Source of the DNA: Patescibacteria group bacterium
GTDB taxonomy: Bacteria; Patescibacteriota; Minisyncoccia; Phycocordibacterales; UBA2100
Length of the DNA: 63,744 bases
Direction: 5' to 3'
Assembly (NCBI GenBank): GCA_038064535.1
Contig: JBBTSX010000001.1
Span: 1 to 63,744, forward strand
Shown here: positions 1 to 63,744 of the stretch, piece by piece
Numbering within the stretch: the stretch's first letter is position 1
Layout of the letters: the number at the start of each line of letters is the position of its first letter
Notes under the pieces: generated by a model
The model's input: the letters and a program-made list of their open reading frames with translations, nothing else
Database searches by the model: none
Told to the model about the DNA's origin: nothing
Translations under genes and position numbers: made by a program

Positions 1-87
1 ACCCCCCTTGACGTCAATGGGGAAAATGGGTGGATTACGAGTGTATAAACCTGTGTATATCTCGGGCAGTTGCTATAGTAAGTAGCA

Positions 88-879
88 ATGGCAAGCCGAT
101 TCGGGCGTTCTCTTCTCCTCGTGTGCATGATGAGTTATGCACTTCCTGGGATTGTTTTTGCTTCTGCGGCGGCAGGATTCGCGCCGGGGTCACTCTGGCT
201 CTCGAAGACGGAAGCGAAGGCCGGTGAGACGCTGAAAATTTATACGGTCGTGTACGACAGTAGTAGCAGCAACATCGAGGGTGATGTTGTGTTCACCGTT
301 GACGCAAAAGACGCCGGCACACAACACTTCAAACTCAACGCTGGAGAGACGCAGATAGTTTCTTCGGATTGGAAGGCCATAGCGGGCACGCACACATTCG
401 GCGCGTCGCTTAAAAATGTTACCGGCGTTGCGGGCGCCGCGAACACACAGACGAACTCGACAAATATCACAATCGCCGATGCGCCGCCATCCCCCATCGC
501 GCAATACTCGAATGTCGTAACGAATATTATTTCTTCATCAAGTCCCGCTGTTCAAAATATCGTCCAATCGGTAGCGAGCACAACAGAAAATTGGCGGCAG
601 GCGGGGGTCGATTTCTTGTCGAAAGCCCTCTACACCGACCAAGTCCTCGCGACGGACAACCGCAGGCAGGAGCCCGCAGTGCTCGGCACGAGCACCTCCA
701 ACGTCATTTCCTCAAGCACGGCGAAAAAGAGCGGATTTTTCGGCTCTGTATGGCGCTATATCCTCCAAGCGCTCTTGTTCATTTTCACCATCAAACTACT
801 GTTCTACTTCGCGCTCCTCGTCGTCGTCTATATATTGTACAAAATCATCCGCGCCATCTTCTCGGAGCGCCGTCCCTGA
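88..879 (+). CDS. hypothetical secreted / membrane-anchored protein
   Basis: 263-aa ORF; N-terminal hydrophobic signal-like segment (SLLLVCMMSYALPGIVFASAAA) and C-terminal TM (LLFIFTIKLLFYFALLVVVYILY); no family recognised. Confidence 0.6.
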   Translation: MASRFGRSLLLVCMMSYALPGIVFASAAAGFAPGSLWLSKTEAKAGETLKIYTVVYDSSSSNIEGDVVFTVDAKDAGTQHFKLNAGETQIVSSDWKAIAGTHTFGASLKNVTGVAGAANTQTNSTNITIADAPPSPIAQYSNVVTNIISSSSPAVQNIVQSVASTTENWRQAGVDFLSKALYTDQVLATDNRRQEPAVLGTSTSNVISSSTAKKSGFFGSVWRYILQALLFIFTIKLLFYFALLVVVYILYKIIRAIFSERRP

Positions 880-883
880 AGAA

Positions 884-1219
884 TTATCTGAGCGCAAGAA
901 CAACGAACGCTGCGACAGCAAGCATGACACCCACGTATTGCGTCGATGTCAGCACTTCGCCGAGGAACAGATAACCGAGAAGGTTGGCGAGCATGATGGA
1001 GGCCAGTGCAAAGAGCGATGCGTTCCTGCCAAGCTCTACGAACGTCAGCAGATACAGCTGGCCGAACATTGCGACCGTGCGCAGCGTGAAGTACGCGAAA
1101 AACCAAGGACTAAGAAAATTGCTGAGTGTGAACCCGTACGTGCCCATGAAATGCCGCGCCAAAAGGTCGGCCGACGTATAGAGCACTTGCGTCAATAAAA
1201 CTAAAACGATTATATTCAT
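884..1219 (-). CDS. small EamA/SMR-like integral membrane protein (about 111 aa)
   Basis: Internal ATG at 1219 of tracked ORF 884..1615 starts a hydrophobic product MNIIVLVLLTQVLYTSADLLARH...; the upstream part of the tracked ORF is Arg-rich and overlaps the next gene. Confidence 0.6.
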   Translation of the reverse strand: MNIIVLVLLTQVLYTSADLLARHFMGTYGFTLSNFLSPWFFAYFTLRTVAMFGQLYLLTFVELGRNASLFALASIMLANLLGYLFLGEVLTSTQYVGVMLAVAAFVVLALR

Positions 1220-1233
1220 GCGAGCCCCGCAGC

Positions 1234-1602
1234 TTACTTGCCGCTGTCCTGAATGTCTTTTGTTTGTATCGGACTCTCTATGCCGGGCTTCCATTCGGCG
1301 TTGATGGTCGCAAATTTCTTTTCGTAGTCGGCGACCTGTGTCGCAAGATATTGCGACAGTCGCTTCATGTGCTGCGGCGTGAGCACATAGAATGTCCCCT
1401 GCTCGCCGTTGAGCATTCCCATCACAAAAGACTCCTGCGAAAAGCCGACGGTGATGTTTTCGCAAAACTGTTTCGGTACTTTGTTGAGGTCCATAGAGGT
1501 ATATTCTACTCCTCTTTCCGTGACTCGCCAGACGTCGGACAAAAAGTCCCGCTCGTGGACATCCTGCCGCGGCAATGCTATATCTCTTATCAGCACGTGC
1601 AT
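1234..1602 (-). CDS. DUF3467-like small protein
   Basis: FCENITVGFSQESFVMGM...VLTPQHMKRLSQYLATQVADYEKKFATI resembles the DUF3467 family; start uncertain (ATG at 1602 or 1494). Confidence 0.55.
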   Translation of the reverse strand: MHVLIRDIALPRQDVHERDFLSDVWRVTERGVEYTSMDLNKVPKQFCENITVGFSQESFVMGMLNGEQGTFYVLTPQHMKRLSQYLATQVADYEKKFATINAEWKPGIESPIQTKDIQDSGK

Positions 1603-1613
1603 GGGGAAATAAC

Positions 1614-2123
1614 ATGCGGTATCATTTCGTTTTTCATCGTCCACCCGACGACCAAGATATGGCTCACGGGTTCAAGATGATGCTGCTCGCCATGGCCCGC
1701 AAACCGGTTGAGGGCAGCTTCTTCGACATGATGACTAGGGACATCCGTGACATCGCGGACGACCGCGAGTTCTTGGCACGGCTCGAGTGTCGAGGCTACG
1801 ACGCCGGCATAGCCGAAGAGGACGGCAAGGTGCGCAGTGTCATTGCGTTCCAGCGACATTGGCTGGAGCTCCACTGCTTCCACTACCAGTCATTCAGGCC
1901 GGGGCAACGTATTACCTCGGCGCTTCTAAAGGAAGTGATGCAGCTGGCGTGGGACACTCAAGCCAAGCATGTCCTTATCTGGGGCGGCAATCAGCTCGGG
2001 AAACTTTCTCCCGAAAACGAAGCCGCCATGAGGGCCCTATACAAAAAGACGGTGGAGAACCGGCTGGGATTGGATTTTCCGGTCCGTGCCGGATTACTCG
2101 AAGGTGAAGCCATTCTCGGCTAA
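1614..2123 (+). CDS. hypothetical protein, weakly GNAT-acetyltransferase-like
   Basis: ATG 1614 (MRYHFVFHRP...); VIAFQRHWLELHCFHYQSFRPGQRITSALLKEVMQLA looks like a GNAT core; functional call weak. Confidence 0.5.
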   Translation: MRYHFVFHRPPDDQDMAHGFKMMLLAMARKPVEGSFFDMMTRDIRDIADDREFLARLECRGYDAGIAEEDGKVRSVIAFQRHWLELHCFHYQSFRPGQRITSALLKEVMQLAWDTQAKHVLIWGGNQLGKLSPENEAAMRALYKKTVENRLGLDFPVRAGLLEGEAILG

Positions 2124-2186
2124 CAGAATCCGATCGCGAGGCCGCCATTTGGGCGGCCTCTTGTTTTTTGTTGCTATACTTTCTCC

Positions 2187-3836
2187 ATGCTCCTTGCGGA
2201 GAGACTTGCGCGCGTTATCAAAGGCGACGCCCTCGACGATGCGGCGACTCGCGAAAAGTACAGTCGCGACACCAGTATTTTCGAGCGGCGACCTGAAGTC
2301 GTCGTGTTCCCCAAAGATGCCGATGACGTCGTCACGGTCGTCCGCTACGCGCACGAGGCGCGCGGGCGCGGCGAGAATGTCTCCGTCACTCCCCGCTCTG
2401 CCGGCACCGACATGACGGGCGGCGACCTTACCGATTCCATTTCACTCGTCTTCACCAAATACATGAATCACGTCGTCGAGGTCGGCGGCGATTATGCCGT
2501 CACCGAGCCGGGCGTCTATTACCGTGATTTTGAAAAAGCGACGCTCGCAAAGAACGGTAAGATACTCGCCTCCTACCCCGCATCGCGCGAAATCTGCGCG
2601 ATGGGCGGTATTGTGTCCAATAATTCCGGCGGCGAGCTCACGCTCCGGTACGGGAAAACCAACGACTACGTCCGCGAACTCGACGTCGTACTCTCCGACG
2701 GTTCGCAAATTACCGCACATCCGCTTTCCGCCGCCGAACTCGCCGAGAAAGAGCGCGAACAGACCTTTGAAGGAGAGATTTACCGCAAACTGCATGCGCT
2801 CATCGATGCTCATGCGACCGAGATTGAGGCCGCGCGACCGAATGTGACTAAAAATTCAGCAGGGTATGCACTCTGGAACGTGACGGACAGAAAACATGGG
2901 ACGTTCGACCTCACGCAGCTTTTTTGCGGCGCACAGGGCACGCTCGGCATCATCACCAAAGAAAAGCTCGGCCTCGTGAAGCTCAAGGAAAAGCGCGCAA
3001 TGCTCGTGATATTTCTCACCGACATCGGTATATTGCCGGAGATTGTGCGCCGCGTGATGAAATTCAAACCCGAATCGTTTGAATCCTACGATGACCAGAC
3101 CTTCAGTCTCGCGGTGAAATTTATCCCGCAAATAATCAGTCATGTAGGCTTTTTCAAAATGATTGCCCTCGGCTTCGCATTCCTGCCCGAAGTGTGGCTC
3201 GCGCTCACCGGCGGGATTCCCAAGCTCGTTTTGATGGCTGAATTTGCCGAAGACACCGCGGAAGAAGCATTCGAGGTCGCAAAACAGGCACGTGCCGAGC
3301 TCGACGGTATGGCGGTTCGTACAAAGATAGCGCGAAGCGAAGCGCAGACCGCAAAGTATTGGACCATCCGCCGCGAAAGTTTCAGTTTGCTGCGCAAAAA
3401 TCTCCGCGGGATGTTCGCGGCACCGTTCATAGACGACATTGTCGTGCATCCCGACGACTACCCGACATTTCTTCCGGAGTTGCATGAGCTTATCGAAGGT
3501 CACCGCTTCATTTACACGATTGCGGGGCACATCGGCGACGGCAATTTCCACATCATTCCGCTGGAACATATGGACAACCCCGCCGCACGCGCCGAGATAA
3601 CGGACCTGATGCCCAAGGTGTTCGCACTCGTCGCAAAATACAAGGGCTCTATCACCGGCGAACACAACGACGGAATCATCCGCACGCCGTATTTGCCTAT
3701 TATGTTCGGTGACAAGATGTGCGGGCTTTTTGCGGAAGTGAAGAGCATCTTCGACCCGCTCGGTGTTTTGAACCCAGGCAAAAAAACCGGCGGCACCATA
3801 GAAGACATCAAGCGAAGCATGATTACGCACGCATGA
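2187..3836 (+). CDS. FAD-binding oxidoreductase (GlcD / D-lactate dehydrogenase-like FAD-linked oxidase)
   Basis: 549 aa; N-terminal FAD-binding PCMH-type region (VVVFPKDADDVVTVVRYAHE...TPRSAGTDMTGG) and C-terminal FAD-oxidase region (GSITGEHNDGIIRTPY...DPLGVLNPGK). Confidence 0.88.
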   Translation: MLLAERLARVIKGDALDDAATREKYSRDTSIFERRPEVVVFPKDADDVVTVVRYAHEARGRGENVSVTPRSAGTDMTGGDLTDSISLVFTKYMNHVVEVGGDYAVTEPGVYYRDFEKATLAKNGKILASYPASREICAMGGIVSNNSGGELTLRYGKTNDYVRELDVVLSDGSQITAHPLSAAELAEKEREQTFEGEIYRKLHALIDAHATEIEAARPNVTKNSAGYALWNVTDRKHGTFDLTQLFCGAQGTLGIITKEKLGLVKLKEKRAMLVIFLTDIGILPEIVRRVMKFKPESFESYDDQTFSLAVKFIPQIISHVGFFKMIALGFAFLPEVWLALTGGIPKLVLMAEFAEDTAEEAFEVAKQARAELDGMAVRTKIARSEAQTAKYWTIRRESFSLLRKNLRGMFAAPFIDDIVVHPDDYPTFLPELHELIEGHRFIYTIAGHIGDGNFHIIPLEHMDNPAARAEITDLMPKVFALVAKYKGSITGEHNDGIIRTPYLPIMFGDKMCGLFAEVKSIFDPLGVLNPGKKTGGTIEDIKRSMITHA

Positions 3837-4993
3837 GGCGCTCACTGAATGACGCGGCACAGGCCGGCAAAGACATCGCCTGCCGGCGCCCCCGCGCCCC
3901 TATAGTCGGCCGCCAAAACGCGCGAGGTTCTTTTGCTGCACGGAAAGTCTTTGCCGGCCTGTGCCGCGTCATACCTCCCACGCTAGTCACACTGACACTT
4001 CCCCTCGTCGCCTCCGCGCACGAAGTATACGTACTTGACCAGACGACCGTCTTGCGCGATGTAGCGGCGCAATCTCCGAATCCGTTCACCGCATATACCG
4101 GAAACGAAGCGGACTTCTTTTTTTGGGGTACCGTCTCCCTCGCCACGACCCTCGCCGTCCTGTTTGCGTCGCTCTACCGACGCATAGAGAGCCGGTTCGA
4201 TTCAGTGGTTCGCCAGCTGAAACGCCTTGCTCACCCGATGGCCCGCGTTACTTGTGGAGTGTGTCTCATCGCCTCGGGCTACTACGGAGCGCTTTTCGGA
4301 CCCGAACTGCCTCTTGGCCAACTATTCGGCGTCTCAGGCTCTTTGCTGCAACTCGTTTTCATTGCGGGGGGCGCCCTCATTCTGATAGGACTGTATACTA
4401 CACGCCACGTCGCCGCCATACTGCTTGTTCTCTACCTTTTCGCAGCCAAAGAGGGCGGCTGGTACCTGCTCACCTACGCCAGCTATCTCGGCATGTTCCT
4501 GTTCCTCCTGATTCTCGGCTCGGGCATCTGGTCCGTGGAAAGGACGTACGGACTTAAAACGTTGCCGCGTATGGTTTCCCGGTTTATGCACCGCTTCGAC
4601 CACTTTGCCTTCCCCCTCATGCGCATGCTGTTCGGGATTGGCGTCGTGTACGCGTCGGTATATGCAAAATTCCTGCACTCCCAACTTGCGCTTGATGTGG
4701 TGACACAGTATCACCTGACGAACTATTTCCCGTTCGACCCGCTGTTCATCGTCTTGGGCGCGCTCATTATCGAATTCCTCGCGGGTCTTTTCCTTATTAT
4801 CGGATTCGAGATTCGCTGGACCTGCCTGTTCCTTCTCTTCTGGCTTACGTTGAGCCTTCTCTACTTCGGCGAATCGGTGTGGCCGCACCTGGTGCTTTTC
4901 GGCCTTGGCCTGGCCATCTTCTTTCACGGATACGACAGATACTCCCTCGAGGGAATATTCTTCAAGAAGCGTAAGCTCGAGCCCGTGCTCTAA
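3833..4993 (+). CDS. polytopic integral membrane protein, unknown function
   Basis: ATG 3833 overlaps the upstream stop (ATGA); many hydrophobic helices; first ~45 codons are encoded by a 26-bp inverted repeat, so the true start is uncertain. Confidence 0.6.
   Translation: MRRSLNDAAQAGKDIACRRPRAPIVGRQNARGSFAARKVFAGLCRVIPPTLVTLTLPLVASAHEVYVLDQTTVLRDVAAQSPNPFTAYTGNEADFFFWGTVSLATTLAVLFASLYRRIESRFDSVVRQLKRLAHPMARVTCGVCLIASGYYGALFGPELPLGQLFGVSGSLLQLVFIAGGALILIGLYTTRHVAAILLVLYLFAAKEGGWYLLTYASYLGMFLFLLILGSGIWSVERTYGLKTLPRMVSRFMHRFDHFAFPLMRMLFGIGVVYASVYAKFLHSQLALDVVTQYHLTNYFPFDPLFIVLGALIIEFLAGLFLIIGFEIRWTCLFLLFWLTLSLLYFGESVWPHLVLFGLGLAIFFHGYDRYSLEGIFFKKRKLEPVL
3849..3972. repeat. perfect 26-bp inverted repeat (ATGACGCGGCACAGGCCGGCAAAGAC / GTCTTTGCCGGCCTGTGCCGCGTCAT) with 72-nt spacer
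   Basis: Arms 3849..3874 and 3947..3972 are exact reverse complements; lies inside the annotated 5' end of CDS 3833..4993. Confidence 0.9.
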
Positions 4994-5009
4994 GAGTCTT
5001 GTTTGCGTG

Positions 5010-5105
5010 CCCCGTTAGAGAAAACTGTCACATGCTTCTCACCGACCCGGCGTTCGGTGAGGCTCCTTTTTGAAAACCGCCGTCTAGTATGTTTCTCTAA
5101 CGGGG
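5010..5105. repeat. family A foldback element copy A1 (CCCCGTTAGAGAAA ... TTTCTCTAACGGGG)
   Basis: 14-nt perfect arms at 5010..5023 and 5092..5105; direct repeat GCGTGC at 5005..5010 and 5105..5110; interior carries a terminator. Confidence 0.85.
5038..5071 (+). terminator. intrinsic terminator after CDS 3833..4993
   Basis: CTCACCGA-cccggcgt-TCGGTGAG followed by GCTCCTTTTT. Confidence 0.65.
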
Positions 5106-5620
5106 CGTGCAATAAGCGCGATGAGGATGAAGAGCGCGAACGCCGAGAGCGCCATCCACGGCATGGTGATGTAGCCGAACTCAAAAATACTCCTGACCGC
5201 GCAAGCACCTGTCGCATCACACGGAATGAGTGCGCCGGCGGGTAGCATCTGTAAAAGGTGCTGGTAGAGCGCGACCAGTGCGCCCGGAATAGAGAGCACG
5301 AGCACGTAGTCCGCGATGTCGGAAAATCTGACGTTCTTCAAGAGCGCTACTCCCGAGATAAACGCGATCGGGTACATGAAAATCCTCTGCCACCAGCACA
5401 GGTCGCACGGAGGGAGAAATACGACGTACTGGATGAAGAGTGAACCGACGAGACAGCCGGTTGCAAATACAAACGTGACGAGGAGCGCGTAGCGGCGGAT
5501 GAATGCGAGTGTAGATACCCGCCATGCAGGGCTCAAGAGGCCCGCGAGGACGAGTACGACCGCCGCGTTCATAGCGACCGTGCCGAGACCCATAAGCGTG
5601 ATGAATATGTTGGACTGCAT
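5084..5620 (-). CDS. disulfide bond formation protein, DsbB/BdbC family
   Basis: Membrane protein with CDLCWWQRIFMYP (CxxC-x-QR motif typical of the family); last 8 codons (RPVRETY) are encoded by the arm of repeat A1. Confidence 0.85.
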   Translation of the reverse strand: MQSNIFITLMGLGTVAMNAAVVLVLAGLLSPAWRVSTLAFIRRYALLVTFVFATGCLVGSLFIQYVVFLPPCDLCWWQRIFMYPIAFISGVALLKNVRFSDIADYVLVLSIPGALVALYQHLLQMLPAGALIPCDATGACAVRSIFEFGYITMPWMALSAFALFILIALIARPVRETY

Positions 5621-5629
5621 GAGACGCTG

Positions 5630-6310
5630 TTATTGCTGGCTCGATGAGGCGAGTGCCGCATCAATAACCGCCTTGAATGCCGCCGCACTTTGCGGATTCG
5701 GTATCTGTTTGAGGTCGACGAAGAACGTCGGCGTGTGGTTTACCTTCGCGGCGTTTGCGGTTGCCATGTCCGTCTGGATTTTCTGCTTCACTGTCGGCGA
5801 ATTTATGTCCGTATTGAATTTCGCGACATCAAGCCCGAGCGACTGTGCATACACAGCAAGATATTTCGAGACTATCGTACCTGCGGCGGCATCAGACCAT
5901 TCGGCCTGCTTCGCATAGAGGAGGTCGTGCATTTCCCAGTACTTGCCCTGCAAGCCGGCGGCTTCGGCCGCTTGCGAGGTTATCATCCCGTTTTGGTGTT
6001 GGGGAAGCGGATAATTGCGGAATACAAATTTCACGTCGGACGCATACTCTTCTTCGAGCTGTTGCAAGATGGGCTCATACGCGGCGCACGCCGGACATTG
6101 AAAATCTCCGTATGTTATCACGCTGACTTTGGCATTCTTATTGCCGGTCACCCAATCAGCCGGCGTAATGTCCGCTACGGTCGTCGCCTCGAAGCCTCCC
6201 TGCGGCAAGACGGTGCCGGAAGAAGAAAGCCCCGCAATCACGGCAATGGCCACGATGACGACAAGGAAGCCTCCTGCCATCCACATCTGTATTTTCCGGT
6301 CATTTTCCAT
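5630..6310 (-). CDS. membrane-anchored DsbA-like thiol:disulfide oxidoreductase
   Basis: N-terminal TM anchor, thioredoxin fold with CPAC active site (YGDFQCPACAAYEP); adjacent to the BdbC-like gene. Confidence 0.85.
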   Translation of the reverse strand: MENDRKIQMWMAGGFLVVIVAIAVIAGLSSSGTVLPQGGFEATTVADITPADWVTGNKNAKVSVITYGDFQCPACAAYEPILQQLEEEYASDVKFVFRNYPLPQHQNGMITSQAAEAAGLQGKYWEMHDLLYAKQAEWSDAAAGTIVSKYLAVYAQSLGLDVAKFNTDINSPTVKQKIQTDMATANAAKVNHTPTFFVDLKQIPNPQSAAAFKAVIDAALASSSQQ

Positions 6311-6372
6311 CGCCGTATACTACCGCCGATTATCGCGGAGTGCAAAAGCTTTGCGTCTGCTACAATTCCGCC

Positions 6373-6888
6373 ATGACAAATCCGATATTGGAGGCCGAAA
6401 AAGCCCTGCACATCGAAGATGTGGACCGCGCGTTCCTTCTCAAGGTGGTCCAGCCCTCGTTGGTCGGCCTTATCGACGGCTCCATCTCCACGCTCGCCCC
6501 CCTCTTTGCGGCGGCGTTCGCGAGCCACGACCCGCACATCACGTTCCTCGTCGGCACGGCCGCGGCCATCGGCGCCGCCATCTCGATGGCTTTCGCGGAG
6601 GGACTATCCGACACGGGCGAACACACGGGGCGCGGTCACCCCGCCATTCGCGGCTCCATCGTCGGTGCGGCGACTTTCATCGGCGGTATCTTCCACACGC
6701 TTCCCTTCCTCGTCCCCGATTTGAACACTGCTCTCACGCTCGCGTATATCGTCGTGGCAGTGGAGTTGATTGCCATCAGCTACATTCGATTCCACTACTT
6801 TAAACTCAGTTTTTGGTCGTCTATCGCGCAAGTGCTCTTTGGTGGCGTACTTGTATTTCTCGCCGGTATCCTCATCGGCAGCGCATGA
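6373..6888 (+). CDS. VIT1/CCC1 (DUF125) family membrane protein, putative Fe/Mn transporter
   Basis: LVGLIDGSISTLAPLFAAAF...AFAEGLSD...hydrophobic C-terminal helices; ATG at 6373. Confidence 0.75.
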   Translation: MTNPILEAEKALHIEDVDRAFLLKVVQPSLVGLIDGSISTLAPLFAAAFASHDPHITFLVGTAAAIGAAISMAFAEGLSDTGEHTGRGHPAIRGSIVGAATFIGGIFHTLPFLVPDLNTALTLAYIVVAVELIAISYIRFHYFKLSFWSSIAQVLFGGVLVFLAGILIGSA

Positions 6889-6917
6889 TGCGGCGCCCTC
6901 TTGGCGCCGCTCGTAAA

Positions 6918-7625
6918 CTAATGATGTTTCTTCGCGCCGCACCTGCAACCATGCGGACGAATGAACTCGTCGAAATACTCATCGCCATAGTCGATGGTTA
7001 TCTCCTCTCCCTCCGTAATCTTTTTAATGGCAGAAATGATGATGCGGCCGCCTGCCTGCCGCGCCCCTGTCTGCGTGCTACGCACAGGCAGGCGACCGGC
7101 TTTTATTTCTCGCTTAATCCACTTTCGGCCAAACCCGGTTTTCAACCACTTTTCTCTGGCAACTGCCTCCTCACGACTAGAGTATTCTTCCGAATGAACT
7201 ATGCCGCGTGGTCTGTACTTTGAAGTGTACTCAGCGCCTCTGCCAGTGGTATGCTCGTTCCACCTTTTCAACAAATTTTGGGTTTGGCCGATATACATCG
7301 CTCCATTTTCACATTCGATGACATAAACAAAAAAGGTATTCGGTCGCGGCGCAGGCAGGTCAACGATTTCCGCTTCGGTGTTGGGGTCGCAGGAATGATT
7401 GATGTATCGGGCGACACTGCCACCGTGCTCAGCGTCTATCGTCCATTCATCGTCTATTTCAAACAGGTATTTGCTTTTCATCGCATCTGCCTCTTTAGAG
7501 TCAACTTTTGTACCCGTGTATTCGGCAACGAACGCCCCTTTCTTGATATCGGCATCCGCAAAAAGCCCCTGCCCTTTGCCGGAGCTGGCATCTTTCACTG
7601 TCACAGACGGGGCTGTCGCTTCCAT
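6918..7625 (-). CDS. SET-domain protein with an in-frame GIY-YIG (URI/YhbQ-like) nuclease domain inserted in SET-C
   Basis: SET motifs GKGQGLFA...ARYINHSCDPN and GGRIIISAIKKITEGEEITIDYG...CRCG are split by FFVYVIECENGAMYIGQTQNLLKRWNEHTTGRGAEYTSKYRP...EEAVAREKWLK (GIY-YIG). Confidence 0.8.
   Translation of the reverse strand: MEATAPSVTVKDASSGKGQGLFADADIKKGAFVAEYTGTKVDSKEADAMKSKYLFEIDDEWTIDAEHGGSVARYINHSCDPNTEAEIVDLPAPRPNTFFVYVIECENGAMYIGQTQNLLKRWNEHTTGRGAEYTSKYRPRGIVHSEEYSSREEAVAREKWLKTGFGRKWIKREIKAGRLPVRSTQTGARQAGGRIIISAIKKITEGEEITIDYGDEYFDEFIRPHGCRCGAKKHH
7051..7092. repeat. GC-rich family D hairpin (CCTGCCTG ... CAGGCAGG) inside the SET gene
   Basis: Arms 7051..7058 / 7085..7092 are complementary; encodes the linker RLPVRSTQTGARQAG; a third arm GCAGGCAGG sits at 7351..7359 on the other side of the GIY-YIG module. 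Confidence 0.7.
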
Positions 7626-7648
7626 ACGGCGTGAGTATAATACGGGTA

Positions 7649-8911
7649 ATGACAAAACGGGAGAAGCTCTCTACCGAAAGCTACAAAGGGGTCCGGGATT
7701 TTTACCCCGAAGACCAATTCCTCCAGCGCTACCTTTTCGAGCACATGGAACGCGTCTGCGAGCTGTTCGGCTACGAAGAGTACAGCGCGAGCATCCTTGA
7801 GCACTCCGAGCTCTACCGGAGCAAGACTTCGGAAGAAATCGTAAACGAGCAGACGTACACCTTTACCGACCGCGGGAATCGCGAGGTGACGCTCCGTCCC
7901 GAGATGACGCCGACACTCGCGCGCATGATTGCCGCGCGCTCGCGCGACATTCCCCTCCCTGCGCGCTGGTACACTATCGCCAATGTCTTCCGCTACGAGC
8001 GCCCGCAGCGCGGCCGTCTGCGCGAGCACTGGCAGCTCAACGCCGACCTCGTCGGCGCCGAAGGCGTGGAAGCTGATGCGGAGATAATCGCGGTCGCGCA
8101 CGGCGTGATGCGAAGCCTCGGTGCTGAAGAGCGTGATTTCGAGATACGTGTTTCCGACCGCCGCATTCTCGACTCTATCTATCAATCCGTCGGCATCGCC
8201 AAGGAATATGCCGCCGACATTACGCGCCTCCTCGACCGTCGCGCGAAAGTGGACGACTTCGAGAAGCGCCTCACCGATATGATCGCTCACGAAGAAAAAG
8301 CCGTGAAGCTCATCGAAGAATTGGAACGCGTGACATCGAGCGCCTATCTCGAAGAGCTGCGCATCACTCTCGAGCGCATGGGCGTCCACAACATGATAGT
8401 GGACACGTCCATCACGCGCGGGTTTGACTACTACACGGGCATGATATTCGAGGTGTACGACACTCACGAAGACAATCGCCGCTCGCTCTTCGGCGGCGGT
8501 CGCTATGACAACCTGCTCGGTATGTTCGGCGGCGAAAGCATTCCCGCCGTCGGCTTCGGCATGGGCGACGTGACCGCGCGGGACTTCCTCGAGGCTCACA
8601 ACCTCCTTCCCGAGTACGCACCGGCGACCGAGCTCATGCTCTGCGTCGTTGACAAAGAATCGAGCGCTCACGCCATCCAGCTCGCGCAGGCACTCCGGCG
8701 CGAAGATGTCACCGTCGCTATCAATTTCTCAGGCAAACGCATCGGCGACCAAATCCGTCAGGCCGACAAAATGAAAGTACCGTTCGTTATCGCCATCGGT
8801 GAAAAAGAGCGTGTTGAGGGCCGCTATGCTATCAAAAATCTCGCAACCGGCGCCGAAATGACGCTTCCGGCGGACCGCATCGCGGAACACCTTTTTAGCA
8901 GTCTCGGGTGA
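7649..8911 (+). CDS. hisS: histidine--tRNA ligase
   Basis: YKGVRDFYPED, FRYERPQRGRLREHWQ, GGGRYDNL motifs; TATAAT (7636..7641)-N7-ATG 7649 supports the start. Confidence 0.92.
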   Translation: MTKREKLSTESYKGVRDFYPEDQFLQRYLFEHMERVCELFGYEEYSASILEHSELYRSKTSEEIVNEQTYTFTDRGNREVTLRPEMTPTLARMIAARSRDIPLPARWYTIANVFRYERPQRGRLREHWQLNADLVGAEGVEADAEIIAVAHGVMRSLGAEERDFEIRVSDRRILDSIYQSVGIAKEYAADITRLLDRRAKVDDFEKRLTDMIAHEEKAVKLIEELERVTSSAYLEELRITLERMGVHNMIVDTSITRGFDYYTGMIFEVYDTHEDNRRSLFGGGRYDNLLGMFGGESIPAVGFGMGDVTARDFLEAHNLLPEYAPATELMLCVVDKESSAHAIQLAQALRREDVTVAINFSGKRIGDQIRQADKMKVPFVIAIGEKERVEGRYAIKNLATGAEMTLPADRIAEHLFSSLG

Positions 8912-9004
8912 GTGTCGTAAGCGTTGTACACGTTGTAAACGTTCAAATCGCCGATATTTTCCCTTGCATAAAACGAATAGAACGTCTATAACGACTTGAA
9001 CGTC

Positions 9005-9580
9005 ATGCGCATTGTTACTTTTGATATTGAAACGGCCAATTGGATGAACGAGACCGGTTCCTCCGACCCCGCGGCGCTCACCATCGCACTCGTGTGTGCG
9101 CACGATTCGGAGACCGGCGAATACACGAGTTATCTGGAAAACGAACTCCACAAATTTTGGCCGATACTCGAGCGCACCGATGTGCTTGTAGGTTACAACT
9201 CCGAGCATTTTGATATCCCCCTTTTGAATAAATACTACCCAGGCGACCTCACGCGCATCAAAAGCCTCGACATCATGAAAGAGGTGTACGAGACACTCGG
9301 CCGGCGGCTCAAGCTCGACACCATCGCGGAGGCGACGCTCGGGGTCAACAAAAGCGCGAGCGGTGCGCAGTCGCTCCAATGGTGGCGCGCGGGAGAGGTG
9401 GAGAAGGTGCGCGAGTACTGTCTCAAGGATGTGGAGATAACAAAAGGTATTTGCGACTACGCACTTGAGCATGGACTCTTAAAATATAAAGAGCTCGGCA
9501 AAACACGCGAAATAAAGCTCGACACATCAAAATGGCTCGCCCCGACCGGCGGCGCAATGACGTTTTCTCTCGGTTTCTAA
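9005..9580 (+). CDS. RNase H-like DEDD 3'-5' exonuclease
   Basis: MRIVTFDIETANW (ExoI) and VGYNSEHFDIPLL (ExoII) motifs; possible promoter TTGCAT(8964)-N17-TATAAC(8987). Confidence 0.7.
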   Translation: MRIVTFDIETANWMNETGSSDPAALTIALVCAHDSETGEYTSYLENELHKFWPILERTDVLVGYNSEHFDIPLLNKYYPGDLTRIKSLDIMKEVYETLGRRLKLDTIAEATLGVNKSASGAQSLQWWRAGEVEKVREYCLKDVEITKGICDYALEHGLLKYKELGKTREIKLDTSKWLAPTGGAMTFSLGF

Positions 9581-9611
9581 AAAAAGTCGGGCATGATAAA
9601 GTGTCCACGAA

Positions 9612-9684
9612 GCTTGGGTAGCTCAGTTGGTAGAGCATTCCCCTGAAGAGGGAAGGGTCGCCGGTTCGATCCCGGCCCCAAGCA
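9612..9684 (+). tRNA. tRNA-Phe (GAA)
   Basis: Acceptor GCTTGGG/CCCAAGC, D-arm TAGCTCAGTTGGTAGAGCA, anticodon loop CTGAAGA, T-arm GGTTCGATCC; CCA not encoded. Confidence 0.9.
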
Positions 9685-9698
9685 CAAAAGTTTCTTAG

Positions 9699-9992
9699 CT
9701 ACTGCGACGGCATGAACTTCTCGGTGAACTGTTGCCACGCCTTTTGCATATCCGAGAACTGCGCCGAAGCTTGCGCACCGGTACCTTGCATCTGTTTTAC
9801 TGTGTTAAACATCTGGTCCACGACAGGGGCAAGATACTGCATGTAGAACCATATCGGAGCGAGCAGTAGAGCGCCGTATACCATGAAGCTCACAAGCCGG
9901 CTCCAGAACGCCGAGCGCCGCATCTTGTGAAGCAACTTATTGTTCTCGAGCGAAAGACGGTACGTCTCGCGCAGCAAGTCGTCGGATTCCAT
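9699..9992 (-). CDS. hypothetical small membrane protein
   Basis: 97 aa, one strongly hydrophobic helix (LVSFMVYGALLLAPIWFYM); the start codon directly abuts repeat A2. Confidence 0.6.
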   Translation of the reverse strand: MESDDLLRETYRLSLENNKLLHKMRRSAFWSRLVSFMVYGALLLAPIWFYMQYLAPVVDQMFNTVKQMQGTGAQASAQFSDMQKAWQQFTEKFMPSQ

Positions 9993-10109
9993 CCCGTTAG
10001 AAGCAGGACGCGGACAGATGCTCCGCGCATGCTCGGTTAGTTTCTCCTAATGTCGACCATTCTGTACTGTGCATATGTTTTGTATTGTGCGTCCGCGGCT
10101 TCTAACGGG
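9993..10109. repeat. family A foldback element copy A2
   Basis: CCCGTTAGAAGC (9993..) / GCTTCTAACGGG (..10109); flanked by direct repeat GGATTCCAT at 9984..9992 and 10108..10116. Confidence 0.85.
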
Positions 10110-10118
10110 ATTCCATAC

Positions 10119-10379
10119 TCACATTGTATCAGTCTTCCTTGTACGAATGATGCGCCACTGTTGGTACGCGAGGATGACCCACGCAAGAAGAAGCGAAGCG
10201 GCGGAAATGCCGGAGACAATGAGCCCGAGAGTCAGGTAACTTACCATGAACGTGGCGACGCACGCGCATGTAAGTAAGGACGAGGAGAGGGCCGGCTTGT
10301 CCTTACTGAAAATCGACGGCACCAGCGCGGCGACAGCCGCCCACTGGGCTACGCTGATAGCGATGTCCTGCCACTGCAT
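10119..10379 (-). CDS. hypothetical 3-TM small membrane protein
   Basis: ATG at 10379 (MQWQDIAISVAQW...); the longer tracked start at 10409 would overlap tRNA-Arg. Confidence 0.5.
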   Translation of the reverse strand: MQWQDIAISVAQWAAVAALVPSIFSKDKPALSSSLLTCACVATFMVSYLTLGLIVSGISAASLLLAWVILAYQQWRIIRTRKTDTM

Positions 10380-10397
10380 GCGTGAAGTATACCTTAG

Positions 10398-10469
10398 TGC
10401 CCCCGCCAAGAGTCGAACTTGGATTCTCGCGTTAGGAGTGCGAAGTTCTATCCATTGAACTACGGGAGC
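10398..10469 (-). tRNA. tRNA-Arg (CCU)
   Basis: Reverse complement folds as GCTCCCG...anticodon loop CTCCTAA...T-arm CCAAGTTCGACTCTTGG...CGGGGGC-A; one mismatch in the anticodon stem. Confidence 0.85.
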
Positions 10470-10595
10470 TAGTGAGGAACAAAGTCAGAATATCTTATAT
10501 TCGGACTTTTTCCGAGCGACGCTCACGAAAGCCTTGCTTACGGGAGCGGTGCACGCAATGTAGCATGCACCGCTCTCTTTCAAAAAGACGCCAGG

Positions 10596-10835
10596 TTAGA
10601 CAGCCAGGAGTTCTCGCAATTTCTCTTCATCAAAGCCCACGACGAGCTGGTCGCCTACCGTGATGACGGGCACTCCCATCTGTCCGCTCTTCTCTATCAT
10701 CTCCTTTCTCTTCTCGAGGTCAGAGCCTACGTTGTAGTCGGAAAACTTCACGCCGTTTGCGGTGAAGAAATCCTTTGCCGCATGACAGAAGTGGCAGGTC
10801 GGAGTCGAATAAATGGTTACGCTTGGTGTAGCCAT
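10596..10835 (-). CDS. glutaredoxin-like protein (NrdH/YruB-like)
   Basis: 79 aa, TCHFCHAAKDFF CxxC motif, GVPVITVGDQLVVGFD. Confidence 0.85.
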   Translation of the reverse strand: MATPSVTIYSTPTCHFCHAAKDFFTANGVKFSDYNVGSDLEKRKEMIEKSGQMGVPVITVGDQLVVGFDEEKLRELLAV

Positions 10836-10885
10836 ACTAGATAGGTATTAGTTGCTAGTTAATAGTTTGTAGTTAACGGAGTATA

Positions 10886-11473
10886 TCATGCGGACTTTTG
10901 TCGCGCCTCTTTCAGCGCTATTGTCCACCAGAGAAGCTGGTCGATAAGCCCTGTCGCACGTTCCGTGTAGGGCGCGAATATCTCGGCATCCGGGGTTCCT
11001 TTCCCCGCGGCAACAATCACATCATAGGGCATGTGTATCGCGTTCCTGATAGGCGCAAGCTGGAGTTCGACGGCCACCCCGCGGAGCTGCTCCACCGAAC
11101 GGGCACCCATCGCCGAGCCGTAACTGATGAATCCGATGGCCTTTTTGTTCCACTCCGGATAGACGTAATCAAATGCATTCTTGAGAACGGCCGGATAGCC
11201 GTGATTGTACTCAGGCGCTATGACGATGAATCCGTCAGCTTCTTTAACCTTGTTGCGCCAGCGCTCAACAGCCTCATGCTTGTACTCCTCCTGTTTATAG
11301 CCCGGCGAGACCGGCTCGTCGAAAAAAGGCATTTGGTAATCACGCAGGTCAAGAAGCTCGGCGCTCACGTCATTGCGCTTCTGCAGCTCGCCGAGAATCC
11401 AGTTCCCCGGCTTCTCGCTGAAACGACCTTGTCGTGTGGAGCCTAGTATCACTTTTATGTTTAGTTTTTCCAT
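10886..11473 (-). CDS. NAD(P)H-dependent FMN reductase family protein
   Basis: KVILGSTRQGRFSEKP...APEYNHGYPAVLKNAFDY typical of the FMN_red family. Confidence 0.85.
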   Translation of the reverse strand: MEKLNIKVILGSTRQGRFSEKPGNWILGELQKRNDVSAELLDLRDYQMPFFDEPVSPGYKQEEYKHEAVERWRNKVKEADGFIVIAPEYNHGYPAVLKNAFDYVYPEWNKKAIGFISYGSAMGARSVEQLRGVAVELQLAPIRNAIHMPYDVIVAAGKGTPDAEIFAPYTERATGLIDQLLWWTIALKEARQKSA

Positions 11474-11542
11474 ATAGTTTGTCCGAATATTCTTATCGTT
11501 CTGATAATTAGTAATGAGTTAAGGAGGTTCAGTATATTCCAT

Positions 11543-11561
11543 CACTTTACTTTGTAAAGTG
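11543..11561. promoter_or_regulatory. candidate HxlR operator palindrome CACTTTAC-TTT-GTAAAGTG
   Basis: Perfect 8-bp inverted repeat in the divergent FMN-reductase / HxlR intergenic region. Confidence 0.45.
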
Positions 11562-11585
11562 GATAACTCGTGCTACTGTTGTGTA

Positions 11586-11912
11586 ATGTTGCGGACACAG
11601 AAACAGCGCGACGAGCTCTGTAGCTCGTGCCCAGTCGCAAAGGTGGCCGATATCATCGGCGACCCGTGTTCCCTATTGCTCTTGCGCGACCTCATGGACA
11701 GTCCGCGCCGTTTCGGCAATCTCGACGAATCCCTCGGCATGAGCACGCGTACGCTCACCAAAACGCTCCGCCGGCTTACGAAGCTCGGTTTTGTGGAGCG
11801 CAAAGTATATAAACGCCTCCCGCCGCGCGTCGAATACCGCCTCACCGCCAAAGGCCGCGCCCTCAAAGGCGTCCTCGGTGAGATGCGCGCGTACGGAAAG
11901 AAGTATCTCTAA
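11586..11912 (+). CDS. HxlR-family winged-helix transcriptional regulator
   Basis: CPVAKVADIIGDPCSLLLLRDL...RFGNL...LPPRVEYRLTAKGRAL; divergent from a flavin reductase as is typical. Confidence 0.85.
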   Translation: MLRTQKQRDELCSSCPVAKVADIIGDPCSLLLLRDLMDSPRRFGNLDESLGMSTRTLTKTLRRLTKLGFVERKVYKRLPPRVEYRLTAKGRALKGVLGEMRAYGKKYL

Positions 11913-11990
11913 CCAGCACAAGATACTCAAAATTGAACTGATTGCATCGCCGACGATTTCGAGTTCTTTGCCAGCGAATCAAAGACGAAA

Positions 11991-12644
11991 CTATTTCGTT
12001 TTTTCAACAACAAGATCCACGTAGGTTTCGTTATCAGTCTTAACTATGATCGTGTCATATCCATAGGCTCGGACACGATTTTTGTCTATCTGCACGTGTG
12101 CACCTTGCCCCAAGCGAAGTTCGAGTTCGACACCCACACTAGAAGAGGTGCACTGAGGTTCTGTCGGACAAAACGCCCTAATAAATACCTCTATACCAGT
12201 GTCGGCAATTTTAGCAGCCTGACCTTTTCTCAAAGTAAATTGCTGCCCCAGTGAAACTGTAACGCTGTTTCTAAGTGTTTCTTGAATCTGCCTCTCTTGC
12301 TCTAATGCATTTTCTGCTTTTTTCGCATTATCTTGTTTTTCAGTATATATGTTCAAGAATCTTCCTCCGACGAAAAAGAACATAACCGCCATGTACACCC
12401 CAGCTATAACAGGTATCCCCAATCCTGCTTTAGACATTGTTCCGTTCCTGATACTTCGAATACTCCAAACAAGAAGGCAGGGTGGCAGTATGATAAGGAC
12501 GGCGATTAGAGAAACGGCCGCAATATTTATGGGCAACGCATTTTCTGGAAGCGTATCTGCTCCAGTGAGCGCGAGCATAATAAGTCCCACACTGCCGGCC
12601 CATAACCCCGTTGAGAGCGCATAGCCTACGAGTAACTTACTCAT
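11991..12644 (-). CDS. hypothetical membrane protein (4 TM plus a soluble C-terminal domain)
   Basis: 217-aa ORF, visibly AT-richer than its neighbours, adjacent to tRNA-Gly. Confidence 0.6.
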   Translation of the reverse strand: MSKLLVGYALSTGLWAGSVGLIMLALTGADTLPENALPINIAAVSLIAVLIILPPCLLVWSIRSIRNGTMSKAGLGIPVIAGVYMAVMFFFVGGRFLNIYTEKQDNAKKAENALEQERQIQETLRNSVTVSLGQQFTLRKGQAAKIADTGIEVFIRAFCPTEPQCTSSSVGVELELRLGQGAHVQIDKNRVRAYGYDTIIVKTDNETYVDLVVEKTK

Positions 12645-12664
12645 AAAATGATTTTATTCATAAC

Positions 12665-12738
12665 TGGTGCGGGCGGCGGGAATCGAACCCGCATCTAATG
12701 CTTGGGAAGCATTCATTCTACCACTGAACTACGCCCGC
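12665..12738 (-). tRNA. tRNA-Gly (CCC), CCA encoded
   Basis: Reverse complement GCGGGCG TAGTTCAGTGGTAGAAT...anticodon loop TTCCCAA...GGGTTCGATTCCCGC CGCCCGC ACCA. Confidence 0.92.
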
Positions 12739-12860
12739 CTTCGCTAAAGCTTCGGCGGGCAAGCCCGCTGCTTCGCGCAATAAGTGAACTTTTTGCGTCT
12801 TCACTCGGACGAAGTGTGAGCAAGCTCCCGCTTCGCTCCTCGCTAGACGCAATAAATGTA

Positions 12861-12990
12861 ACGCATTTCACCGCCGCAAGCGAGTGCGGCGTTGCTATTT
12901 TGCCGTCTTCGCAGGGCCGACGGGCCCGAGACCGAGCGCTGGCGCAGCAGCGCCAGACAGCGACGGCAAAATAGCAACGCCGCCGAGCGC
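12861..12990. repeat. family B structured ~125-nt element, copy 1
   Basis: Long outer stem 12889..12908 / 12962..12981 enclosing hairpins GGGCC-gacg-GGCCC and CTGGCGC-agca-GCGCCAG; homologous to 42037..42163. Confidence 0.85.
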
Positions 12991-12991
12991 A

Positions 12992-13366
12992 TCACCAAAA
13001 GGGCAGGAATTTGCGCACCCACTGCATGATGGTGGATGAAGCCTGCCGGGGAGTGTCCGCCCGCGGGTCGACGATGACGATAAGCCCCTCCCCTTTTTTG
13101 CCGACCGCATACTGCTGACGCAAAGCGGCTTCCTTGCCGCGGTCGGTCTCCAAGCTCGCGATGTCACTTTGCAATTGCGTTTGCTGTTGCGAAAGCGTGT
13201 TGTACTGATTCTCCGCTTCGGAGCGAAGCTGGAGAGATTCCCGCTCTTTTTGATACACACTCCATACCCCCGAGGCCGCAATCAGCACAAGAATAAAAAG
13301 AGCGGCGATGCCAAGCCGTCGCCAGAGAAGCCGCACAATATGCCTCCGCCGGTCGGATATTGCCAT
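12992..13366 (-). CDS. FtsB/DivIC-like septum formation initiator (putative)
   Basis: 124 aa: N-terminal TM (IAALFILVLIAASGVW), coiled-coil (LQLRSEAENQYNTLSQQQTQLQSDIASLE), conserved tail ALRQQYAVGKKGEGLIVI. Confidence 0.6.
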   Translation of the reverse strand: MAISDRRRHIVRLLWRRLGIAALFILVLIAASGVWSVYQKERESLQLRSEAENQYNTLSQQQTQLQSDIASLETDRGKEAALRQQYAVGKKGEGLIVIVDPRADTPRQASSTIMQWVRKFLPFW

Positions 13367-13496
13367 TCTGCAATTTTACCCCGTACCAACCTCAATGCAT
13401 ACGCGAGTTCACAACAAGGTCCATATAGCTTATAATGCCCAAGTTCGCCCTTGCGCACGGCCATGAGAGGTTTGGTGCGGGGCGTACCAAAAATAC

Positions 13497-13625
13497 ATGA
13501 GTTTTCTTTTTGACAAACGGACCAAGAAGGTTATCCACGTCGTGTGGGGCGTCGTGGCCGTCCTCGTTTCGCTGAGTATGGTGGTTTTCTTCGCGCCCGG
13601 TCTCGTGAATATTTTCCTGGCCTAG
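13497..13625 (+). CDS. possible 42-aa single-TM micro-protein
   Basis: ATG..TAG ORF below the track cutoff: MSFLFDKRTKKVIHVVWGVVAVLVSLSMVVFFAPGLVNIFLA; no other support. Confidence 0.35.
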   Translation: MSFLFDKRTKKVIHVVWGVVAVLVSLSMVVFFAPGLVNIFLA

Positions 13626-13660
13626 CCGACGCGGCTGTCAGGCGTTCGTGTCGCGAACCA

Positions 13661-13690
13661 CCCCATTAGAAAGCTTCGCTTCTAACGGGG
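13661..13690. repeat. family A short hairpin copy A3
   Basis: CCCCATTAGAAAGC TTC GCTTCTAACGGGG (imperfect). Confidence 0.8.
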
Positions 13691-13705
13691 CAGGCATCGT
13701 GCTGA

Positions 13706-13774
13706 CTATGCATTTGTATCTCGAACCACTTTCAAGAAAACGTCATGTGGTATATCTACCTTGCCGCGCGCGAG
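13706..13774 (-). pseudogene. orphan duplicate of the lepA 3' end (LARGKVDIPHDVFLKVVRDTNA*)
   Basis: 22 codons plus stop align codon-for-codon with the intact lepA tail (13813..13881): 15 synonymous differences, 2 replacements, 5 identical. Confidence 0.85.
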
Positions 13775-13803
13775 CCCCGTTAGAAGCGTTGCTTCTAACG
13801 GGG
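13775..13803. repeat. family A short hairpin copy A4
   Basis: CCCCGTTAGAAGC GTT GCTTCTAACGGGG, perfect 13-bp stem; flanked by direct CGAG. Confidence 0.9.
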
Positions 13804-13812
13804 CGAGCATTT

Positions 13813-15603
13813 TTAGTCTGACGTATCACGGACAACCTTTAAAAAAACGTCATGCGGGATATCAACTTTCCCCCGGGCCAACATGCGCTTCTTGCCTTTC
13901 TTTTGCTTTTCGCGAAGCTTCATCTTGCGCGTGATGTCGCCGCCATACATGTGCTGCGTGACGTCTTTCTTCATCGCGGACTTGCGGCGTGAGGCAAGAA
14001 TGCGTCCCGCCGCCTTCGCCTGAATCTTGAGTTCGAACATTTGCCGCGGCAGAAGTTTTTCAAGTTTCTCCACCATTGCCTCCGCCTCCTGCTGGAGGCG
14101 CCGGCGTGACACGATGCGGGCAAAAGCGGGCATCGGCTCTTCGGCGACCAGCACGTCGAGCCGCACCACATCGGCATCACGCATGCCGATAATTTCGTAT
14201 GAAAGCGACGCGAACCCGCTCGAAACACTTTTGAGCCGGTCAAAAAATCCGCGCATCAGCTCGCGTAGCGGCATTTGCGCGTGGACGCCTGTTTTCCTGT
14301 CCGGTAGCGTTTCGCTCTCTCCGACCACGCCCTCGTGGTCGTACATGAGCTGCGCGATACCGCCGAGGTATTCGGGAGGCGTTATCACCAAGACATTCGC
14401 CCATAGTTCACGGATTTTCTTGGCCCCGCCCTCCTCGGGAAATTTCGCGGGAGCGTACACGTCCTCGACTTCGCCGTTCAGGTGCGTGACCTCGTACGCG
14501 GTCGTCGGCATTGTAACGACAAGATTGAGATTAAATTCGCGCCGTAGACGCTCGACGATTATTTCGAGATGAAGCATACCCAAGAAGCCGCAACGGAATC
14601 CCCTGCCCATAATGCCGGATGATTCTTCTTCGTAGGAGAGCGACGAGTCGGAAAGGCGAAGGCGTTCGAGCGATTGGCGCAATATCACGAGGTCGTCCTG
14701 ACTCTCCGGATACACGCTCGCCCAGATGACTGGCGTCGGTACTGAATATCCCGAAAGAGCGGGTGCCGGATTGCGCACCGATGTTACCGTGTCGCCCACG
14801 CTGGCGACTCCTGGCTTTTTGATGCCTGTCACGATGTAACCAATCTCGCCCTCGGAGAGATGCTCGCGCGTCTTTTCTTCCGGAGACAAAATGCCCACCT
14901 CAAGTGCCGCAAATTCCGCTTTCGCTTCGACGAGTTTCAGTGTATCGCCTTTTTTTATCGAGCCGCCGAACACGCGTGCGTAGACGATAACGCCGCGATG
15001 GTCCGAGTACCCAAAGTCGAAGACGAGCGCCTGCGGGGAGGCTCCGCTCGAGCGCGGAGGCGGGACGCGCTTGACGATGGCATCGAGAACTTCCGGCACA
15101 CCCTCCCCCGTTTTGCCGGAAGCCGGCAACACATCGCTTTCGTCACACCCGAGAAGGCGCGCGAGCTCGGTCGTAATCTCTTGGACACGGGCATTCGGCG
15201 CATCTATTTTCGAAACGACCGGCACGACGACGCGCCCCAATTCGCGCGCGACGGAGAGCACCGAGAGTGTTTGTGCTTCCACACCCTGCGTCGAATCGAC
15301 AAGCAAGACGACGCCTTCGACGGCCGTGAGCGCTCTTGATACCTCGTATGAAAAGTCGACGTGCCCCGGCGTGTCAATGAGATTCAGAACATATTCCGTG
15401 CCGGCATGTTCCCACTGCATACGCACCGGTTGCATTTTGATGGTGATGCCACGCTCGCGCTCGAGGTCCATGCGGTCCAGTACCTGCTCCTGCATTCGCC
15501 GCGGCTCTATCGTGCCGGTGAGCTCAAGCATGCGGTCGGCAAGCGTAGACTTGCCGTGGTCGATATGAGCGATGATGGAGAAATTCCTGATGTTAGCTGC
15601 CAT
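13813..15603 (-). CDS. lepA: translation elongation factor 4 (LepA)
   Basis: MAANIRNFSIIAHIDHGKSTLADR...DTPGHVDF...; 596 aa from ATG 15603; the longer tracked ORF (to 15753, TTG) reads through hairpin repeats. Confidence 0.93.
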   Translation of the reverse strand: MAANIRNFSIIAHIDHGKSTLADRMLELTGTIEPRRMQEQVLDRMDLERERGITIKMQPVRMQWEHAGTEYVLNLIDTPGHVDFSYEVSRALTAVEGVVLLVDSTQGVEAQTLSVLSVARELGRVVVPVVSKIDAPNARVQEITTELARLLGCDESDVLPASGKTGEGVPEVLDAIVKRVPPPRSSGASPQALVFDFGYSDHRGVIVYARVFGGSIKKGDTLKLVEAKAEFAALEVGILSPEEKTREHLSEGEIGYIVTGIKKPGVASVGDTVTSVRNPAPALSGYSVPTPVIWASVYPESQDDLVILRQSLERLRLSDSSLSYEEESSGIMGRGFRCGFLGMLHLEIIVERLRREFNLNLVVTMPTTAYEVTHLNGEVEDVYAPAKFPEEGGAKKIRELWANVLVITPPEYLGGIAQLMYDHEGVVGESETLPDRKTGVHAQMPLRELMRGFFDRLKSVSSGFASLSYEIIGMRDADVVRLDVLVAEEPMPAFARIVSRRRLQQEAEAMVEKLEKLLPRQMFELKIQAKAAGRILASRRKSAMKKDVTQHMYGGDITRKMKLREKQKKGKKRMLARGKVDIPHDVFLKVVRDTSD

Positions 15604-15619
15604 ATAGTTATGCCGCCTG

Positions 15620-15650
15620 CCCCGTTGGAAGCGAAGCTTTCCAACCGGGG
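15620..15650. repeat. family A variant hairpin copy A5
   Basis: CCCCGTTGGAAGC GAA GCTTTCCAACCGGGG (imperfect), 17 nt upstream of the lepA ATG. Confidence 0.8.
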
Positions 15651-15657
15651 TGGTCGA

Positions 15658-15689
15658 CCCCATTAGAGACGCGAAGCGCTCTAACGGGG
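15658..15689. repeat. family A variant hairpin copy A6
   Basis: CCCCATTAGAGACGC GAA GCGCTCTAACGGGG (imperfect). Confidence 0.8.
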
Positions 15690-15693
15690 CGGG

Positions 15694-15733
15694 TATGAGC
15701 GATGATGCTGAAATTGCGGATATTTTCGGCCAT
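15694..15733 (-). pseudogene. orphan duplicate of the lepA 5' end (MAENIRNFSIIAH)
   Basis: 13 codons align with the intact MAANIRNFSIIAH: 4 synonymous differences and 1 replacement; preceded by TATACT (15743..15748); continues as a 41-codon ORF ending 4 nt before the real ATG. Confidence 0.85.
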
Positions 15734-15762
15734 AGTGTAGCGAGTATAGCCAAAATCCCGCT

Positions 15763-17460
15763 CTATGTCTCGGCCGACGTAACGAGTGTGACACCCTCCT
15801 CTTCGGCCCTGCGCCACAGTCTCGCGCGCACAGAGGCAAGTGTCTCTTTGTACTCACGACTGCCGAGCAAGTGATACGTCAAAGCCGTCGCGATAATGCC
15901 GCTGATGCCTCCGAGAAGTCCCAACAGAAAGACCGGCAGTGTCTCGGTCGACGGGAAGAGCGGGCTGAAAAGTGAAAGCGCGACATAGGCCCCCGCGCCG
16001 CCCAAAAGTGCGGCGGCGCAGCTCTCGAGAAATGCACGACGTACCTGCGCGAAAAATCCGCCGAAGCGATACTCGAAGTGAATGGTAAGTACAATAGCCC
16101 CCACAATAGACGCAAGCGCGTACGAAAAGCTGAGAGCGACCACCCGCGCGCCCTGCACGTCCTCGATGCGCAACAGCGCACTGACCACATGCAGTATCCC
16201 AGCGTTATCAAGTATGGCGAGCGTACCAATCGCGCATCCGAGGGTCGCCACCATAGTGCCGAAAGAAATGACGAACGGCATAAAGGTCCTGCCGGCGGCG
16301 TAGTACCCGCGCACGAGCAAAAGCTGGAGTCCTTGTGCGGCGAGCGCGAGCGAGAAAAGCGCAAAACAGGCCGCGGTAAGTCGGGTATCGGTCCAATCGA
16401 ACGCACCGCTCCCCAAAATAACGCGCACCACATACGCGCGTAGTACGAGAATGAGCGCGCTTATCGGTATGGACCAGAAGAAAACATAGCGCGCGGCAGT
16501 TGCCACGTGCTCGATAAATTGCACGCGCGCGCCGCGCGAAAGTGCTTCCGCGAGCGTCGGAAACGCGGCGACGGAGTACGATGCTCCGATGATGGCGAGC
16601 GGCACGCTGGCAAGGTTGTACGCAAACATAAAGACCGCGATGGAGCCGGATACGAGCGTGCCGGCAAGCGCGGTAAGTCCGAGAAACGTAAGTTGGCCCA
16701 TGGAGAGCGCGAGGGCGCGCGGCACCGATACAAGCGCCGTATGCAGGAGTGCGCGAGGTTCACGTAGCCGAGGGATGCGCCGCAAAAACCCGTCGGAAAC
16801 GACCGCGGGAATCTGGATTCCCGCGTGAAAGAGCGCACCGATTACGACTCCCCACGCCAGTCCCGCGATGCCCCACACCGGATAGAGGAACGCTACACCG
16901 GCAATGATGCCGATGTTGTAGAGAAGCGGAGAGAGCGCATAGAGCGCATAGCGATGCCGGCTTTGGGTTATGGCCGCGAGAATATTCGATAATCCGAGAA
17001 GAATCGGCTGCAACAGCAGGATGCGTGTGACTGTGACGAGCTGGGACGCATGTTCGCCCGTGAACGCGGGGAACAGATAGCCCAATATAGAGGGCGCGAG
17101 GAGTGCGGCAGTACACGCGACGAAAACTGCAAATAAGGAAAATCCGGCGACTATCGTGTCGATATAATCGCGCTGTCCGCCCTCGTTGCGCCGCGCCAAT
17201 TCCGGAATAAGCATGTATACCGAGACCAGCGCAGCGGTTCCCACGAAGATAAGGTCGGGAATGCGGAAACCGGCGTAGTACAAGTCGAGCGTCGTGGAAG
17301 CGCCGAAGGAGTGTGCGAGGAGCCTGTCGCGTACGAGTGCCAAGAGCGACGAGAGGAGCGCGCAGGCCGCAAGCACGTACGCCGCGGCATGCAGGCCGCG
17401 CACCTCGGATGAAAGAAAGCGCAGGGCGCGTCCGGTGAGATCTATGCCGTTTTTTATCAT
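15763..17460 (-). CDS. murJ: lipid II flippase MurJ (MviN family)
   Basis: 565 aa polytopic protein; N-terminus LALVRDRLLAHSFGASTTLDLYYAGFRIPDLIF is typical of MurJ. Confidence 0.9.
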   Translation of the reverse strand: MIKNGIDLTGRALRFLSSEVRGLHAAAYVLAACALLSSLLALVRDRLLAHSFGASTTLDLYYAGFRIPDLIFVGTAALVSVYMLIPELARRNEGGQRDYIDTIVAGFSLFAVFVACTAALLAPSILGYLFPAFTGEHASQLVTVTRILLLQPILLGLSNILAAITQSRHRYALYALSPLLYNIGIIAGVAFLYPVWGIAGLAWGVVIGALFHAGIQIPAVVSDGFLRRIPRLREPRALLHTALVSVPRALALSMGQLTFLGLTALAGTLVSGSIAVFMFAYNLASVPLAIIGASYSVAAFPTLAEALSRGARVQFIEHVATAARYVFFWSIPISALILVLRAYVVRVILGSGAFDWTDTRLTAACFALFSLALAAQGLQLLLVRGYYAAGRTFMPFVISFGTMVATLGCAIGTLAILDNAGILHVVSALLRIEDVQGARVVALSFSYALASIVGAIVLTIHFEYRFGGFFAQVRRAFLESCAAALLGGAGAYVALSLFSPLFPSTETLPVFLLGLLGGISGIIATALTYHLLGSREYKETLASVRARLWRRAEEEGVTLVTSAET

Positions 17461-19766
17461 AGGCTTTTCTTTTTTGCTGACGTTGGCGTACCGGTGGCGG
17501 ATGAGAGCGCGGGTTTACCTGCCTGAATGTTTTGTATCATTTTTGGAAGTGTCGCGTCCGTCGGATTCAGCCGCTGTACGTGCATGAGCACATTGAGCGC
17601 ATCATCGGTACGGCCGAGGTTGTCGTAAGAAAGTCCAAGCACAAAAAGCGCGTCGGCGTAATCCTGCTGTAGCGCTACCGCTTTTTGGAGTGCATTCGCC
17701 GCATCCGCATACGAGCCCGCGCTGTAGAGCACAATACCGAGATTGTACCAACTTTGCGGGTCGTCCGGTGTCGCTCGTGTGACAGTAGTCGCGTCTGCGA
17801 TAGCGGCGGGAATGTTGCTCAGAGCCACGTGTACTTGTGCGCGCAATGTGTAGGCCGCAGGCAAATCGCCTTTCAGTGCGATTGCCTGATTGAGAAGCTC
17901 AAGCGCGTCGGAGTATTTCTTCTCGGCAATGTTGAGCTGTGCGAGTGAAATGAGCGGTAGCGGACTGCCGGGGTTATCCGTTCGTGCACGTTCGTATGCC
18001 ATCTTCGCGTTCTCGTATGCACCCTGCACACCGACACCGGCGAGACTCTGGTAGAGATTTGCGATTGCGAGCCAATTACGATAACCACCGCTGTCTATCG
18101 ATACGGCGGCAAGACCGTGCTCTATGGTCGCCTGCAGTGATTTCTGAAGCCCTGCGGCCGCCGGCGTAGCGCCTTGCGAAGAGATTTGAGACAGTTCGAG
18201 CAGGCCTATTTCCACTGCCGCGCGTTGTGCGCGTGCGTTGTGCGGATTGACGGTAAGCGCCCTGCCGACAAGCGAGAGCGCGTGTTGAGTATCGTTCGTC
18301 TTGGTGTAGGCGACCGCGCTCGCGCTCACCAACACATCGGACAGTACTGCGCGAAGCGTGAATACCGACGAGAAGACAAGCGCCACGGGGATGAAGAGGA
18401 CGGCAACTGTTCTTGCGACACCGGACCTGTTGTGCGAGCGTAGCGGGATATTCCAGCGCCCGTCATGAACGCCACCGACCGCAAGCGCGCCGAGCAACGC
18501 AAACGTGAGAGCAGAGAGCCCGGCACCCGGAACATACAGAATATGAAACAGGACGAGATACAAGACCGAAGCAAATATTGCCGCGGTGACGGTGCGCGCC
18601 GGTGCGCGCGCCCGTTCGCGCATAAAATCAAAAGCCGCCGCGAAGAGCGCTAGCAACAGAAGCAGCCACGCGCCGACACCGAGAATCCCGACCGTCACGA
18701 AGGCCGTCGGAATGAATCCTACGCCCGCATTGAAATCAACGTTCCAGAAATCCGTGTTGTTTACGCCGGCAGGCTTATACAGACTCCACTCGCGGGTAAA
18801 TGTGTTCGGCCCCGAGCCGAACAAAACGGGTACCACACCCGTGAAAACGCCCTTGCCGACCGCAAATGTCGCGTTCCACGAGGGACGCACTTCGGTGTTC
18901 AGGACCCGCATCGGAGCCGGCAAATGGCTATATATAAACGACCCGCCGTAGCCACATACGAGCGCCACGATGCCGATAATGAGCATGGCTATTACCCGCG
19001 AGGCTGCGGTGTTATCTCCCCTCCGCGAAACAAATTCCGAAACGGAGGTACGCCATTGGTACAATCCGAACAAAATGATGAGTGCGCCGAGCGCATACCA
19101 GACATCACTCACGTTGACGACAAAGAGCATCAGACCGGAGCTGATGCCGAGCGCGACAAATATCCATTTCCATCTTCCCTCCGCGGCGGGTGTACCCCAC
19201 AAAGCGCAGGAGACAAAAAGGAGCAGTCCGGAGATGATACCAAGTTCGTGCCACGACCCGAAGATACTCGTCGCGGAACTTGTGAGCACCCCGAGCGTCA
19301 CACCGGGCACCAAGATATGAAATAGTTGCACGACCATGAGCGCGAGACCGCCGAGCGCAAACGAACGCGTGTATGCCACGGTCGCATCCGCGCTGTCCTC
19401 AAACGCAACCGCACACAGTAGGAGGCATCCGAATAAGAGCGACATCGCGGCGACCGTGTCCTGTTCGCCCATTCCACCGGCGAGCGACGCAGCGGACGCA
19501 CCGTGGATGAGTGCGGAGAGCACGTAAGTGACCGGGAGCAAAAGTGCGGCCAGAGGAATGAGACCGCTCGGGAGACGCACCGTCCTATCCCGGTAGCGCC
19601 CCACTCCCCATGCGATAACCGCGACGAGAATGATGACTGCGAGCAATATCGTCTTCGCCTGTGCGACCGTTACCGATGCGACGGGAACAAAAAAAACGAC
19701 CAGAAATCCGGGCAAAAGAACGGCACAGAAACGGACGATTGTATCGGCAGTGGAATCTCTCCTCAT
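17457..19766 (-). CDS. O-antigen ligase (Wzy_C)-like polytopic membrane protein with C-terminal TPR repeats
   Basis: About 450 aa of TM helices followed by TPR-like repeats (AYTLRAQVHVALSN..., WYNLGIVLYSAGSYADAANALQKAVAL, ALFVLGLSYDNLGRTDDAL); stop overlaps the murJ start. Confidence 0.8.
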   Translation of the reverse strand: MRRDSTADTIVRFCAVLLPGFLVVFFVPVASVTVAQAKTILLAVIILVAVIAWGVGRYRDRTVRLPSGLIPLAALLLPVTYVLSALIHGASAASLAGGMGEQDTVAAMSLLFGCLLLCAVAFEDSADATVAYTRSFALGGLALMVVQLFHILVPGVTLGVLTSSATSIFGSWHELGIISGLLLFVSCALWGTPAAEGRWKWIFVALGISSGLMLFVVNVSDVWYALGALIILFGLYQWRTSVSEFVSRRGDNTAASRVIAMLIIGIVALVCGYGGSFIYSHLPAPMRVLNTEVRPSWNATFAVGKGVFTGVVPVLFGSGPNTFTREWSLYKPAGVNNTDFWNVDFNAGVGFIPTAFVTVGILGVGAWLLLLLALFAAAFDFMRERARAPARTVTAAIFASVLYLVLFHILYVPGAGLSALTFALLGALAVGGVHDGRWNIPLRSHNRSGVARTVAVLFIPVALVFSSVFTLRAVLSDVLVSASAVAYTKTNDTQHALSLVGRALTVNPHNARAQRAAVEIGLLELSQISSQGATPAAAGLQKSLQATIEHGLAAVSIDSGGYRNWLAIANLYQSLAGVGVQGAYENAKMAYERARTDNPGSPLPLISLAQLNIAEKKYSDALELLNQAIALKGDLPAAYTLRAQVHVALSNIPAAIADATTVTRATPDDPQSWYNLGIVLYSAGSYADAANALQKAVALQQDYADALFVLGLSYDNLGRTDDALNVLMHVQRLNPTDATLPKMIQNIQAGKPALSSATGTPTSAKKKSL

Positions 19767-19823
19767 AACAATTAACCTATCGTAACACGGAGACTCTTTT
19801 CATTGATTGGGGATGTTTTATAC

Positions 19824-19849
19824 AAAAAGAACCCTTTCGGGTCCTTTTT
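19824..19849 (-). terminator. intrinsic terminator after rnpB
   Basis: Minus strand AAAAAGGACCC-GAAA-GGGTTCTTTTT. Confidence 0.7.
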
Positions 19850-19850
19850 G

Positions 19851-20302
19851 CTCTGCGTAATGAGCCGGATTCTGTTCCGATTCTACCCACCGCAGGTGGC
19901 TGCAGAATCGAGAACCCTGAGTTCATCGAAGGGTTGCCCCTCGACTTCGCTCGGGACGCTCGATTTTGCAACTGCCTGCGGCAGGCAAAATTGGCGACAG
20001 TCATGCATCTGGGATGAATGTTGCCATTCACCTCGAGCGACTCTTTCGTGAGGTCCAATTGGTCCCCCACGAACACGGTCTTGCACGCAGGTAGGATTTT
20101 TGCCGTTGCACCCTCTGTGTTTCCACAAAGGCTACTCCTTGCGGAGCCCCTCGCCTCTCGGCTTGGGCGTCTCTGTTCGCATCCCTGGGATTACCCCGGC
20201 GGGCGTTACCCGCTACCGTCCTCCATATCTCTTGCGAAACATGGGCGTGTCCGGACTTTCCTCAGTCGGTCTTGCGACCAACCGCGACTGCCTAACGCAG
20301 GC
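19851..20302 (-). ncRNA. rnpB: RNase P RNA (bacterial, type A-like)
   Basis: Minus strand carries the universal P4 strands GAGGAAAGTCCGGAC (revcomp of 20249..20263) and ACAGAATCCGGCTCA (revcomp of 19861..19875); P1 pairing CTGCGT/ACGCAG; no credible ORF in the region. Confidence 0.88.
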
Positions 20303-20380
20303 GTGTAGAATATCATACTTGACTTCTAAAATCAAGATTGTATAGTCACTTTGGCAATTCTCTTGGTCTGGAGGCCGCAC

Positions 20381-20626
20381 ATGCAAGTTAAGTTCCAAGC
20401 CACCTTATCTCATGGGGCTATCTCGTCTATGCTACTCGACGTCACAACCGGCGATCGCATCAGGGACGTCCTCAAGGCGGCCCAGGCAGAAGGGTTTCAG
20501 ATCGGCTACATGCGCCTTTGGCTGAACCAGAAACCTGTCAATGACCCGATAGCGGGACTCGGCCTGCCTGTACAAGCAGGCGATCAAATCCGTATCGAGT
20601 ATCCACAATGCTGGGAGCTTGACTAA
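20381..20626 (+). CDS. hypothetical small protein (possible beta-grasp/ubiquitin-like fold)
   Basis: GGAGG 6 nt upstream of ATG 20381; 81 aa; followed by a terminator. Confidence 0.5.
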   Translation: MQVKFQATLSHGAISSMLLDVTTGDRIRDVLKAAQAEGFQIGYMRLWLNQKPVNDPIAGLGLPVQAGDQIRIEYPQCWELD

Positions 20627-20642
20627 CGGTATCAATCAAAAG

Positions 20643-20675
20643 GCTCCCGGCGGAAACGTCGGGCGCTTTTCTTTT
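20643..20675 (+). terminator. intrinsic terminator
   Basis: GCTCCCGGCG-GAAA-CGTCGGGCGC followed by TTTTCTTTT. Confidence 0.7.
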
Positions 20676-20677
20676 AT

Positions 20678-21949
20678 ATGAATGCTAGGATGCAGCGCAT
20701 GAAGACGGGAATCTGGGACGTGGCGGTTATCGGTGGCGGACCTGCGGGCATGATGGCTACCGGGCGCGCTGCGGAGCTCGGCGCAAAAGTCGTGCTTATT
20801 GAAAAGAATACAACGCTCGGTAAAAAGCTTCTCATCACCGGCGGCGGACGATGCAATGTCACGAATGCGGAGCCGGACACACGAAAACTGTTGGCGAAGT
20901 TCAAACGCGGAGGAAAATTCCTCCCCTCTCCTTTTTCACAATGGAACAACGCAAACGCCGTGAACTTCTTCAATAAGCGCGGCATGCCGACGAAAGTCGA
21001 GGCCGAACAGCGCGTGTTCCCCGTTTCCGATTCTGCACGCTCGGTGTGGGACGTACTCGTACGCTACATGAAAGATGGCGGCGTCACCGTAGTCTCCAAT
21101 TCTCCCGTCACACGACTTGAGAAAGATAGTGAGCGGATAACAAGAGTTATTCTCAAAAACGGTCGCGAGATACGGGCGAAGAATTTCATCCTCGCGACGG
21201 GCGGACTCTCCCGCCCCGAGACCGGCTCGACCGGCGACGGGTTCGCGATACTGAAAACGCTTGGACACAAAGTGAACGACACCAATGCCGCGCTCGTCCC
21301 CGTCGCACTCAAGGAGAGTTGGGTGAAACGGGCCGCGGGCGTGAGCATGACGAACGTGAAGATAACTATCTATCAGAACGAAAAGAAACAGGAGTCGCGC
21401 GAAGGTAAAATTCTTTTCACACATGTCGGCTTGAGCGGCCCGGCAATCCTTAACATGAGTCGCGACATCGGCGAACTTCTGCAATACGGCGAAGTGACGC
21501 TCGAACTCGACCTGCTACCCGACATGGGGCCGGAGAAAGTGAACGCACGTCTGCAGGAAGTATTGAAAACTGATATCAACAAGAAAGTAAAGAATGTGCT
21601 TGGCTCACTCGTTCCCCCCGCCCTTGTTGCCGTACTTCTCGAACTCGCAGACATCAAGAGTGATACGCCTTGCCACAGTGTGACGCGCCTAGAGCGCCTC
21701 ACCCTCGCGCACCTGCTCAAACACCTGCGCGTCACGGTTAAGAGCCTGCTCGGGCTCGATAAAGCGATTATCACCTCCGGCGGTATCGCGCTTGAAGAGA
21801 TTGATTTTAAGACGATGCGCTCGCTCAAATATCCCAATCTCTACATCGTCGGCGATTTACTCGACATCGACCGCCCCTCCGGCGGCTACAGCCTCCAGCT
21901 TTGCTGGACCACCGGCTTTGTCGCCGGCTCCTCCGCATATCAAGGTTAA
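20678..21949 (+). CDS. HI0933/YhiN-like FAD-dependent oxidoreductase (aminoacetone oxidase family)
   Basis: DVAVIGGGPAGMMA dinucleotide fold plus ITGGGRCNVTN signature. Confidence 0.85.
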   Translation: MNARMQRMKTGIWDVAVIGGGPAGMMATGRAAELGAKVVLIEKNTTLGKKLLITGGGRCNVTNAEPDTRKLLAKFKRGGKFLPSPFSQWNNANAVNFFNKRGMPTKVEAEQRVFPVSDSARSVWDVLVRYMKDGGVTVVSNSPVTRLEKDSERITRVILKNGREIRAKNFILATGGLSRPETGSTGDGFAILKTLGHKVNDTNAALVPVALKESWVKRAAGVSMTNVKITIYQNEKKQESREGKILFTHVGLSGPAILNMSRDIGELLQYGEVTLELDLLPDMGPEKVNARLQEVLKTDINKKVKNVLGSLVPPALVAVLLELADIKSDTPCHSVTRLERLTLAHLLKHLRVTVKSLLGLDKAIITSGGIALEEIDFKTMRSLKYPNLYIVGDLLDIDRPSGGYSLQLCWTTGFVAGSSAYQG

Positions 21950-22113
21950 ACCTTGATACTCACGGTTCCTATTCGGCTTCTCGTTGAAGCACGAATGAGG
22001 ATTTCCCTTGCGCATAACATTTTGTGTTGACAACTCAGGCAATATGATGTTAATTGTCCCCAGTAATTGGCCGTGCGCGAGGGTCCCCCTCCCGCATATT
22101 GGAGGTTCAAATC

Positions 22114-22353
22114 ATGGCGACGAGCACTGGACAATCCACAAGGGTAGGTCGACCTGTAAGAAAGCCAACTTTCACGAGAAAGCAATTGGCGGTAATTGAA
22201 CGTGCTCGCAAACGGACTCTTCGCCTATATAAAGATCCGAACGACGAGGTTAAACGAGCACTTTCCCTTTACGAATCGCTACTCAAGGCACAATCCAAAC
22301 GCAAGACACGTCCGCGTCAATCACGGCGCAGAGCAAAACTGCGACGACGATAG
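22114..22353 (+). CDS. hypothetical small basic protein
   Basis: GGAGG-N7-ATG 22114; 79 aa, Lys/Arg-rich tail (KRKTRPRQSRRRAKLRRR). Confidence 0.5.
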   Translation: MATSTGQSTRVGRPVRKPTFTRKQLAVIERARKRTLRLYKDPNDEVKRALSLYESLLKAQSKRKTRPRQSRRRAKLRRR

Positions 22354-22370
22354 GATTTGCCATGTCGTAC

Positions 22371-22400
22371 AAAAACCCCGGCGACGTTGCCGGGGTTCTT
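22371..22400. terminator. bidirectional intrinsic terminator between convergent genes
   Basis: AAAAACCCCGGC-gacgtt-GCCGGGGTTCTT. Confidence 0.7.
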
Positions 22401-22434
22401 ACTACGTTCTACGTTCTATCAACTATCAACTGTT

Positions 22435-24795
22435 CTAGATTATTTCGCACGTGCCGCCGGCACAGGCCAACTCCTTCTTCTGCTCGGTCTCGTCGGTGCG
22501 TTCGTAGATGACGAGCTTCGAGTAGTCGATTTGCGGGAATTTCTTCGCGAGTTCCTCGTAGCGCTTTTTGTCTATCGTTTCGTACGGAGCAAGTCGGTAG
22601 ACGTGATTCTCGCGCGGGAGGAACGAGAGACCGCCGATGATGTCCCAATTTTCGTAGAGCCATGAGACGACCGCGACCCACTCTTCTTCTCCTACGGAAA
22701 TTGTTGCCGAAGGATTGTGCTCGGTGAAATTGAGTTTCACCATCTTCCAGTACTCGAGCTGTTCAAGTGCGGAGAGGTCGTTCTTGTAGAGGGACCCGTT
22801 CGGAGACTTCACCGGAAATTCCAAGACGTAGGTGTTGGCTTCGCCCGCGGTCTGCCCCACTTCGGGAGAATGCGGGATGCCCTGATCGCGGACCATCTTG
22901 AAGAGCGAGTCGGTCGCGCTGATGCGGACGCGGCGGATGTAGTACTGCGAGTGACGCGGGTGGATGCCCGATGAGCAGTCGAATGTCTGCGAGACGGTTC
23001 CCGACGGCTTCACGCATGTAATGGAGCTCGACGGATTGATACCGAAGCGCTTGGCGTAGACCGCATTGGTCTTCTTGGTTACCTCGCGCATCTTTTTCAT
23101 CATTTTGCCGTCGCGCACTGCCGGACAGTCCCACTGACCGGTGATGCTCACGCCGAGCAGTCTCTCCGCTTTGCAGTTCTCTTCCCACTCTTTCGAGATG
23201 TAGTTGAAATTCACGAGCGTGGACTGATACGTGCCGAGAAGCGTCGCGAGTTTCGCTTTGCGCATGAGCGATTTCGGCGTGTCGTCGGCGCGGGCGATGA
23301 CTTCGGAGAGATTGCAGAACTGTTTGGACTGCAGGATTATCTCGCCGCATGGATTGGTGCCCACCTGACCGATGAAGTTGCCTTTTTTGCCGTATTTCTT
23401 CTGCAGGAGCTTGATACGGCGCTCCGGCATCGTCTTTTCGAGGCTGCCGCGATTGAAAATACCGCGCTCGCCCGTGCCGGATTTCATGAGAGCCACCCAT
23501 TCGTCCATGAGCTCCGCATTTGTCGGCTTCTGCTCGTAGACGGCGGAGTTGTTGGCGACGGAGCGGTACGGGTCGGTGAGGAAGAATTGTCCTTTCTTCG
23601 CATCGCGTATCTCGACGTCATCGAGGTCGGAAAGAGAAATCATCGCAGTGCGGCGCACACCGCCGGCGACGACACACTCGCCTATTTTGCAAATGATGTC
23701 GTGCGCGTCGATATTATGGAGACGGCGCCCCTGCCGGCGGAGGATGCGTTCGCGTGCGAACATGAGGAGAGAGCGAAGCGGCTCCGGACCGGATGCCTTG
23801 CCGCCCATGGTCTTGAGGCGCGCACCCGCCGGACGGATCATTGAGAAATCAAATTCGACATCCTTGCCCGAGTACCATGCCTTGAGTCCGAGTGTCAGCG
23901 AGTCGCACCAGCCTTCTTTGGTATCCGCAACGACGTGCGTCGGTAATTTTTCTCCCGTCTGCTTTTCTATCTGCGGCAATTGCTGAATGTTGTAACTCTC
24001 CACCGCGTAGCCCACACCGCATCCCTGCATCGAGAGGTACATAATCTCGGCGAAATCATCGAGGCGGACCGGAGCGGTGAATGAGCAGTTGTAAAAACAG
24101 GTGTTGCACTTTTTTGCCGGCGCGCCCGCGAATTGCATCGCGCGCATACTCGGCATGACTTCTTGTTTGAGAATTGCTTCGCGGATTTCCCGGTACTCAC
24201 GTACGTTAAGTTTCTCGCCGAGATTCTCGCGCATGAATCCGACGTAGCGGTCCACCGTTTCTACCCACGTCTCGCGCCGCTGCTCGCTCTCCACCCAACG
24301 CGCATACGTGCGCAGGTAGACAAACTCACCGAGCGGATTGTTTTTGAAATATTTTTTGGACTCTTCCGCAAGCTCTTTGAAGTGCTCAGGCACTTCTCCC
24401 TGCTCTTTGCGTATCTTGGAGCGTTCCGCGCGGTAGAGAATGTAGGATTTTGACGTGCCCACGTAGTCGGAGAGCATCAATTGACGCTCCACTTCGTCCT
24501 GACAGCCCTCCACGGTCGGCAAAAAGTTCCTGTAGGTCTTGCCGATGCGCATCATCTCGCCCGCCACCTTGTGCCCCACTACGACGGCCTCATCCGGAGA
24601 GCCTTCGTTGCTCGCTTTCATCGCTTTTTCTATCGCGCTGACAATTTTGTCGAAGTCGAACGGCACGATGCGGCCGTCGCGCTTCTGGATTTGCGGTAAA
24701 TATTTCTTGTAAACGCGGTTCGCCGCGGTCTCCGAAGTGACTCGGGCCGGTGCTGTCCTCGTCTTGCGAGCTGATGATGTGTGAGCCATGCGCAT
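22435..24795 (-). CDS. nrdJ: class II (adenosylcobalamin-dependent) ribonucleotide reductase with N-terminal ATP-cone
   Basis: ATP-cone (IQKRDGRIVPFDFDKIVSAIEKA), active-site TNPCGEI, C-terminal redox tail ACAGGTCEII. Confidence 0.9.
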   Translation of the reverse strand: MRMAHTSSARKTRTAPARVTSETAANRVYKKYLPQIQKRDGRIVPFDFDKIVSAIEKAMKASNEGSPDEAVVVGHKVAGEMMRIGKTYRNFLPTVEGCQDEVERQLMLSDYVGTSKSYILYRAERSKIRKEQGEVPEHFKELAEESKKYFKNNPLGEFVYLRTYARWVESEQRRETWVETVDRYVGFMRENLGEKLNVREYREIREAILKQEVMPSMRAMQFAGAPAKKCNTCFYNCSFTAPVRLDDFAEIMYLSMQGCGVGYAVESYNIQQLPQIEKQTGEKLPTHVVADTKEGWCDSLTLGLKAWYSGKDVEFDFSMIRPAGARLKTMGGKASGPEPLRSLLMFARERILRRQGRRLHNIDAHDIICKIGECVVAGGVRRTAMISLSDLDDVEIRDAKKGQFFLTDPYRSVANNSAVYEQKPTNAELMDEWVALMKSGTGERGIFNRGSLEKTMPERRIKLLQKKYGKKGNFIGQVGTNPCGEIILQSKQFCNLSEVIARADDTPKSLMRKAKLATLLGTYQSTLVNFNYISKEWEENCKAERLLGVSITGQWDCPAVRDGKMMKKMREVTKKTNAVYAKRFGINPSSSITCVKPSGTVSQTFDCSSGIHPRHSQYYIRRVRISATDSLFKMVRDQGIPHSPEVGQTAGEANTYVLEFPVKSPNGSLYKNDLSALEQLEYWKMVKLNFTEHNPSATISVGEEEWVAVVSWLYENWDIIGGLSFLPRENHVYRLAPYETIDKKRYEELAKKFPQIDYSKLVIYERTDETEQKKELACAGGTCEII

Positions 24796-24904
24796 AAATC
24801 TTAGTTTTAAATCGGATGCTCATTGTACGCCCGCCAACGCGCGAAAAATCAAAAAAAACGGTGGATAACTCACCAAAATCTGAAGCTCATCAGGGTGCCT
24901 CGCG

Positions 24905-25375
24905 TTAGAGCCCTGCAATATCCCCCACTTTGACTCCGTGCATCTCCGCGAAGCCCGCAGGCACCTCCAAAACGTACCGCGCAGGGGTCGGAGAGACGAA
25001 ATCCTCCGGATACGTCGTGGGCGGGGCATTCGGGGCGATGTACACGATACGCCCGTCTGCTGAAATCCAGATGATGTCAATGGAGAAGGTCATATCCTTC
25101 ATCCAGAACGCATATTTCCCGTCGCGCGGAAATACGAAAAGCATTCCTTCGTCGTCTGCGAGCCCGGTGCGACCGCTAAGACCCCGTTCACGCGCCGCTT
25201 CCGTTGCCGCGACCGTCACGCGGAGTGTCTCGCCTCCTATCTGAACGGTAGATGAGGCAGAGTTTTGAGTCGTTGCGACCGGAAGCGGCGTTTGCGCGGA
25301 GTTCTGCATGTAGAAAAACGCCGCAAGCACAACGCACGCGGCTCCTACGAGCATGTATATCAACCCTTTTCTCAT
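24905..25375 (-). CDS. DUF192 domain protein, N-terminally anchored
   Basis: MLFVFPRDGKYAFWMKDMTFSIDIIWISADGRIVYI...RYVLEVPAG is typical of DUF192. Confidence 0.8.
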   Translation of the reverse strand: MRKGLIYMLVGAACVVLAAFFYMQNSAQTPLPVATTQNSASSTVQIGGETLRVTVAATEAARERGLSGRTGLADDEGMLFVFPRDGKYAFWMKDMTFSIDIIWISADGRIVYIAPNAPPTTYPEDFVSPTPARYVLEVPAGFAEMHGVKVGDIAGL

Positions 25376-25384
25376 ATCCGCGTA

Positions 25385-25789
25385 TCAATACAGAAGTACG
25401 AGTGCCATCACAATGAATGCGACAAGCCAGTATCCTGAAACGATTGCATAGTAGCGAATTGGTTTTTGTTCCCAAAGCACAGTGCCAAGCATCGCAGGTG
25501 CGACGAATCCTATCCAGCAAGAAAATCCGAGCGTAACGGCACCGACCCAGTCGTACACTCCGAGAGCGACGCCGATGAATCGCATGACATACGCCGCAAC
25601 CATGCTCGCGAGAAACGCAACGAGAACGCGTACGAGCATACTTTTCTTCCCACGCTCCGTCATTTCGGGAGTGAGGTTTAGAAAACGTATCCACGTGCCG
25701 CCGAACACATTGGGGTGATACCAGATAAATCCGACGATGACGTTTGCAACTCCCGCCGCAAGCAACGGCAACCATGTAGCTGTGCTCAT
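25385..25789 (-). CDS. DUF1761 family membrane protein
   Basis: ATG 25789: MSTATWLPLLAAGVANVIVGFIWYHPNVFGGTW. Confidence 0.72.
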   Translation of the reverse strand: MSTATWLPLLAAGVANVIVGFIWYHPNVFGGTWIRFLNLTPEMTERGKKSMLVRVLVAFLASMVAAYVMRFIGVALGVYDWVGAVTLGFSCWIGFVAPAMLGTVLWEQKPIRYYAIVSGYWLVAFIVMALVLLY

Positions 25790-25849
25790 GCGTTCATGAT
25801 AGCGCCCGCGCGATTCGCGTCCACGACCGCGTGTGCACAATTCAGTGTG

Positions 25850-27073
25850 TCAAAAGTCTTTTAGATTTTTCTCGACATGGTCCCAAACGGAAATAGCAAC
25901 CCGCGACGGCGTGCCCGTGAGCGGGAGATAATGCAGATCAATATACGGAACACTGTTCGCTTCGATGATTCCCCACCGTTGTGTATCCGGATCTTTTTCG
26001 GGGTCAGCGATGATGAGATCAAAACCGACGATGGGTGCTCTGAGTAGCACGGCGGCACGTTCGAGGTACGCACGCAGATGCGGATGTTCGTGTCCGAGAA
26101 GTTCGCGTGTGTGCCCACCGAACAATCTTCCCGTTCGATGCGTCAGTGGTATCGTCAGCCCTTCGGTCAAGATTGTGTCGGGTGTGTAACCGCTTCTCGC
26201 GAGAAACGCACGATGCTCGTCGGTGAGCACAATATCCTGCACACGCTCCGGTTTTCGCGCGTTTTCCCACGCGACAAGCTCGGCAATAGTGGAATGACCG
26301 TCTCCAGTCACTCGGGGTGGGTACGCCTGAAAGAAACCCTCCAGTTTGCCCCCTACGACCGTGCCGCGACACACACTTCCCTCAATATGCTCCTCGATAA
26401 CGACGTACCGGCAGAGCTTTTGAGCGACCCTGAACGCGACGGCAAGGTCTTCGCGGGTGCGAACGTTGACAGTGACATGTCTGCCGCGCGAACCTACACG
26501 CGGTTTCACGGCAACCGCCGTGCCGAGACGTTCGAATTCTTTGAGAGCATCGTGTTCGGTCGTGACGGAGACCGCGCGCGGCGAAGGAATGCCGGCTTTC
26601 GCGAGCGCGCGCTTGAGAAGATATTTATCGTCCATCCAATCGCAACTCTCGCGTGAAAGCGAAGACGAAACCGGTAGACTTTGGAAGTAACGCCATCCGC
26701 CTGTTTTGCGGGCGCGATATATTTCGGTTCCTTTGCCGAAGACGGTCAACTGTTCCATCGAAATGCCGCGCCGCTGTGCTTCTTCCCACACGACCTGCGA
26801 GCGATATGTGTTGGCTCGGCCCGGGTCATGTGCGAAGTGTGTCACCGGCAAAGCCGCGACGCACGCATATATCACCGGCTCAATGCGGAAGAAGAGTGCG
26901 TCCATCCACTCGGTGAGCTTGCGTCGCAATCCTTCCTCCGAGCCCGCCGTCCCCGACGACCACACGCCGAACGACTGAGAAAGACATTGTCCGAAATGAT
27001 TCACCGGACTGTTGCCGCAGTGCATGCACGCACCCGGCTTCTCTTTGTATTCATGCGGTGCACCCTCCGTCAT
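25850..27073 (-). CDS. ATP-grasp enzyme, cyanophycin-synthetase-like ATP-grasp domain
   Basis: AVKPRVGSRGRHVTVNV...VVIEEHIEGSVCRGTVVGGKL...VTGDGHSTIAELV; start set by TATAAT (27080..27085)-N6-ATG 27073. Confidence 0.7.
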   Translation of the reverse strand: MTEGAPHEYKEKPGACMHCGNSPVNHFGQCLSQSFGVWSSGTAGSEEGLRRKLTEWMDALFFRIEPVIYACVAALPVTHFAHDPGRANTYRSQVVWEEAQRRGISMEQLTVFGKGTEIYRARKTGGWRYFQSLPVSSSLSRESCDWMDDKYLLKRALAKAGIPSPRAVSVTTEHDALKEFERLGTAVAVKPRVGSRGRHVTVNVRTREDLAVAFRVAQKLCRYVVIEEHIEGSVCRGTVVGGKLEGFFQAYPPRVTGDGHSTIAELVAWENARKPERVQDIVLTDEHRAFLARSGYTPDTILTEGLTIPLTHRTGRLFGGHTRELLGHEHPHLRAYLERAAVLLRAPIVGFDLIIADPEKDPDTQRWGIIEANSVPYIDLHYLPLTGTPSRVAISVWDHVEKNLKDF

Positions 27074-27099
27074 GCCCTGATTATATAGTGTGCGCACAA

Positions 27100-27122
27100 G
27101 AAAAGCCCCAACGGGGCTTTTC
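27100..27122. terminator. terminator-like hairpin GAAAAGCCCC-AAC-GGGGCTTTTC
   Basis: Perfect 10-bp stem with flanking T-rich sequence on both strands; closes the unassigned 27123..27366 region. Confidence 0.55.
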
Positions 27123-27366
27123 TTTCCTTAGTGACTGCCGAGCGACATAGGTATGTACGTTCGCTAGTAACTCCCTTTCAGTATGGCACGCGCCGCGCGC
27201 GTGCGCGCGCCGCGTGGGGATAAGAGAATTGCGGGCCGCTCGCAGTTCGAGCTTTCGCAGTCATGCCCCATAAGAGTTTTCCGGCGACTTTTCCGATGGC
27301 AAACTGAGGCCTCGACAGCAAAGATTACTTTTACCTTGAAAGATAGATTACGGAGGTATTTCTTGA

Positions 27367-28089
27367 TTAGACGATGCGTCTCCAACTCTTGAATGCCCTT
27401 ATATCTGCCGAATTCAGATCAAACCATTCTCCATTCATTCTCTTGTCCTCAAACCTGCGGTGCCAATATGCCTCAACGCCACTTGGATCATCAGTTTTAA
27501 TTTCATGGATTAAATCCAAATCTTCAGGTAATTGGATCTTAAGCTCATTTCCTCTCCGTACAGTATCGCTAGTTTTTCCAATTTTGTAATATCTACCATG
27601 TTTGAAAAGATAAACAGAACCAAGAATCTTTTTACTATCAACTTCTTCCTTCTCATTAGTTTTTCCGGAAACCTCCTCACAAAATTCAACTATATCTTCA
27701 TAACCACTTTTGGTATTACAATATTCGGCTAGTTTTAAGGCAAACTGCTCCTTGGAACCAAAGGCTCGGGTAAAAGCACCGTAGTCTGGAAATTCTGGGT
27801 TGTTGATCTTTTCCATGCGAATTTCCCTTGAATTAGGAAATTTATTCAACTGCCGCGCAAGAGAAATAATCCTCTCGAAAAGAATTCTATCTGAATAAGC
27901 CACCTGAAGTTGATTTGGAGAAAAGCCGGCTTCTAGCTGTGCTTTGCTAAATTGAGTCCAATATCTTTGCCAGTCATAAGGTTTAATCCCTGTTTCTTTT
28001 TCAAATCTATTCATACCCAAAGGCCTTCCTCCATTTTCATTGGCAGTGCGTTTTATCTCCTCCAATATCTGTTCCTTATTCAAGGCCAT
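27367..28089 (-). CDS. T5orf172 (GIY-YIG superfamily) domain protein with two N-terminal homing-endonuclease-associated-like repeats
   Basis: C-terminus GSVYLFKHGRYYKIGKTSDTVRRGNEL...EAYWHRRFEDKRMNGEWFDL; N-terminal repeats ILEEIKRTANENGGRPLGMNRFEK... and ILFERIISLARQLNKFPNSREI...; strongly AT-rich versus its surroundings; TATAAT-N6-ATG. Confidence 0.75.
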   Translation of the reverse strand: MALNKEQILEEIKRTANENGGRPLGMNRFEKETGIKPYDWQRYWTQFSKAQLEAGFSPNQLQVAYSDRILFERIISLARQLNKFPNSREIRMEKINNPEFPDYGAFTRAFGSKEQFALKLAEYCNTKSGYEDIVEFCEEVSGKTNEKEEVDSKKILGSVYLFKHGRYYKIGKTSDTVRRGNELKIQLPEDLDLIHEIKTDDPSGVEAYWHRRFEDKRMNGEWFDLNSADIRAFKSWRRIV

Positions 28090-28176
28090 AGTTTAATTAT
28101 ATCGCTGTTCCGTATTTAAGGAACCGTGCATCAGGGTGGCATGCGTCCGCATACCTCCGATACTAAAAACTTCGGG

Positions 28177-28261
28177 CGGAGGCGGTGAGATTCGAACTCA
28201 CGATACCTTGCGGTATGCCGCCTTTCCAAGGCGGTGGAATAAACCACTATCCGACGCCTCC
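28177..28261 (-). tRNA. tRNA-Ser (GGA)
   Basis: Reverse complement GGAGGCG...anticodon stem-loop CCGCC TTGGAAA GGCGG, long variable arm CATACCGCAAGGTATC, T-arm GTGAGTTCGAATCTCAC, CGCCTCC-G. Confidence 0.9.
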
Positions 28262-28308
28262 CAAACGACGTTAGTATACTTCATCCACAGCGTGCTACAA
28301 AACCTATT

Positions 28309-28338
28309 CCCAATATAGCGATATATCGCTATATTGGG
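28309..28338. repeat. perfect 30-bp palindrome CCCAATATAGCGATA|TATCGCTATATTGGG (family E copy 1)
   Basis: Ends 3 nt before ATG 28342; same core as 28736..28761. Confidence 0.92.
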
Positions 28339-28341
28339 TAG

Positions 28342-28743
28342 ATGGCACATATATCAAAGTTCAGGATGAAACCGGCATTATCGATACGCATCAAGAAAAA
28401 TTTGATGTCTGCTTCTACGCGTAACAGAGGTGTTATGTTGGAATGTTTACTCACGCCGACCGAAACAACAATGCTCGCGAAGCGCCTCGCCATGATTGTT
28501 ATGCTCGAGCGCGGTGATTCGAGCTACCACATCAGCAGGTCACTTCGCGTAAGCGATTCTTCGGTGCAACGATTCAGACGAATGCTTGATGCGGGATTAT
28601 TCAAGCCGGTGGTGAGAGAGCTTCGAAAGAAAAACCGTTCTCTCTTGGATGTGCTAGAGCTCATCCTGTCCGCGGGACTCCCCTCTATCGGCGGTCCGCG
28701 CTCGCAACGACGGCTTCAGAAAATGAGAGATGGGGCAATATAG
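28342..28743 (+). CDS. TrpR/YerC-YecD-like helix-turn-helix protein
   Basis: LLTPTETTMLAKRLAMIVMLERGDSSYHISRSLRVSDSSVQRFRRML resembles the Trp-repressor-like YerC/YecD family. Confidence 0.7.
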   Translation: MAHISKFRMKPALSIRIKKNLMSASTRNRGVMLECLLTPTETTMLAKRLAMIVMLERGDSSYHISRSLRVSDSSVQRFRRMLDAGLFKPVVRELRKKNRSLLDVLELILSAGLPSIGGPRSQRRLQKMRDGAI

Positions 28744-28761
28744 CGATATATCGCTATATTG
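28736..28761. repeat. perfect 26-bp palindrome CAATATAGCGATA|TATCGCTATATTG (family E copy 2)
   Basis: Overlaps the last codons and the TAG stop of CDS 28342..28743. Confidence 0.92.
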
Positions 28762-28817
28762 TTGGATGTGGAATTCAATTGCAGACCGTTGGTGAGATGT
28801 GGAATTGTTGCTATATA

Positions 28818-28848
28818 TAAAAAGTGGAGCGGCCGCTTGCGCGGCCGC
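28818..28848 (-). terminator. intrinsic terminator after CDS 28854..29390
   Basis: Minus strand GCGGCCGC-GCAA-GCGGCCGC followed by TCCACTTTTTA. Confidence 0.65.
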
Positions 28849-28853
28849 GGTGT

Positions 28854-29390
28854 TTAACGGACATTCCTCAATATCGTAAGTAGCGATTCGAGTTCGGTGA
28901 CACTGGCATAGAGAACGCCGATGGACTTTCCGTTGTTATCGGTTTCCTTCTTCACCAGCTCAATTGCACGCCTTATCTCCCGCACTTCCCCTTCGAGCTG
29001 GAGCACGAGCGTCTTGGCCAGATGCGCCGCCGATACAAACGATGTGTCCGACCCTTTGTAATTGTAGGCCGGGTCCGAACGATATGTCATCAACGGCATC
29101 AACACTCCCGGCACCGGCGTAGGTGCAAACTGCGGCGGCAAAAGTCTCGGGAACGGCAGTGATTTGGTAGCGGCCGAAATTTCTATCGGCGGAACAGGCG
29201 CCGGCTCCACTGTGGTACTCGGTCCCTTCGGGTTCCGTCTTCGTCGTCGTCGATTGGGCTCCGAATCGGCGTTGGATTCAGCACGCTCTACCCGGATGAC
29301 CGGAAGAATAATCACTGTCGCGGGCTCCTCGTGGAAGCCCTTATACGTACCCATCGACATCAGGTCGGGAAACCCGACGACTTCACCCAT
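28854..29390 (-). CDS. hypothetical protein
   Basis: 178-aa ORF with an Arg-run and Pro-rich middle (NRRRRRRNPKGPSTTVEPAPVPP) and a helical C-terminus; no family recognised. Confidence 0.55.
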   Translation of the reverse strand: MGEVVGFPDLMSMGTYKGFHEEPATVIILPVIRVERAESNADSEPNRRRRRRNPKGPSTTVEPAPVPPIEISAATKSLPFPRLLPPQFAPTPVPGVLMPLMTYRSDPAYNYKGSDTSFVSAAHLAKTLVLQLEGEVREIRRAIELVKKETDNNGKSIGVLYASVTELESLLTILRNVR

Positions 29391-29420
29391 GGCACTGCCC
29401 TTTCCTTCTCTCTCTTCTCA

Positions 29421-30314
29421 CTATACCTCCATCCCCTGCAATGCGGCAATTCTTTCTTCAACAGGCGGATGTGTGGAGAAAAGCTTTGATACCCAAGCGC
29501 CCGCCGGATGCGCGCCGAACGGGTTGGAGATAAAGAGATGCGCGGTCGTCGTCGAGGCGCGCGCCATCGGTGCACGGTACGAACTTATTTTCTGTAGAGC
29601 GGACGCCAACCCTTCGGGATAACGGGTGAGGAGCGCGCCCGAGGCGTCGGCGAGAAATTCGCGCTTGCGGGAAACGGCGAGCTGGATGAGTTGTGCCGCA
29701 AGCGGTGCCAAGATTATCGAAGCGACGAACGCAACAAGAATGAGCGGATTGTTATTGCCTTTGCGGTCGCCCCCGCCGAAGTGACTCATGTGTATCGCAA
29801 TGTTAGCGAGCACCGAAATAATGCCGACAAGCACGACCACGACCGTCATCACGAGAATGTCGCGGTTGCCGACGTGCGCGAGCTCGTGTGCAATGACGCC
29901 CTCAAGCTCGCTTCTGTCCATCATGGCGAGCAACCCGGTCGTCACGGCGATGACCGCATGCTCTTTGTCGCGCCCCGTCGCAAACGCGTTGGGCTGGGGG
30001 TCTTCTATTATGTAGACACGCGGTTTCGGCAGTCCCGCCGTGATGGCGAGGTTTTCAACGATGCGATGCAGTTCAATATATTGTGTCTCATCGGCTGGCT
30101 TTGCACCCACACTCGCGATAGCCACCTTGTCGGAAAACCAGTACGCACCGATGTTCATCGCAAAAGAAAACACGACGGCGACATACAGGATTGCCGGGTT
30201 GCCGTAGTACTGCGAGAAAACGAAACCTATCGCAACGATGAGCACGAGAAAAACGGTCATCAGGACCCACGTGCGAAAAACATTCTTGCTTTGTTGAGTG
30301 TATAAGGTAGCCAT
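29421..30314 (-). CDS. htpX: zinc metalloprotease HtpX (M48 family)
   Basis: HELAHVGNRD HExxH motif, 4 TM, C-terminal STHPPVEERI. Confidence 0.92.
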   Translation of the reverse strand: MATLYTQQSKNVFRTWVLMTVFLVLIVAIGFVFSQYYGNPAILYVAVVFSFAMNIGAYWFSDKVAIASVGAKPADETQYIELHRIVENLAITAGLPKPRVYIIEDPQPNAFATGRDKEHAVIAVTTGLLAMMDRSELEGVIAHELAHVGNRDILVMTVVVVLVGIISVLANIAIHMSHFGGGDRKGNNNPLILVAFVASIILAPLAAQLIQLAVSRKREFLADASGALLTRYPEGLASALQKISSYRAPMARASTTTAHLFISNPFGAHPAGAWVSKLFSTHPPVEERIAALQGMEV

Positions 30315-30332
30315 AAAAGTTGTAGACGTTGT

Positions 30333-30368
30333 AATCGTTCAAATCGTTCAAATCGTTCAAATCGTTCA
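30333..30368. repeat. tandem 9-mer AATCGTTCA x4
   Basis: Four exact head-to-tail copies between the htpX start and the upstream gene stop (the stop lies in the last unit). Confidence 0.9.
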
Positions 30369-30743
30369 AGACGAAGAACTCATCGATTTTCCGAGTGCTA
30401 CGAGCTTAAAGTACTCTTGTTCCAGAAGTTTTTCCAGTGGTGCGGTGTCAGCCACCTTCACGAAATTTTCCTGCAAAGCAACTTTGATGCAAGCGACACA
30501 CTCAAGTGTCGAAGACTTTGAGCGATGGACGTACACCGCAAATCCTTTCTTCGTCGGTTGCCCCGAATCCTCTGCAACGTTCAATACGATTGATGTTGCG
30601 GCTCTTCGCAACTGATCTGTCAGTGCGAATGTCTCGGTCTTGGGAAACAATCGAGTAACACGATATGTTTCGCGCACCACCTGCATCCCAATGTGCCAAA
30701 CGTCTAGTTCTTCGAAACGATACCTAACAAATTGTCCTGCCAT
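30366..30743 (-). CDS. four-helix-bundle protein (23S rRNA intervening-sequence protein family)
   Basis: FEELDVWHIGMQVVRETYRVTRLFPKTETFALTDQLRRAATSIVLNVAEDSG; TATAAT (30750..30755)-N6-ATG. Confidence 0.85.
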   Translation of the reverse strand: MAGQFVRYRFEELDVWHIGMQVVRETYRVTRLFPKTETFALTDQLRRAATSIVLNVAEDSGQPTKKGFAVYVHRSKSSTLECVACIKVALQENFVKVADTAPLEKLLEQEYFKLVALGKSMSSSS

Positions 30744-30775
30744 CCTACGATTATAACGCTTTGAACGTTGAACGT

Positions 30776-31336
30776 TTAGAACGTGACCTTGACGGCGTCT
30801 CGCGCCGCTTGGTCACCCTCCCCGAGTTGGAAGAAATCGCTCGATTTGAATCCGAATGCGCCGCCGATAAGATTGCTCGGGAATGACGCAAGCTTGGTAT
30901 TGAGTTCCATCACGACGCCGTTGTAGAAACGGCGCGCGGCCTGAATTTTGTTTTCGGTGTCCGAGAGCTCGCGCTGGAGCTCGACGAAATTCGCATTCGC
31001 TTTGAGGTCGGGGTAATTCTCAGAAACGGCAAAGAGTGATTTGAGCGCTCCCGTCAGCATATTTTCCGCGTCCGCTTTTTCCTCCGGTGCCGTGGCGTTC
31101 ATGGCGCGCGTGCGCATCTCGGTGACCTTCTGCAATGTCCCCGCTTCGTGCGCGGCGTAGCCTTTGACCGTCTCGACGAGATTGGGGATGAGGTCGTAGC
31201 GACGTTTCATCTGCACTTCGATATCCGACCATCCCTCTTTCACTCTATTGGTAAGCGTGACGAAGCCGTTGTACGCGGCAATAGCCCACACGATAAAGAC
31301 TGCGACAACCCCCAGAGCAATATATGTAAGTGACAT
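30776..31336 (-). CDS. lemA: LemA family protein
   Basis: N-terminal TM then NRVKEGWSDIEVQMKRRYDLIPNLVETVKGYAAHE. Confidence 0.9.
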   Translation of the reverse strand: MSLTYIALGVVAVFIVWAIAAYNGFVTLTNRVKEGWSDIEVQMKRRYDLIPNLVETVKGYAAHEAGTLQKVTEMRTRAMNATAPEEKADAENMLTGALKSLFAVSENYPDLKANANFVELQRELSDTENKIQAARRFYNGVVMELNTKLASFPSNLIGGAFGFKSSDFFQLGEGDQAARDAVKVTF

Positions 31337-31377
31337 GCGTGCCAGTATATCACTACCCTTTTTGTGCGCTACAACGG

Positions 31378-34300
31378 CTACTTCTTGGGCGGAGTGGCCG
31401 TTACGATTACCCGCCTGCTCGCCTCGTTGTTTACTCTGCCCGAACTGTCGTAGATGGGATTCCGTGCCCCCATCGACGAAATGGTAATGCTTCCGAGAGG
31501 AATGCCGTAAAAGGTGGCGAGCGTTTGTTGAATTGTTTTCGCTCGCTCCAAGCCCAGAACATCGTTGTTGTTATTCCAACGGGAAGAAGGCGTATTGGGG
31601 TCCGTGTTGCCTTGGATGTTGAATGTATATCCTTTGTCGTACAGTTCCTTCATGGCCTTTCCCAGCGGCTCGACATCCGCGCGATTCGTGAGCGCCGCCG
31701 AATCAACTCTGAATTGAATACCAAGACTGACCGGCCGGCCCGCATCGCTGTTTTCTCCACCCCCGAGTCCGATGGCGATATCTTCTGCGGTAGGCCCGAC
31801 ACCTGTGCCGAGAACGGGCGACGCGACCACCGGTAGCGGAAGCTTACTCGCCTCCTCCGCCGCTTTCTTCGCCGCATTCTCGTCGGCAATCCGCTGTGCC
31901 TCGAGCCGTGCATTCAAATCCGTCTGTCTCCGTGCTATCTCGGCGTCTACCGCCTGCCGCTGCGCCTCCCACTGTCTGTCTCTCTCCTCTTGCTCCCGCT
32001 GATTCGCGAGACGTTGCGCCTCCACTCGCGCCGCCACCCGCTCCGCTTCCTCGGCCGCCCGCTGTCTTCTTTCCTGCAATTCATACTCGGGAGAACCGGG
32101 CTCCCCGGGCTTTGGTCCTCCCAAATTGACAGACTGGGGCGGCGCAGGTTGAGCGTCTTTGTTTTCCGTAAAGAGAGATTTCGGTGCTCCCGAATCCCCC
32201 GGAGGAATGATTACAGGAGATGCGAGCTTGGGAGCTTCTTCAACCGCCGGCGGAACAGACGAGCTCGCGGGCGCGGCGGGTGGCGTGATTTCTTGGGTGG
32301 CCGCGGGCGCCGCCGGTGCTTGGGGAGCGGCTGGTTCCTCCGGCACGGGCGGAGTGACGGGCGCCGGCGGAGCAACCGGAGCGGGCGGCTCCTCGACCGG
32401 CGTGGTCTTCGGTAACTGTGCTTCATGCTCCTTTTCGGAAGTGAGGTCGACAGTGAGCGTCTGCTCCTGTGGTGACGGTTTGGATGCGGTGCAAAACTCG
32501 ATACAAAAGACGACTCCGCCGACGACCGTCGTTCCGCCCAAGAGGCCTTTCATCGACATCTTTTCAACTTCCGGCTCAAGAATCTTCGGGCCGGCCGACA
32601 CGTCGAGGGAGCCGGAGCGCGCAACTTTCTCAGTCGCCGGTACAACGGCCGACGGCACCTCCGCGACCGGTGTCTCGACCGGAACTGCCGGCCTGCCCGC
32701 GGCTATGGCCCTCGCTTCCGCAACCGCACTGTCGAGCGCCGCTGTCGGGCCGGACGCGGGAGCGGTCCTTGCAGGCGCGTCAAAAATCGTTCCGGATTTC
32801 GGCATGCCTCCGAGGGTCTCCGGCGCTTTCGTCTCGACAACCGGATTTTTCATGAAATCTCTGATGGCATCCGTCGCTCTGTTGAATTGCGCGGCAGGAC
32901 CCGTCTCTGCGATAGGAGCGGCACCGGCGGATTCAATGTTCGCCGCGCGCGGAAGCCCTCCAGCACTCTCGACTCTTACCCCCGCGCTTGGCCATGGCCC
33001 CACTCCGGAGAGCGGCACCTCCCCTGCTCTTGTCACCCCTCCGAGTGCTCCCGCGCCGCTGTCGGCCATATCAGAACCGGCTGTTCGCGCACCCGCCATC
33101 CCGAACACCCCCGGTTCGCTCCGCACAATACCCGTCTCTCCCAATCCAAGCGCGTAATCAATCCCTTTGTTTGCGGTGGTGGTAATACCTTTAATCGGAC
33201 TAAACAGCGGTGAGACGATGAGGCCGTCAACGGTCGTTTCAACGATCGCACCGGTCGGGTCTATCTTTCTCCCCAACTCGCGGGAAAGGTCACCGGTAAA
33301 TCCGGGAACTACCCCTGTCATTTCCGCGAGATTGCGGGCACTCCCGAATACTGCTCCGCCGACGGAACCGAGAATACCCGGAACCCCCCATCCGATTGTC
33401 TTTCCGAGGTCCCCCACCGAATTGATTTCGCCCGGCATTTGTGATGAGGCGATTGCACCGGCCTCTTTTCCTTTATCTTCAATGACAGAAAAGAACTTTG
33501 ACAGTGTTCCCTCTTCCGTATTCTGGATGATACTTTTTATCTCGGGAGAAGGACCATTGAGCACGTAATCGGCGACTGCATGTTCGAGGTCCGCACGGCG
33601 GGTCGCCGCAATCTGGAGCGCATTTTCAGCGGTCGAAAGGACGGACGTCGGCACGCTCATGTCCGGGTCACTCAGGACCGGAGCACCGCCGATAAGGTTT
33701 TCGTATTTGTATCCGCTCCGCAGTTTATCGGCATAGGTCTGACATTCCGGACAATTCTCGACGGATTCCCCTGCATACGCTTGCAGCAAATTCGCCGCCC
33801 GTTGTGCACAAGGAATATCGCTTGACGGGCATGCGTCCCACACTGCAAACAAATATTGACTTCCCTGCGTATTCAGATTTCTCTCTTCGGGCGGCTTTGC
33901 GCTTTCTTCCGTTGCAAATCTAAATGCAGGCAGTGGTGCCGGCACGTTCGACGGCTGACCTTGCGGATTGCGCTCCTGCGAGTATGCAAGTATTCGCTCA
34001 GACACGGACGGGAGGTCGGTTTTCGCAACGGCAATGACCGGCACAGCGCGCTCGGAATCCGGCTGCGGCCCGTACGCTTCTTGCAGTGCTTTTTTCAGCG
34101 GAGCCGCATCGCCCTCGAAAATCGACCGGAGAGCTGCCGGACCGACTTTTAAAGAAGGGGGTACCGGGTCTCTCGTCGCGCCGACGCTTTCCGCCGCCCC
34201 CCTTCTCACCTCTTCCTCCGTCACCTGTTGTCTCTTTGCGTCGAACAGCCGAGTTTCGATGGATTTTAATTCAGCAGGGGTTCTGTCCATATCCGCGAAC

Positions 34301-35499
34301 GGTGGAGCCGACTGCGGAACAGGTGCCGCCGTACTCGGGCCGGTGGTTTTCGGCGAGTCGTTCGCCGCGACCTGCTGATTCGGTGCGGCCGGAATACTGT
34401 TTTCAGTTGAGGCGTTGGCGTTGGTGACGACTTTTACTTCGGCTCCGGTCACCGGTGTGACCTGTTGCGGCGACTGCTCGAACGAATTCAGAAAGGCAAT
34501 CGGAGCGGGCACGACGAATGGCTGTCGAGTGGTCTGATTCGCCCGTGCATTCGCCGCAATCACGTCCGCATCCGTTTGATTTGTTCCCGCCTGCGCAGAC
34601 GAGTCCCAGATGGAACCGCTGGCGAATGAATTCCGTATTTTCTGAAACCAGCACGACCACGCGCCGTCTGTGCATGTGGAAGTTTGAGTTCCGGTTTGTT
34701 CGGAGGAGCCGAATCCGCTCTGTGAGGAGAATTCGGAACCTTGCGGCGATTGCGGAGCGCCGAGTGCTTCGTTGACTTGAGAGACGGGATTGCCCAAGTC
34801 GGATACGGCGCCGGCCGGCGGGCCGAAGTAATTGTAATTTTGAGAAGCATTTGTCGACAAACCGGTAGCGCCGTTCGAATCACCCGAAGAACCGCCGGAC
34901 TGCCCCGCGGCGTTCAGGCTTTCGAGTTGCCCAGTAGTTGGGTTCACGATGTACTGCCCGTCCAATGGTTTTGCGGCGTTTGCATCAAAGGCTGCGGTGA
35001 TTTGTTGTGCGGTAAGTTGCGACGACACGGATTGCCATGGTGCATTCGCTCCGGTCCCCGCAGTAGAAGGTTGCGCGATAGCGGCGCCCGGGACTGTACC
35101 GGCGGTAGAGAAATATTTCTTGAGATACTCCGACTCTGCGACCGATACCTTCTTACAATTCCCCTGTCTCTTACAGTCAGGATAATTATCAATATACGTC
35201 TCTATGTGACACTTCAGTTTGGCGTAGCAATGACCTTCGAGAAAAGATTTCCCCGCAGTGGTCTCTTCGCATGGTTTGTCCAACATGCACAATTCACCTT
35301 TTGAATTCTTCGCAGTGCCGTTCTTATAAGTGCATTTCCAGTCGACGGGCACGTCCTTGCCGGCATCGCACATGGCGTTCGCCGGATCTTTGGCCGGGTC
35401 CTTTGCTGGAGTTGTTACCTGCGCGTATGAGAGGGAGAAGAACGCGAGACTCAAAAAGACCGACAAGAAAAGAGTAGTCGCTGTGCGACTGCGGTACAT
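31378..35499 (-). CDS. giant secreted protein 1 (1373 aa) with coiled-coil and C-terminal OmpA/MotB-like peptidoglycan-binding domain
   Basis: Signal peptide MYRSRTATTLFLSVFLSLAFFSLSYAQ; Cys-rich N-domain; long low-complexity P/A/G/S regions; OmpA-like tail (31381..31752: IQGNTDPNTPSSRWNNNNDVLGLERAKTIQQTL...ASRRVIV). Confidence 0.85.
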   Translation of the reverse strand: MYRSRTATTLFLSVFLSLAFFSLSYAQVTTPAKDPAKDPANAMCDAGKDVPVDWKCTYKNGTAKNSKGELCMLDKPCEETTAGKSFLEGHCYAKLKCHIETYIDNYPDCKRQGNCKKVSVAESEYLKKYFSTAGTVPGAAIAQPSTAGTGANAPWQSVSSQLTAQQITAAFDANAAKPLDGQYIVNPTTGQLESLNAAGQSGGSSGDSNGATGLSTNASQNYNYFGPPAGAVSDLGNPVSQVNEALGAPQSPQGSEFSSQSGFGSSEQTGTQTSTCTDGAWSCWFQKIRNSFASGSIWDSSAQAGTNQTDADVIAANARANQTTRQPFVVPAPIAFLNSFEQSPQQVTPVTGAEVKVVTNANASTENSIPAAPNQQVAANDSPKTTGPSTAAPVPQSAPPFADMDRTPAELKSIETRLFDAKRQQVTEEEVRRGAAESVGATRDPVPPSLKVGPAALRSIFEGDAAPLKKALQEAYGPQPDSERAVPVIAVAKTDLPSVSERILAYSQERNPQGQPSNVPAPLPAFRFATEESAKPPEERNLNTQGSQYLFAVWDACPSSDIPCAQRAANLLQAYAGESVENCPECQTYADKLRSGYKYENLIGGAPVLSDPDMSVPTSVLSTAENALQIAATRRADLEHAVADYVLNGPSPEIKSIIQNTEEGTLSKFFSVIEDKGKEAGAIASSQMPGEINSVGDLGKTIGWGVPGILGSVGGAVFGSARNLAEMTGVVPGFTGDLSRELGRKIDPTGAIVETTVDGLIVSPLFSPIKGITTTANKGIDYALGLGETGIVRSEPGVFGMAGARTAGSDMADSGAGALGGVTRAGEVPLSGVGPWPSAGVRVESAGGLPRAANIESAGAAPIAETGPAAQFNRATDAIRDFMKNPVVETKAPETLGGMPKSGTIFDAPARTAPASGPTAALDSAVAEARAIAAGRPAVPVETPVAEVPSAVVPATEKVARSGSLDVSAGPKILEPEVEKMSMKGLLGGTTVVGGVVFCIEFCTASKPSPQEQTLTVDLTSEKEHEAQLPKTTPVEEPPAPVAPPAPVTPPVPEEPAAPQAPAAPAATQEITPPAAPASSSVPPAVEEAPKLASPVIIPPGDSGAPKSLFTENKDAQPAPPQSVNLGGPKPGEPGSPEYELQERRQRAAEEAERVAARVEAQRLANQREQEERDRQWEAQRQAVDAEIARRQTDLNARLEAQRIADENAAKKAAEEASKLPLPVVASPVLGTGVGPTAEDIAIGLGGGENSDAGRPVSLGIQFRVDSAALTNRADVEPLGKAMKELYDKGYTFNIQGNTDPNTPSSRWNNNNDVLGLERAKTIQQTLATFYGIPLGSITISSMGARNPIYDSSGRVNNEASRRVIVTATPPKK

Positions 35500-35505
35500 G
35501 ACTCT

Positions 35506-35511
35506 ATTGTA
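35506..35511 (-). promoter_or_regulatory. -10 box TACAAT, 6 nt upstream of the giant-1 ATG (leaderless geometry)
   Basis: Same TACAAT-N6-ATG arrangement at giant 2 (41499..41504); the surrounding intergenic sequence is conserved between the two loci. Confidence 0.55.
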
Positions 35512-35565
35512 CCAGCGCGGCGGCGGTGTGCCGTAAATTACGGCTCATTTCGTGTATATAACGGA

Positions 35566-35609
35566 GATATCCCCAAGGGCTTGCTTTTTTCTTGGTTGTG
35601 TGGTATCAT
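35566..35609 (+). promoter_or_regulatory. conserved promoter module 1: box GATATCCCCAAGGGC, -35 TTGCTT, 17 nt, -10 TATCAT
   Basis: Same box, -35 and spacing at 35963..36006 and 41559..41602. Confidence 0.65.
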
Positions 35610-35659
35610 CCCATCTAGCTTAATTGGAGCTGGCCAATCATGGCCACAGAGAGGACGAC

Positions 35660-35833
35660 ATGAAAAAACTTATGCTCGCTGCCGTGGCTCTGGTTGCGCT
35701 TGCGTCTCCGGCGTTCGCCTTCGCGAACGATGGGACGCCACAGTCCGCTGCCATGACCACGACGACGCCCGCGTCTCCGGCGTCCGCCCCCGTGAACGAC
35801 GGCACGCCCCCAAGTTCCTCTACCAATCGCTAA
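35660..35833 (+). CDS. small secreted peptide 1 (57 aa)
   Basis: MKKLMLAAVALVALASPAFA signal peptide; mature part has two NDGTP repeats and is Thr/Pro/Ser-rich; AGAGAGGA region upstream of the ATG; terminator downstream. Confidence 0.6.
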   Translation: MKKLMLAAVALVALASPAFAFANDGTPQSAAMTTTTPASPASAPVNDGTPPSSSTNR

Positions 35834-35845
35834 GCGATTGCTCTG

Positions 35846-35885
35846 CCGGTCATTTGCCTCGCGCAAATGACCGGACTGCTTTTTG
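35846..35885 (+). terminator. intrinsic terminator
   Basis: CCGGTCATTTGC-ctcgc-GCAAATGACCGG followed by ACTGCTTTTT; stem homologous to the 36362 terminator. Confidence 0.75.
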
Positions 35886-35962
35886 ATGCCGGTCCTTTCG
35901 GGCGGTTGGGGAATAACAACAATACGGCTCAAATTCAAGCTATTTTCATGCTCATATCGTAG

Positions 35963-36006
35963 GATATCCACAGGGGCTTGCTTTTTACACGATTATGTGG
36001 TACGAT
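35963..36006 (+). promoter_or_regulatory. conserved promoter module 2: box GATATCCACAGGGGC, -35 TTGCTT, 17 nt, -10 TACGAT
   Basis: See module 1; downstream 5' UTR contains the identical 21-nt GGAGCTGGCCAATCATGGCCA. Confidence 0.65.
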
Positions 36007-36052
36007 GTCCCCCAGTTGTTAGGAGCTGGCCAATCATGGCCAAGGAGGACAA

Positions 36053-36346
36053 ATGAAACACATCGTTCTCGTTGCTTTGGCCATGATGGGATTCACCGCC
36101 GTGGCCAATGCGCTGAGTCTCGAGAAGTACGAGATAATCTTTCAGCCGCTGGGGCTGGAACGTGCAGTGAAGGTCAACGGCATGGACTGCCTTATGACCA
36201 CGCCGTACGACACGCACGCGCGATGCGGCACTGAACGGGTCAACCTTAAGCGCTGTGAATTTCCGGCGTTCGAGGGTGGAAGCCTTGTTTGTCATCTCGC
36301 CCCCCCGTGGCCGCCCACTGCTCCAACCCACAACATCCGCCGCTAA
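36053..36346 (+). CDS. small secreted Cys-containing protein 2 (97 aa)
   Basis: AAGGAGG-N5-ATG; signal peptide MKHIVLVALAMMGFTAVANA; 4 Cys in the mature part. Confidence 0.6.
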   Translation: MKHIVLVALAMMGFTAVANALSLEKYEIIFQPLGLERAVKVNGMDCLMTTPYDTHARCGTERVNLKRCEFPAFEGGSLVCHLAPPWPPTAPTHNIRR

Positions 36347-36361
36347 CCGGCGCATGTGTTA

Positions 36362-36399
36362 CCGGTCGTTTGCTCACGCAAACGATCGGTATTGCTTTT
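36362..36399 (+). terminator. intrinsic terminator
   Basis: CCGGTCGTTTGC-tcac-GCAAACGATCGG followed by TATTGCTTTT. Confidence 0.75.
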
Positions 36400-36452
36400 C
36401 ATATATGCAACAAACGGTGTTCCCTCTTTCAGACAGTGCTAGTATGTATCAT

Positions 36453-36743
36453 ATGGTAGAGAAATGGAGCAGACGCGATGTGTTGAAACGTGCGGTCGTT
36501 GCAGGAGCCGCACTCACTTTGGGGGCACGCGAAGGTGTCGCAAAGCAAAGCCCGTCCAACGACATGCCTGCCGTAACAGAGTCATCTGTCAAAGACCGGG
36601 AGGAAATTCAGGAATTGGATAGAATAAACCGTGAGATGCAGGATGCGATTAAAAAAGGAGATTTGGAGAAAATACGGAGACTGACCGATGACCTCGAGAA
36701 TCACCTCAAGCGACTAATGGAACGCGAGGGTAAACCCCGTTAG
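36453..36743 (+). CDS. small Tat-signal protein with coiled-coil C-terminus (96 aa)
   Basis: TAGTAT (36440..36445)-N7-ATG 36453; MVEKWSRRDVLKRAVVAGAALTLGA twin-arginine signal; last two codons and the stop come from repeat A7. Confidence 0.6.
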   Translation: MVEKWSRRDVLKRAVVAGAALTLGAREGVAKQSPSNDMPAVTESSVKDREEIQELDRINREMQDAIKKGDLEKIRRLTDDLENHLKRLMEREGKPR

Positions 36744-36833
36744 AAGCTCACGCGGGGTATTGAACCCCACGTTCGCATAATTGATTTGACATTCCTCCGC
36801 GGCAAGCCGCGGGGCATTCTGCTTCTAACGGGG
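36735..36833. repeat. family A foldback element copy A7
   Basis: CCCCGTTAGAAGC (36735..36747) / GCTTCTAACGGGG (36821..36833); direct repeat GGTAAA at 36729..36734 and 36832..36837. Confidence 0.85.
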
Positions 36834-36848
36834 TAAATGAGTTTGCGC

Positions 36849-39800
36849 TCACCGCCGTATCCATATGCCTCGAAGTCTGGCCAAGCCCGCCTCGAGCTTT
36901 GGGCTGCTGCGCAACCTTTCCATTGCAACGTTCTCAATATACGCTCGACCAACCCATCCCCTAGTAGGGTCATTGAGCGCCTCATTGATACCGGTCTGAA
37001 CTTGATTGCGGGCGGTATTGATGCGTGCTATCGAAGTGTTGACTTGGTCAATCGAACTCTGAATTTTATCGGCGAGTTTCTTGTCGCCCGCATCCAATGC
37101 CGCCTGTTTCGCTTCTTGAAGCACAGGTCTTGAATCTTTCAGCGATTCCAGCACATCGTTCCCTGCGCTCTTAAAACTGCTGAGGGTTGAGTCTGGATTC
37201 TTCAGAACTTTCTCCAGTTGGTCGGTGTTGTCTCTCACGTCTTGAAGTGCCGCGTGAGCATTGCCGACGGCCTCTTGTTTTTTTGCTTCCGTTACTTCAG
37301 GTCGGGGCTGAGGAAGCGGGATTGCCTCTCCCTCCCCGATTGCGGTTGCGGCGGTAGTTTCTTTTGCCGGTGCGCTATCGGCGGCAACCTGCGACGACGC
37401 GCCTTCACCGGCAGTTTCACTGGCAAACGACCGCGCCGCTTGATCGTTGGCGACATTTTCTGTGATTTGCTTGTCTGACAAGAGCAGGTCTTTCGGCTCA
37501 AACTGATTCAGATACGAGAGGTCCGCCACAGACAAATCCGGCTCTTTGGCTTCCGGCGCTTCTACATTCGCTACTTCATCGCCGAATGTGCGGGCGGCCT
37601 GATCATTTACAATATCTGTAGCCACTTGTTCATGCGACACGAGAAGGTCTTTTGGTGCCGCATCGTCGAGATATGCAAGATTCTTATCCGGAATTATTGT
37701 CTCCGTCGGAATCGCAGGATTCAGAGAATCGGGCGGAGCCTGATTGTAGGCTCCTACAGCGAGGTCCTGCGGAGAAGTCGCCTCTTTTACCTGCGCCTCA
37801 ATATCTTTGCCGCTTTCTGCGGTGAAGATTTTCGGATCCCATAGCGGCACCGGAATGCGTTCTTCTATTGGAATTACTTTTTCCGTTTCTTTTTCCGGTG
37901 CAAAAGTAGACGCGGCCTGTTCAATCGGGTTGCCGTTGCCGTCTATATCCTGCGGGCGCGGCGTCGGTAGCGGCACTTCCGGAGCCGACGGCGTTATGAG
38001 CGCCGCGTCTCTCCCCGTGCCGCCCAACTCCTTTTCGAGCCCGCCGGACGCGACGTAGTTATTGCTTCCGCTCCTCGTGTAATCCGTGACCGGAACATTT
38101 TCTACCGTCCTATCACCCACCTGCACGTTCACCTTGTCACCGATTTTGAGACCCTGCGGATTGTCGCGCGGCACAGCGATGCCCTGCATGTCTCCGGCAA
38201 GCGGAGTGCCTCCCGCCGCGGAGCTCCTGCTGTCTGCTCCGCACACACCTCCCCCTCCTTGGCAGCCGAGTGCGACCAGCTTCTGCCCGCCGGAATCATA
38301 CGGATTACCTCTGTTTTCTTCGATGGAATTCCACGGTTTGGCGTCTGGATTCGCGAGGCGTTCGAGCGGCGGCTGTTGTGCGGCTTCTTGCACGGATGCG
38401 GCTGTCGGCGCACCTTCCGGTCGTGCGGGCGGGAGCGGAACTGTTTCTTGAATGGGTTGCAAGCGATTGTCCGAACCGGCATTGGCGGCAATGATGTCCG
38501 CTGTCTTGCCCCCGCCGGATTCCGCCGCCGGAATACTCAACGGTCGTTCCGGTGGAAGCCGCACATCAGTTACGGTTATCTCCGGCCGCGGCGGAGGGAG
38601 CCGCACCTCATCAACGGGTGTATCTGTACCCGATGGCGGCACGTCACTGATTTTCGTTTCTCCGGGTATTGATACCGTCGGTGCAGGTGCCACATCGGTC
38701 CGAAGCGCATCGTTGGACGGGTATTCAAGTGCAAGATTGCCGACAATATTCGGCTCGGGCCAGTCTTTGGAGTCAATGGTATTGAATGCCTGTTGAGCAG
38801 CAATACTGGCATTTTCCTGTGCGCTCATCGCCGTGTTTCCTTCCCAACCGTTTGCGAAAGCGTTGAACGCCGCATTGTCGGTCATAATCTGGTTTTGCCC
38901 AGAAGATACGGCGGCACCACCCTCCCACCCTCCGGCAAATGAGTTGACAGCCGCGTTCTCGGCAAGCGTTTGATTTTGTCCCGTGGACAACGCGGCACCG
39001 TTTTCCCAACCGCCGCCAAATGCGTTGATTGCCTGATTCTGGAAGCCCTGTTCCGCAACTGCAAGATTCCCACTACTTTCACCGTACATATCGTACGGGC
39101 TGTTGGTGCCGGTCCACCCGCCGTTCATCTTCGTACTGGTGTCGACCACATCGCCGCCGTAATAACTCGCATTTTGGAGCGGCTGCTGGTCGATGTACGA
39201 TCCCGCTGGTCGCGCCGAATAGGGCAAATCATTACTGCCCCCGACATTGTCGACCGGTCTCGTCTGTGTAATCTCCGCATTTCCCGAATCCGGCAAACCG
39301 GAGTATTGCGTATACGTCTGATAACGCTCATTCAGGAACGGCTGGTTGCTCGCAAGTCTCATCGCTTCGGCGTCGGAGTTCGCGAAGCCGGTTGCAATGT
39401 CAAGCTTGTCAGGTCTTCCGACGAAATCACTCCCGGTGTCATGGATGTAGACCGGAACGTTCTCGAGCGTGTACTGTTTGCCATCAATTGCACTCCTGTA
39501 CGTGATACTAGGAATTTCGTATGTTTGGCCCATTCGTTTGGTAAGGTCGGACGCACCGGTCACATATTCTGATTCCCCGCGCCTATAATTATCGAGTGTC
39601 CGAACGAGCCTTTCGCCATCGAGCCCGGGTCGCGCGCTTTCACGACCGCCCTGCATCGGACACGCGCTTGCGCTCGGACACGGCAGATAGGCAGTCACAT
39701 CAAATTTCGTCTCCCCTATTGCCTTTACCGATATGACTCCTTCCCGCTCTTTTGAAGCATCCGGCTTCATCTCTCCTTGAATATCTCTCGGGGGTTCTTT

Positions 39801-41492
39801 CGACAATGTCTCCTCAGGTCCTTTAGGTAATTCCTTGGTCGATATCTTGCTCCAATCAATCTCCGTCGAAGCGTCTGATTTATTCGGATTATCCAATGCC
39901 GCGTTTTCCGCAAAACCGGTGGCGGGCCGGGCCGGCAGTGAACCGGGGCTGACCGACTCTGCAATGAGCGGCGGCGTAGCCGTTATGGCGTTGCCGTTTG
40001 CGTCGACTGGTGGCGCGGATGCATCTTCTGCCAGTCGCTCCGGCGTCGGCCCGAATGCAACATAGGGAGACTCCGCGTCGATGTTCACCGCGCATGCAAT
40101 GTTTGTGCACGCGGATGATCCGTTTACCCACCAGTCATTTGCCCCACTTACGACGGTACCGAAGTTTGATTGCCCCTCCCCCTTGCTCACCCAATCGCCG
40201 GAAAGATCAGCCGCAATCGGGATTACACTCTTGACGGTCGCACCTGTCTCGAACACAACCGGTTGTCCCGTCGCGTTCACGATATCTTGCGCCGTGATGC
40301 TGTTTGGATTCTCGGGAGCAGTCTGCAACGAGGCGGGCTCCTGACCCACCTGCCCGGGAGCAAAGTTCGCGGCTATTTGATTCGCCGCGTTGTACGGATA
40401 CAGAAGCGGAGTGTTTGCAAGCGACCCGTTCGCCGGAGCCGTCCAGCTGGTGGATATGGGTGGGGTGAATACGCCAGCGTTTGCTATTTCGTTGCCCAGC
40501 AGTGGGGCCAGAGCGGTCGGTATTGTAGGGCTAGTGGGCATCTGAATCGCCCATGGGTCTGAAGCGCTCGGTGCAAACGGAATGGGGGCTACTGTGTTGC
40601 CGGCGGTTGGAAACGGTGTGACGGGGCCGGAAGACGGATTAAGTGCCAGACCTTGTGTGGAGAGCGGATTAAACCCGGTCGTCGGGGCAACCGATGGTGA
40701 ATATGGCGTACCGGGATAATACCCATTGCCGGCATTGAGTGACTCGAGTCCCTGCGGAGCACCGCTCGACTGCGGGAACATTGACGAAGTATTACTCATG
40801 CCGAGATAATCAGAATTGAATGACGACACTGGGTTCAGTGTCTGTTCCAAAATGGACTGCCCCGGTTGGAATCCGGAATACCCATACCCTCCGAGTGAGT
40901 TTTCCGGGGTAATTCCGTACTGCTGGCTGAGCATATTATTAATATCCCCACCAGATGTATCCGGCGCATTTGCTGTGCCGGGAATGGTCTGAAATTCTTC
41001 GGTGCCGTTCTTAAACGCATTATCTATCTGCTCGGGCGTCTTCTGCTCCACGGGTTTCCACGGTGCATTCTCGCCCGTTTGATTGGGAGTACCTCCCGCA
41101 CCTGTCGTATCACCGGCCGGTATTTCCGGCTTTTTGACGTCTCCCGCATATTTACAATCATCTTGCGCGTGGCACTTGCCCGGCACCGTGCCCGACACGT
41201 CCGGTACAGTGGTCGGACATGACTTCCCGTATAGGTTGGTGATTGTCCTGAACGTCTTGAGCGTATTGTCCCATTCCTGCCATTGCTTCCCTTTCGTCGC
41301 GTCGTACTTATTGTTCCTGTCCGGAGCGGGACAGTCTTTATTAGCATTATTGACCGATGGTCCCGATGAAAACCCGGAACCACTGGACCCTCCCGGCATT
41401 GATAAAACCGTCTGCGCATGCGTCAGTGAAACAAATGCGAGACTCAAAAAGGCCGATAGGACAAAAGTAGTCGCTATGCGACTCCGGTACAT
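36849..41492 (-). CDS. giant secreted protein 2 (1547 aa) with 3D-like and DPBB-like putative peptidoglycan-lytic domains
   Basis: Signal peptide MYRSRIATTFVLSAFLSLAFVSLTHAQ; N-domain homologous to giant 1; 3D-like region (39378..39701: TAYLPCPSASACP...VPVYIHDTGSDFVGRPDKLDIAT); DPBB-like region (38013..38270); internal tandem repeats. Confidence 0.85.
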   Translation of the reverse strand: MYRSRIATTFVLSAFLSLAFVSLTHAQTVLSMPGGSSGSGFSSGPSVNNANKDCPAPDRNNKYDATKGKQWQEWDNTLKTFRTITNLYGKSCPTTVPDVSGTVPGKCHAQDDCKYAGDVKKPEIPAGDTTGAGGTPNQTGENAPWKPVEQKTPEQIDNAFKNGTEEFQTIPGTANAPDTSGGDINNMLSQQYGITPENSLGGYGYSGFQPGQSILEQTLNPVSSFNSDYLGMSNTSSMFPQSSGAPQGLESLNAGNGYYPGTPYSPSVAPTTGFNPLSTQGLALNPSSGPVTPFPTAGNTVAPIPFAPSASDPWAIQMPTSPTIPTALAPLLGNEIANAGVFTPPISTSWTAPANGSLANTPLLYPYNAANQIAANFAPGQVGQEPASLQTAPENPNSITAQDIVNATGQPVVFETGATVKSVIPIAADLSGDWVSKGEGQSNFGTVVSGANDWWVNGSSACTNIACAVNIDAESPYVAFGPTPERLAEDASAPPVDANGNAITATPPLIAESVSPGSLPARPATGFAENAALDNPNKSDASTEIDWSKISTKELPKGPEETLSKEPPRDIQGEMKPDASKEREGVISVKAIGETKFDVTAYLPCPSASACPMQGGRESARPGLDGERLVRTLDNYRRGESEYVTGASDLTKRMGQTYEIPSITYRSAIDGKQYTLENVPVYIHDTGSDFVGRPDKLDIATGFANSDAEAMRLASNQPFLNERYQTYTQYSGLPDSGNAEITQTRPVDNVGGSNDLPYSARPAGSYIDQQPLQNASYYGGDVVDTSTKMNGGWTGTNSPYDMYGESSGNLAVAEQGFQNQAINAFGGGWENGAALSTGQNQTLAENAAVNSFAGGWEGGAAVSSGQNQIMTDNAAFNAFANGWEGNTAMSAQENASIAAQQAFNTIDSKDWPEPNIVGNLALEYPSNDALRTDVAPAPTVSIPGETKISDVPPSGTDTPVDEVRLPPPRPEITVTDVRLPPERPLSIPAAESGGGKTADIIAANAGSDNRLQPIQETVPLPPARPEGAPTAASVQEAAQQPPLERLANPDAKPWNSIEENRGNPYDSGGQKLVALGCQGGGGVCGADSRSSAAGGTPLAGDMQGIAVPRDNPQGLKIGDKVNVQVGDRTVENVPVTDYTRSGSNNYVASGGLEKELGGTGRDAALITPSAPEVPLPTPRPQDIDGNGNPIEQAASTFAPEKETEKVIPIEERIPVPLWDPKIFTAESGKDIEAQVKEATSPQDLAVGAYNQAPPDSLNPAIPTETIIPDKNLAYLDDAAPKDLLVSHEQVATDIVNDQAARTFGDEVANVEAPEAKEPDLSVADLSYLNQFEPKDLLLSDKQITENVANDQAARSFASETAGEGASSQVAADSAPAKETTAATAIGEGEAIPLPQPRPEVTEAKKQEAVGNAHAALQDVRDNTDQLEKVLKNPDSTLSSFKSAGNDVLESLKDSRPVLQEAKQAALDAGDKKLADKIQSSIDQVNTSIARINTARNQVQTGINEALNDPTRGWVGRAYIENVAMERLRSSPKLEAGLARLRGIWIRR

Positions 41493-41498
41493 TGTCCC

Positions 41499-41504
41499 AT
41501 TGTA
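41499..41504 (-). promoter_or_regulatory. -10 box TACAAT, 6 nt upstream of the giant-2 ATG (leaderless geometry)
   Basis: Mirrors 35506..35511. Confidence 0.55.
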
Positions 41505-41558
41505 GCAGTACGGCGGCCGTGTAGTGCAAATTGCGGCCCATTTAGTGTATATAACTGG

Positions 41559-41602
41559 GATATCCCCACGGGCTTGCTTTTCCGACAGTTATGTGTTAGT
41601 AT
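41559..41602 (+). promoter_or_regulatory. conserved promoter module 3: box GATATCCCCACGGGC, -35 TTGCTT, 17 nt, -10 TAGTAT
   Basis: Third copy of the module. Confidence 0.65.
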
Positions 41603-41645
41603 TAAACGAGTGACCCTGGGCCATTTCGGCCTCAAGGAGGGAGTC

Positions 41646-41924
41646 ATGAAAAAGACCGTTCTTGCAGTCGTGCTCGCTGTATTGGCGCTGGGGTTTACCG
41701 TCCCGGCAAATGCTCAGTCGGCTCAGGAGCTGACGGCGTTCCAACACATTCGCTCGCTCGATGTGCAAACGTTCGTAGCGCGTCAGGCGCAGGCCGAAGC
41801 GTGCACATGGACCCCGACGCAGGCGAAATACTTCGAGTGCCTGCAGTCGTACAACCGCAGCATCGCGCAGTTGCAGCAAGAAGCTGCAATCGCAATCGCC
41901 AAGGACATCGCCGGCAAGAAGTAG
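41646..41924 (+). CDS. small secreted protein 3 (92 aa)
   Basis: AAGGAGGG-N5-ATG; signal peptide MKKTVLAVVLAVLALGFTVPANA; 2 Cys; helical mature part. Confidence 0.6.
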   Translation: MKKTVLAVVLAVLALGFTVPANAQSAQELTAFQHIRSLDVQTFVARQAQAEACTWTPTQAKYFECLQSYNRSIAQLQQEAAIAIAKDIAGKK

Positions 41925-41935
41925 TCGGAGCATCA

Positions 41936-41975
41936 CTGGTCACTCGCACCTCGCGGGTGACCAGCTCTCTTTTTT
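41936..41975 (+). terminator. intrinsic terminator
   Basis: CTGGTCAC-tcgcacctcgcgg-GTGACCAG followed by CTCTCTTTTTT. Confidence 0.7.
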
Positions 41976-42036
41976 GAATTATGCCTTGGCCCGTTTTCCC
42001 GACTCAAGCGAATGCGGCGATGGCGTCAGGAACATC

Positions 42037-42163
42037 GCGCAGATTTCGCACCAAAAGCGAGTGCGGATATTACTTTTACCGTCTTCGTAGGCCCGACGGG
42101 GCCGAGATTGAGCGCTGGCGCAGTAGCGCCAGATAGCGACGGCAAAAGTAATGCCCGCCGAGC
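42037..42163. repeat. family B structured ~125-nt element, copy 2
   Basis: Homologous to 12861..12990; outer stem 42068..42082 / 42138..42152; inner hairpins GGCCC-gacg-GGGCC and CTGGCGC-agta-GCGCCAG; ends 2 nt from the groEL stop. Confidence 0.85.
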
Positions 42164-42164
42164 C

Positions 42165-43820
42165 CTACATGTCCTCCCCCATGCCTCCGCCCATACCGCC
42201 TGCGGACGACTTCTTCTCTTCGGGAATGTCGGCAACCGCCGCTTCGGTCGTGAGGAGCACGGCGGCGGCTGAAGCTGAGTTCTCTACAGCAGAACGTGTA
42301 ACTTTGACGGGGTCAATGATTCCCGCCTCATACATGTCGACGATTTGTTCCGTCATCGCGTCCCAACCCATAGCGTTTGACTTTTTAACTTGTTCGAGAA
42401 TAAGCGCCGCGTCCTCGCGTCCGGTGTTGTAAACAATTTGTTTCAACGGTGCTTGGAGTGCTTTCATTACAATGAGGTATCCGCTTTGAAACTCAGCGTT
42501 CTGAGTCGATTTTTGTTTTTCGTTCATCGCGTGGAATTTCTGATGTAGTTTTTCTGCTACTTTCACAAGCGCCGCGCCGCCCCCCGGCACGATGCCTTCG
42601 GCTATCGCGGCCTTGGTCGCATTGACCGCGTCCTCGATTTTGTCTTTGAGGTATTTCATCTCCGTTTCCGTCGCCGCACCCACGCGGATGACAGCGACGC
42701 CGCCCGAGAGTTTCGCAATGCGTTCGTCGAGTTTCTCTTTGTCGAATTTGGAATCGGTCTGTTCGATTTGTGCACGCAGTTGGCCCACACGCTTTTCGAT
42801 GTCGGCCTTCTTGCCTTTGCCACCGACGATGGTCGTCGAGTCTTTTGTCGCGATGATGCGATTGGCACGACCGAGCATATTCAATTCCGCTTTTTCGAGC
42901 GAGAGACCGAGGTCTTCGGTGATGACCTGCGCGCCCACCGTGATGGCGATGTCAGAGAGCATTTCTTTCTTGCGGTCGCCGTATCCCGGCGCTTTGACCG
43001 CAAGCACGTTGAACACACCTTTCAATTTATTGACGACGAATGTCGCGAGAGCTTCCCCGTCCACATCGTCGGCGATGATGACAAGGTCCCGCTTGCCGCT
43101 CTGCGCAAGCTTTTCGAGCAGTGGGAGAATGTCTTTGATAACGGAAATCTTTTTGTCGGTAATGAGAATGGATGCGTCCTTTGCTTCGGCTTCCATGCGC
43201 TCCGCATTCGTAATCATGTACGCCGAGACATAGCCCTTGTCGAACTCCATTCCTTCCACATAGTCGGTCTCGATGCCGATAGATTGTGATTCTTCTACCG
43301 TAACGACGCCGTCCTTGCCGACTTTCTCGACGATGTCCGCAATCGCTTTGCCGAGCTCCGCGCTTTCGGCGGCTATGGTCGCAACTTGGCGCACGTCTTC
43401 TTTGCCTTTGACCGGCTTCGCCATCGTTTTGAGCGCAGCGACCGCATCAGCGGCCGCGGCTTCGATACCGTGGCGCACCATCATGGAATTAGCGCCCATC
43501 GCGGTGCGCTTGAGTCCCTCGTGAATGATTGCCTGCGTGAGAACGACTGCGGTAGTCGTGCCGTCACCGGCCTTGTCGTTGGTCTTGGTCGCGACTTCTT
43601 TCACGATGCTCGCGCCCATGTTCTCGAATTTGTCGGCAAGCGTGATTTCCTTGGCGATAGAAACGCCGTCGTTGGTAATGGTGGGACCGCCCCACGATTT
43701 ATCGAGGGCGACATTGCGTCCTTTGGGACCGAGCGTGACGCGCACCGCGCCTGCGACGATATCGACGCCGCGCTTGAGCGCCGCGCGGACCTCTGTGTCA
43801 AAAATTACCTGTTTTGCCAT
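42165..43820 (-). CDS. groL: chaperonin GroEL
   Basis: [20 protein letters not shown]...AGDGTTTA...; C-terminal GGMGGGMG tail. Confidence 0.97.
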
Positions 43821-43847
43821 AAGAATAGGTTGTAGGTTTTAGTAAAA

Positions 43848-44165
43848 TTAGAAGGTGCCGAGGATGTTGTTCTCCGTGATGACGTAGTAATCTTCCTCGT
43901 CGATGGTGACTTCGTCGTAGCCGTACTTGGAGAACATCACCTTGTCGCCCACCTTGTAACGCATCGGGAGCACGTCGCCCTTGTCGTTGCGCTTTCCCTC
44001 GCCGACAGCAACGATAGTGCCCCGCTCGGGCTTTTCCTTTTGTGCGGTGTCGGGAATGATAATGCCAGAGGCGGTTTTCTGGTCCTCCGCAACTTCGGGC
44101 TTCACGAGCACGCGGTCGCCCGCAGGCTTGAACTTAATCTTGCTGGTTTTTGTGTCTTTCTTCAT
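43848..44165 (-). CDS. groS: co-chaperonin GroES
   Basis: ATG 44165: [23 protein letters not shown]...[23 protein letters not shown]. Confidence 0.93.
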   Translation of the reverse strand: [105 protein letters not shown]

Positions 44166-44271
44166 ACGGGGTGAAACTAACGCTAATAAGTCGTGGGGGC
44201 AATATACACGAGGTAAAGCCATGGGGCAACACCTTTGACTTCCCCGCGGCCATTTGTTACATTAGCTGGGC

Positions 44272-44505
44272 ATGGCTCTTCTCCACGGCGTTCTGCCGTA
44301 CGTACAGATAATTCTGTCCGCACTCCTCATCGTGTGTATTCTTCTACAGCGCACGGGGGCAAGCTTGGGCGGAGCATTCGGTGCCGACAACTTCTCGTCG
44401 GGCTTCCACACACGCCGCGGATTGGAAAAGACACTCTTCTATACGACCATTGTGCTCGGTATTTTGTTTGCCTTGTCAGCACTTATTAACCTCCTAACCA
44501 GCTAG
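44272..44505 (+). CDS. secG: preprotein translocase subunit SecG
   Basis: 77 aa, two TM, LLQRTGASLGGAFG signature. Confidence 0.8.
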   Translation: MALLHGVLPYVQIILSALLIVCILLQRTGASLGGAFGADNFSSGFHTRRGLEKTLFYTTIVLGILFALSALINLLTS

Positions 44506-44536
44506 AATATTTCATTCACGGGACCGATATATCGGA

Positions 44537-44647
44537 CCCCGTTAGAAATCGAGGGCACACGTTCAATTGCCCACCTCTCCAAGACAGATATGGAAGACAA
44601 CTCTCCCAATGATGACAGTGCTCGCGTATCGTTTATTTCTAACGGGG
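44537..44647. repeat. family A foldback element copy A8
   Basis: CCCCGTTAGAAAT (44537..44549) / ATTTCTAACGGGG (44635..44647); contains the only in-frame ATG (44590) of the downstream gene. Confidence 0.85.
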
Positions 44648-46440
44648 CGGAGCTAAAAACTAAATTAACGACCGAGCGCCGCCTCTCTTGGTTGCGTCGC
44701 GTCGAAGAACTCCTGAAAACCTTCTCACCCGCGGAGCGCCTCGCTCTGTATGTGTTCTCCATCCTGCTTGGTCTGTCCACGCTCGCGCTTCTTGCGGCCG
44801 CCAACAAGGCCGTCTCTGTCGTCATTCCCGCGCAAGGCGGTTCGCTCACCGAAGGCGAAGTGGGGCCCGTGCGTTTTATCAATCCGGTTCTGACGCTTAG
44901 CCGGGCCGACGAGGACCTCACCGCGCTCATCTATTCCGGTCTCACGCGCACACTTCCCGACGGCACCGTCATCCCCGACCTTGCTTCAGACTATGAAGTA
45001 TCGACCGACGGTACGACCTACACATTTCACCTGCGACGCGACGCTGTCTTCCACGACAATACGCCCGCGACTTCCGCCGACGTTCTCTTCACCGTACAGC
45101 TTGCTCAAAACCCCGAAATCAAGAGTCCGCATCGCGCGGATTGGGAGGGTGTCGCCGCCTCTGCTCCCGACAAATACACAGTGATTTTCAAATTGCCGCG
45201 CGCCTACGCTCCCTTTATTCAGAACACGACCATGGGCGTTCTTCCTCAACACCTCTGGAAGAATGTGTCGGCCGATGAATTCCCGTTTAGCCTGCTCAAT
45301 ACGCATCCAGTGGGCACCGGTCCGTACCAAGTGAGCGACGAAAGCATAGACGCGACCGGTAGCGCGACGCGCTACGAATTGTCATCGTTTGCAAAATTTA
45401 CGCTCGGCGCGCCGTACCTCAAGCGCATCACCTTCCTGTTCTACCAGAACGACGCGGCGATGATTCAGGCGCTGAACGCGCGTGAAATCGATGCTATAGC
45501 CGGCGTCTCACCGGAGACGCTCGACGAAATCCGCCGCCCGGACCTCACGACAATGACCGCACTCTTGCCGCGGGTCTTCGGTGTCTTTTTCAATCAGGGA
45601 CACTCCGTCGTGCTCGCCGACAGCTCTGTGCGATTTGCGCTCGACACCGCGATCGAAAAAAGTCGCCTCGTCGACCTTGTCCTCAAGGGCTATGGCGCCG
45701 GACTCGACTCCCCCATTCCGCCCGGACTCATGGGAGACGCGTCGCGGGGCGTCAATGCATCGAGCACGCTCGTGCAGAGCGCGTTCACCGACGAGACGAT
45801 TGGGGGCGCGCACGCGATTCTCGCAAAAGGCGGCTGGACGTATGATGCCGAGTCGAATACATGGAGTAAGAAATCCGCCAAAGGCGGATCCGCCTCCGGC
45901 GGAAAGCAGACACTCGGGTTTACACTTTCGACCGCCGACTCCCCACAGCTCGTCGCAACGGCGAACGCCGTCGCGGACGCGTGGAAAAAACTCGGCGTGG
46001 ATGTAAAAGTGCAGGTGTATTCCCTTTCCGACCTCAACACGACCGTCTTGCGCCCGCGACAATACGACGCACTGCTCTTCGGCGAAGTCGTTGGACGCGA
46101 AGTCGACCTGTTTGCGTTCTGGCATTCGTCACAGCGCAACGACCCGGGACTAAACCTCTCGCTGTACACCAACAGCAAGGCGGACTCCCTGCTTTCGCAG
46201 GCCCGGGCTACGACCAACGCGGCGGATCGCGACAAACTCTACGCGCAGTTCGCGTCGCTCGTGAAGAAAGACGACCCTGCCGTATTCCTTTACGCTCCGG
46301 AATTCGTCTATGTCGTCCCGAAAGACATCGAGGGCATTGAGCTGGGCGCGCTCACGACACCGGCTGAACGCTTCCTCAATGTGTACCGGTGGTACACCGA
46401 TACACAGCACGTCTGGAGCTTCTTTACTTCTAACAACTAA
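44590..46440 (+). CDS. ABC transporter substrate-binding protein, family 5 (peptide/nickel type), N-terminally anchored
   Basis: TM anchor LALYVFSILLGLSTLALL then SBP_bac_5-like core (FHLRRDAVFHDNTPATSADVLFT...GTGPYQV); start uncertain because ATG 44590 lies inside repeat A8. Confidence 0.8.
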   Translation: MEDNSPNDDSARVSFISNGAELKTKLTTERRLSWLRRVEELLKTFSPAERLALYVFSILLGLSTLALLAAANKAVSVVIPAQGGSLTEGEVGPVRFINPVLTLSRADEDLTALIYSGLTRTLPDGTVIPDLASDYEVSTDGTTYTFHLRRDAVFHDNTPATSADVLFTVQLAQNPEIKSPHRADWEGVAASAPDKYTVIFKLPRAYAPFIQNTTMGVLPQHLWKNVSADEFPFSLLNTHPVGTGPYQVSDESIDATGSATRYELSSFAKFTLGAPYLKRITFLFYQNDAAMIQALNAREIDAIAGVSPETLDEIRRPDLTTMTALLPRVFGVFFNQGHSVVLADSSVRFALDTAIEKSRLVDLVLKGYGAGLDSPIPPGLMGDASRGVNASSTLVQSAFTDETIGGAHAILAKGGWTYDAESNTWSKKSAKGGSASGGKQTLGFTLSTADSPQLVATANAVADAWKKLGVDVKVQVYSLSDLNTTVLRPRQYDALLFGEVVGREVDLFAFWHSSQRNDPGLNLSLYTNSKADSLLSQARATTNAADRDKLYAQFASLVKKDDPAVFLYAPEFVYVVPKDIEGIELGALTTPAERFLNVYRWYTDTQHVWSFFTSNN

Positions 46441-46470
46441 TTACTATTCACTACTAACTATTTTATGGAA

Positions 46471-46586
46471 CCCCGTTAGAAATTACGGACTGTAAAACAA
46501 ACGGGGTAACTTATCAAAAACAAAATTTATGAACCAATCAAACAACAGGCATTCAGTTTCGGGGCACCGCCCTATTTCTAACGGGG
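46471..46586. repeat. family A foldback element copy A9
   Basis: CCCCGTTAGAAAT (46471..46483) / ATTTCTAACGGGG (46574..46586); direct repeat TGGAA at 46466..46470 and 46587..46591; a degenerate extra arm CACCCCGTGAGAGAAAT follows. Confidence 0.85.
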
Positions 46587-46644
46587 TGGAACTTCACCCC
46601 GTGAGAGAAATACTCCGGTCTTCCAGAAAAACACAGAACATACT

Positions 46645-48738
46645 ATGAACAAAAACTACAGTAACAATTCCGACGCCCTCTCTCACGGGGCAAGCCCTGA
46701 ATTTTCCAACAAAGGCCTGCCTGCGTCGGGCGAATACGCGCGGCAGGCAGGCGGCGCCTACGTACCGGCCCCGCAGGGGCGCGGCCAAAGCGGACCCACG
46801 CGACACAGCCCTTCACGAGGAACCCCCTCGCGCCTGCCTGCGTCGCACGCGTCGCCTGCCCGCGCGGAGCACGCAGGCGGGCGGCAGGCAGGCCACGGCC
46901 CACAGCGTGAACCCCAGCGCGGACCTGCGCGAGGACGCCCCGGTAGCGCACCGCGCCGCCGACCGCTCCACCTGCGACCTGCGCGCCCGCCCCGCGGACG
47001 CACGAAGGTCGAGCATCAGGCTCCGACGAGCCGCTCTATGCACGCCGGCCCCGCCATCCCGCCGCCCGCGCCCGACACGGTGCGCATCATTCCGCTCGGC
47101 GGCGTCGAAGAAGTCGGACGGAACATGACCGCCGTCGAATTCGGCAACGACATCTTTATCCTCGACTGCGGATTCCAATTCAGCGAGGACGAAACACCGG
47201 GCATCGATTACATCCTTCCGAATACAGGTTATCTCGAAGAGCGTCGCGACAAAATCCGCGGTCTCATCATCTCGCACGGCCACCTCGACCACATCGGCGG
47301 TATCCCCTACATCCTCGACCGCATCGGCAATCCGACCATCTACACTCGCAAGCTCACGGGCAAAATGATTCAGAAGCGCCAAGAGGAATTTGCACAAACG
47401 ATTCCCGTCACCATTCGCGAAGTCGAAAAGGACGAAGTGATAAAGCTCGGCGCGGCGACCATCCGCTTCTTCGGCGTGACGCACACCGTGCCGGATTCTA
47501 TGGGTATCATCATTGAGACACCGTACGGCGACGTCGTATTCACCGGCGACATCAAGCTCAATCACGAGAACGGCGAACCTTCCGACGAAGAAAAACGCGA
47601 GTTCGGCATCTTCAAAGAGCGCAAAGTACTCGCGCTCCTTATGGACTCGACCAACGTCTGGCAGCCGGGCTTCTCCATTCCCGAGAGCACGGTGTACCGC
47701 ACACTTGAGAAAATCATCGAAGAGTCTAAAGGCCGCCTCATCATCGCGATGTTCGCCTCGCACCTTGAGCGTCTTATCCGCGTCGTGCACTTCGCCGAGC
47801 AGTACGGCAAGAAAATCGTCATCGACGGCCGCTCAATGCGCACCAACATCGAAATAGCGCGCGAGATAGGCCTCATCAAGTACAAAGACGACACCGTCAT
47901 CGCTGTCGAGAACATGGGCCAATATCCCAAAGAGCGCATCATCATCCTCGCGACCGGTGCGCAAGGCGACGAATTCGCCAGTCTCGCCCGCATAGGCAAC
48001 AAATCGCACAAGTACATCCGCCTCGAGCCGACCGACACCATCGTCCTCTCCTCGTCGGTCATTCCGGGCAACGAACGCGCCGTGCAGAAGCTCAAAGACA
48101 ATCTCTCGCGTCAGGGCGCGCATATTATCACCTACCACGCCTCCGACGTGCACGCCTCAGGTCACGGCAATCGCGAGGAAGCGGCATGGATACACAAGCA
48201 AATCCGGCCGAAATTCTTCATCCCCGTCCACGGTTATCACTACATGTTGCGCGTGCACGGCGACCTCGCCGTCGAGATGGGCGTCCAGCCGCAAAATGTC
48301 TGCATCCCCGACAACTCTTCTGTCGTTGAAATAATCGCCGGCGAGAAAATCGCGAAGCACGCAATCAAGGCTCCGTCCGAATTGCGCGTGGTGGAAGGCC
48401 AGACCGTCTCTGAACTGAGCGATGTCCTCATGCGCGACCGCAAGGCGCTCGGACAGGAGGGATTCTGCGTCGTCGTCGCGACGGTAGACCGCCGCACGGG
48501 CAAGCTCCACAAATCCCCCGACATCATTTCCCGCGGATTCGTGTACCTGCGTGACAACAAAGAGCTGATGGATCAGACGCGCCTCATCATCCGCAAATCA
48601 GTAGAGACCTCGATGCGCAATCCGCGTGCCGCAGACCTCGACGTCGCCCGCGACGACCTCGCCGAAGCCGTCTCCCGCTTCTTGCTGCAGCGCACCATGA
48701 AGCGTCCCATCGTGATTCCGGTAATAGTTAGCATCTAA
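46645..48738 (+). CDS. rnj: ribonuclease J (metallo-beta-lactamase / beta-CASP) with Arg/Pro-rich N-terminal extension
   Basis: VRIIPLGGVEEVGRNMTAVEF...ISHGHLDHIGG...; canonical-length product would start at ATG 47038; 46645..47037 is GC-rich repeat-derived sequence open in several frames. Confidence 0.88.
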   Translation: MNKNYSNNSDALSHGASPEFSNKGLPASGEYARQAGGAYVPAPQGRGQSGPTRHSPSRGTPSRLPASHASPARAEHAGGRQAGHGPQREPQRGPARGRPGSAPRRRPLHLRPARPPRGRTKVEHQAPTSRSMHAGPAIPPPAPDTVRIIPLGGVEEVGRNMTAVEFGNDIFILDCGFQFSEDETPGIDYILPNTGYLEERRDKIRGLIISHGHLDHIGGIPYILDRIGNPTIYTRKLTGKMIQKRQEEFAQTIPVTIREVEKDEVIKLGAATIRFFGVTHTVPDSMGIIIETPYGDVVFTGDIKLNHENGEPSDEEKREFGIFKERKVLALLMDSTNVWQPGFSIPESTVYRTLEKIIEESKGRLIIAMFASHLERLIRVVHFAEQYGKKIVIDGRSMRTNIEIAREIGLIKYKDDTVIAVENMGQYPKERIIILATGAQGDEFASLARIGNKSHKYIRLEPTDTIVLSSSVIPGNERAVQKLKDNLSRQGAHIITYHASDVHASGHGNREEAAWIHKQIRPKFFIPVHGYHYMLRVHGDLAVEMGVQPQNVCIPDNSSVVEIIAGEKIAKHAIKAPSELRVVEGQTVSELSDVLMRDRKALGQEGFCVVVATVDRRTGKLHKSPDIISRGFVYLRDNKELMDQTRLIIRKSVETSMRNPRAADLDVARDDLAEAVSRFLLQRTMKRPIVIPVIVSI
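46715..46752. repeat. family D GC-rich hairpin (GCCTGCCTGC ... GCAGGCAGGC)
   Basis: 10-bp complementary arms inside the rnj 5' extension. Confidence 0.75.
46832..46893. repeat. family D GC-rich hairpin, longer copy
   Basis: Same arms GCCTGCCTGCGTCG (46832..) and CGGCAGGCAGGC (..46893) as at 46715..46752. Confidence 0.75.
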
Positions 48739-48787
48739 TTCGACAGCTAACGTCTAGTCTGATAGGTTAAATCCAGCTAAAAGGACA

Positions 48788-49081
48788 ATGACTATGACCA
48801 GAGAACAAATTGCAGAAAAGGTACGCTGGTCATTCATTATTTGGATGATTAGCATCATAAATCCACTAATGACAGCACCTCAGCTGTGGTCTGTATGGCG
48901 AACGGGGGAAACAGCTGGACTCTCAATGGGCTTTCTTTCGATTCTCTTGTTCGTCCAAGGCGGCTTTTCCCTGCACGGATTTTTTACCCGTGACCGCTTC
49001 ATTATGGGAAGCAACGGTCTCGCCGCTGCAATGACGCTGATAACAATGCTCTCCACCCTCTACTTCCGACACCTTATCTAA
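48788..49081 (+). CDS. SemiSWEET-like (PQ-loop) 3-TM membrane protein
   Basis: 97 aa, LMTAPQLWSVWRTGETAGLS PQ motif; AT-richer than its neighbours. Confidence 0.6.
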   Translation: MTMTREQIAEKVRWSFIIWMISIINPLMTAPQLWSVWRTGETAGLSMGFLSILLFVQGGFSLHGFFTRDRFIMGSNGLAAAMTLITMLSTLYFRHLI

Positions 49082-49099
49082 CGATGAGGTGTCGCGTCT

Positions 49100-49978
49100 T
49101 TAAGAGACACGCCACTTCCCTTTTTCTTTCACGATAAGCCCGTCGCGCTCTAGCCCCGCCAGAGCCTTTTGAACTATTCTCTTATTCGTGCGAATTAGAG
49201 AATAAACCTCATTCTGTGAATGGGCACCATTCACACCGAGTTCGCGAAGAACTGCGCCGCGGACTTGGCGCAGACTGCCTTTGAATTTTGATTGTTTTGT
49301 ATAGTGCGCACTTCGGCGATTGTTGCGAACGCCCGAACGTTTCAAATGCGCGCCGTAGTCCATGAGTGCCCAGTGCCACGTCCTCGGGTCCTGCCCTTCT
49401 GCCGCCTTTTGCGCCAACGGCAAAATCTCCGCATCCGTTATGCTAGTCTTTTGCAAAACACTAGAATAGAAATGGTGGATGTACGCCGCCCGGATGTTGG
49501 TCTCGATAAGGATGTCGGGTTCGTTGAACGCGAACACTTTGACCGCCGCCTCTGTATAGGGTCCTATGCCGGTACATTTTAACAAGCCGGTCGGCTTGTT
49601 AAAATGTACTCCGTTTTTGGTGAGGATTTTTGCAGCGTCGTGCAAATACTTGGCACGCCTGTTGTAGCCGAGCCCGCTCCACACTTTAAGCACATCTGAA
49701 AGCGGGGCTTTTGCCAATGCTTTTGCAGTCGGAAATGCCTGTAAAAATTCTTTGTACTTCCCTATTACTCGCGGCACCTGCGTCTGCTGCAGCATCATTT
49801 CGGAAACGAGAATGCGGTACGTGTCTTTGGTCTTGCGCCACGGCAGGTCGTGTCTCCCCTCTTTTTTCCAATATCTCCACACGGTTGAACGAAAAGCGCG
49901 CAAGCGTGCGGCAGGTATTTTATGAAGAACTTCGCCAGCTTTGTCGGTTGAGTCGGTCGCGGTGATACATGTACGCAT
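49100..49978 (-). CDS. HhH-GPD DNA glycosylase, MutY/adenine glycosylase-like
   Basis: LPWRKTKDTYRILVSEMMLQQTQV...WSGLGYNRRAKYLHDAAK...CTGIGPYTEAA. Confidence 0.78.
   Translation of the reverse strand: MRTCITATDSTDKAGEVLHKIPAARLRAFRSTVWRYWKKEGRHDLPWRKTKDTYRILVSEMMLQQTQVPRVIGKYKEFLQAFPTAKALAKAPLSDVLKVWSGLGYNRRAKYLHDAAKILTKNGVHFNKPTGLLKCTGIGPYTEAAVKVFAFNEPDILIETNIRAAYIHHFYSSVLQKTSITDAEILPLAQKAAEGQDPRTWHWALMDYGAHLKRSGVRNNRRSAHYTKQSKFKGSLRQVRGAVLRELGVNGAHSQNEVYSLIRTNKRIVQKALAGLERDGLIVKEKGKWRVS
49572..49609. repeat. family C 38-bp palindrome GTACATTTTAACAAGCCG|GT|CGGCTTGTTAAAATGTAC (inside the glycosylase CDS)
   Basis: Perfect palindrome; homologous copy at 54164..54201 with compensatory differences. 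Confidence 0.88.
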
Positions 49979-50020
49979 ATCTCAAACACGGTGTTCTGCA
50001 GAAAATACCTGCCGCACGCA

Positions 50021-50713
50021 TCACAACTCGTACACCACATCCTTGCGCTCGACGACGACTTTCCATTTCATCCGTTTCGCATATTTATAGAGTTTCGCAT
50101 TCGGGTTGAAGCAAATAGGCTTTGCGACCATATCAAGTATGGGAATGTCGGTCTCGGTGTCTCCCACACCAATCGAGTGGCTCAGTGTCAGATTTTCTTT
50201 TTCTATTGCACGCTTGAGAATATTGGCCTTGTTCATGATGAGGTGCTCGTCACTGATTCCGCCGGTGAAAAGTTCCTGCGGGCCGATGTCGTACACGATG
50301 CCGTATGCCTTATCAAAACCCATCTTCGGGCAAAATTTGTCCAGCACTGTTTTCGGCGAATGCGACACCGCGAGCAGGAAGTATCCTTTCGCCTTCAGTT
50401 CTTTGAGAAGGTCCCGCGTATAGCGATACGTGCGCTTCCACTGTTCGTCGACAAGCTCCTCCGCCGCATCCGCAAGTTCGCCGTAATGCACGCCCTTGAG
50501 ATGGGCGCGAAACGCTTTCACGACCGCTTCGATGTACTCCTCGTAATCGCCCTCGCGGTCGAGCCACTTCTGATGCTCTTTCTCGTACACTTTCTGTGCG
50601 TCGCCGGGGAATGCACCACGCTCGATGAGCTTATCCACGAGCTGTATCAAAAGCGACGAGCGAAATATCGTCCCGTCCACATCAAATACCGCCACTTTCC
50701 TTTTTTCCGCCAT
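50021..50713 (-). CDS. HAD-IB family hydrolase (SerB-like phosphatase)
   Basis: MAEKRKVAVFDVDGTIF DxDGT motif; ...GVGDTETDIPIL; TACCAT-N6-ATG 50713. Confidence 0.8.
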   Translation of the reverse strand: MAEKRKVAVFDVDGTIFRSSLLIQLVDKLIERGAFPGDAQKVYEKEHQKWLDREGDYEEYIEAVVKAFRAHLKGVHYGELADAAEELVDEQWKRTYRYTRDLLKELKAKGYFLLAVSHSPKTVLDKFCPKMGFDKAYGIVYDIGPQELFTGGISDEHLIMNKANILKRAIEKENLTLSHSIGVGDTETDIPILDMVAKPICFNPNAKLYKYAKRMKWKVVVERKDVVYEL

Positions 50714-50774
50714 GCCCCCATGGTACACAAAATGATGCTGTTTGCGACCCTCCCGAAAGTGCTATTCTGGCTTG

Positions 50775-51845
50775 ATGAAACGAAAGATACGGGTGGCGAT
50801 ACTTTTTGGCGGAAAATCGGCCGAGCACGAAGTGTCCATCCGGTCGGCAAAGAACGTCGCCGATGCGATGGACAAGAGCAAGTATGATGTCGCGCTTATA
50901 GGCATTGATAAGCAGGGCCACTGGCTTCCGCCTCAGAAATCGGCGGCACTTCTCGGCAAACCAAGCGTTCCCCCGTCGGAAACAAGCATCGCGCTCGCAC
51001 CCGGGGAAAACGGCCTTATCACAAGCGCCGAGGAGCCGCAGGCCGGACAGATTGACGTCGTCTTCCCCATTTTGCACGGACCGTTCGGCGAGGACGGTAC
51101 TGTTCAGGGACTTCTGCGTCTTGCAAATGTGCCGTTCGTCGGCGCCGGTGTACTTGGTTCTGCGGTCGGCATGGACAAAGACGTGATGAAGCGCTTGCTC
51201 CGCGATGCCGGAATTCGCATCGGCAAATTCCTTGTCTCAACGGAAACAAATCCCGTTCCGTTCGCGCAGGCAAAGGCGGAGCTCGGGTTGCCCATGTTCA
51301 TCAAGCCTGCAAACCTCGGCTCTTCTATCGGCATCAGCAAGGTCAAAGACGAGGAGAGTTACCGCGAAGCCATGCAAGAAGCGTTCGCGTACGACACGAA
51401 GGTTATCATCGAAGAATTCATAAAAGGACGCGAGATAGAATGTTCTGTTCTGGGCAACGAGAACCCCATCGCTTCAGTTCCCGGCGAAGTTATCGTTCAC
51501 AGTGAATTTTATTCCTACGACGCGAAATACCTCGACGAGAACGGAGCCTCGTTACAGATCCCCGCCGACCTTCCGGAGGAGACCAAAAAAGCAGTCCAAG
51601 AAGCCGCGGTGAAAACTTTCAAAGCACTGTGTTGCGAAGGCATGGGCCGCGTCGATTCTTTCGTGACCGACGACGGGCGCGTATTTGTAAATGAAATCAA
51701 CACCATCCCCGGATTCACCAACATCAGCATGTACCCGAAAATGTGGGAAGCATCAGGCATCTCCTACTCCGACCTCATCGACAAACTCATCACGCTCGCT
51801 ATCGAACGTTTCGAGAAACAACAGAAACTCCGGACAAATAAATAG
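50775..51845 (+). CDS. ddl: D-alanine--D-alanine ligase
   Basis: MKRKIRVAILFGGKSAEHEVSIRSA...HGPFGEDGTVQGLL...NEINTIPGFT; TATTCT-N6-ATG 50775. Confidence 0.92.
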   Translation: MKRKIRVAILFGGKSAEHEVSIRSAKNVADAMDKSKYDVALIGIDKQGHWLPPQKSAALLGKPSVPPSETSIALAPGENGLITSAEEPQAGQIDVVFPILHGPFGEDGTVQGLLRLANVPFVGAGVLGSAVGMDKDVMKRLLRDAGIRIGKFLVSTETNPVPFAQAKAELGLPMFIKPANLGSSIGISKVKDEESYREAMQEAFAYDTKVIIEEFIKGREIECSVLGNENPIASVPGEVIVHSEFYSYDAKYLDENGASLQIPADLPEETKKAVQEAAVKTFKALCCEGMGRVDSFVTDDGRVFVNEINTIPGFTNISMYPKMWEASGISYSDLIDKLITLAIERFEKQQKLRTNK

Positions 51846-52508
51846 CTACTTGGCCTTGGGCCAACGCTGTGCCGCCTGTGGCCAGAGCTTCGTAAGCGGG
51901 TGCGCTTCGCACTCGTGCGGGCGGGCGGTACAAATGTAGCGGCCGTAGAGCACGAGACCGTTGTTCACATATTTCCAGTCTTTTTTCGGGACAAGAGCTT
52001 CGAGTTCTTTTGAGATTTTCGTAAGGTCCACGCTGTCGACGAGGTCGAAGCGGAGCGCGAAGCGGCGCACGTGCGTGTCGGTCGGTATCCCCTCCCAGAT
52101 ATCATAGAGCTCGCCGAGAACGACGTTGGCCGTTTTGTATGCGACACCGGGAAGAGTCGTAAGCTCTTGGACGGTGCGGGGTACCTTGCCCTTGAAGTCT
52201 TTCTCGATAACGTTCGCTGCGGCAATGATTGCCTTCGCCTTATTGCGAAAGAATGAAACGGAAGAAATCTTTTTCTCAAGATTGCGCGGTTTGGCCCGGG
52301 CGAAGTCGACGGCTGTTTTATATTTTTTGAATAAGGTTTCCGTAACCTTGTTTACCTGCTTATCAGTCGTCTGCGCCGAGAGCATCACCGCAACGACGAG
52401 CTGGAACAGTGTTTTGTACTTGAGCTCGGTCTTGGGGACCGGATACATTCTCTTGAGCGCCGCCACAATCTTTTTCGCCCGTTTCTTACGCTCAGAAAAG
52501 CTCGCCAT
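51846..52508 (-). CDS. nth: endonuclease III-like HhH-GPD glycosylase/lyase
   Basis: LVVAVMLSAQTTDKQVNKVT...LPGVAYKTANVVL...DTHVRR; the C-terminal Fe-S Cys motif appears degenerate. Confidence 0.82.
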   Translation of the reverse strand: MASFSERKKRAKKIVAALKRMYPVPKTELKYKTLFQLVVAVMLSAQTTDKQVNKVTETLFKKYKTAVDFARAKPRNLEKKISSVSFFRNKAKAIIAAANVIEKDFKGKVPRTVQELTTLPGVAYKTANVVLGELYDIWEGIPTDTHVRRFALRFDLVDSVDLTKISKELEALVPKKDWKYVNNGLVLYGRYICTARPHECEAHPLTKLWPQAAQRWPKAK

Positions 52509-52591
52509 GCCGACATCGTACAGCAGGGGCCGGACTTTGACATGGTGAAAACAGCGTGGTAGAAATCGCCCAGAACAATTGAGGACAAGCC

Positions 52592-53227
52592 ATGGATAAT
52601 GACCCTGTTTCAGCTTTCCGCGCCAAGCTTCAAGAGGCGCAGTGGGACGGGTCTATGGCCTGCCCTATTGCCGTGCCGTTGCCGAAAAAGCGCAGACTGC
52701 ATGAAGTTCCAATCGAACTGCGGGCCAAACTTGTCTGTATTGCGGATGAGCGCAGACGATTGAACGCCCGCGTAAACACGGATTCTCCGCTATACGGAAA
52801 GCTTCCGGATGATGAACGCAGGGCATTGAACCTGCGTTGCGTCGCGCCGGAAGAACACTACCGGCTTTCGTCTGCGGTTGAAGTTGAGTTCGAGAACATC
52901 GTGCGTACCTTGCGACAATGCGCACATGCGAGCGAAAACGCCATCATCGAAATTCACGAAGGGTGGAAATTCAGTGCTACCACGCACTGGCACTTGGCTC
53001 GCGCGTATCAGGCATCGCAAAGAAAGAAGCCGAGAGTCGCCAGCGTGGAACATGCCGGTAAGCCTTCGGGCCCGAACAACGACTGTTACCACCCGTCTTC
53101 GACGAACGAAGTCTGTCACTTGCTTGCGTACTACCAATCTCGGGCTCTCGGGCAAGTTACGCTCGAATCGTACCTTGCGCGCGAACGGAAAGTGCACAAG
53201 AAACCGGTCGAATTAGCGGCATCCTGA
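52592..53227 (+). CDS. hypothetical protein (paralog A)
   Basis: 211-aa ORF; shares CP..(4)P(K/R)(K/R)..VP.ELR and ..E(I/F)H..W.F blocks with the next ORF. Confidence 0.5.
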   Translation: MDNDPVSAFRAKLQEAQWDGSMACPIAVPLPKKRRLHEVPIELRAKLVCIADERRRLNARVNTDSPLYGKLPDDERRALNLRCVAPEEHYRLSSAVEVEFENIVRTLRQCAHASENAIIEIHEGWKFSATTHWHLARAYQASQRKKPRVASVEHAGKPSGPNNDCYHPSSTNEVCHLLAYYQSRALGQVTLESYLARERKVHKKPVELAAS

Positions 53228-53238
53228 AAGGATAGACG

Positions 53239-53562
53239 ATGGGGCGCAAACGGAACTTAGCGCTGCGGATATCGCAAGCTCTCAACGGCAGTGCTCCGCG
53301 TCAGTGTCCCGTCACAACGGGGCCGCGGCGCGGAACAAAAGTGCTCACCGTTCCGAAGGAATTGCGAGGACTCGTCGCGCTTCACCACCAGCTGGTGCGC
53401 GAAGAATTCGAGACGCACTGGCGAAAGCGCTCGTACGACCAAACCGAGGCCGTGCAGGCAGTAGAGCTTCTCCTTCGGGATGCCCTAAAGCGCGGCGGGC
53501 ATTGTCCGAAAAGCACGACATCCGTCGAATTTCACTGCGATTGGGTATTCAACGCGTGGTGA
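53239..53562 (+). CDS. hypothetical protein (paralog B)
   Basis: 107-aa ORF 11 nt downstream of paralog A; terminator follows. Confidence 0.5.
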   Translation: MGRKRNLALRISQALNGSAPRQCPVTTGPRRGTKVLTVPKELRGLVALHHQLVREEFETHWRKRSYDQTEAVQAVELLLRDALKRGGHCPKSTTSVEFHCDWVFNAW

Positions 53563-53589
53563 CCCGACAAGCACACGAACGAATCGAAG

Positions 53590-53621
53590 AAACGGCGCGT
53601 CCTACGCGCCGTTTGATTTTT
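53590..53621. terminator. bidirectional intrinsic terminator
   Basis: AAACGGCGCG-tccta-CGCGCCGTTT followed by GATTTTT. Confidence 0.75.
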
Positions 53622-53625
53622 ATGA

Positions 53626-54084
53626 TTATTTGACCGTTATCGGAATGCTTACGGAATCGTCGTTTTGCGGCAAGCCCGACGGGTTGTCGCGCATTAAAAT
53701 GAGCGTTGCCGGACCGGAGTAGTCCGCCACCGTGATATCGGCCTTGAACGGCACCTGCGCAGTCGTCATCCAGTCCGATTGAGCCTGCGCGATACCCTGC
53801 CCGACTTTGTTGTTGCCCGCGTCACGAACCTCAATCGGGAACGATGCTTCGAAGTACCAATTGCCCGGCGCCTCCCCCGCCACCGTAAACGTTTTCCCGA
53901 CGGTCGCACCAGATACCGGGACCGTCACTACGACCAGCTCACGAAGCGGTCGTGTGCCGATCGGCGTCGATGTTGCGATTACTGGCGCTTGCGCCGGAGC
54001 CGGTATCAATATCAGCGCAAGAAGAAGCACAGCGATAACGGCAAGAAGAAGGGCGATTATTGTCCACCAGATGCGTGCGTTCAT
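53626..54084 (-). CDS. Gmad2 immunoglobulin-like domain protein, N-terminally anchored
   Basis: ATG 54084 MNARIWWTIIALLLAV...; FTVAGEAPGNWYFEASFPIEVRDAGNNKVG...ATLILMRDNPSG. Confidence 0.7.
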   Translation of the reverse strand: MNARIWWTIIALLLAVIAVLLLALILIPAPAQAPVIATSTPIGTRPLRELVVVTVPVSGATVGKTFTVAGEAPGNWYFEASFPIEVRDAGNNKVGQGIAQAQSDWMTTAQVPFKADITVADYSGPATLILMRDNPSGLPQNDDSVSIPITVK

Positions 54085-54163
54085 ATAAAGGATGACGCTC
54101 TGATGATACACCTTATTACGGACGACATAGAGCGAGCGAAACGACACTTAGCTTCGAGATAGA

Positions 54164-54201
54164 GTACATTATAACAGGCCGGTCGGCTCGTTATAATGTA
54201 C
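54164..54201. repeat. family C 38-bp palindrome GTACATTATAACAGGCCG|GT|CGGCTCGTTATAATGTAC (divergent intergenic region)
   Basis: Perfect palindrome; contains TATAAT reading outward on both strands. Confidence 0.88.
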
Positions 54202-54360
54202 TGCTCCGAGGAGTCCGAAAACCGGCAACCGGTTTACAGGTGCGCAACAGCACCCCTTCTGGTAGTATTGCCGGAACTTGTATGGCGGCTAGCGAAAAGC
54301 GGAATGAGGACAAAGTTCTCATTTCCTTTGAGCGAAGACGACATATGGGCGATAGCGAAT

Positions 54361-55350
54361 ATGGCGGCTAAAAAACGTAAGAATATCGTGGTTATAGGGG
54401 GTGGCACGGGTACCTTTACCGTGCTTTCGGGTCTCAAGAAGTACCCTCACAATCTGACGGCCATCGTCACCATGTCCGACGACGGCGGCTCCACGGGGAC
54501 GCTCCGTGACGAGCTGGGGGTGCTTCCACCGGGTGATGTGCGGCAATGTCTCGTAGCCCTCTCTTCTTCGGACAAGCTCATGCGCACGTTGATGAATTAC
54601 CGTTTCGACAACGGCAAACTCAAAGGTCATAGCTTCGGCAATCTACTTCTTTCGGCGCTTGAAAAAATTACCGGCAGTTTCGATGAGGCCGTGGAAAAAG
54701 CGAGCGAGGTACTGCGCATCCGCGGACGCGTCGTGCCCGCGACACTCGACAAAGTGCGTCTCATGGCACAAGTAGGAAAACGGGTAATTCGCGGTGAAGA
54801 AAAAATCCAGAACTCCCATCTCAACGGCTCCCTCAATAAGCTGTGGCTCGAACCCGTCGCACGCGCAAATCCGAAGGCACTGTCCGCAATACGCGAAGCC
54901 GACTGCATTATCATCGGCCCCGGCAACCTCTACGCGAGTCTCATTCCCAATCTTCTGGTACGCGGCATTCCGGAGGCCATCAGAAAGAGCAAGGCAAAGA
55001 AGATATTCATCTGTAATCTCATGACCAAAATGGAGCACACGCACGGCTGGAGCGTTGCCGATTATGTGCAGACCGTCGAAACGTATCTCGGAGCTCCGCT
55101 ACATGTCGTCGTCTACAACAACAAACGCCCCGACGCACATATACTCAAGAAATACGCGCGGGCGGGCGACACACTGACGTGCTGGGACACGCTTCCCTCC
55201 GGCCACACGCTCGTCGGCGCCAATCTCATGTCGGGCCGTGCGCACGCCACCAACAAAATCGGCACACCTGCAAAGGAAAGCTCTCTCGTGCGTCACGACC
55301 CCTCGAAGCTCGCCGCTATCGTGCTGCGCATTCTCGACAAGAAAATGTAG
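54361..55350 (+). CDS. yvcK: YvcK / CofD-like (UPF0052) gluconeogenesis factor family protein
   Basis: IVVIGGGTGTFTVLSGLKKYPHNLTAIVTMSDDGGSTGTLRDELGVLPPGD. Confidence 0.85.
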   Translation: MAAKKRKNIVVIGGGTGTFTVLSGLKKYPHNLTAIVTMSDDGGSTGTLRDELGVLPPGDVRQCLVALSSSDKLMRTLMNYRFDNGKLKGHSFGNLLLSALEKITGSFDEAVEKASEVLRIRGRVVPATLDKVRLMAQVGKRVIRGEEKIQNSHLNGSLNKLWLEPVARANPKALSAIREADCIIIGPGNLYASLIPNLLVRGIPEAIRKSKAKKIFICNLMTKMEHTHGWSVADYVQTVETYLGAPLHVVVYNNKRPDAHILKKYARAGDTLTCWDTLPSGHTLVGANLMSGRAHATNKIGTPAKESSLVRHDPSKLAAIVLRILDKKM

Positions 55351-55385
55351 CTTGCGCCGGCCACGGTGCGTGTTATCATCGGCGC

Positions 55386-55565
55386 ACAGCAAAATATCGT
55401 ATCAAGAGTGTGGCAACCCGCCTTCGCCGAGGCTTCGGCAGGGCAAAGGAGTACCGGCTCCAACCACCAGCAGCGTGCTCGAAAGAGTAATGTGCTTCAT
55501 CCGGCCCGAAAGGGAAAGATGCCGCTCTGTCGAAGCAGTCTCCCCAACGGGAGATGTTTTGTTTT
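55386..55565 (+). promoter_or_regulatory. structured metK leader with terminator; candidate SAM-responsive riboswitch (class unresolved)
   Basis: Possible promoter TTGCGC-N16-TATCAT (55352..55379); TCAAGAG, GGCAACC and AGCAGCG..GAAAGAG stretches are reminiscent of SAM-I-clan cores; terminator TCTCCC-caac-GGGAGA plus T-run at 55539..55565. Confidence 0.35.
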
Positions 55566-55611
55566 ATGCATTTACTAAAACCTATAACCTAGTCCCTAGA
55601 ACCTAATTCAT

Positions 55612-56691
55612 ATGTTCCACTTACTCGAAAGGTATACGGTAGAAAGCGTCACGTGCGGTCACCCCGACAAAACGTGCGACCAAATATCGGACGCGATACT
55701 CGACGCCCTGCTTGCGCAGGACCCCTTCAGTCGCGCAGGTGTTGAGGTTTTCGGTAGCCACGGCACACTCATGATAGGCGGCGAAGTGAAGACGAAGGCA
55801 AAAGTTGATTTCGAGAAAATCGCGCGCAAGGTGTACAAGGAAATCGGTTACAACGACAAACTCGAGGTATTCGTGCGCGTTGCTCAGCAATCCCCCGACA
55901 TCGCGATGGGAGTGGACACCGGAGGTGCCGGCGACCAGGGCATCATGTACGGCTACGCGACCAACGAAACGAAAGAGATGCTCCCGCTCGGTGTGGTACT
56001 CGCGCACGCACTCGCACGCCGTCTCGAAAAACTGCGACGGGACGGGACACTGAAATGGCTGAAGCCCGACGGCAAGACGCAGGTGACTATTTCAAAAGGC
56101 AAAGTCATTACGGCACTCTGTTCGACACAACACGATAAAAAAGTCTCGCAGGAGGAAATACGGAAACAGCTCATCAAACATCTCTTCACGCCTGTGCTCG
56201 GCTCGCTGAAACATATCGAGATACTCGTCAATCCGACGGGGCGCTTTGTGCAGGGCGGCTTTGAAGCAGATGCGGGATTGACCGGTCGCAAAATACAGGT
56301 CGACACGTATGGCGGCCTCATGCCGCACGGCGGCGGATGTTTCTCCGGCAAAGAACCGATGAAAGTCGACCGAAGTGCCGCATACATGTGTCGCTTTGTC
56401 GCCAAGAATCTGGTCGCGAACGGATATGCCAAGAAGGCGCTCGTCTCGGTCGCCTACGCGATTGGCCGCGCCGAACCGGTGATGATAGAAGCGTTCGATG
56501 AGAAAGGAAAAAACCTGACCCATATCGTGACAAAGAACTTTGACTTCCGCCCGCAGGCAATCATCGAACGCCTTGACTTGCGCCGGCCCATCTACCAAGA
56601 AACCGCCACCTACGGACACTTCGGCCCGCCTGCGCGCGGCGCGCGGGCAGGTGTCGCCGGCCGCCCGTGGGAGAAGATAATAAAAATATAA
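55612..56691 (+). CDS. metK: S-adenosylmethionine synthase
   Basis: TVESVTCGHPDKTCDQISDAILD...GAGDQGIMYGYA...DTYGG...YGHFG; carries a 12-aa GC-palindrome-encoded insertion before the conserved PWEK. Confidence 0.93.
   Translation: MFHLLERYTVESVTCGHPDKTCDQISDAILDALLAQDPFSRAGVEVFGSHGTLMIGGEVKTKAKVDFEKIARKVYKEIGYNDKLEVFVRVAQQSPDIAMGVDTGGAGDQGIMYGYATNETKEMLPLGVVLAHALARRLEKLRRDGTLKWLKPDGKTQVTISKGKVITALCSTQHDKKVSQEEIRKQLIKHLFTPVLGSLKHIEILVNPTGRFVQGGFEADAGLTGRKIQVDTYGGLMPHGGGCFSGKEPMKVDRSAAYMCRFVAKNLVANGYAKKALVSVAYAIGRAEPVMIEAFDEKGKNLTHIVTKNFDFRPQAIIERLDLRRPIYQETATYGHFGPPARGARAGVAGRPWEKIIKI
56626..56661. repeat. GC-rich imperfect palindrome embedded in the metK 3' region (family D-like)
   Basis: CCGCCTGCGCGCGGCGCGCGGGCAGG encodes PPARGARAGVAG between YGHFG and RPWEK. 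Confidence 0.6.
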
Positions 56692-56728
56692 TGTACCGGG
56701 CAACCGCCTGTTGCCGTATAAAGGAAGG

Positions 56729-56760
56729 CCGCGCGGCAATGTGCCGCGCGGTTGTGTTTG
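56729..56760. terminator. intrinsic terminator between convergent metK and CDS 56764..58023
   Basis: CCGCGCGGCA-atg-TGCCGCGCGG followed by TTGTGTTTG. Confidence 0.65.
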
Positions 56761-56763
56761 TGC

Positions 56764-58023
56764 TCAATAGGACCAAGGTTGGCGTGCAGGCTCCGGGACC
56801 ATCCCGATAAGCGGCCGGAACGAGCCCCAGACCTCCTTTTCCAACACCGGCTCAAGACCTTTCCAGAACGTGTCTGCGTACTCGCAATTGATGACGGCGG
56901 TACCGGGATTATCCCGGAGGTACATCGCCTCTGCGATATAGAACACGTTGTTGGCGATGGTCCGTCGTAAACCGCGCACCGGGTCTATCTTGTGGAGACT
57001 TTGGTATGAAGGTCTCGTCTCTACCCGCTCCATGTAGATCTCTTCGGCTACCGATTGGTATTTGAGCGCGAGCGTGTGCGCATGCCCGATGTAGTTGCCG
57101 ATGTAGCCGGTCCACGTCGTCTCTTTGACGTCGGTTCCCGACTCGGCGCACAGCGGTTCCACGATTTCTCGCACCAATCCGTCTCCGGAGCGATCGAGTG
57201 CACGTGCGACCTCGGCATCGCTTCGGGCGTGAGAGTGCTCCGCACCAAAGAGCCGCGGCATGTGTCCGATCGTCGTACCGAGGTGCGCGCCCACCTCGCC
57301 CAGTCCCATGAACATGAACGGATGGAAGTGGTCTCTCAATACCTCGCATACAAGGTCACCGCGAGGAACGATGAAGCGGATGTCCATCACGCCCGATTCC
57401 TGTAAGACAGGCGCGAGCGTATCGAGAACCATCCGTTTCTTTTCCTTCGGCAGCGCGTCGACCACATCGGTGTGCGGTTTGTTGAAAAGTGCGCAGCCGG
57501 TGACGACGAGTTGCGTAACCTGCGCGACGCCTTGCGACTGAAAGATCGGGGCGACGCGATGCAGGAGCCGCTCCACTGCGGGCGTCCCGTTCAGCACGCC
57601 CTCCGCTTTCGCGTGCCACGATGCGAAGCTTTCGTGCGGTTTCCCGTCGCGCCAATCCGGATTCCACGGCGCTTCAGGCCGCTTCATCCACGACCCCCAC
57701 TTTTCGTAGCGTGTTGCCATCTCGAGCAGTGCAACTTCAAGACCGCGTGGATTCACCCGTGCGTTGGGCGCGCTTACCGCGACAAGAAACGGATTCGGTT
57801 TACACCATTCAGGAGCAACGATACCTTCTTCTTCCATCCGGTTACCCGATAGTCGTAGGAACCGGTTGCGGACATCCCCTTCGAAACCGAAGATGCAGAT
57901 GGCCGTGGGCGGTGCGCTCTGCCCGTTTTGCAGCAGCATGGTTTTCTCGCCGCACCCGCTCAACCGCCGTAGTGCAAGGCACCCGACCGCATCCCCGGCA
58001 TGTGCAACAAACAACGTCTTCAT
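56764..58023 (-). CDS. hypothetical protein (419 aa), no family recognised
   Basis: Long ORF with ordinary amino-acid composition, ACGGAGG-N5-ATG ribosome-binding site, own leader and terminator. Confidence 0.6.
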   Translation of the reverse strand: MKTLFVAHAGDAVGCLALRRLSGCGEKTMLLQNGQSAPPTAICIFGFEGDVRNRFLRLSGNRMEEEGIVAPEWCKPNPFLVAVSAPNARVNPRGLEVALLEMATRYEKWGSWMKRPEAPWNPDWRDGKPHESFASWHAKAEGVLNGTPAVERLLHRVAPIFQSQGVAQVTQLVVTGCALFNKPHTDVVDALPKEKKRMVLDTLAPVLQESGVMDIRFIVPRGDLVCEVLRDHFHPFMFMGLGEVGAHLGTTIGHMPRLFGAEHSHARSDAEVARALDRSGDGLVREIVEPLCAESGTDVKETTWTGYIGNYIGHAHTLALKYQSVAEEIYMERVETRPSYQSLHKIDPVRGLRRTIANNVFYIAEAMYLRDNPGTAVINCEYADTFWKGLEPVLEKEVWGSFRPLIGMVPEPARQPWSY

Positions 58024-58116
58024 TATGGCCTCCGTGTGAATGTGCTCGGTGCCTCACGGGCACCATGCTGGCGGTTTCTAGACCCCACCAGCATGACGAC
58101 CGCAGTGACCCGCCCA

Positions 58117-58147
58117 ACGAAAAACCCCGCTCCTCTCGGAGGCGGGG
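58117..58147 (-). terminator. intrinsic terminator after glmS
   Basis: Minus strand CCCCGCCTC-cgaga-GGAGCGGGG followed by TTTTTCGTT. Confidence 0.7.
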
Positions 58148-58282
58148 CCTTAATGTCGTGTCGGGTCTTTCTCTACGCGAGCATGGCAACAGCCGCCTCC
58201 AGGGAGGTTTCCGGACGCTTCATCATATGACGGCGCTGTGCCATATTTCGAATGTATCACAGGCCCGAAACCGCGCAAGTGA

Positions 58283-60103
58283 CTATTCCACTGTCACTGA
58301 TTTGGCAAGATTGCGCGGGCGGTCGGGATTGTAGCCTTTGCCGAGCGCGAAGTAGTACGCGAAGAGTTGCAAGGGCACGATGTTGAGGATGGGCTGGAGT
58401 ATTTCAATCGTTTTTGGCACGTACACGACATCGTCGGCCAGTTTCGATATTTCCTTATCTCCTTCCGTTGCAATGGCGATAACGGGCCCCTTGCGCGCTT
58501 TTATCTCCTGAATGTTCGAAAGCATCTTCTCGTAGACCCGGTCGTTCGGCACGAGTGCCATCGTCGGGAAGTTTGTGTCTATCATCGCGATAGGGCCGTG
58601 TTTCATCTCTCCGGCACCGCATCCTTCGGCGTGGATATACGAGAGTTCCTTGAGCTTGAGTGCGCCTTCGTATGCGATGGGCGCGTTGTACGTACGACCG
58701 ATGTACAGGAAGTCCCGTGCGCTCGAGTATTTTTTCGCCAGAGTCCTTAGTTTCTCGCGTTTTGCGAGAATGCTCTCGATTTTTTGCGGGAGCACCTTCA
58801 GCTCTTCGGCGATTTTCTTCCCGTCCGCTTCTGTCATACCGCGCTGCCTGCCAAGGAAAATGGTGAGGAGTGCGAGCGCGGTAAGCTGTGAGATAAACGC
58901 CTTGGTGGACGCGACGCCGATTTCGGGACCCGCGTGATTGTAGACGCCCGCATCAGTCGCCCGCGCGATGGTCGAACCGACGGTATTGACGATACCGAGC
59001 GTCAGCGCACCTTTGCGCTTCCCTTCCCGTATCGCTTCAAGCGTGTCGGCGGTCTCGCCGCTTTGCGATATGGCGAGAAGAATGGTCTTTTGATTCAAGA
59101 CCGGCCGGCGATAGCGGAATTCCGACCCGAGTTCCACTTCGACGGGCATGCCCGCGAACTCTTCGAGCATGTACTCGCCGACGAGCCCCGCGTAATACGC
59201 CGTGCCGCACCCGACGATAATAATGCGCTCCATTTTCTGCAGCTGCTCTTTGACGCTCTCGAGCCCGCCGAGCTTCACGAGACCCTGCTCCGGAATAAGG
59301 CGGCCGCGCATCGTGTTCACGATGACCTCGGGACCTTCCATGATTTCTTTGAGCATAAAGTGGTCGTAGCCGTCGCGCTGCGCGGCCTCGGCATTCCAGT
59401 CGACCTGTTCCGCCGCACGGGAGACGGGCTCGCCCCCTATCTTCGTGATGGTATGACCTTCTGGGGTGATGACCGCGACTTCGCCGTCCTCAAGAAAAAC
59501 GATTTGCCGCGTGTGACGGAGAATGGGAGATGCGTCGGATGCGATGAAGTTTTCGTGCTCCCCGAGTCCGAGCACCACCGGTGCCCCCATTCGCGCACCG
59601 ATTATGCGGGCCGGGTCCTGCTTGTATTGTATGGCTATGCCGTATGTGCCCTTCACTTCCCTCAGTGCCGCAACCGCCGCTTTTTCAAAATCCTTCTCGG
59701 TCTTCAGGTGCTCCTCGATGAGGTGCGTAAGCACTTCCGTGTCGGTGGACGAAACGAACGTGTGCCCCGCCGCCTCCAGTTTTTTCCTCAGCTCCTTGTG
59801 GTTTTCGACGATGCCGTTGTGCACGACCCACACATTTCCCGTGCAGTCCTTGTGCGGATGGGCGTTGTCTTCCGTCGGTTCTCCATGAGTCGCCCAGCGC
59901 AGGTGTGCGATACCGCTCGTGCCGAAAAAACCCGCCGGCATCTTGCGCCGCAGATGTGATACCGCGCCGACCGATTTCACACTCCCCGATTGCGGCGTGT
60001 ATATGCCGGCGGAGTCATAGCCGCGGTACTCAAGCGACGCGAGTCCGTCGAGCAATATTTCGCCCGCATTCCTCTCTCCCGTATACGCAAAAATGCCGCA
60101 CAT
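58283..60103 (-). CDS. glmS: glutamine--fructose-6-phosphate aminotransferase
   Basis: MCGIFAYTG N-terminal Cys nucleophile, two SIS domains, C-terminal NLAKSVTVE. Confidence 0.96.
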   Translation of the reverse strand: MCGIFAYTGERNAGEILLDGLASLEYRGYDSAGIYTPQSGSVKSVGAVSHLRRKMPAGFFGTSGIAHLRWATHGEPTEDNAHPHKDCTGNVWVVHNGIVENHKELRKKLEAAGHTFVSSTDTEVLTHLIEEHLKTEKDFEKAAVAALREVKGTYGIAIQYKQDPARIIGARMGAPVVLGLGEHENFIASDASPILRHTRQIVFLEDGEVAVITPEGHTITKIGGEPVSRAAEQVDWNAEAAQRDGYDHFMLKEIMEGPEVIVNTMRGRLIPEQGLVKLGGLESVKEQLQKMERIIIVGCGTAYYAGLVGEYMLEEFAGMPVEVELGSEFRYRRPVLNQKTILLAISQSGETADTLEAIREGKRKGALTLGIVNTVGSTIARATDAGVYNHAGPEIGVASTKAFISQLTALALLTIFLGRQRGMTEADGKKIAEELKVLPQKIESILAKREKLRTLAKKYSSARDFLYIGRTYNAPIAYEGALKLKELSYIHAEGCGAGEMKHGPIAMIDTNFPTMALVPNDRVYEKMLSNIQEIKARKGPVIAIATEGDKEISKLADDVVYVPKTIEILQPILNIVPLQLFAYYFALGKGYNPDRPRNLAKSVTVE

Positions 60104-60155
60104 TTTTGCACTCTACCACGTTCGTTTCAAGCTTACCCGTCAGAGCGCCGCTCGT

Positions 60156-61169
60156 TTATCCGAAAACAATATCCGCGATATCGCGGCGAAATATATTTAT
60201 GGCGCAATCCGGCGAGATGGCGTCGGGCGGACGCTGCGGATATGTGCGGTTCGAGAGAATGACAAGCCCGATACCGCGTGCGATGTCGACGACGACACTG
60301 GTACCCGTGAAGCCTGTTTTGCCGAACGTGTGTGCACCCGCGTGAGTGCCCATGAAATACGGTTCGTGCAGTTGCCAGCCGAGCCCCGCTTCGGCCCCTC
60401 GCACGATGTACGGATAATCGCCCCTGAGAAGTGTCTCAAGAAAATCCAGAATATCGGGTGCTGTCGAGAAAAGTCCTGCGTGGCCGACGGCGCGCCCTGC
60501 TTTCGCAAATACATATGCACTTTCGTCGTGCGGAAATCCGCGCACTTCGCCGCGCCCGTCTATTTCCGTCGGTGCACAGTTACCCGCATCCGGGAAAAAT
60601 GTCGTATGGGCCATCTTCAGCGGCCCGAAGAAGTATTGCTGCGCAAAGACGTCGAGCGTATCTCCGCCGACGCGCTCGGCAACAATACCGAGTAGAAGCG
60701 CAGGGAGATTTGTATATTCGGATTTTCCCGAAGGCGCGGAAAATCCCTCCAAAAAAACATGTTCAAGAATTCCTTGCTGTGTTTTGTCTTTGAGCTCCGA
60801 GAGACGCACTCCATGGACACGGTATAGAAGTAAATCTTCTATCGTCGCATCGCGGTCATTCTGAAGTTCCGGCAAATAGGTGCGCACCTTGCCCGTGAGA
60901 CGCAATCTCCCCTCCTCGATGAACAGCGAGATGAGTGATGCGGTCGGAATGGACTTTGTTATCGAGGCGATGTCATAGACGGTTGTCTCACGAACAGGTT
61001 CCGCAGTATGATATATCATACTGTCATCCAACTTTTCGGTTTGATATATCAAACTACCGAACGGAAGAACCTCTCGCTTCCCGTTTTTCTCGACAATACC
61101 AATGACACACCCGGGAAATACTTTTTCCACTATCGCTTTCTGCGCCCGCCGTGCGATTTTTTCACGCAT
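60156..61169 (-). CDS. serine hydrolase, beta-lactamase (class C / PBP4*-like) family
   Basis: SxxK motif DIASITKSIPT; ATG 61169 overlaps the upstream stop by 8 nt. Confidence 0.78.
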   Translation of the reverse strand: MREKIARRAQKAIVEKVFPGCVIGIVEKNGKREVLPFGSLIYQTEKLDDSMIYHTAEPVRETTVYDIASITKSIPTASLISLFIEEGRLRLTGKVRTYLPELQNDRDATIEDLLLYRVHGVRLSELKDKTQQGILEHVFLEGFSAPSGKSEYTNLPALLLGIVAERVGGDTLDVFAQQYFFGPLKMAHTTFFPDAGNCAPTEIDGRGEVRGFPHDESAYVFAKAGRAVGHAGLFSTAPDILDFLETLLRGDYPYIVRGAEAGLGWQLHEPYFMGTHAGAHTFGKTGFTGTSVVVDIARGIGLVILSNRTYPQRPPDAISPDCAINIFRRDIADIVFG

Positions 61170-62271
61170 CCGGATAGGCTTCTCGAATCTCTTTTGCCAG
61201 ATACCCGTTCCACATTGCACCGGTCGCGGTCATGACGACATCCGCTCCCGCGTCACGGTATTCTTTGAAATCTTTCGGGACCGTCACACCGCCGCATCCG
61301 ATGATGGTGTATTTCATGCCCAGCTCTTCGCGGAGTGATGCGAGACGCTTCACCATGTCGAGCCCCGCCCATTTCACGGCATGGCCGCAGATGCCGCTCT
61401 TCACGCGATGCGCACCCGGAAGAGCCTGCGTGCCATCGGGATTCACGACCGGCGCGGGAATGGTGTTTATCGCAGAAAATCCGTCCACGATGTTTCCCAC
61501 CTCCTGTACCAGCTCGCGCAGTTCGGCCTCGCCGAAATACGCGATTTTGATGACAAGCGGCGTATCGCCGATTTTATCCTTGATGGCGGTCGCGACAACC
61601 TTCACTTTTGGCACATCAAAACACAGAAGCTGTGCCGCACCTTCGTTGGGACAGCTGAAATTCGCCTCGACGACTTGCACGCCGGCGTCCTTGAGCATCT
61701 GCATGCCGTTCGCCCAATCCTGCACGTAGTCCTCGGTCGTGAAATTCTCGTTCCACTTCGTTCCTTCGAAGCTGCACATCACAAGCTGCCCTTCCCGCGC
61801 GTGCGCGACCGCGTCTTTCAGGTCTTTCATCCACACCTCTGGCTCGTACGAAGGGTTACCGAACGAATTCGTGATGGAAAGCGGCTCTTTGTAGTTGTGG
61901 CGCACAACGATAGGCTTCTGCGCCATTTCAAGCGAGAGCTCTGCGGGAATATCGGCGCTCAGCACGTTGGGCCAGTCGTTGCAGACGCGGTAATGCGAAC
62001 GCACCGTCTTATGTACCGGAATATCAAACCCCTTGTCGAGCGCGGCTTTCACATACTTTCCGTTGAGGAGCGGGCCCGCGGGAATGCCGAGCGGATAGTC
62101 GATAGCGTGCCCGAAAAAAGAAAAGCGCGGCTTACCGCTTACGGCAACCACTTCGCCGTCGGCGAAATCGTTGAACGGCCCTTGCTCCCAATTCTCGTAG
62201 TACGTCTTTGCGGGATCAAAAAACGGTGCTCGTAACATGGGACAATCGTAGCGGGAAAATCCGAATGGCAC
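61162..62271 (-). CDS. dihydroorotate dehydrogenase-family (class 1-like) TIM-barrel flavoenzyme
   Basis: LGIPAGPLLNGKYVKAA...NFSCPNEG...IGCGGV are typical DHO_dh family blocks; exact substrate unknown. Confidence 0.68.
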   Translation of the reverse strand: MPFGFSRYDCPMLRAPFFDPAKTYYENWEQGPFNDFADGEVVAVSGKPRFSFFGHAIDYPLGIPAGPLLNGKYVKAALDKGFDIPVHKTVRSHYRVCNDWPNVLSADIPAELSLEMAQKPIVVRHNYKEPLSITNSFGNPSYEPEVWMKDLKDAVAHAREGQLVMCSFEGTKWNENFTTEDYVQDWANGMQMLKDAGVQVVEANFSCPNEGAAQLLCFDVPKVKVVATAIKDKIGDTPLVIKIAYFGEAELRELVQEVGNIVDGFSAINTIPAPVVNPDGTQALPGAHRVKSGICGHAVKWAGLDMVKRLASLREELGMKYTIIGCGGVTVPKDFKEYRDAGADVVMTATGAMWNGYLAKEIREAYPDA

Positions 62272-62277
62272 AAGGCG

Positions 62278-62463
62278 TTACCTCACTGAGGAGCTAGCCT
62301 GTACACCATCGGCAGTCGTGCTTGCATACAGCTCATCGGGGAAAACATAGGTCTCCGAGCTTGCTCTACCCACGGCCTGATTGTGCCGCACGGCAAGGTA
62401 CGAGAACGCCGCCAGCAGTACGACGATTGCGAATATTGCGAGTGACTGCTGGTACTTTGGCAT
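62278..62463 (-). CDS. hypothetical small membrane-anchored protein
   Basis: ATG 62463 MPKYQQSLAIFAIVVLLAAFSYLAV...; 61 aa. Confidence 0.4.
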   Translation of the reverse strand: MPKYQQSLAIFAIVVLLAAFSYLAVRHNQAVGRASSETYVFPDELYASTTADGVQASSSVR

Positions 62464-62501
62464 GCCTCGAGTATACACCGTCGGCCAGGATGCGGAAAAA
62501 A

Positions 62502-62798
62502 CTACAGTTGCGGCGCTGCACAGGAGCCGTTGCGGAACAGTCCCCACTCTTCGCAGACGCGACCGTCTTTGAGATGGCAGTAGCCGACCTGCCCGTTCTC
62601 CTCACTCCTGATTTCTGACGTTCCACCGAGCGTCAAAACACAATGTACTGAAGCCGGATTCGCAATGCCCGTCGGTTGCTGTTGAATTTGCCGGTTGATG
62701 CTTGTAACAGCTTGATATGAGCCTATGAAGAACCCTATACCGACCCCGACGAGGAGCGTCGCAATAAGCCATGCCCACGTTTTTCCGGACATGGTCAT
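62502..62798 (-). CDS. DUF333 domain protein, N-terminally anchored
   Basis: ANPASVHCVLTLGG...GYCHLKDGRVCEEWGLFRNGSC is typical of DUF333; ATG 62798 overlaps the upstream stop (ATGA). Confidence 0.7.
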   Translation of the reverse strand: MTMSGKTWAWLIATLLVGVGIGFFIGSYQAVTSINRQIQQQPTGIANPASVHCVLTLGGTSEIRSEENGQVGYCHLKDGRVCEEWGLFRNGSCAAPQL

Positions 62799-62965
62799 TT
62801 CATTTTCACACCCTTGAAGGCTCTTCCCTTCTTTTTCATTTGGTCCATGAAGCGGCCCGTCTTGTTGTCGACTTTCGTCCAACGCTTATTGCGCGGCGAA
62901 AGTACCTGCGAACGTTTTTTCACTTCTCCCTTTCTGCCCCTTCCTTTTGGTCCGTTCTTCGCCAT
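62795..62965 (-). CDS. small Lys/Arg-rich protein (56 aa), not in the ORF track
   Basis: TACAAT (62972..62977)-N6-ATG 62965; MAKNGPKGRGRKGEVKKRSQVLSPRNKRWTKVDNKTGRFMDQMKKKGRAFKGVKMK; stop overlaps the DUF333 start. Confidence 0.55.
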   Translation of the reverse strand: MAKNGPKGRGRKGEVKKRSQVLSPRNKRWTKVDNKTGRFMDQMKKKGRAFKGVKMK

Positions 62966-63012
62966 ACGGAAATTGTATCACCACGCGCTATTGCGCAAGT
63001 TGAGTTATTCAC

Positions 63013-63474
63013 TCATTTCGCTCGCGTGAACAAAAGGATGTTGCCCCGCCCGATGTAGGTCAGCGTGAGAGAGGTTTCGTCCAACTTGTTGACGCTAAAA
63101 TACATCACTTCCGATTGCGGAAACGTGATCTTAAACACGGTCATACCGGTGAGCGAATCGAGGGGCAACGCGCCGAAGACACCGGCCGGCTCTTTGAGCG
63201 GGTCGACCGTCGAGTATGTACCCGTCACGGTCGCGGACGCATTGCCGTCATACGCATCGGTGACCGTACCGTCGGCATTGAAGGTGCGGGTAAATTTGGC
63301 ATCCTGGTCCGACTTCCACGTGCCCGTCATGAGCGGGTCAACCGCAGAAGATTCATCCGGCGCCTGCTGCTGCCCTTGCGCGGGCTGTTGTGCGGACTGG
63401 CCGTTGCTGTACCAATATGCGGCTCCGGCGAGCAGAACGATAATAATCACTGCCCAAAGTGTTTTCGAATTCAT
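63013..63474 (-). CDS. hypothetical N-terminally anchored/secreted protein
   Basis: 153 aa; TM LWAVIIIVLLAGAAYWY, Gln-rich linker, beta-rich C-domain. Confidence 0.55.
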   Translation of the reverse strand: MNSKTLWAVIIIVLLAGAAYWYSNGQSAQQPAQGQQQAPDESSAVDPLMTGTWKSDQDAKFTRTFNADGTVTDAYDGNASATVTGTYSTVDPLKEPAGVFGALPLDSLTGMTVFKITFPQSEVMYFSVNKLDETSLTLTYIGRGNILLFTRAK

Positions 63475-63531
63475 ACGAAGACATCTAGCTTGTATGGAGC
63501 CATGATAAATGCTTCCTGCGGGGACGCAAGT

Positions 63532-63744
63532 CTACTTTTTCGAGGTTGTTTTTAAATATGCCAGTACTTCATCGTCGGTCACCTGTTCGAAACGCTCATA
63601 TGCCTGCCCGACCGCGTACAATCCGGCGGGGCTTGTGAGACAGAGGGTGTCGTCGGCTTCGCTCGCCAATTCTTTTCCGGAGCGGCCGATGCAAACCGGT
63701 GCGGCAAATACAAGCCGCGCTTTCGGATACTTGGCCCGGGCCCC
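63532..63744 (-). CDS. phosphoribosyltransferase-like protein, C-terminal fragment (5' end outside the window)
   Basis: In-frame to the window edge: ...LVFAAPVCIGRSGKELASEADDTLCLTSPAGLYAVGQAYERFEQVTDDEVLAYL*, resembling COG1926-type PRTases. Confidence 0.6.
   Translation of the reverse strand, partial: GARAKYPKARLVFAAPVCIGRSGKELASEADDTLCLTSPAGLYAVGQAYERFEQVTDDEVLAYLKTTSKK

Follow-up and report, generated by a model that had tools for sequence, protein, structure and literature searches.

A MITE/REPIN-like family of mobile foldback elements, apparently undescribed and unusually wide-ranging, in Candidatus Kaiserbacteria and other uncultivated bacteria

Bacterial MITEs such as Correia/NEMIS of Neisseria, ERIC, and the Rickettsia palindromic elements are short, gene-less, multicopy repeats with terminal inverted repeats and short flanking direct repeats; they are located at gene ends, can be a source of codons, promoters or terminators, and in Rickettsia are read through in frame into host genes. 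The foldback repeats described here (family A) resemble them in all these respects but differ in that i) we found no insertion sequence that shares their ends and could be their parent; ii) their orientation is tied to an asymmetric flank; iii) they include extreme forms of 29-32 nt; and iv) their ends are identical over ~10 phyla among the matches listed (in one census, 97.4% of bacterial MITE clusters were limited to one genus; bioRxiv 10.1101/2024.01.18.576219). Family A is also like the REP/REPIN elements associated with RAYT (HUH Y1) enzymes, being made of G+C-rich gene-end palindromes with no gene inside, forming (as REP doublets do) a single hairpin of ~100 nt with a conserved tetranucleotide beside the stem, and presumably being mobilised in trans as structured single strands. 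One definition of REPs, however, includes a GTAG or CGTC tag (PMC3733652). Family A has neither, its tag being T-N-A-A, directly repeated on both sides; nor are its arms themselves palindromes, and no RAYT gene flanked by family A arms was found.

Two further systems bear on the comparison. IS200/IS605 elements and their palindrome-associated derivatives insert in a hairpin-dependent and orientation-specific manner 3' of a specific tetra- or pentanucleotide; they have no terminal inverted repeats, each end being a different subterminal hairpin, and the right-end cleavage site is usually unlike the target. Family A appears similarly orientation-specific and hairpin-dependent, and its target specificity could be element-encoded, but its ends pair mutually and the same tag lies on both sides. 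Members of the IS1380/piggyBac superfamily have 5'-CC(C)...GG(G)-3' ends and 4-5-bp flank repeats at A+T-rich T..A targets, that of piggyBac being the palindrome TTAA. Family A shares the CC...GG ends, the 4-5-bp flank repeats at A+T-rich T..A targets and the precise-looking empty sites, but TTAA is the flank in 0 of 77 cases, the orientation coupling is not explained by such a system, and neither the window nor, with one probe sequence, the loci searched yielded a transposase of this kind.

The window, that is, the whole 63,744-nt stretch analysed, belongs to a Candidatus Kaiserbacteria (CPR) host and comes from Hainich groundwater. An earlier note on this DNA had listed nine copies, and all nine are borne out: the arm CCCCGTTAGAA occurs with at most one mismatch at 16 sites against 0.84 expected (0 of 100 shuffles reach 16), two further arms (15639-15649 and 15658-15668) are found at 2 mismatches, and the resulting 18 half-sites (~1 per 3.5 kb) all fall into nine inverted pairs, none being solitary. 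The arm consensus is (C/T)CCCGTTAGA(A/G), with 10-11 conserved bases; the arms pair with each other in a terminal stem of ~13 bp in every copy (folding; z = -3.0 to -7.8), and the gene-free interior measures 3 nt in some units and ~40-110 nt in the rest, where it is unique or specific to a subfamily. The features are as follows.

5010-5105: long copy, 96 nt; arm variant CCCCGTTAGAG; CGTG flanks at 5006-5009 and 5106-5109
9992-10110: long copy, 119 nt, with T...A ends; TTCCA flanks at 9987-9991 and 10111-10115
13661-13690, - strand: minimal hairpin, 13-bp stem, GAA loop on the - strand; no flank repeat
13775-13803: minimal hairpin, perfect 13-bp stem; CGAG flanks
15620-15650, - strand: minimal hairpin, variant arms CCCCGTTGGAA; lepA leader
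15658-15689, - strand: minimal hairpin, arm variant ...AGAG, with a G-U pair on the - strand; lepA leader
15694-15733, - strand: upstream copy of the first 13 lepA codons; starts a 41-codon uORF
36735-36833, + strand: long copy, 99 nt, subfamily A1; two internal hairpins; TAAA flanks
44537-44647, + strand: long copy, 111 nt; CGGA flanks
46471-46586, + strand: long copy, 116 nt, between the SBP gene and RNase J; TGGAA flanks
46597-46690, + strand: sister-family foldback, 94 nt, arms CCCCGTGAGAG...CTCTCACGGGG; tenth foldback in the window

Several details of that earlier description need revision. The second copy, given as 9993-10109, is better placed at 9992-10110, where its T...A ends match those of its 112-120-nt CPR subfamily (AGGACGCGGAC...GTCCGCG). 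Cargo said to be mutually unrelated is so among the window copies; beyond the window, however, copies 5010 and 9993 have subterminal motifs in common with copies of other Kaiserbacteria (TAGTATG of 5010 occurs in L135 and L148), and the interior of 36735-36833 is conserved in other phyla. As for the flank repeats, CGAG and TGGAA stand, GCGTGC (5010) and GGTAAA (36735) reduce to CGTG and TAAA, CGGA of the 44537 copy is new, and that of 9993 reads TTCCA or ATTCCAT; lengths had seemed ambiguous because arm bases were counted as repeat, and the repeat is a fixed 4 nt. Three of the four minimal hairpins have no flank repeat, CGAG at 13775 being the sole case in the window; over 30 minimal hairpins the count is 5.

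Whole units are mobile. The closest relative, L286 (~82-90% nucleotide identity; 97% amino acid identity in HisRS), is collinear with window positions 9-17648, yet has none of the six copies located there, and comparing empty with filled sites, as the earlier note had proposed, reveals clean empty sites for the complete arm-cargo-arm units at 5010 (...TTTGCGGG/CAATGAG) and 9993 (...GTGTTCCATGCTC...), each holding one copy of the tetranucleotide. In the relatives' syntenic RNaseJ-SBP-SecG-GroES-GroEL loci, the junctions corresponding to 44537 and 46471 are free of half-sites: for 44537 the syntenic intergenic regions of L207-L214 lack them, and at the 46471 position relatives have a 12-80-nt intergenic region without the copy. 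Copy 36735-36833 lies within a stretch of ~10.8 kb that is missing from relatives. In orthologous old copies the arms are kept (13/13) or co-vary, and the cargo is mostly unalignable by eye.

The copies do sit at gene boundaries and supply start and stop codons, as had been noted, and the coding ends of dsbB and lepA are interrupted by insertions. Copy 5010-5105 is inserted into the 3' end of a dsbB-like gene, whose stop (5084-5086) lies within the arm, and carries a terminator-like hairpin and T-run at 5037-5062; copy 9992-10110 lies directly upstream of, and abuts, the start codon of ORF 9699-9992 (- strand); the left arm of 36735-36833 provides the stop codon of ORF 36255-36743; an SBP_bac_5 gene takes its start codon (44590) and its first ~15 codons from the cargo of 44537-44647 and continues in frame through the right arm as ISNG; and a small ORF begins in the cargo of 46471-46586 and likewise continues through the right arm. 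The RNase J start codon (46645) is inside the sister-family foldback, its frame passing the right arm as LSHG; this arm type is also present in L306 tandem arrays and in L325.

The last ~22 codons of lepA are present twice, in diverged form, with hairpin 13775-13803 between the two; the sequence at this site runs on uninterrupted in L121 (...GATGCTCG/CGCGCGG...). This hairpin is the only one of the nine copies with a T-run after the terminal stem (+ strand). The 13661 site holds a different terminator-like hairpin in the relative L121/L286, and the single arm mismatch of 13661-13690 pairs as G-U on the lepA (-) strand. Upstream of the real lepA start (15603), the 41-codon uORF crosses both leader hairpins; hairpin 15620-15650 is missing from L286 but the same one occurs in the distant relative L325, 15658-15689 is near-identical to the L325 hairpin at 15380, the leader architecture and uORF peptide are conserved in L325, and the layout recurs in L181 and L328, where the hairpin is a different one. 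The two hairpins at 15620-15689 form an ancient, conserved part of the leader that is common to L325; these copies fit the alternative that the earlier note had set against its own reading, static structural elements. Minimal hairpins, three of four of which in the window have GAA/GCGAAGC loops, probably arose by collapse and are probably not themselves the form that transposes.

The flanks of long copies carry a defined tag. Identical 4-nt flanks, usually T-N-N-A, bracket 103 of 158 long copies (65%); in a smaller set, 77 of 122 flank pairs of genome-wide copies are identical against 13.4 after partner shuffling, an excess over shuffled expectation of the kind that the earlier note had named as a test of its reading. 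Position -4 is T in 110/122 and position -1 is A in 112/122, with the mirror pattern on the right side; no repeat in the 122-copy set exceeds 4 nt, and the two 5-nt repeats are both in the window (46471 and 9993). Within a subfamily the flanks are near-uniform (those of Desulfobacterota have TAAA, that of the CPR has TTCA/TGAA), and head-to-tail units with one common tag occur in L115, L048 and L306. In about a third of long copies the flanks are non-identical, often TTYA...TRAA, and these are explained by neither a tag nor a target-duplication model.

The flank is asymmetric, and which way an element points is coupled to the strand on which that flank reads: in five blast-defined subfamilies, 52 of 54 flanks are consistent with the rest of their subfamily. 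Two more subfamilies, read by eye, show the coupling too; most of the subfamilies come from outside the window's lineage. By eye, all subfamily A1 copies but L093 are flanked left and right by T.AA-type sequence in a single orientation, and orientation in the CPR 117-nt subfamily matches TTCA versus TGAA. Selection for stop codons does not explain the coupling, since only 3/24 left tags are stops of ORFs of at least 60 codons. Given the coupling, the flanks may be a tag that is recognised, and not a symmetric target-site duplication. The internal hairpin, noted for the A1 copy 36735-36833, has compensatory changes at 5 of its 8 pairs, with 0 of 500 shuffles scoring as high.

Among the matches listed, exact arm pairs 70-100 nt apart occur in >120 MAG contigs (~1 expected), all from uncultivated bacteria of 34 to 61% GC, and represent ~10 phyla, including Patescibacteria, Desulfobacterota, Planctomycetota, Omnitrophota, Nitrospirota, Elusimicrobia and Cloacimonadota, with ends identical over 10-11 bases. 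We found family A in neither plasmids nor viral contigs. The consensus had not been recognised by the earlier note, and indeed no Rfam family matches it and no published description was found among the matches listed in a full-text literature search.

We were unable to find a mobilising enzyme in the sequences searched. The window lacks a transposase, as had been observed (Pfam on ~60 ORFs, NCBIfam on 10 of them), and no Y1/HUH, DDE or recombinase gene was found in it; 4 Mb of related loci contain no arm pairs 0.2-4 kb apart with matching tags around a transposase-sized ORF; 2.8 Mb of loci yielded no IS1380-like ORF with one probe sequence; and no Y1 transposase, TnpB or omega-RNA-like Rfam match was found. 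The suggested link to RAYT is without support, the sole RAYT in related loci (L016) being flanked by its own ordinary GTAG REPs.

We favour, at a probability of roughly 0.5, a non-autonomous mobile foldback family (MITE/REPIN-like) inserted in trans by a strand-specific, hairpin-dependent mechanism. Against this count the lack of a candidate enzyme in the sequences searched, the non-identical flanks of about a third of long copies and the 5-nt repeats of two window copies. The main competitor, which we consider possible though clearly less probable, is that the elements are classical MITEs, internally deleted DDE derivatives moving as double-stranded DNA, with 4-nt (sometimes 5-nt) flanks that are true target-site duplications at T-N-N-A / Y-N-N-R. 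Perfect terminal inverted repeats with 10-11 conserved bp, together with flanks that match over 4 nt, as they do in 65% of long copies, are a textbook DDE signature and count against a single-strand model. Clean empty sites with a single tetranucleotide and subfamilies that have unrelated interiors but common ends, like plant MITE superfamilies, also suit the classical reading; the best-fitting partner would be an element like IS1380/piggyBac, with its 5'-CC ends and 4-5-bp duplications, and the piggyBac and ISEcp1 ends (CCCTAGAAAG and CCTAGATTC) have TAGA after the C run, as in the arms. A symmetric transpososome acting on identical ends should not, however, couple orientation to flank strand, as seen in every subfamily examined, and near-uniform flanks within subfamilies, an interior hairpin kept by covariation, the lack of any long element with these ends in 4 Mb searched or of an IS1380-like ORF in 2.8 Mb, and absence from plasmids and viral contigs also tell against this reading.

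Could the hairpins instead be host structural elements (terminators, mRNA stabilisers, leader/attenuator stems or protein-binding palindromes) that are maintained, and spread by recombination rather than transposition? Gene-end location, arms kept or co-varying while cargo decays, the lepA leader (uORF and two hairpins) conserved in L325 and, with other hairpins, in L181 and L328, the GAA/GCGAAGC loops, two hairpins whose arm mismatches form G-U pairs on the transcribed strand, and the different terminator-like hairpin at the L121 13661 site all agree with this; but whole units with cargo are missing from L286, filled sites have flank repeats, a T-run follows only 1/9 terminal stems, coding ends are interrupted, and 10-11 identical arm bases in ~10 phyla (among the matches listed) reflect neither vertical descent nor convergence on a mere stem. 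As an account of the family it is unlikely; it covers some copies after insertion (co-option). Far less probable still is a role in conservative site-specific recombination, with the repeats as integron attC-like or Xer/dif-module-like sites and the cargo as tiny cassettes: GTTAGAA / TTCTAAC in the arms recall the attC core sites GTTRRRY / RYYYAAC, and orientation-specific insertion with a short common 'core' on both sides is what site-specific integration produces, but the motif order is opposite to attC, the minimal-hairpin spacer is 3 nt and not 6-8, the 40-110-nt cargo is non-coding, copies are dispersed and not arrayed, and no integrase or recombinase gene is present in the window. Least probable of all, and already disfavoured, are DNA uptake signals of naturally competent CPR bacteria: Neisseria DUS often form inverted pairs after genes and weakly resemble the arm (GCCGTCTGAA versus CCCGTTAGAA), and half-site density and pairs at gene ends would suit, but no half-site is solitary or single within genes, units are inserted with flank repeats, and one sequence extends over ~10 phyla among the matches listed.

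Mobility, spread, flanks, orientation and structure together thus point to strand-specific, structure-dependent insertion rather than symmetric DDE target duplication; fixed orientation and compensatory internal hairpins suggest the strand-specific, hairpin-dependent mechanism, and we infer that a single-strand model fits better than DDE cut-and-paste, although empty and filled sites alone are compatible with both tag and duplication. In this single-strand model, whole units would be inserted in trans by an enzyme acting beside a 4-nt tag, canonically (R)G-T[A/G/C]AA and C-G-N-G in this GC-rich host, which would lie on both sides after insertion; orientation would be fixed relative to the asymmetric tag, internal hairpins would be maintained by compensatory change, and, by 'peel and paste' on single-stranded DNA like that of IS200/IS605 or REPIN-RAYT, the right-hand tag would move along with the element and the left-hand tag would be the target. 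The earlier picture of a MITE/REP-like mobile palindrome survives as to non-coding, mobile units, and is amended by the fixed 4-nt tag, the orientation coupling, the subfamilies and the old leader pair.

We conclude that family A is apparently an undescribed, unusually wide-ranging MITE/REPIN-like family. After insertion, its copies can supply host genes with start codons, short N-terminal peptides and, through TAG/TAA in the arms, stop codons, and some, such as the lepA leader hairpins, have turned into conserved host elements.

The arm CCCCGTTAGAA of family A, the gene-less foldback repeats built of two inverted arms around a 3-nt loop or a longer cargo, is found at one mismatch or fewer at 16 sites in the window, versus 0.84 expected, a number reached by none of 100 shuffles; allowing two mismatches recovers the remaining two arms, in hairpins 15620-15650 and 15658-15689. 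All 18 half-sites are paired and none is solitary, so that the nine inverted pairs claimed in the earlier note are real. All nine copies fold into structures whose terminal stem measures about 13 bp (z = -3.0 to -7.8); four copies are hairpins of 29-32 nt with 3-nt loops (GAA/TTC in three of the four), and the five long copies, at 5010, 9993, 36735, 44537, and 46471, enclose 74-97 nt of cargo. The genes of the window are bacterial (LepA, MurJ, DsbB, RNase J, GroEL, HisRS), the nearest genome is the Candidatus Kaiserbacteria MAG MFLL01000025.1 (LepA 92% and HisRS 97% amino acid identity), and proteins identical to the window's are encoded on contigs from Hainich groundwater well H41. Three further features of the window enter the argument; L-numbers denote loci fetched from other genomes.

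46597-46690: sister-family foldback, the tenth in the window, with arms CCCCGTGAGAG...CTCTCACGGGG
15564-15733, minus strand: lepA uORF leader, also at L325 15280-15460, L181 2915-3070, and L328 15080-15250
13691-13885, minus strand: lepA 3′-end duplication, two copies of the last ~22 codons around hairpin 13775-13803

Among 316 arms, conservation exceeds 97% at positions 1-10, (C/T)CCCGTTAGA, with position 1 counted as C or T; position 11 is A (85%) or G, and conservation stops past position 12; units range from 26 to 130 nt. The cargo had been described as mutually unrelated, which is valid only inside the window since interiors or motifs of window copies are common to copies in other genomes, and subfamilies with conserved interiors hold about one third of long copies. 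Specifically, i) copy 9993 shares subterminal motifs with a 112-120-nt subfamily of other Kaiserbacteria; ii) copy 5010 does so with a 79-96-nt subfamily, likewise from other Kaiserbacteria; and iii) copy 36735-36833 belongs to subfamily A1, which has members in CPR and Desulfobacterota MAGs and two internal hairpins, the second with compensatory substitutions in 5 of 8 pairs (92.5% of cells pair) and a covariation score reached by none of 500 shuffles. Longer A1 variants carry an additional nested minimal hairpin at one end.

L286, from the closest relative, aligns collinearly with window 9-17648 (76-95% identity) and lacks any arm of family A, even with two mismatches allowed. In CP066682.1, a complete Kaiserbacteria chromosome, the 21 kb covered likewise contain no copy. 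Comparison of filled with empty sites, as suggested in the earlier note, gives clean empty sites in L286 at 5010 (...TTTGCGGG|CAATGAG in L286; ...TTTGCGTG[96 nt]CGTGCAATAAG in the window) and at 9993 (...GTGTTCCATGCTC in L286; ...GGATTCCA[TCCC...GGGA]TTCCATAC in the window), and arm, cargo, and arm were therefore inserted as a whole unit. The same empty sites exclude, as a general rule, that the cargo is native DNA bracketed by arms, an idea to which we were led by a tRNA gene in L053 and by the resemblance of the SBP cargo to the N-termini of relatives. (At L053 5057-5166, in a Bdellovibrionales MAG, a family A arm pair surrounds a complete tRNA-Ala(CGC); its flanks, ttta and cgag, do not match.) More distant relatives keep the RNaseJ-SBP-SecG-GroES-GroEL synteny and have no half-site at the 44537 and 46471 junctions, and copy 36735 lies within a stretch of about 10.8 kb (31378-42160) that is missing in relatives. 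Insertion polymorphism was sought among near-identical population contigs from well H41, all of which carry the same insertions. Besides copy 36735, the 31378-42160 stretch holds two giant ORFs (1373 and 1547 aa) in which OmpA is the only recognised domain; where it is missing, in the syntenic loci of relatives, GroEL and the LemA gene region are directly adjacent.

In 122 long copies from other genomes, position -4 of the left flank is T in 110 and position -1 is A in 112, and on the right, +1 is T in 104 and +4 is A in 104. Flanking repeats exceed those of shuffled partners, the comparison by which the earlier note had proposed to judge them: the two 4-nt flanks are identical in 77 of the 122 copies, versus 13.4 (maximum 23) with shuffled partners, and no copy has a repeat longer than 4 nt. 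In a larger non-redundant set, flanks are identical in 103 of 158 long copies versus only 5 of 30 minimal hairpins. The tags of the GC-rich window are CGTG, TTCCA, CGAG, TAAA, CGGA, and TGGAA. Empty sites hold one copy of the tag, and empty and filled sites together do not separate a recognised tag from a target-site duplication; nor does either model explain the roughly one third of copies whose flanks are non-identical, often TTYA...TRAA. Head-to-tail arrays of family A or the sister family, with a single tag between units (TATA, TGAA), are present at L306 9590-9930, L115 6124-6231, and L061 6500-7110, the last with tandem ~200-nt duplications, each with a hairpin and a gene 5′ end.

When copies are oriented by their asymmetric interiors, the flanks of a subfamily share a strand type (for example TAAA, never TTTA), with agreement in 52 of 54 flanks of five blast-defined subfamilies. 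A1 in one orientation has T.AA-type flanks on both sides in all copies except that of L093; in a CPR subfamily of 117 nt, the flanks are TTCA, TTTA, or CTCA where AGGACGCGGAC lies on the left, and TGAA in reversed copies. A G stands before the left tag in the canonical orientation, and no mirror-image C follows the right tag. Selection for insertion behind stop codons does not explain this coupling, since the left TAA or TGA is the stop of an ORF of at least 60 codons in only 3 of 24 cases. A symmetric DDE transpososome with identical ends is expected to insert in both orientations; oriented insertion at a specific tetranucleotide is the outcome of IS200/IS605-type single-strand transposition or of conservative site-specific recombination. 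The coupling suggests that the flanks are a recognised tag rather than a duplication and, together with the hairpin covariation, leads us to favour a strand-specific, structure-dependent mechanism of insertion.

None of the known systems compared here matches family A in full. IS1380 and piggyBac elements have CC ends and 4-5-nt repeats; family A has both, but no transposase was detected for it. Its insertion in a single orientation 3′ of a specific tetra- or pentanucleotide (the 52 of 54 flanks, A1, and the CPR subfamily) is like that of IS200/IS605-derived elements, whose ends, however, are distinct subterminal left and right hairpins without terminal inverted repeats, whereas those of family A are perfect inverted repeats that pair together. 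Integron attC sites, which adjoin an integrase-bearing platform, read R′′ (RYYYAAC)...R′ (GTTRRRY), family A reads GTTAGAA...TTCTAAC on both strands, and there is no integrase in the window. DNA uptake sequences are frequent as solitary copies in both orientations, also in genes, and lineage-specific, unlike family A with its 0 of 18 solitary arms in the window and its range of about 10 phyla. By definition, one end of a REP palindrome carries a conserved tetranucleotide, GTAG or CGTC (PMC3733652); family A has neither, its flank consensus being T-N-N-A on both sides. As for a RAYT link, the window has no Y1 gene, and the only RAYT match in the loci, a pseudogene in L016, is flanked by its own GTAG-type REPs (GTAGGGTGGGC...GCCCACC). 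We conclude that family A functions like a MITE/REPIN, with the generic MITE features (terminal inverted repeats, small size, multiple copies, no coding capacity) except a known parent; the MITE/REP-like reading in the earlier note is thus partly supported, by MITE features and whole-unit insertion; no REP tag and, in the sequences searched, no parent element with the same ends was found.

The window indeed contains no transposase: Pfam searches of about 60 ORFs, and NCBIfam searches of 10 of them, detected no transposase, integrase, or Y1 protein. Its nuclease-like genes encode a YhbQ-type GIY-YIG domain, a T5orf172/HNH-repeat protein, and an RNase_H_2/PolB-exo-like protein. An autonomous element with family A ends was not found in the window, 4 Mb of loci, plasmids, or viral contigs. 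In the 4 Mb of loci, no plausible enzyme lies between arms that are 0.16-4 kb apart and have matching tags, and pairs taken regardless of flanks are only adjacent small copies or surround host genes; an inverted pair in L007 encloses an Ig-like surface protein and no transposase. Clustering of ORFs across 120 loci gave no recurrent transposase-like family. A tblastn search of 2.8 Mb of loci with ISEcp1 gave no IS1380-like match, a weak test since the query was an approximate sequence, and similarly approximate IS608 TnpA and E. coli RAYT queries gave no relevant match in the loci. Two candidates were discarded, the window's GIY-YIG domain (no homologue adjoins family A arms) and an ORF of 419 aa at 56764-58023 (no family or PDB match). 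The GIY-YIG domain is encoded by 309 nt inserted in frame into a SET-domain gene (insertion at 7054-7362, minus strand); the insertion is missing in L286 and bounded by G+C-rich inverted repeats, GCCTGCCGCGCC...GGCGCAGGCAGG; its CCTGCCTGCG/CGCAGGCAGG motif recurs as inverted repeats in the N-terminal region of RNase J (46738-46846).

The four minimal hairpins of the window lie at or near lepA, the gene for LepA (EF4). The first 13 lepA codons occur twice (z = 11.5), once on either side of hairpin pair 15620-15689, and the differences between the copies are mainly synonymous, including CGC/AGG and AGC/TCC. A uORF of 41 codons begins in the upstream copy, passes through both hairpins, and stops just before the real lepA start. 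Four Kaiserbacteria-like genomes, that of the window included, conserve this layout, in which the uORF spans one or two strong hairpins, and its peptide, which begins MxxNIRNFSIIAH: L325, a distant relative, has the same architecture, both hairpins, and a closely similar peptide, and L181 and L328 have a doubled lepA start around a different hairpin. L286 lacks the leader. Since the same pair and uORF are present in L325, copies 15620 and 15658 are old parts of a conserved leader, not recent insertions; the possibility of static structural elements, raised in the earlier note, thus holds for this pair; the long units at 5010 and 9993 have empty sites. The leader could possibly be a translational leader for EF4. 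At the other end of lepA, hairpin 13775-13803 (CGAG flanks) separates the functional last 22 codons from a displaced copy that is 90% identical to the real 3′ end in the relative; the functional copy shows differences at nearly all synonymous sites. Cassette replacement of lepA is inconsistent with the identity profile, and the differences are not adenine-specific as for DGR-type repeats. The place of hairpin 13661 is taken in the relative by another hairpin, which is terminator-like, and gene-start duplications surround copies also in L054 (Buchananbacteria) and L061 (Nitrospirae). We infer that the minimal hairpins are collapsed or co-opted derivatives. Other observations at lepA are a 34-codon ORF (ATG 13810-13808) that begins 2 nt past the stop and runs through hairpin 13775-13803 into the displaced copy, and, in the lepA of L286 (19075-19165), an inserted in-frame palindrome of ~78 nt that belongs to another family, GTATCAAG...CTTGATAC; the window lacks this palindrome, and its motif also occupies an intergenic region in L209.

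Copies contribute start and stop codons, as the earlier note had claimed, at the dsbB-like gene, ORF 36255-36743, and the SBP gene. The arms hold TAG and TAA, one frame each; an arm supplies the stop of the dsbB-like gene, changing its C-terminus from RKQDS* to RPVRETY*, and that of ORF 36255-36743. The start of the SBP gene lies in the cargo of copy 44537-44647, and its reading frame continues across the right arm (ISNG); likewise, RNase J begins in the sister-family copy, whose arm is part of the frame (LSHG). Read from the sequences, a CPR subfamily with T...A ends restores an ATG when it inserts at A|TGAA, its terminal A being joined to the TG of the tag. Family A stems are not ordinary intrinsic terminators, since only one of the nine terminal stems (13774-13804, plus strand) is followed by a T-run.

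The window holds other repeats as well. A second foldback family, with arms of 21-35 nt and loops of 54-62 nt, lies at 12886-12983 and 42063-42158 (perhaps also 3849-3972 and 49904-50019); its copies at 12886 and 42063 cross-match at 85%, and L286 has the 12886 copy conserved at the orthologous site. Perfect palindromes at 28309-28338 and 28736-28761 (CCCAATATAGCGATA/TATCGCTATATTGGG type) surround a 133-aa HTH ORF (Trp_repressor/HTH_23), adjoined by a T5orf172/MUG113 and HNH-repeat, homing-endonuclease-like gene and a tRNA-Ser (27367-28089). Near-identical intergenic palindromes of 38-40 nt at 49572-49609 and 54163-54202 (GTACATTTTAACAAGCCG/CGGCTTGTTAAAATGTAC) resemble operator sites of a single regulator.

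Exact matches to CCCCGTTAGAA-N70-100-TTCTAACGGGG are present in at least 120 stretches in species-representative genomes, versus about 1 expected by chance. Every listed match is a MAG, and host taxonomy is taken from MAG record titles; among the matches listed are many Patescibacteria classes, Desulfobacterota, Planctomycetota, Omnitrophota, Nitrospirota, Elusimicrobia, Cloacimonadota, Edwardsbacteria, Stahlbacteria, Bdellovibrionales, and single Clostridia and Gammaproteobacteria bins. The family A sequence is thus found in about 10 phyla, at loci of 34 to 61% GC. An IMG/VR scan and a plasmid BLAST gave no match, Rfam detected only tRNAs in the window and 8 loci, and literature searches with the arm sequence and for MITEs in CPR returned no description of family A in a relevant context. 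The cross-phylum range is unusual by the figure, one of those in a census of bacterial MITEs, that 97.4% of clusters are confined to one genus (bioRxiv 10.1101/2024.01.18.576219).

We tentatively propose, at a probability of about 0.3, that family A represents an unrecognised class of hairpin-guided single-strand or otherwise strand-specific element, whose 4-nt tag would be specified by the element and which a small nuclease would mobilise; which may have crossed about 10 phyla in anoxic groundwater and sediment, including genome-reduced CPR; and which may repeatedly have been co-opted as portable gene ends (start codon and leader peptide, stops, or leader hairpins such as the lepA uORF device). 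For annotation, the elements yield false N- and C-terminal extensions and split or duplicated gene ends, and need masking or modelling in MAG gene calling. With the orientation-coupled tag and conserved hairpins, the mechanism of transposition becomes accessible to testing, and arm-tag-arm junctions and arm-flanked genes provide precise bait for the mobilising enzyme. CPR genomes are usually considered poor in mobile DNA; six copies in the comparable ~17.6 kb, with none of the six in the relative of about 82-90% identity, point to activity in a reduced CPR genome, and identical ends common to CPR, Desulfobacterota, Planctomycetota, Omnitrophota, Nitrospirota, and others point to a route of DNA exchange among distant members of subsurface communities.

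Follow-up and report, generated by a model that had tools for sequence, protein, structure and literature searches.

A SET-domain methyltransferase gene in the window, the whole 63.7-kb stretch of DNA analysed here, has probably (at about 0.8) been invaded by a small selfish element that lies in frame within it and is expressed by read-through; the chemistry of its mobility we infer. An earlier sequence-only reading had described a SET gene with an in-frame GIY-YIG domain inside it and had favoured a nuclease module with terminal inverted repeats. Both descriptions hold up well: Pfam searches match PF00856 (SET; E 4e-22, 79 bits, in two stretches) and PF01541 (GIY-YIG; E 1.7e-15, 57.5 bits vs. 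a cut-off of 22.6) in the host ORF, and an in-frame module is backed by insert-free syntenic orthologues, at least 37 host families, termini conserved as DNA and a covarying stem. Read from its ATG the host ORF has 235 aa, and a TTG start at 7655 would yield 245 aa. The marks of a SET protein (HMM match, NHSC, C-terminal Tyr motifs, post-SET Cys cluster) are all present, with NHSCDPN, DYGDEYF and the CRCG post-SET aligning with 71 insert-free orthologues, and the best Foldseek matches of the host protein are MLL1 SET-domain chains. The module and the SET halves were modelled separately with AF2, as mixed alignments put non-homologous flanks in the wrong place. With a clean SET alignment the halves are predicted to close around the GIY-YIG domain (pLDDT 72-96), the outcome for which an AlphaFold check had been proposed; strands 83-88 and 194-199 flank the insert in the model, and the linker is disordered.

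The boundaries of the insert follow from SET genes that lack it. Orthologues with 89-92% aa identity and the same HisRS-SET-VIT1-DsbA-DsbB synteny are insert-free. Filled and empty alleles differ by exactly 309 nt, with target-site duplication absent. The insert begins at codon position 3 (the C of GAC) and finishes at codon position 2 (the GG of GGC), comprising aa 90-192 together with a single base from codon 89 and two bases from codon 192; its limits are 7051..7359 and not, as first read, ~7053..7361. The insert-free window allele reconstructs to GTT GA^C GGC CGC, and the corresponding sequence of the empty orthologue P0004 is GTT GAC GGT CGC; written as a duplex, the empty site is GAAATCGTTGAC|GGCCGCATC. 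The junction originally given, ...IV|GGR..., is the form of P0003, and a boundary based on that orthologue (GT|A GGC, with an apparent extra TGA) was overruled by P0004 (IVDGR) and the family-wide phase rule, which place the true empty allele at ...IVD|GR..., i.e. GA^C. P0002, a SET gene that has diverged to 68% nt identity, is occupied at the same D^G site as the window gene (P0001), and the empty relatives of the two are P0003-P0011. The P0002 module is 74% identical (aa) to that of the window, MsrB-borne modules being at least as close, and four-fold sites of P0001 and P0002 are 37-50% identical in the module and 32% in the flanks.

Table 1 Features of the interrupted SET gene, the inserted element and the related mini-elements in the window
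Feature	Position	Strand	Basis
Host ORF, SET-domain methyltransferase split in frame by the element	6918..7625	-	ORF list; 235 aa (P0001)
SET N-terminal part, aa 1-88 and GA of the split Asp89 codon	7360..7625	-	DNA alignment vs. empty alleles L001, L004, L085
Inserted element, 309 nt (282-nt canonical unit and nested 27-nt hairpin)	7051..7359	-	Filled vs. empty alignment
5' terminal inverted repeat CCTGCCTGCGCCGCGACCGA, encoding (D)LPAPRP	7340..7359	-	Near-invariant, also at wobble positions, over 51-58 loci; base-pairs with the 3' end
GIY-YIG catalytic core, aa 98-164	7134..7334	-	Pfam match
Nested 27-nt hairpin (LPVRSTQTG) in the internal loop of the 3' terminal repeat	7065..7091	-	Approximate limits, edges uncertain within a few bases
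3' terminal inverted repeat ...GCGCGGCAGGCAGG, encoding ARQAG	7051..7064	-	Conservation and covariation
SET C-terminal part: last base of the split codon, GRIIISAIKK...CRCGAKKHH, stop	6918..7050	-	Filled/empty DNA alignment; AF2 strand 194-199 after the insert
36-nt mini-element, rnj N-terminal extension, GG^C, encoding LPASGEYARQAG	46716..46751	+	Same ends, in frame
60-nt mini-element (33 nt and nested 27 nt), rnj, CG^C, encoding LPASHASPARAEHAGGRQAG	46833..46892	+	In frame

The ends of the element are conserved as DNA. The termini CCTGCCTGCGCCG…CGGCAGGCAGG are invariant, their synonymous positions included, whereas the interior is saturated at such positions: in the end codons the wobble bases hold 1.5-2.0 bits, compared with ~0-0.3 bits at interior four-fold sites. 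Like those of a transposon, they form terminal inverted repeats (CCTGCCTGC...GCAGGCAGG) together with a second helix, in which the 3' terminal repeat is partnered by GGTCG at 7093..7097. Of the cells in the terminal stem, 94% are paired. One pair, 16-265, which joins the wobble bases of Arg5 (CGN) and Gly88 (GGN), occurs as GC (19), AU (10), CG (5) and UA (3), and the covariation score is 0.125 vs. 0.073 in shuffles (0/500 shuffles reach it), a score that does not distinguish DNA from RNA stems; strand asymmetry of the wobble pairs gave no clear signal on that point. The ends pair with each other, two wobble positions covarying in Watson-Crick fashion, so that the stem shuts precisely at the point of insertion; the DNA fold closes the ends too. 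The inverted-repeat character of the linkers had been noticed at the outset, and the octamers CCTGCCTG/CAGGCAGG indeed occur at 7051-7058, 7085-7092 and 7352-7359 and 11 times in the window, where 1.5 are expected and 0/100 shuffles reach 11. Taken at the level of sequence, these patterns suggest that the termini are cis-acting DNA ends.

Between the ends lies an apparently complete nuclease. The conserved module extends past the Pfam core to ~7098, with a basic LKTGFGRKWxKRE helix, and the small GIY-YIG domain proposed earlier for 7098..7334 agrees with the Pfam match, the invariant residues and an AF2 model in which aa 90-175 are predicted to fold independently (pLDDT 89-98). All family-invariant residues (Y12, Y22-I-G, R32, H36, E57, R68-E69) are present in the window copy, whose motifs FVY(12), YIG(22-24), R32, H36 and E69 are invariant or nearly so family-wide. 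The nearest solved proteins are of the UPF0213 type (1ywl, 3.5e-14, and 1zg2, 4e-14, by profile; 1zg2 also by Foldseek). Module codon positions 1 and 2 are 84% identical vs. 54% for position 3, and 72/107 modules have the canonical length of 94 codons. The nuclease reading frame is probably under selection, judging from these substitution patterns.

The module is far more widespread than could be seen from the window, which holds one full copy. A phmmer search (E<=1e-10) for further copies found the LPAPRP…GIY-YIG…AGRxRQAG unit in frame, nearly always internal to longer proteins, in no fewer than 361 protein clusters, and the module occurs in 167 species genomes of many phyla. GIY-YIG was detected in 113/113 host proteins scanned, which represent 37 host Pfam families. 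The main host is not the SET gene; it is the type I restriction specificity subunit HsdS (67), and the other hosts (MsrB, MGMT, NUDIX, trigger factor, ArgRS and QueC among them) have no common functional theme. The target logo is GA^YGR. Recurrent occupied sites are MsrB HVFDD^GP, MGMT HRVxxSD^G and HsdS PQDPND^EPAS, uninterrupted versions of recurrent target sites are present in the same data set, and the MsrB and HsdS insertions add exactly 94 residues. The best 80 genome loci lie on 80 distinct contigs, three complete chromosomes among them, with no contig recurring, and our searches found no near-identical copy of the window module (best 74% aa); activity therefore seems to be slow, and fossils may be among the copies. 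No free-standing ancestor was found among these 80 loci, where copies without LPAP/RQAG ends are also embedded in large ORFs. INPHARED and PLSDB contained no close match to the module, only distant UPF0213-like genes, and IMG/VR contained nothing, so that these phage, plasmid and viral collections identify no transfer vehicle.

Nuclease-less relatives of the unit also exist. Hairpins with the same motif had been noted in rnj, and two mini-elements are indeed found in frame in this ORF (46645..48738(+); Table 1), the first folding at -19.9 kcal/mol (z -4.7). All in-ORF mini-elements (27-60 nt) are multiples of three, within ORFs of 240-1082 codons, and they have ends, phase and target in common with full units.

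In the explanation that we propose, the canonical unit consists of 282 bp (94 codons) bounded by the inverted repeats, with a single SLX1/UPF0213-like GIY-YIG frame devoid of start and stop codons of its own. It splits a host codon as NN^N at a preferred GA^YGR, in the window at the Asp-Gly turn of the SET beta-hairpin, with host bases neither duplicated nor deleted. With the codon split in this way and no start or stop in the unit, the nuclease would be made by read-through as an extra domain of the host. The inverted repeats would serve twice, as cis-acting DNA ends that pair with each other in a stem closing at the junction, and as codons for Pro/Gly-rich linkers (LPAPRP / RQAG) from which the nuclease bulges out of a surface loop; copies would survive only in host proteins that tolerate a 94-residue bulge. 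The structure-specific nuclease may act on the stem or cruciform of its own ends, on GA^YGR targets, or on both, after which host repair or replication may copy or move the unit, for the most part to the matching site in orthologues, in a homing-like manner, and occasionally into new genes. Ends-only mini-elements of 27-60 nt would ride on the machinery of the full unit. As a tentative extension that falls short of even odds, the unit could represent an unrecognised class of autonomous, protein-embedded transposon, whose GIY-YIG enzyme recognises the stem of its own ends in transposase-like fashion, inserts at GA^YG without duplication, is expressed by read-through and mobilises the 27-60-nt mini-elements. 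GIY-YIG enzymes are hydrolytic, and we know of no strand transfer by them.

A narrower account, which we regard as rather unlikely, is classical allelic homing only: the nuclease cuts empty alleles, recombination copies the insert, the ends are just linker codons and true transposition does not occur. As in homing genes, the same site is filled in divergent orthologues (SET P0001/P0002, MsrB, MGMT, HsdS) with empty close relatives, the nearest relative of 52/73 modules sits at the same host site, there is no target-site duplication and copy number looks low. However, the remaining 21/73 nearest neighbours are in a different gene or site, and the at least 37 unrelated host families share only the ~5-nt GA^YGR, too short for homology-driven copying. 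Homing also leaves the nuclease-less mini-elements with the same ends unaccounted for, and the invariant synonymous termini with their covarying wobble pair are neither explained by linker coding nor needed by a homing enzyme. In sequence terms, such conserved and covarying ends argue that the ends are needed, unlike those of homing genes.

That the element is a passive palindrome is improbable. Here the hairpin would be mobile through a host or other enzyme, or through replication errors, with the GIY-YIG domain as cargo or decaying passenger, and the mini-elements, which have the same ends and carry no nuclease, fit this. A precedent is given by the Rickettsia palindromic elements, which spread in frame without any enzyme known to us. 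A decaying passenger would not, however, keep its catalytic residues and basic C-terminal helix at >=90% conservation across 113 host copies despite saturated synonymous sites, nor a frame that is open and stop-free across both junctions in 58/58 full-copy loci examined.

Very little speaks for an adaptive two-domain enzyme in which SET methyltransferase and nuclease cooperate, the alternative offered by the sequence-only reading. Both domains look intact, and methyltransferase-nuclease pairings have been proposed for GIY-YIG proteins (PMC1564403), but the nearest orthologues (89-92%) do without the insert in the same gene neighbourhood, the identical module resides in hosts as unrelated as MsrB, MGMT, NUDIX, trigger factor, ArgRS and QueC, and its ends are conserved as DNA. 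Barely credible, too, is removal of the insert before the protein functions, by an intein, an intron or ribosomal bypass. The terminal stem would bring both junctions together, and there is precedent, in inteins and in the T4 gene 60 hop, for nuclease-linked inserts being hidden; yet multiples of three in all in-ORF mini-elements and stop-free junctions in full copies would be needless if the insert were removed or skipped. Two candidates of this kind were rejected individually: an intein (Pfam detects no Hint family at E<=1, and the insert, with Leu first and Ala-Gly last, followed by Gly, offers no Cys/Ser/Thr nucleophile) and a group I/II intron (over 6700-7800, Rfam yielded nothing beyond a miRNA-like hairpin below threshold). 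Finally, although the window is probably metagenome-assembled, an assembly chimera or frameshift artefact is next to impossible given the exact SET-nuclease protein on 5 contigs, the same SET and GIY-YIG architecture in independent samples (P0002) and hundreds of other instances with base-exact junctions.

Among known systems, homing-endonuclease inteins resemble the element in being selfish, sitting in frame at conserved sites of host proteins, expressing the nuclease via the host gene, and filling the same site in divergent orthologues with close relatives empty. In contrast to them, the element has no Hint domain and no nucleophilic junction residues, so that the insert remains part of the mature protein. 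The nuclease of the element is GIY-YIG, where inteins have LAGLIDADG or HNH enzymes, and the element has conserved inverted-repeat DNA ends and nuclease-less mini-elements. Rickettsia palindromic elements likewise enter coding genes as palindromes, keep the frame and add a tolerated peptide, as the 27-60-nt mini-elements do; to our knowledge they encode no enzyme and have no autonomous partner, whereas the full-length form of the present element carries a conserved nuclease, and the likeness drawn here is one of behaviour. Closest to the module in sequence and structure are the small UPF0213/YhbQ/SLX1-type GIY-YIG (URI) nucleases. SLX1 enzymes cut in a structure-specific manner, at stem-loops and junctions, which fits the stem formed by the ends of the element. 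Nucleases of these types exist as stand-alone genes or as C-terminal fusions and lack inverted repeats, whereas the module lies inside host ORFs and has, in addition, the LKTGFGRKWLKRE basic helix and the LPAPRP/RQAG ends. IS200/IS605, REP/RAYT and MITEs share hairpin-forming ends, a short specific target, the pairing of autonomous and non-autonomous forms and, for IS200/IS605, the lack of target-site duplication; they differ in using HUH (Y1) or DDE transposases where the sole enzyme of the element is a hydrolytic GIY-YIG, and the element is translated within a host protein and looks low in copy number. The features of a classical TIR transposon or MITE are present only in part: TIRs occur, but there is no target-site duplication, the sole domain is GIY-YIG with no DDE, serine or HUH transposase, and the window has a single full copy. 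Conserved ends are unexpected under classical homing, and low apparent copy number together with site fidelity (52/73) is unexpected for a classical transposon.

One similar case is on record. In the HsdR protein MCA0838 of Methylococcus capsulatus, a GIY-YIG domain inserted at ~800 was termed a very recent insertion (Dunin-Horkawicz et al. 2006, PMC1564403), a layout also shown by loci such as L009 and L018, which carry the module ~800 aa into a larger ORF. The MCA0838 insertion may belong to the present family; the report concerns a single case and gives no ends, target, family or mobility model. Apart from this one-case remark, the full-text literature yielded no description as a mobile element; subscription journals lay outside the search, and an earlier description is possible.

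Introns and inteins are the known hiding places of selfish nuclease genes, which thereby spare the host gene. The element would add a third lifestyle, in which it remains in the protein as a tolerated domain and its DNA ends double as linker codons. This would account for hundreds of puzzling 'fusion' annotations, HsdS-GIY-YIG, MsrB-GIY-YIG and MGMT-GIY-YIG among them, and it cautions against reading function into such domain architectures; it also offers a concrete route for protein domain insertion and loop growth. In type I specificity genes the element lies at the junctions where target-recognition domains swap, and a nuclease there could drive shuffling of restriction specificities. Were the protein-embedded transposon to prove true, full units and mini-elements would add domains and linker-like peptides across many bacterial phyla. 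A self-contained, loop-insertable nuclease of 94 residues with a defined stem and a short target is in any case a tractable test case for studying how DNA can be moved by a purely hydrolytic enzyme, and a possible tool.

The window copy, with its catalytic residues intact, appears itself to have acquired a 27-nt hairpin. This nested hairpin is missing from P0002 and from the 94-codon consensus and recurs at the same spot in P0079, P0082, P0121 and L065, a distribution that points to a secondary insertion.

The SET gene is the incidental host of a widespread GIY-YIG element that is inserted in frame, has covarying repeats at its termini and is apparently undescribed. Pfam finds two stretches of SET (E 4e-22) in the ORF, with GIY-YIG (E 1.7e-15, aa 98-164) between them, as expected from the sequence-only reading, which had described a SET gene split by an in-frame GIY-YIG domain with motif repeats at the linkers and in rnj hairpins. 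The repeats are borne out as well: the CCTGCCTG octamer or its complement occurs three times in the insert, four further copies form two hairpins within the rnj ORF, and the window total is 11 versus 1.5 expected, a count attained by 0/100 shuffles. Given the ORF, the Pfam matches, the octamer excess and the rnj hairpins, that description of the gene is real. Four lone octamers, part of the same excess, have no inverted partner nearby and may be remnants or chance (see table).

Window coordinates of the element, its host gene and related features
Feature	Position	Strand	Remark
Lone CCTGCCTG octamers	663, 4821, 17518, 20563		
SET/GIY-YIG ORF	6918..7625	minus	235 aa from ATG
Element in SET gene	7051..7359		309 nt
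CCTGCCTG octamer or complement in insert	7051, 7085, 7352		
Nested hairpin in element	7065..7091		27 nt, LPVRSTQTG
Site lacking the 23S-rRNA-IVP-family gene	~8911-8996		
rnj ORF	46645..48738		two hairpins
RNase J N-terminal extension	46645..47070	+	~140 aa
Palindromes GTACATTTTAACAAGCCG / CGGCTTGTTAAAATGTAC	49572-49609, 54163-54202		38 and 40 nt; 4.6 kb apart

A protein search returned many SET proteins of 129-140 aa without the middle part, several of which share 85-92% identity with the window's protein and one of which is labelled Candidatus Kaiserbacteria. Contigs with P0003, a 92% relative, share the window's gene order (HisRS, SET, VIT1-like, DsbA-like, DsbB), and DNA alignment leaves one block of exactly 309 nt, present in the window only. 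The best empty allele, P0004, reads ...ATC GTT GAC GGT CGC... (IVDGR), and the window's filled allele ATC GTT GA[C CTG CCT ... CAG GCA GG]C GGC CGC; this comparison, in which no host base is duplicated or removed, fixes the element's edges to the base and shows the Asp codon to be split after its second base. A unit 27 nt shorter occupies the same Asp-Gly position in P0002, a far more distant SET gene (68% nucleotide identity) with a similar neighbourhood. Between these two copies, codon positions 1 and 2 are 84% identical versus 54% at position 3; judged by sequence, the nuclease frame is under purifying selection. The SET neighbourhood holds a second presence/absence difference, a small 23S-rRNA-IVP-family gene that lies between HisRS and an RNase H-like gene in related Kaiserbacteria contigs (L001-L003, 3344-3652) and is absent from the window and from locus L004.

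AlphaFold2 gave pLDDT values of 89-98 for the nuclease domain with an alignment covering the module. When the alignment was restricted to clean SET sequences, the SET halves came out at 72-96, with strand 83-88 before the insert, strand 194-199 after it, and disorder in the peptide of the nested hairpin (184-190). Foldseek matched MLL1-type SET domains and UPF0213. The models are consistent with an independent nuclease domain pushed out of a SET fold at a beta-turn, the arrangement that the sequence-only reading had put forward for modelling, and do not prove that either of the two activities survives.

The unit is exactly 94 residues long, LPAPRP...AGR(A/T)RQAG, in 72/107 parsed copies, corresponding to 282 nt of DNA (5'-CCTGCCTGCGCCGCG...CGCGGCAGGCAGG-3') that start at codon position 3 and end at codon position 2. 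The frame is open across both junctions, without a stop, at all 58 loci examined. Family-invariant residues, all present in the window copy, include Y12, Y22-I-G, T26, R32, H36, E57, R68-E69 and a basic LKTGFGRKW segment, and the closest solved structures are 1ywl and 1zg2, small GIY-YIG proteins of UPF0213 that stand alone. Since the family has no conserved Met, the nuclease can be made only when translation runs on from the host's start codon, and expression of the element is possible through the host gene only. The empty site rebuilt from 51 different flanks is GA^YGR (^, insertion point; -2 G 42/51, -1 A 40/51, +1 C or T 41/51, +2 G 36/51), in most cases an Asp codon with Gly or Glu next to it, with little conserved further out; Asp-Gly is found at the insertion turn of 37/71 SET orthologues. 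Recurrent host sites also occur uninterrupted in the same data set (HVFDDGP, PQNPSDEPAS, KEGRDYEPA), which shows that the addition is exactly 94 residues.

Across 51 distinct 282-nt copies, interior four-fold third positions carry ~0-0.3 bits (Gly24 0.08, Thr26 0.04, Pro50 0.01, Ala65 0.01), and those at the termini are nearly fixed, both 5' (Pro2 CCT 2.0, Ala3 GCG 2.0, Pro4 CCG 1.5) and 3' (Arg91 CGG 2.0, Gln92 CAG 2.0, Ala93 GCA 1.7). Read from codon usage, the unit's ends are DNA signals beyond their role as linker codons. They pair in two helices (nt 1-9 with 274-282 and nt 14-18 with 263-267), with standard pairs in 94% of cells of the alignment versus 21-58% after the partner is shifted by 1-3 columns. 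Pair 16-265, which joins the wobble positions of Arg5 (CGN) and Gly88 (GGN), is G-C in 19 copies, A-T in 10, C-G in 5, T-A in 3, G-T in 6 and unpaired in 8; the covariation score of 0.125, versus 0.073 in shuffles, was attained by 0/500. Protein coding cannot yield this pattern. The insertion junction is the exact closing point of the terminal stem, which the predicted single-stranded DNA fold of the window element also closes; the covariation fits a DNA or RNA stem alike.

Short nuclease-less units with CCTGCCTG...CAGGCAGG ends occur in the window's rnj and in five fetched loci. Those within ORFs measure 27, 30, 30, 36, 36, 39 and 60 nt, share the element's codon phase, often have GA just before them and encode LPA...QAG; every length is a multiple of three, which argues for translation and not for removal from RNA. 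The window element's own nested hairpin lies at the 3' end, in the internal loop that separates helix 1 from helix 2; similar inserts occur there in copies from MGMT, MsrB and other hosts, and mirror-image ones at the 5' end (LPAP|PARASHAGG|RP). The hairpin-carrying copies do not cluster together, which suggests, from sequence relationships, recurrent events. Nested 9-codon hairpins (right, AGR|LPVRxTQTG|xRQAG) were also seen in proteins P0079, P0082, P0121, P0128, P0130 and P0218 and at locus L065. In rnj, both in-frame mini-palindromes fall in an Arg/Pro/Ala-rich extension ahead of the beta-lactamase domain of RNase J, and this extension has the look of a segment assembled from GC-rich insertions. 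The near-identical GTACATTTTAACAAGCCG / CGGCTTGTTAAAATGTAC palindromes are one perfect and the other 89% complementary.

The first protein search found the ~100-aa middle part, at 60-69% identity, within MsrB, the MGMT DNA-binding domain, NUDIX and type I restriction S subunits. An exhaustive phmmer search of 1.84 billion representatives with the insert gave 7648 matches at E<=1e-3, 361 at E<=1e-10 and 33 at E<=1e-30, nearly all internal to proteins of 100-1100 aa, with two copies in one protein. GIY-YIG was present in 113/113 host proteins scanned and a type I specificity domain in 67; the remainder are distributed over 35 further families, among them HsdM, HsdR, trigger factor, TatD, QueC, ArgRS, cobalamin adenosyltransferase, TfoX and PD-(D/E)XK. 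Some HsdS genes (P0145; L075, 2884-3165 plus an upstream copy) carry two modules, one per conserved-region junction, adjoining the target-recognition domains. When each species was represented by a single genome, a scan found the module in 167 genomes, with phyla including Saccharibacteria and other Patescibacteria, Desulfobacterota, Nitrospirota, Planctomycetota, Verrucomicrobiota, Acidobacteriota, Chloroflexota, Bacteroidota and Omnitrophota; searches of phage, plasmid and IMG/VR collections did not find it. A Bacteroidota variant lacking the LPAP/RQAG ends (L067, from the cultured strain Tangfeifania diversioriginum DSM 27063; L071, L072, L079, L084) sits near residue 300 inside a ~1150-aa protein with WPVCVQRTGRKS just before it, and is possibly an old, immobilised copy.

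An intein was rejected on Pfam and an intron on Rfam. In its behaviour the element is comparable to a homing endonuclease gene carried by an intein, but without the intein; it preserves the frame of the host as Rickettsia palindromic elements do, yet brings an enzyme of its own, and it shares hairpin ends and absence of duplication with IS200/IS605 but lacks their HUH enzyme. Dunin-Horkawicz et al. 2006 (PMC1564403) remarked on a single Slx1-like GIY-YIG domain, 'very recently inserted' near residue 800 of the HsdR protein MCA0838 and absent from an 80%-identical homologue, and did not describe ends, target or family; this insert probably belongs to the same family. Full-text searches, with most subscription journals outside their scope, gave nothing beyond that remark, and the element is apparently undescribed so far.

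A discrete unit, cis-conserved pairing ends, duplication-free insertion at GA^YGR and nuclease-less derivatives are established, which supports and extends the earlier preference for an in-frame nuclease module with terminal inverted repeats. The unit is present or absent among close orthologues, and the same site is occupied in distant ones. The nuclease is of the SLX1/UPF0213 type, part of a group known to cut branched and stem-loop DNA. Its substrate could be the stem or cruciform of the element's own ends, or GA^YGR sites, or both, and host repair or replication would then finish the copying; selection would retain insertions only in tolerant loops and in the single phase that gives LPAP/RQAG linkers. 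The closest module relative sits at the same host site in 52/73 cases and in another gene or site in 21/73, a pattern in keeping with spread that is faithful to the site and occasionally jumps. By sequence comparison movement looks slow, since no other module exceeds 74% identity to the window's, and the best 80 genome loci all lie on different contigs.

Follow-up and report, generated by a model that had tools for sequence, protein, structure and literature searches.

Orphan copies of both lepA ends, interrupted by palindromes, in a Candidatus Kaiserbacteria genome and its relatives

The functional lepA gene of a groundwater member of Candidatus Kaiserbacteria (CPR) is flanked by diverged duplicates of its own 5' and 3' ends, as an earlier note on this DNA had described: an orphan head of at least 16 codons precedes the gene and two nested orphan tails lie behind it. 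The hairpins, which had been regarded as separators between the orphans and the intact gene, proved to be insertions inside the old copies. We propose, at a probability of roughly 0.45, that the ends of lepA have been displaced by recombination with related alleles, a process that would be nucleated by lepA-specific palindromes and spread by ordinary recombination. In the following, the window denotes the whole stretch of 63,744 nt that was analysed.

Anatomy of the lepA locus

All features of the locus are on the minus strand and are described in that direction. The open reading frame of lepA (13813..15603) encodes EF4 with 596 amino acids, and Pfam analysis of the called gene identified domains from GTP_EFTU to LepA_C. 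On the 5' side, the stop codon of MurJ is followed by a -10-like TATACT box (15743..15748), which ends 9 nt before the ATG of the orphan head and whose context is shared with the related genome L001. The left part of the orphan head runs from ATG to GCT CAT A (15694..15733; MAENIRNFSIIAH). It is interrupted by CCCG and the palindrome A6 (together 15658..15693, the palindrome at 15658..15689, with a fold of -17.5 kcal/mol), right after which the orphan resumes with TCGACCAC (15650..15657), an exact 8-nt continuation of the lepA head covering codons 14-16 (I-D-H). The orphan therefore does not end at A6, where it had been taken to be cut off; A6 is an insertion into it. The final C of TCGACCAC is common to the orphan head and A5. 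The A5 unit (15615..15650) consists of the palindrome (15620..15650) and a CAGGC (15619..15615) that is directed towards lepA. Between this unit and the new ATG lies GGCATAACTAT (15604..15614), which matches GGCAAGTCTAC at 7 of 11 positions when read directly and possibly represents decayed orphan codons 17-20. Codons 1-16 of lepA, the current or new head, occupy 15556..15603. The two heads are mildly diverged, with three synonymous changes in the 13 codons compared (NIRNFSIIAHIDH; the copies are short); the earlier note had correctly placed the orphan head behind the TATACT box, but had counted four synonymous changes and one replacement. A 14-nt identical stretch in this head pair is absent from the other copy cases.

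On the 3' side, the current tail (tail 1, RMLARGKVDIPHDVFLKVVRDTSD plus stop; 13813..13887), which is inserted relative to L001 in a pairwise alignment, ends in TAA and is followed by AA and orphan tail 2 (13706..13810). Tail 2 is orthologous to the true tail of L001 and consists of ATGCTCG, the palindrome A4 (13775..13803) with a CTCG repeat, and a segment from CGCGCGGCAAG to GCATAG. A4 and the CTCG repeat form a 33-nt insertion without a stop codon inside the orphan; reading tail 2 through the hairpin gives the open reading frame that starts with MLAPLEATLLTGLARGK, and the segment after A4 (13774..13706) reads LARGKVDIPHDVFLKVVRDTNA plus stop. An orphan tail had previously been placed at 13706..13774; it is present there, but it extends upstream, the ATGCTCG before A4 being part of it. 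The tail 1/tail 2 pair comprises 15 synonymous and 2 replacement codons, as reported before, and 6 identical ones rather than 5. Behind the TAG of tail 2, an inverted lepA-specific unit (13661..13705) is made up of TCAGCACGAT, a remnant of the H-D codons of tail 3, GCCTG and the palindrome A3 (13661..13690). It leads into orphan tail 3 ((V)VRDTNA plus stop; 13638..13660), which is the oldest, is orthologous to the L001 orphan at 5919..5953 and had been missed after A3 when tail 2 was taken as the only orphan tail. If the palindromes are subtracted, old and new ends are in tandem, 0-6 nt apart. The A5 and A3 units form a 42-nt inverted repeat; the copies of the lepA ends are direct repeats. According to a protein-level self-scan of all 64 kb of the window, such duplicates occur at lepA only.

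In the relatives, about 7-12 nt separate a -10-like box from the lepA ATG, which suggests a leaderless mRNA, and in L001 the same upstream context directly precedes the lepA ATG. TATACT marks the ancestral promoter of lepA, which is probably leaderless. A 41-codon open reading frame runs from the orphan ATG of the window to a TAA within GGCATAACTAT, ending 4 nt before the new ATG. In each of the six 5' cases, the reading frame that begins with the orphan ATG stays open for 29-53 codons, and its stop lies at -4 to +17 nt relative to the new ATG; the chance of finding no stop in the inserted parts is, by a rough estimate, about 0.005. This arrangement fits termination-reinitiation from the orphan ATG. 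Expression at the 5' end would be kept if ribosomes began at the orphan ATG downstream of the old promoter, passed through the palindromes, stopped at the new ATG and re-initiated there, so that orphan and gene may be translationally coupled. Such structures mislead gene callers: lepA of the source contig is recorded as a 616-aa product, the first 20 residues of which are read through A5. This version was matched by an exact-protein record; no such record was found for the 596-aa and 646-aa versions of LepA, or for P0122.

Relatives, polarity and recurrence

The closest genome, L001 from Rifle, Colorado, has a LepA about 92-96% identical to that of the window, depending on the treatment of its 24-aa insertion. 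Neither the 130-nt block at the 5' end nor tail 1 (77 nt) is present in it. Its working tail is the equivalent of tail 2 (7 of 72 nt differ) and is followed by the stop, 10 nt, GCCTG, a palindrome and the orphan FLKVVRDTNA plus stop. Neither orphans nor palindromes are present in the next relative, L088 (87% identical). Of 10 codons in the L088 tail, 6 agree with tail 3 and only 2 with tail 2, and 19 of 20 codons differ synonymously between the L088 tail and tail 1. Because the outgroup L088 has a true tail similar to tail 3, and because tail 2 serves as the true tail in L001, tail 3 is ancestral, tail 2 came in before the split of window and L001, and tail 1 came in afterwards. The current head shares AAC-ATC-AGG and a TCN serine codon with L001, and the orphan head shares AAT and an AGC serine codon with L088. 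Judged from these very short sequences, the new head may also predate the split, and a deletion between the head copies could have removed the orphan head from L001. At least two to three separate events gave rise to the 5' and 3' structures, one of them older than the L001 split.

All relatives are ranked alike by MurJ and LepA, and the interior of lepA is about 90% identical to that of the sister genome L001. Between window and L001, 28% of the amino-acid-identical codons differ overall, compared to 13 of 19 within the first 20 codons and 14 of 19 within the last 20. Given the congruent MurJ ranking and the close match of the interior, the body of lepA is vertically inherited and only its ends are foreign. 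Replacement of a resident interior by a hairpin-led lepA cassette, as the earlier note had envisaged, is rejected on these grounds, as outlying values are limited to the 20 codons at either end. The alternative it had raised, an element carrying replacement gene ends, comes closer to the data in that replacement ends were imported, but the hairpins are inside the old copies. The foreign tract in the window seems to start almost exactly where the duplication starts, which displacement by recombination does not require and can accommodate solely because a Lys-rich stretch upstream of the duplication is too conserved to reveal a foreign origin. A donor for tail 1 was not found among about 170 loci, where the best match (47 of 60 nt) equals background, and no donor lineage for the new head was found among the loci.

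Further cases were obtained by genome and metagenome scans centred on lepA. When the gene was compared in related genomes, a check already suggested in the earlier note, the same layout recurred in at least eight further lineages. Orphans at the 5' end with a palindrome and CAGG(C) occur in L089 (with L083 as a derived form), L119 and L125, where the orphan head resumes after the unit with ATTGATCAC, ATCGACCAC and TTGCCCAC, respectively, and ends 1-6 nt before the new ATG. L007/L099 and L016/L114 have 5' orphans with an unrelated 120-nt element. At the 3' end, the order in type I is stop, 9-10 nt, GCCTG, hairpin and an orphan that starts from a Val codon; it is present in the window, L001, L116 and L026, and in the latter two a homologous spacer, GCCTG and palindrome are inserted in the same Val codon. 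Type II has stop, 2 nt, ATGCTCG, a family-A hairpin and CTCG, and is exactly alike in the window and L102. The new tails of both are without the ATGCTCG target and read ATG TTR GCN. In L102, the replacements are concentrated in the five orphan codons that directly follow the hairpin, a pattern that would be expected from a crossover refreshing the rest of the orphan. Both copies share a lineage-specific C-terminus (RDTNA/RDTNA in L001, RES/RES in L116 and L026), and the donors are therefore related lineages. A direct comparison of the type-I units of L001 and L116 revealed differences at 4 of 35 nt, two of which form a compensatory stem pair. For window and L003, 55% of the amino-acid-identical LepA codons differ, a distance of the L001-L116 type at which synonymous sites are near saturation. 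The recurrence of the layout points to a repeated, gene-specific process of end displacement, and not to assembly error.

The copies differ almost only synonymously, including multi-step exchanges such as Ser AGC/TCC and Arg CGC/AGG, which bears out the earlier view that both versions were functional in different lineages before they were juxtaposed. Ten pairs of functional and orphan copies from at least eight lineages together contain 42 identical, 81 synonymous and 11 replacement codons, whereas random mutation to an equal nucleotide distance would lead to 70 ± 3.7 replacements.

Palindromes and a proposed route of displacement

The palindromes are 30-35 nt long and GC-clamped, with a stable central loop of GCGAAGC on one strand and GCTTCGC on the other. 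In the 1.18 Mb that make up the window and the loci, genuine palindromes with CAGG behind them are located at lepA without exception, an exclusivity that may be a sampling artefact as the loci are lepA-centred. These sites are in the orphan head, in the orphan tail (inverted) or, in L102, in frame in a variable loop near codon 65, and CAGGC is always directed towards the functional gene. Family A is characterised by terminal inverted repeats with 13-nt arms (CCCCGTTAGAAGC/GCTTCTAACGGGG) at 10 window sites and by loops of 3 to 10 nt. A CTCG target-site duplication is present at A4 and at the L102 hairpin, and CGTG, TTCCA, TAAA, CGGA and TGGAA repeats flank five other elements of the window; none was found at A3, A5 and A6. 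Invertons and dif/lox-like sites were rejected as an identity of family A, because the loops vary in length and the flanking 4-5-nt direct repeats indicate insertion. Six elements of 94-119 nt are unrelated inside (z <= 3.1) and thus do not display a shared parent-derived interior. In comparison to REP/RAYT systems, a palindrome of 20-40 nt fits; the type-I unit has CCCC-GTAG and family A GTTAG, the REP head being of the GTAG type. Single sequences of the palindromes fold strongly, and MAFFT/RNAalifold on nine units misaligned the arms. No curated Rfam family matched, the only hits being tRNAs and lepA-antisense noise. Stop-free insertions in frame occur in the orphan (A4) and, in L102 and L001, inside functional lepA.

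We suggest the following route. REP/MITE-like palindromes of two classes, either a 30-35-nt hairpin with CAGGC or a family-A hairpin alone, flanked by a target duplication of 4 nt, would insert into the first ~16 or the last ~23 codons of lepA. A related lepA allele would then supply an undamaged version of the segment, which would bypass the broken end and be joined by homology within the conserved gene body on one side; on the other side, 9-18 nt away from the hairpin foot, the junction would be non-homologous. The old end would remain as an orphan holding the palindrome. The finished structure could subsequently move between related lineages by homologous recombination, whereby the working end of the recipient would become a fresh orphan. 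As each transfer would make such a fresh orphan, orphans would look recently functional and differ only synonymously. The window would accordingly hold at least three layers, in which tail 2 displaced tail 3 before the L001 split and tail 1 displaced tail 2 later; the new head probably arrived along with tail 2. We favour displacement by recombination because of the polarity of the tails, the restriction of foreign sequence to the ends, the purely synonymous divergence and the recurring architectures. The absence of a tail-1 donor from the loci and the short, mildly diverged head copies of the window count against it, as do the at least six distinct architectures in the lepA of one clade, which are many for a rare illegitimate event and suggest a dedicated mechanism.

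Such a mechanism could be a site-directed mobile element, in which palindrome and CAGGC are recognised in trans by an enzyme, e.g. an HUH/RAYT- or IS200/IS605-like single-strand nuclease, which would make its cut at a constant distance from the foot of the hairpin. The mobile element would home into lepA, either carrying a replacement end or provoking the copying of one. Since this end would be carried or copied in, the host gene would survive without splicing. We consider this unlikely on balance, and yet a serious rival given how many independent architectures exist and how constant the spacing of hairpin and junction is, with the hairpin foot 14-18 nt from the functional start or stop codon in CAGGC units and 9 nt in type II. 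Strict orientation, the exclusiveness of the units to lepA and the loss of the ATGCTCG target from the new tails of window and L102 also agree with it, and the 5' breaks of independent lineages fall together within ~10 nt of the P-loop codons, as they also do for the second, unrelated 120-nt element in L007/L016. However, neither a transposase nor a nuclease gene was found in the window ORFs tested or near any element, Pfam likewise giving no transposase for window ORFs adjoining other family-A elements. In addition, the new ends across lineages are host-gene-like in their divergence (except in L007/L016), the insertion points of the hairpins inside the orphans vary (codon 11, 13 or 16) and the two junctions have no conserved identical core. 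Slightly more doubtful still is the wider notion that palindrome and CAGGC constitute a lepA-specific selfish element representing a third strategy beside intron and intein splicing, built on a recoded end duplicate, termination-reinitiation and a hairpin-guided nuclease.

The ends might instead have arisen independently, by homology-facilitated illegitimate recombination during natural transformation, with the hairpins as later neutral insertions in dead DNA. The topology of that recombination fits, A4 and A6 look like secondary insertions (A4 with its clean CTCG duplication), and family-A elements with 4-5-nt flanking repeats are found elsewhere in the window. Independent origins are nevertheless improbable in our view, because junction and hairpin site are identical in window and L102 and across three type-I lineages, CAGGC units are absent from other non-coding DNA, and every orphan carries a palindrome, yet there are only about 10 family-A elements in 64 kb. 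An in-situ tandem duplication of the gene end with subsequent divergence would account for the tandem copies, which are nearly adjacent once the hairpins are removed; its chance appears slim, as tails 1 and 2 differ in 15 of 21 amino-acid-identical codons although the event is younger than the split of window and L001 (28%), and as a dead copy would have gathered stops and far more than the 11 replacements seen where about 70 are expected. The DNA comes from a metagenome, related Kaiserbacteria are present in the same wells, and palindromes can confuse assembly graphs, so that co-occurring strains might have been joined there. Such a chimera is very unlikely, and we give it next to no weight, because the L001 orphan from Rifle is orthologous to tail 3 of the window and the hairpin unit is likewise orthologous in the Rifle genomes L001/L090. 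Moreover, the window is identical to a 70-kb contig from Hainich groundwater, and the fragments are present in an independent assembly: of the two Hainich replicates, R3 and R2, the one made from a different filter (22 kb at a coverage of 6) matches the window at 100% identity along 8.2 kb, all junctions included. The same architectures also occur in data from other sites and assemblers, and the copies are direct and not inverted repeats. Two further candidates were rejected: a diversity-generating retroelement, as the differences involve all bases, are synonymous and not A-specific and the neighbourhood listings contain no reverse transcriptase, and a site-specific integrative element whose attP carries a gene end, as there is no ORF between the copies and, apart from the 14-nt stretch of the window head pair, the junctions share no identical core.

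Comparison with known systems

Displacement by recombination would make a conserved housekeeping gene in streamlined CPR genomes a recurrent hotspot of recombination and insertion, where successive exchanges between lineages leave a readable stack of fossil gene ends. With these as natural markers, gene flow among uncultured Patescibacteria could be traced and dated. Should the process be directed by the palindromes, they would represent a novel means by which a mobile element can reside in an important gene and dispense with splicing. A description of this lepA structure was not found in the literature searched.

The attachment sites of integrative elements supply replacement gene ends, as for the 3' ends of tRNA and tmRNA genes or the 5' end of prfC in the case of SXT. 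Similarly, lepA is kept intact by a diverged copy of the interrupted end, with the displaced fragment left behind; it differs in that integrase, cargo and identical att core are lacking and the inserted DNA amounts to ~75-130 nt. REP/BIME sequences, Rickettsia palindromic elements and MITEs resemble the lepA elements in their GC-clamped palindromes of 30-35 nt, 4-nt target duplication and stop-free insertion in frame, whereas the CAGGC class is confined to one gene in a fixed orientation. We know of no duplicated gene ends as a property of these elements. With homing introns, inteins and endonucleases, lepA shares the recurrent invasion of a conserved segment (the P-loop codons) and flanking synonymous recoding that removes the target, but there is no splicing element or endonuclease ORF, and function is rescued by duplication of the end.

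In Rhs, CdiA and T6SS genes, too, a conserved body gains a new 3' end from a different strain and the old one is orphaned downstream, in nested arrays that document consecutive events, as with tail 1, tail 2 and tail 3. The model proposed for the orphan arrays of T6SS/Rhs has homology-facilitated illegitimate recombination as its first step and homologous recombination as the means of later spread (PMC5361080). However, the ends in those systems encode different toxins with immunity genes, whereas the lepA ends encode the same C-terminus; lepA is a housekeeping translation factor, its 5' end is displaced as well, and each orphan holds a specific palindrome. What is new about the lepA locus is the setting in which known ingredients come together: the two ends of a housekeeping gene, replacement in the same sense and a gene-specific palindrome.

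Gene call and oldest tail of lepA

On the public record, lepA of the window is listed as a 616-aa gene at positions 13813-15663. The first 20 residues of this call are a false N-terminal extension, read through palindrome A5 between the orphan and the current lepA head. The N-terminal extensions of P0015 and P0083, two LepA proteins of relatives, are artefacts of a similar kind. At the other end of the gene, a third copy of the lepA tail, (V)VRDTNA*, is located at 13638-13660, 3' of hairpin A3. This copy, absent from the earlier sequence-only note on the lepA ends, is older than the other tails and has an orphan ortholog in the sister genome from Rifle (L001, 5919-5953).

Insertions and replacements at lepA in related genomes

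In the related loci L001 and L102, the functional lepA itself bears palindromic insertions, which are in frame and occupy the variable loop after MQPVRM. The L001 insertion comprises 72 nt (HPEVSSIKYQVSKSPTLIPDTSDLIPSDS; ~4195-4270), and that of L102 (1653-1691) consists of a family-A hairpin plus CAGG, with the native P-V-R-M codons also forming the left arm of the hairpin.

In L007 (752-872) and L016 (3882-4000), the orphan head of lepA is separated from the new one by a conserved ~120-nt element, which had no match in Rfam and is partially present in L086 (~2470-2510). In the new head, the I-I-A-H codons have an antisense counterpart in the 3' part of the element (GTGAGCGATGA / GCGAGCGATAA), and this part covaries with an ATC/ATT change.

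Compared to its near relative L089, locus L083 (2094-2939) displays a substitution of ~950 nt for the sequence preceding the lepA orphan. The replacement, terminated by a family-A-like arm (CCCCGTTGG), codes for a 281-aa signal-peptide protein without a match in Pfam; the orphan head is reduced to ATAATTGCGCAT.

Repeats and shared arms across the window

Self-comparison of the window yielded two direct DNA repeat pairs, each flanking small ORFs (28311-28337 / 28736-28760, spacing ~425 nt; 35606-35670 / 36003-36060, spacing ~396 nt). In addition, identical 13-nt arms (CCCCGTTAGAAGC...GCTTCTAACGGGG) enclose six segments of 94-119 nt (5010-5105, 9992-10110, 36735-36833, 44537-44647, 46471-46586 and 46597-46690), whose interiors exhibit no mutual relationship. 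Most of these are flanked by direct repeats of 4-5 nt. Two segments contain annotated start codons, those of an SBP_bac_5 gene and of RNase J, and one extends the end of DsbB by extra codons.
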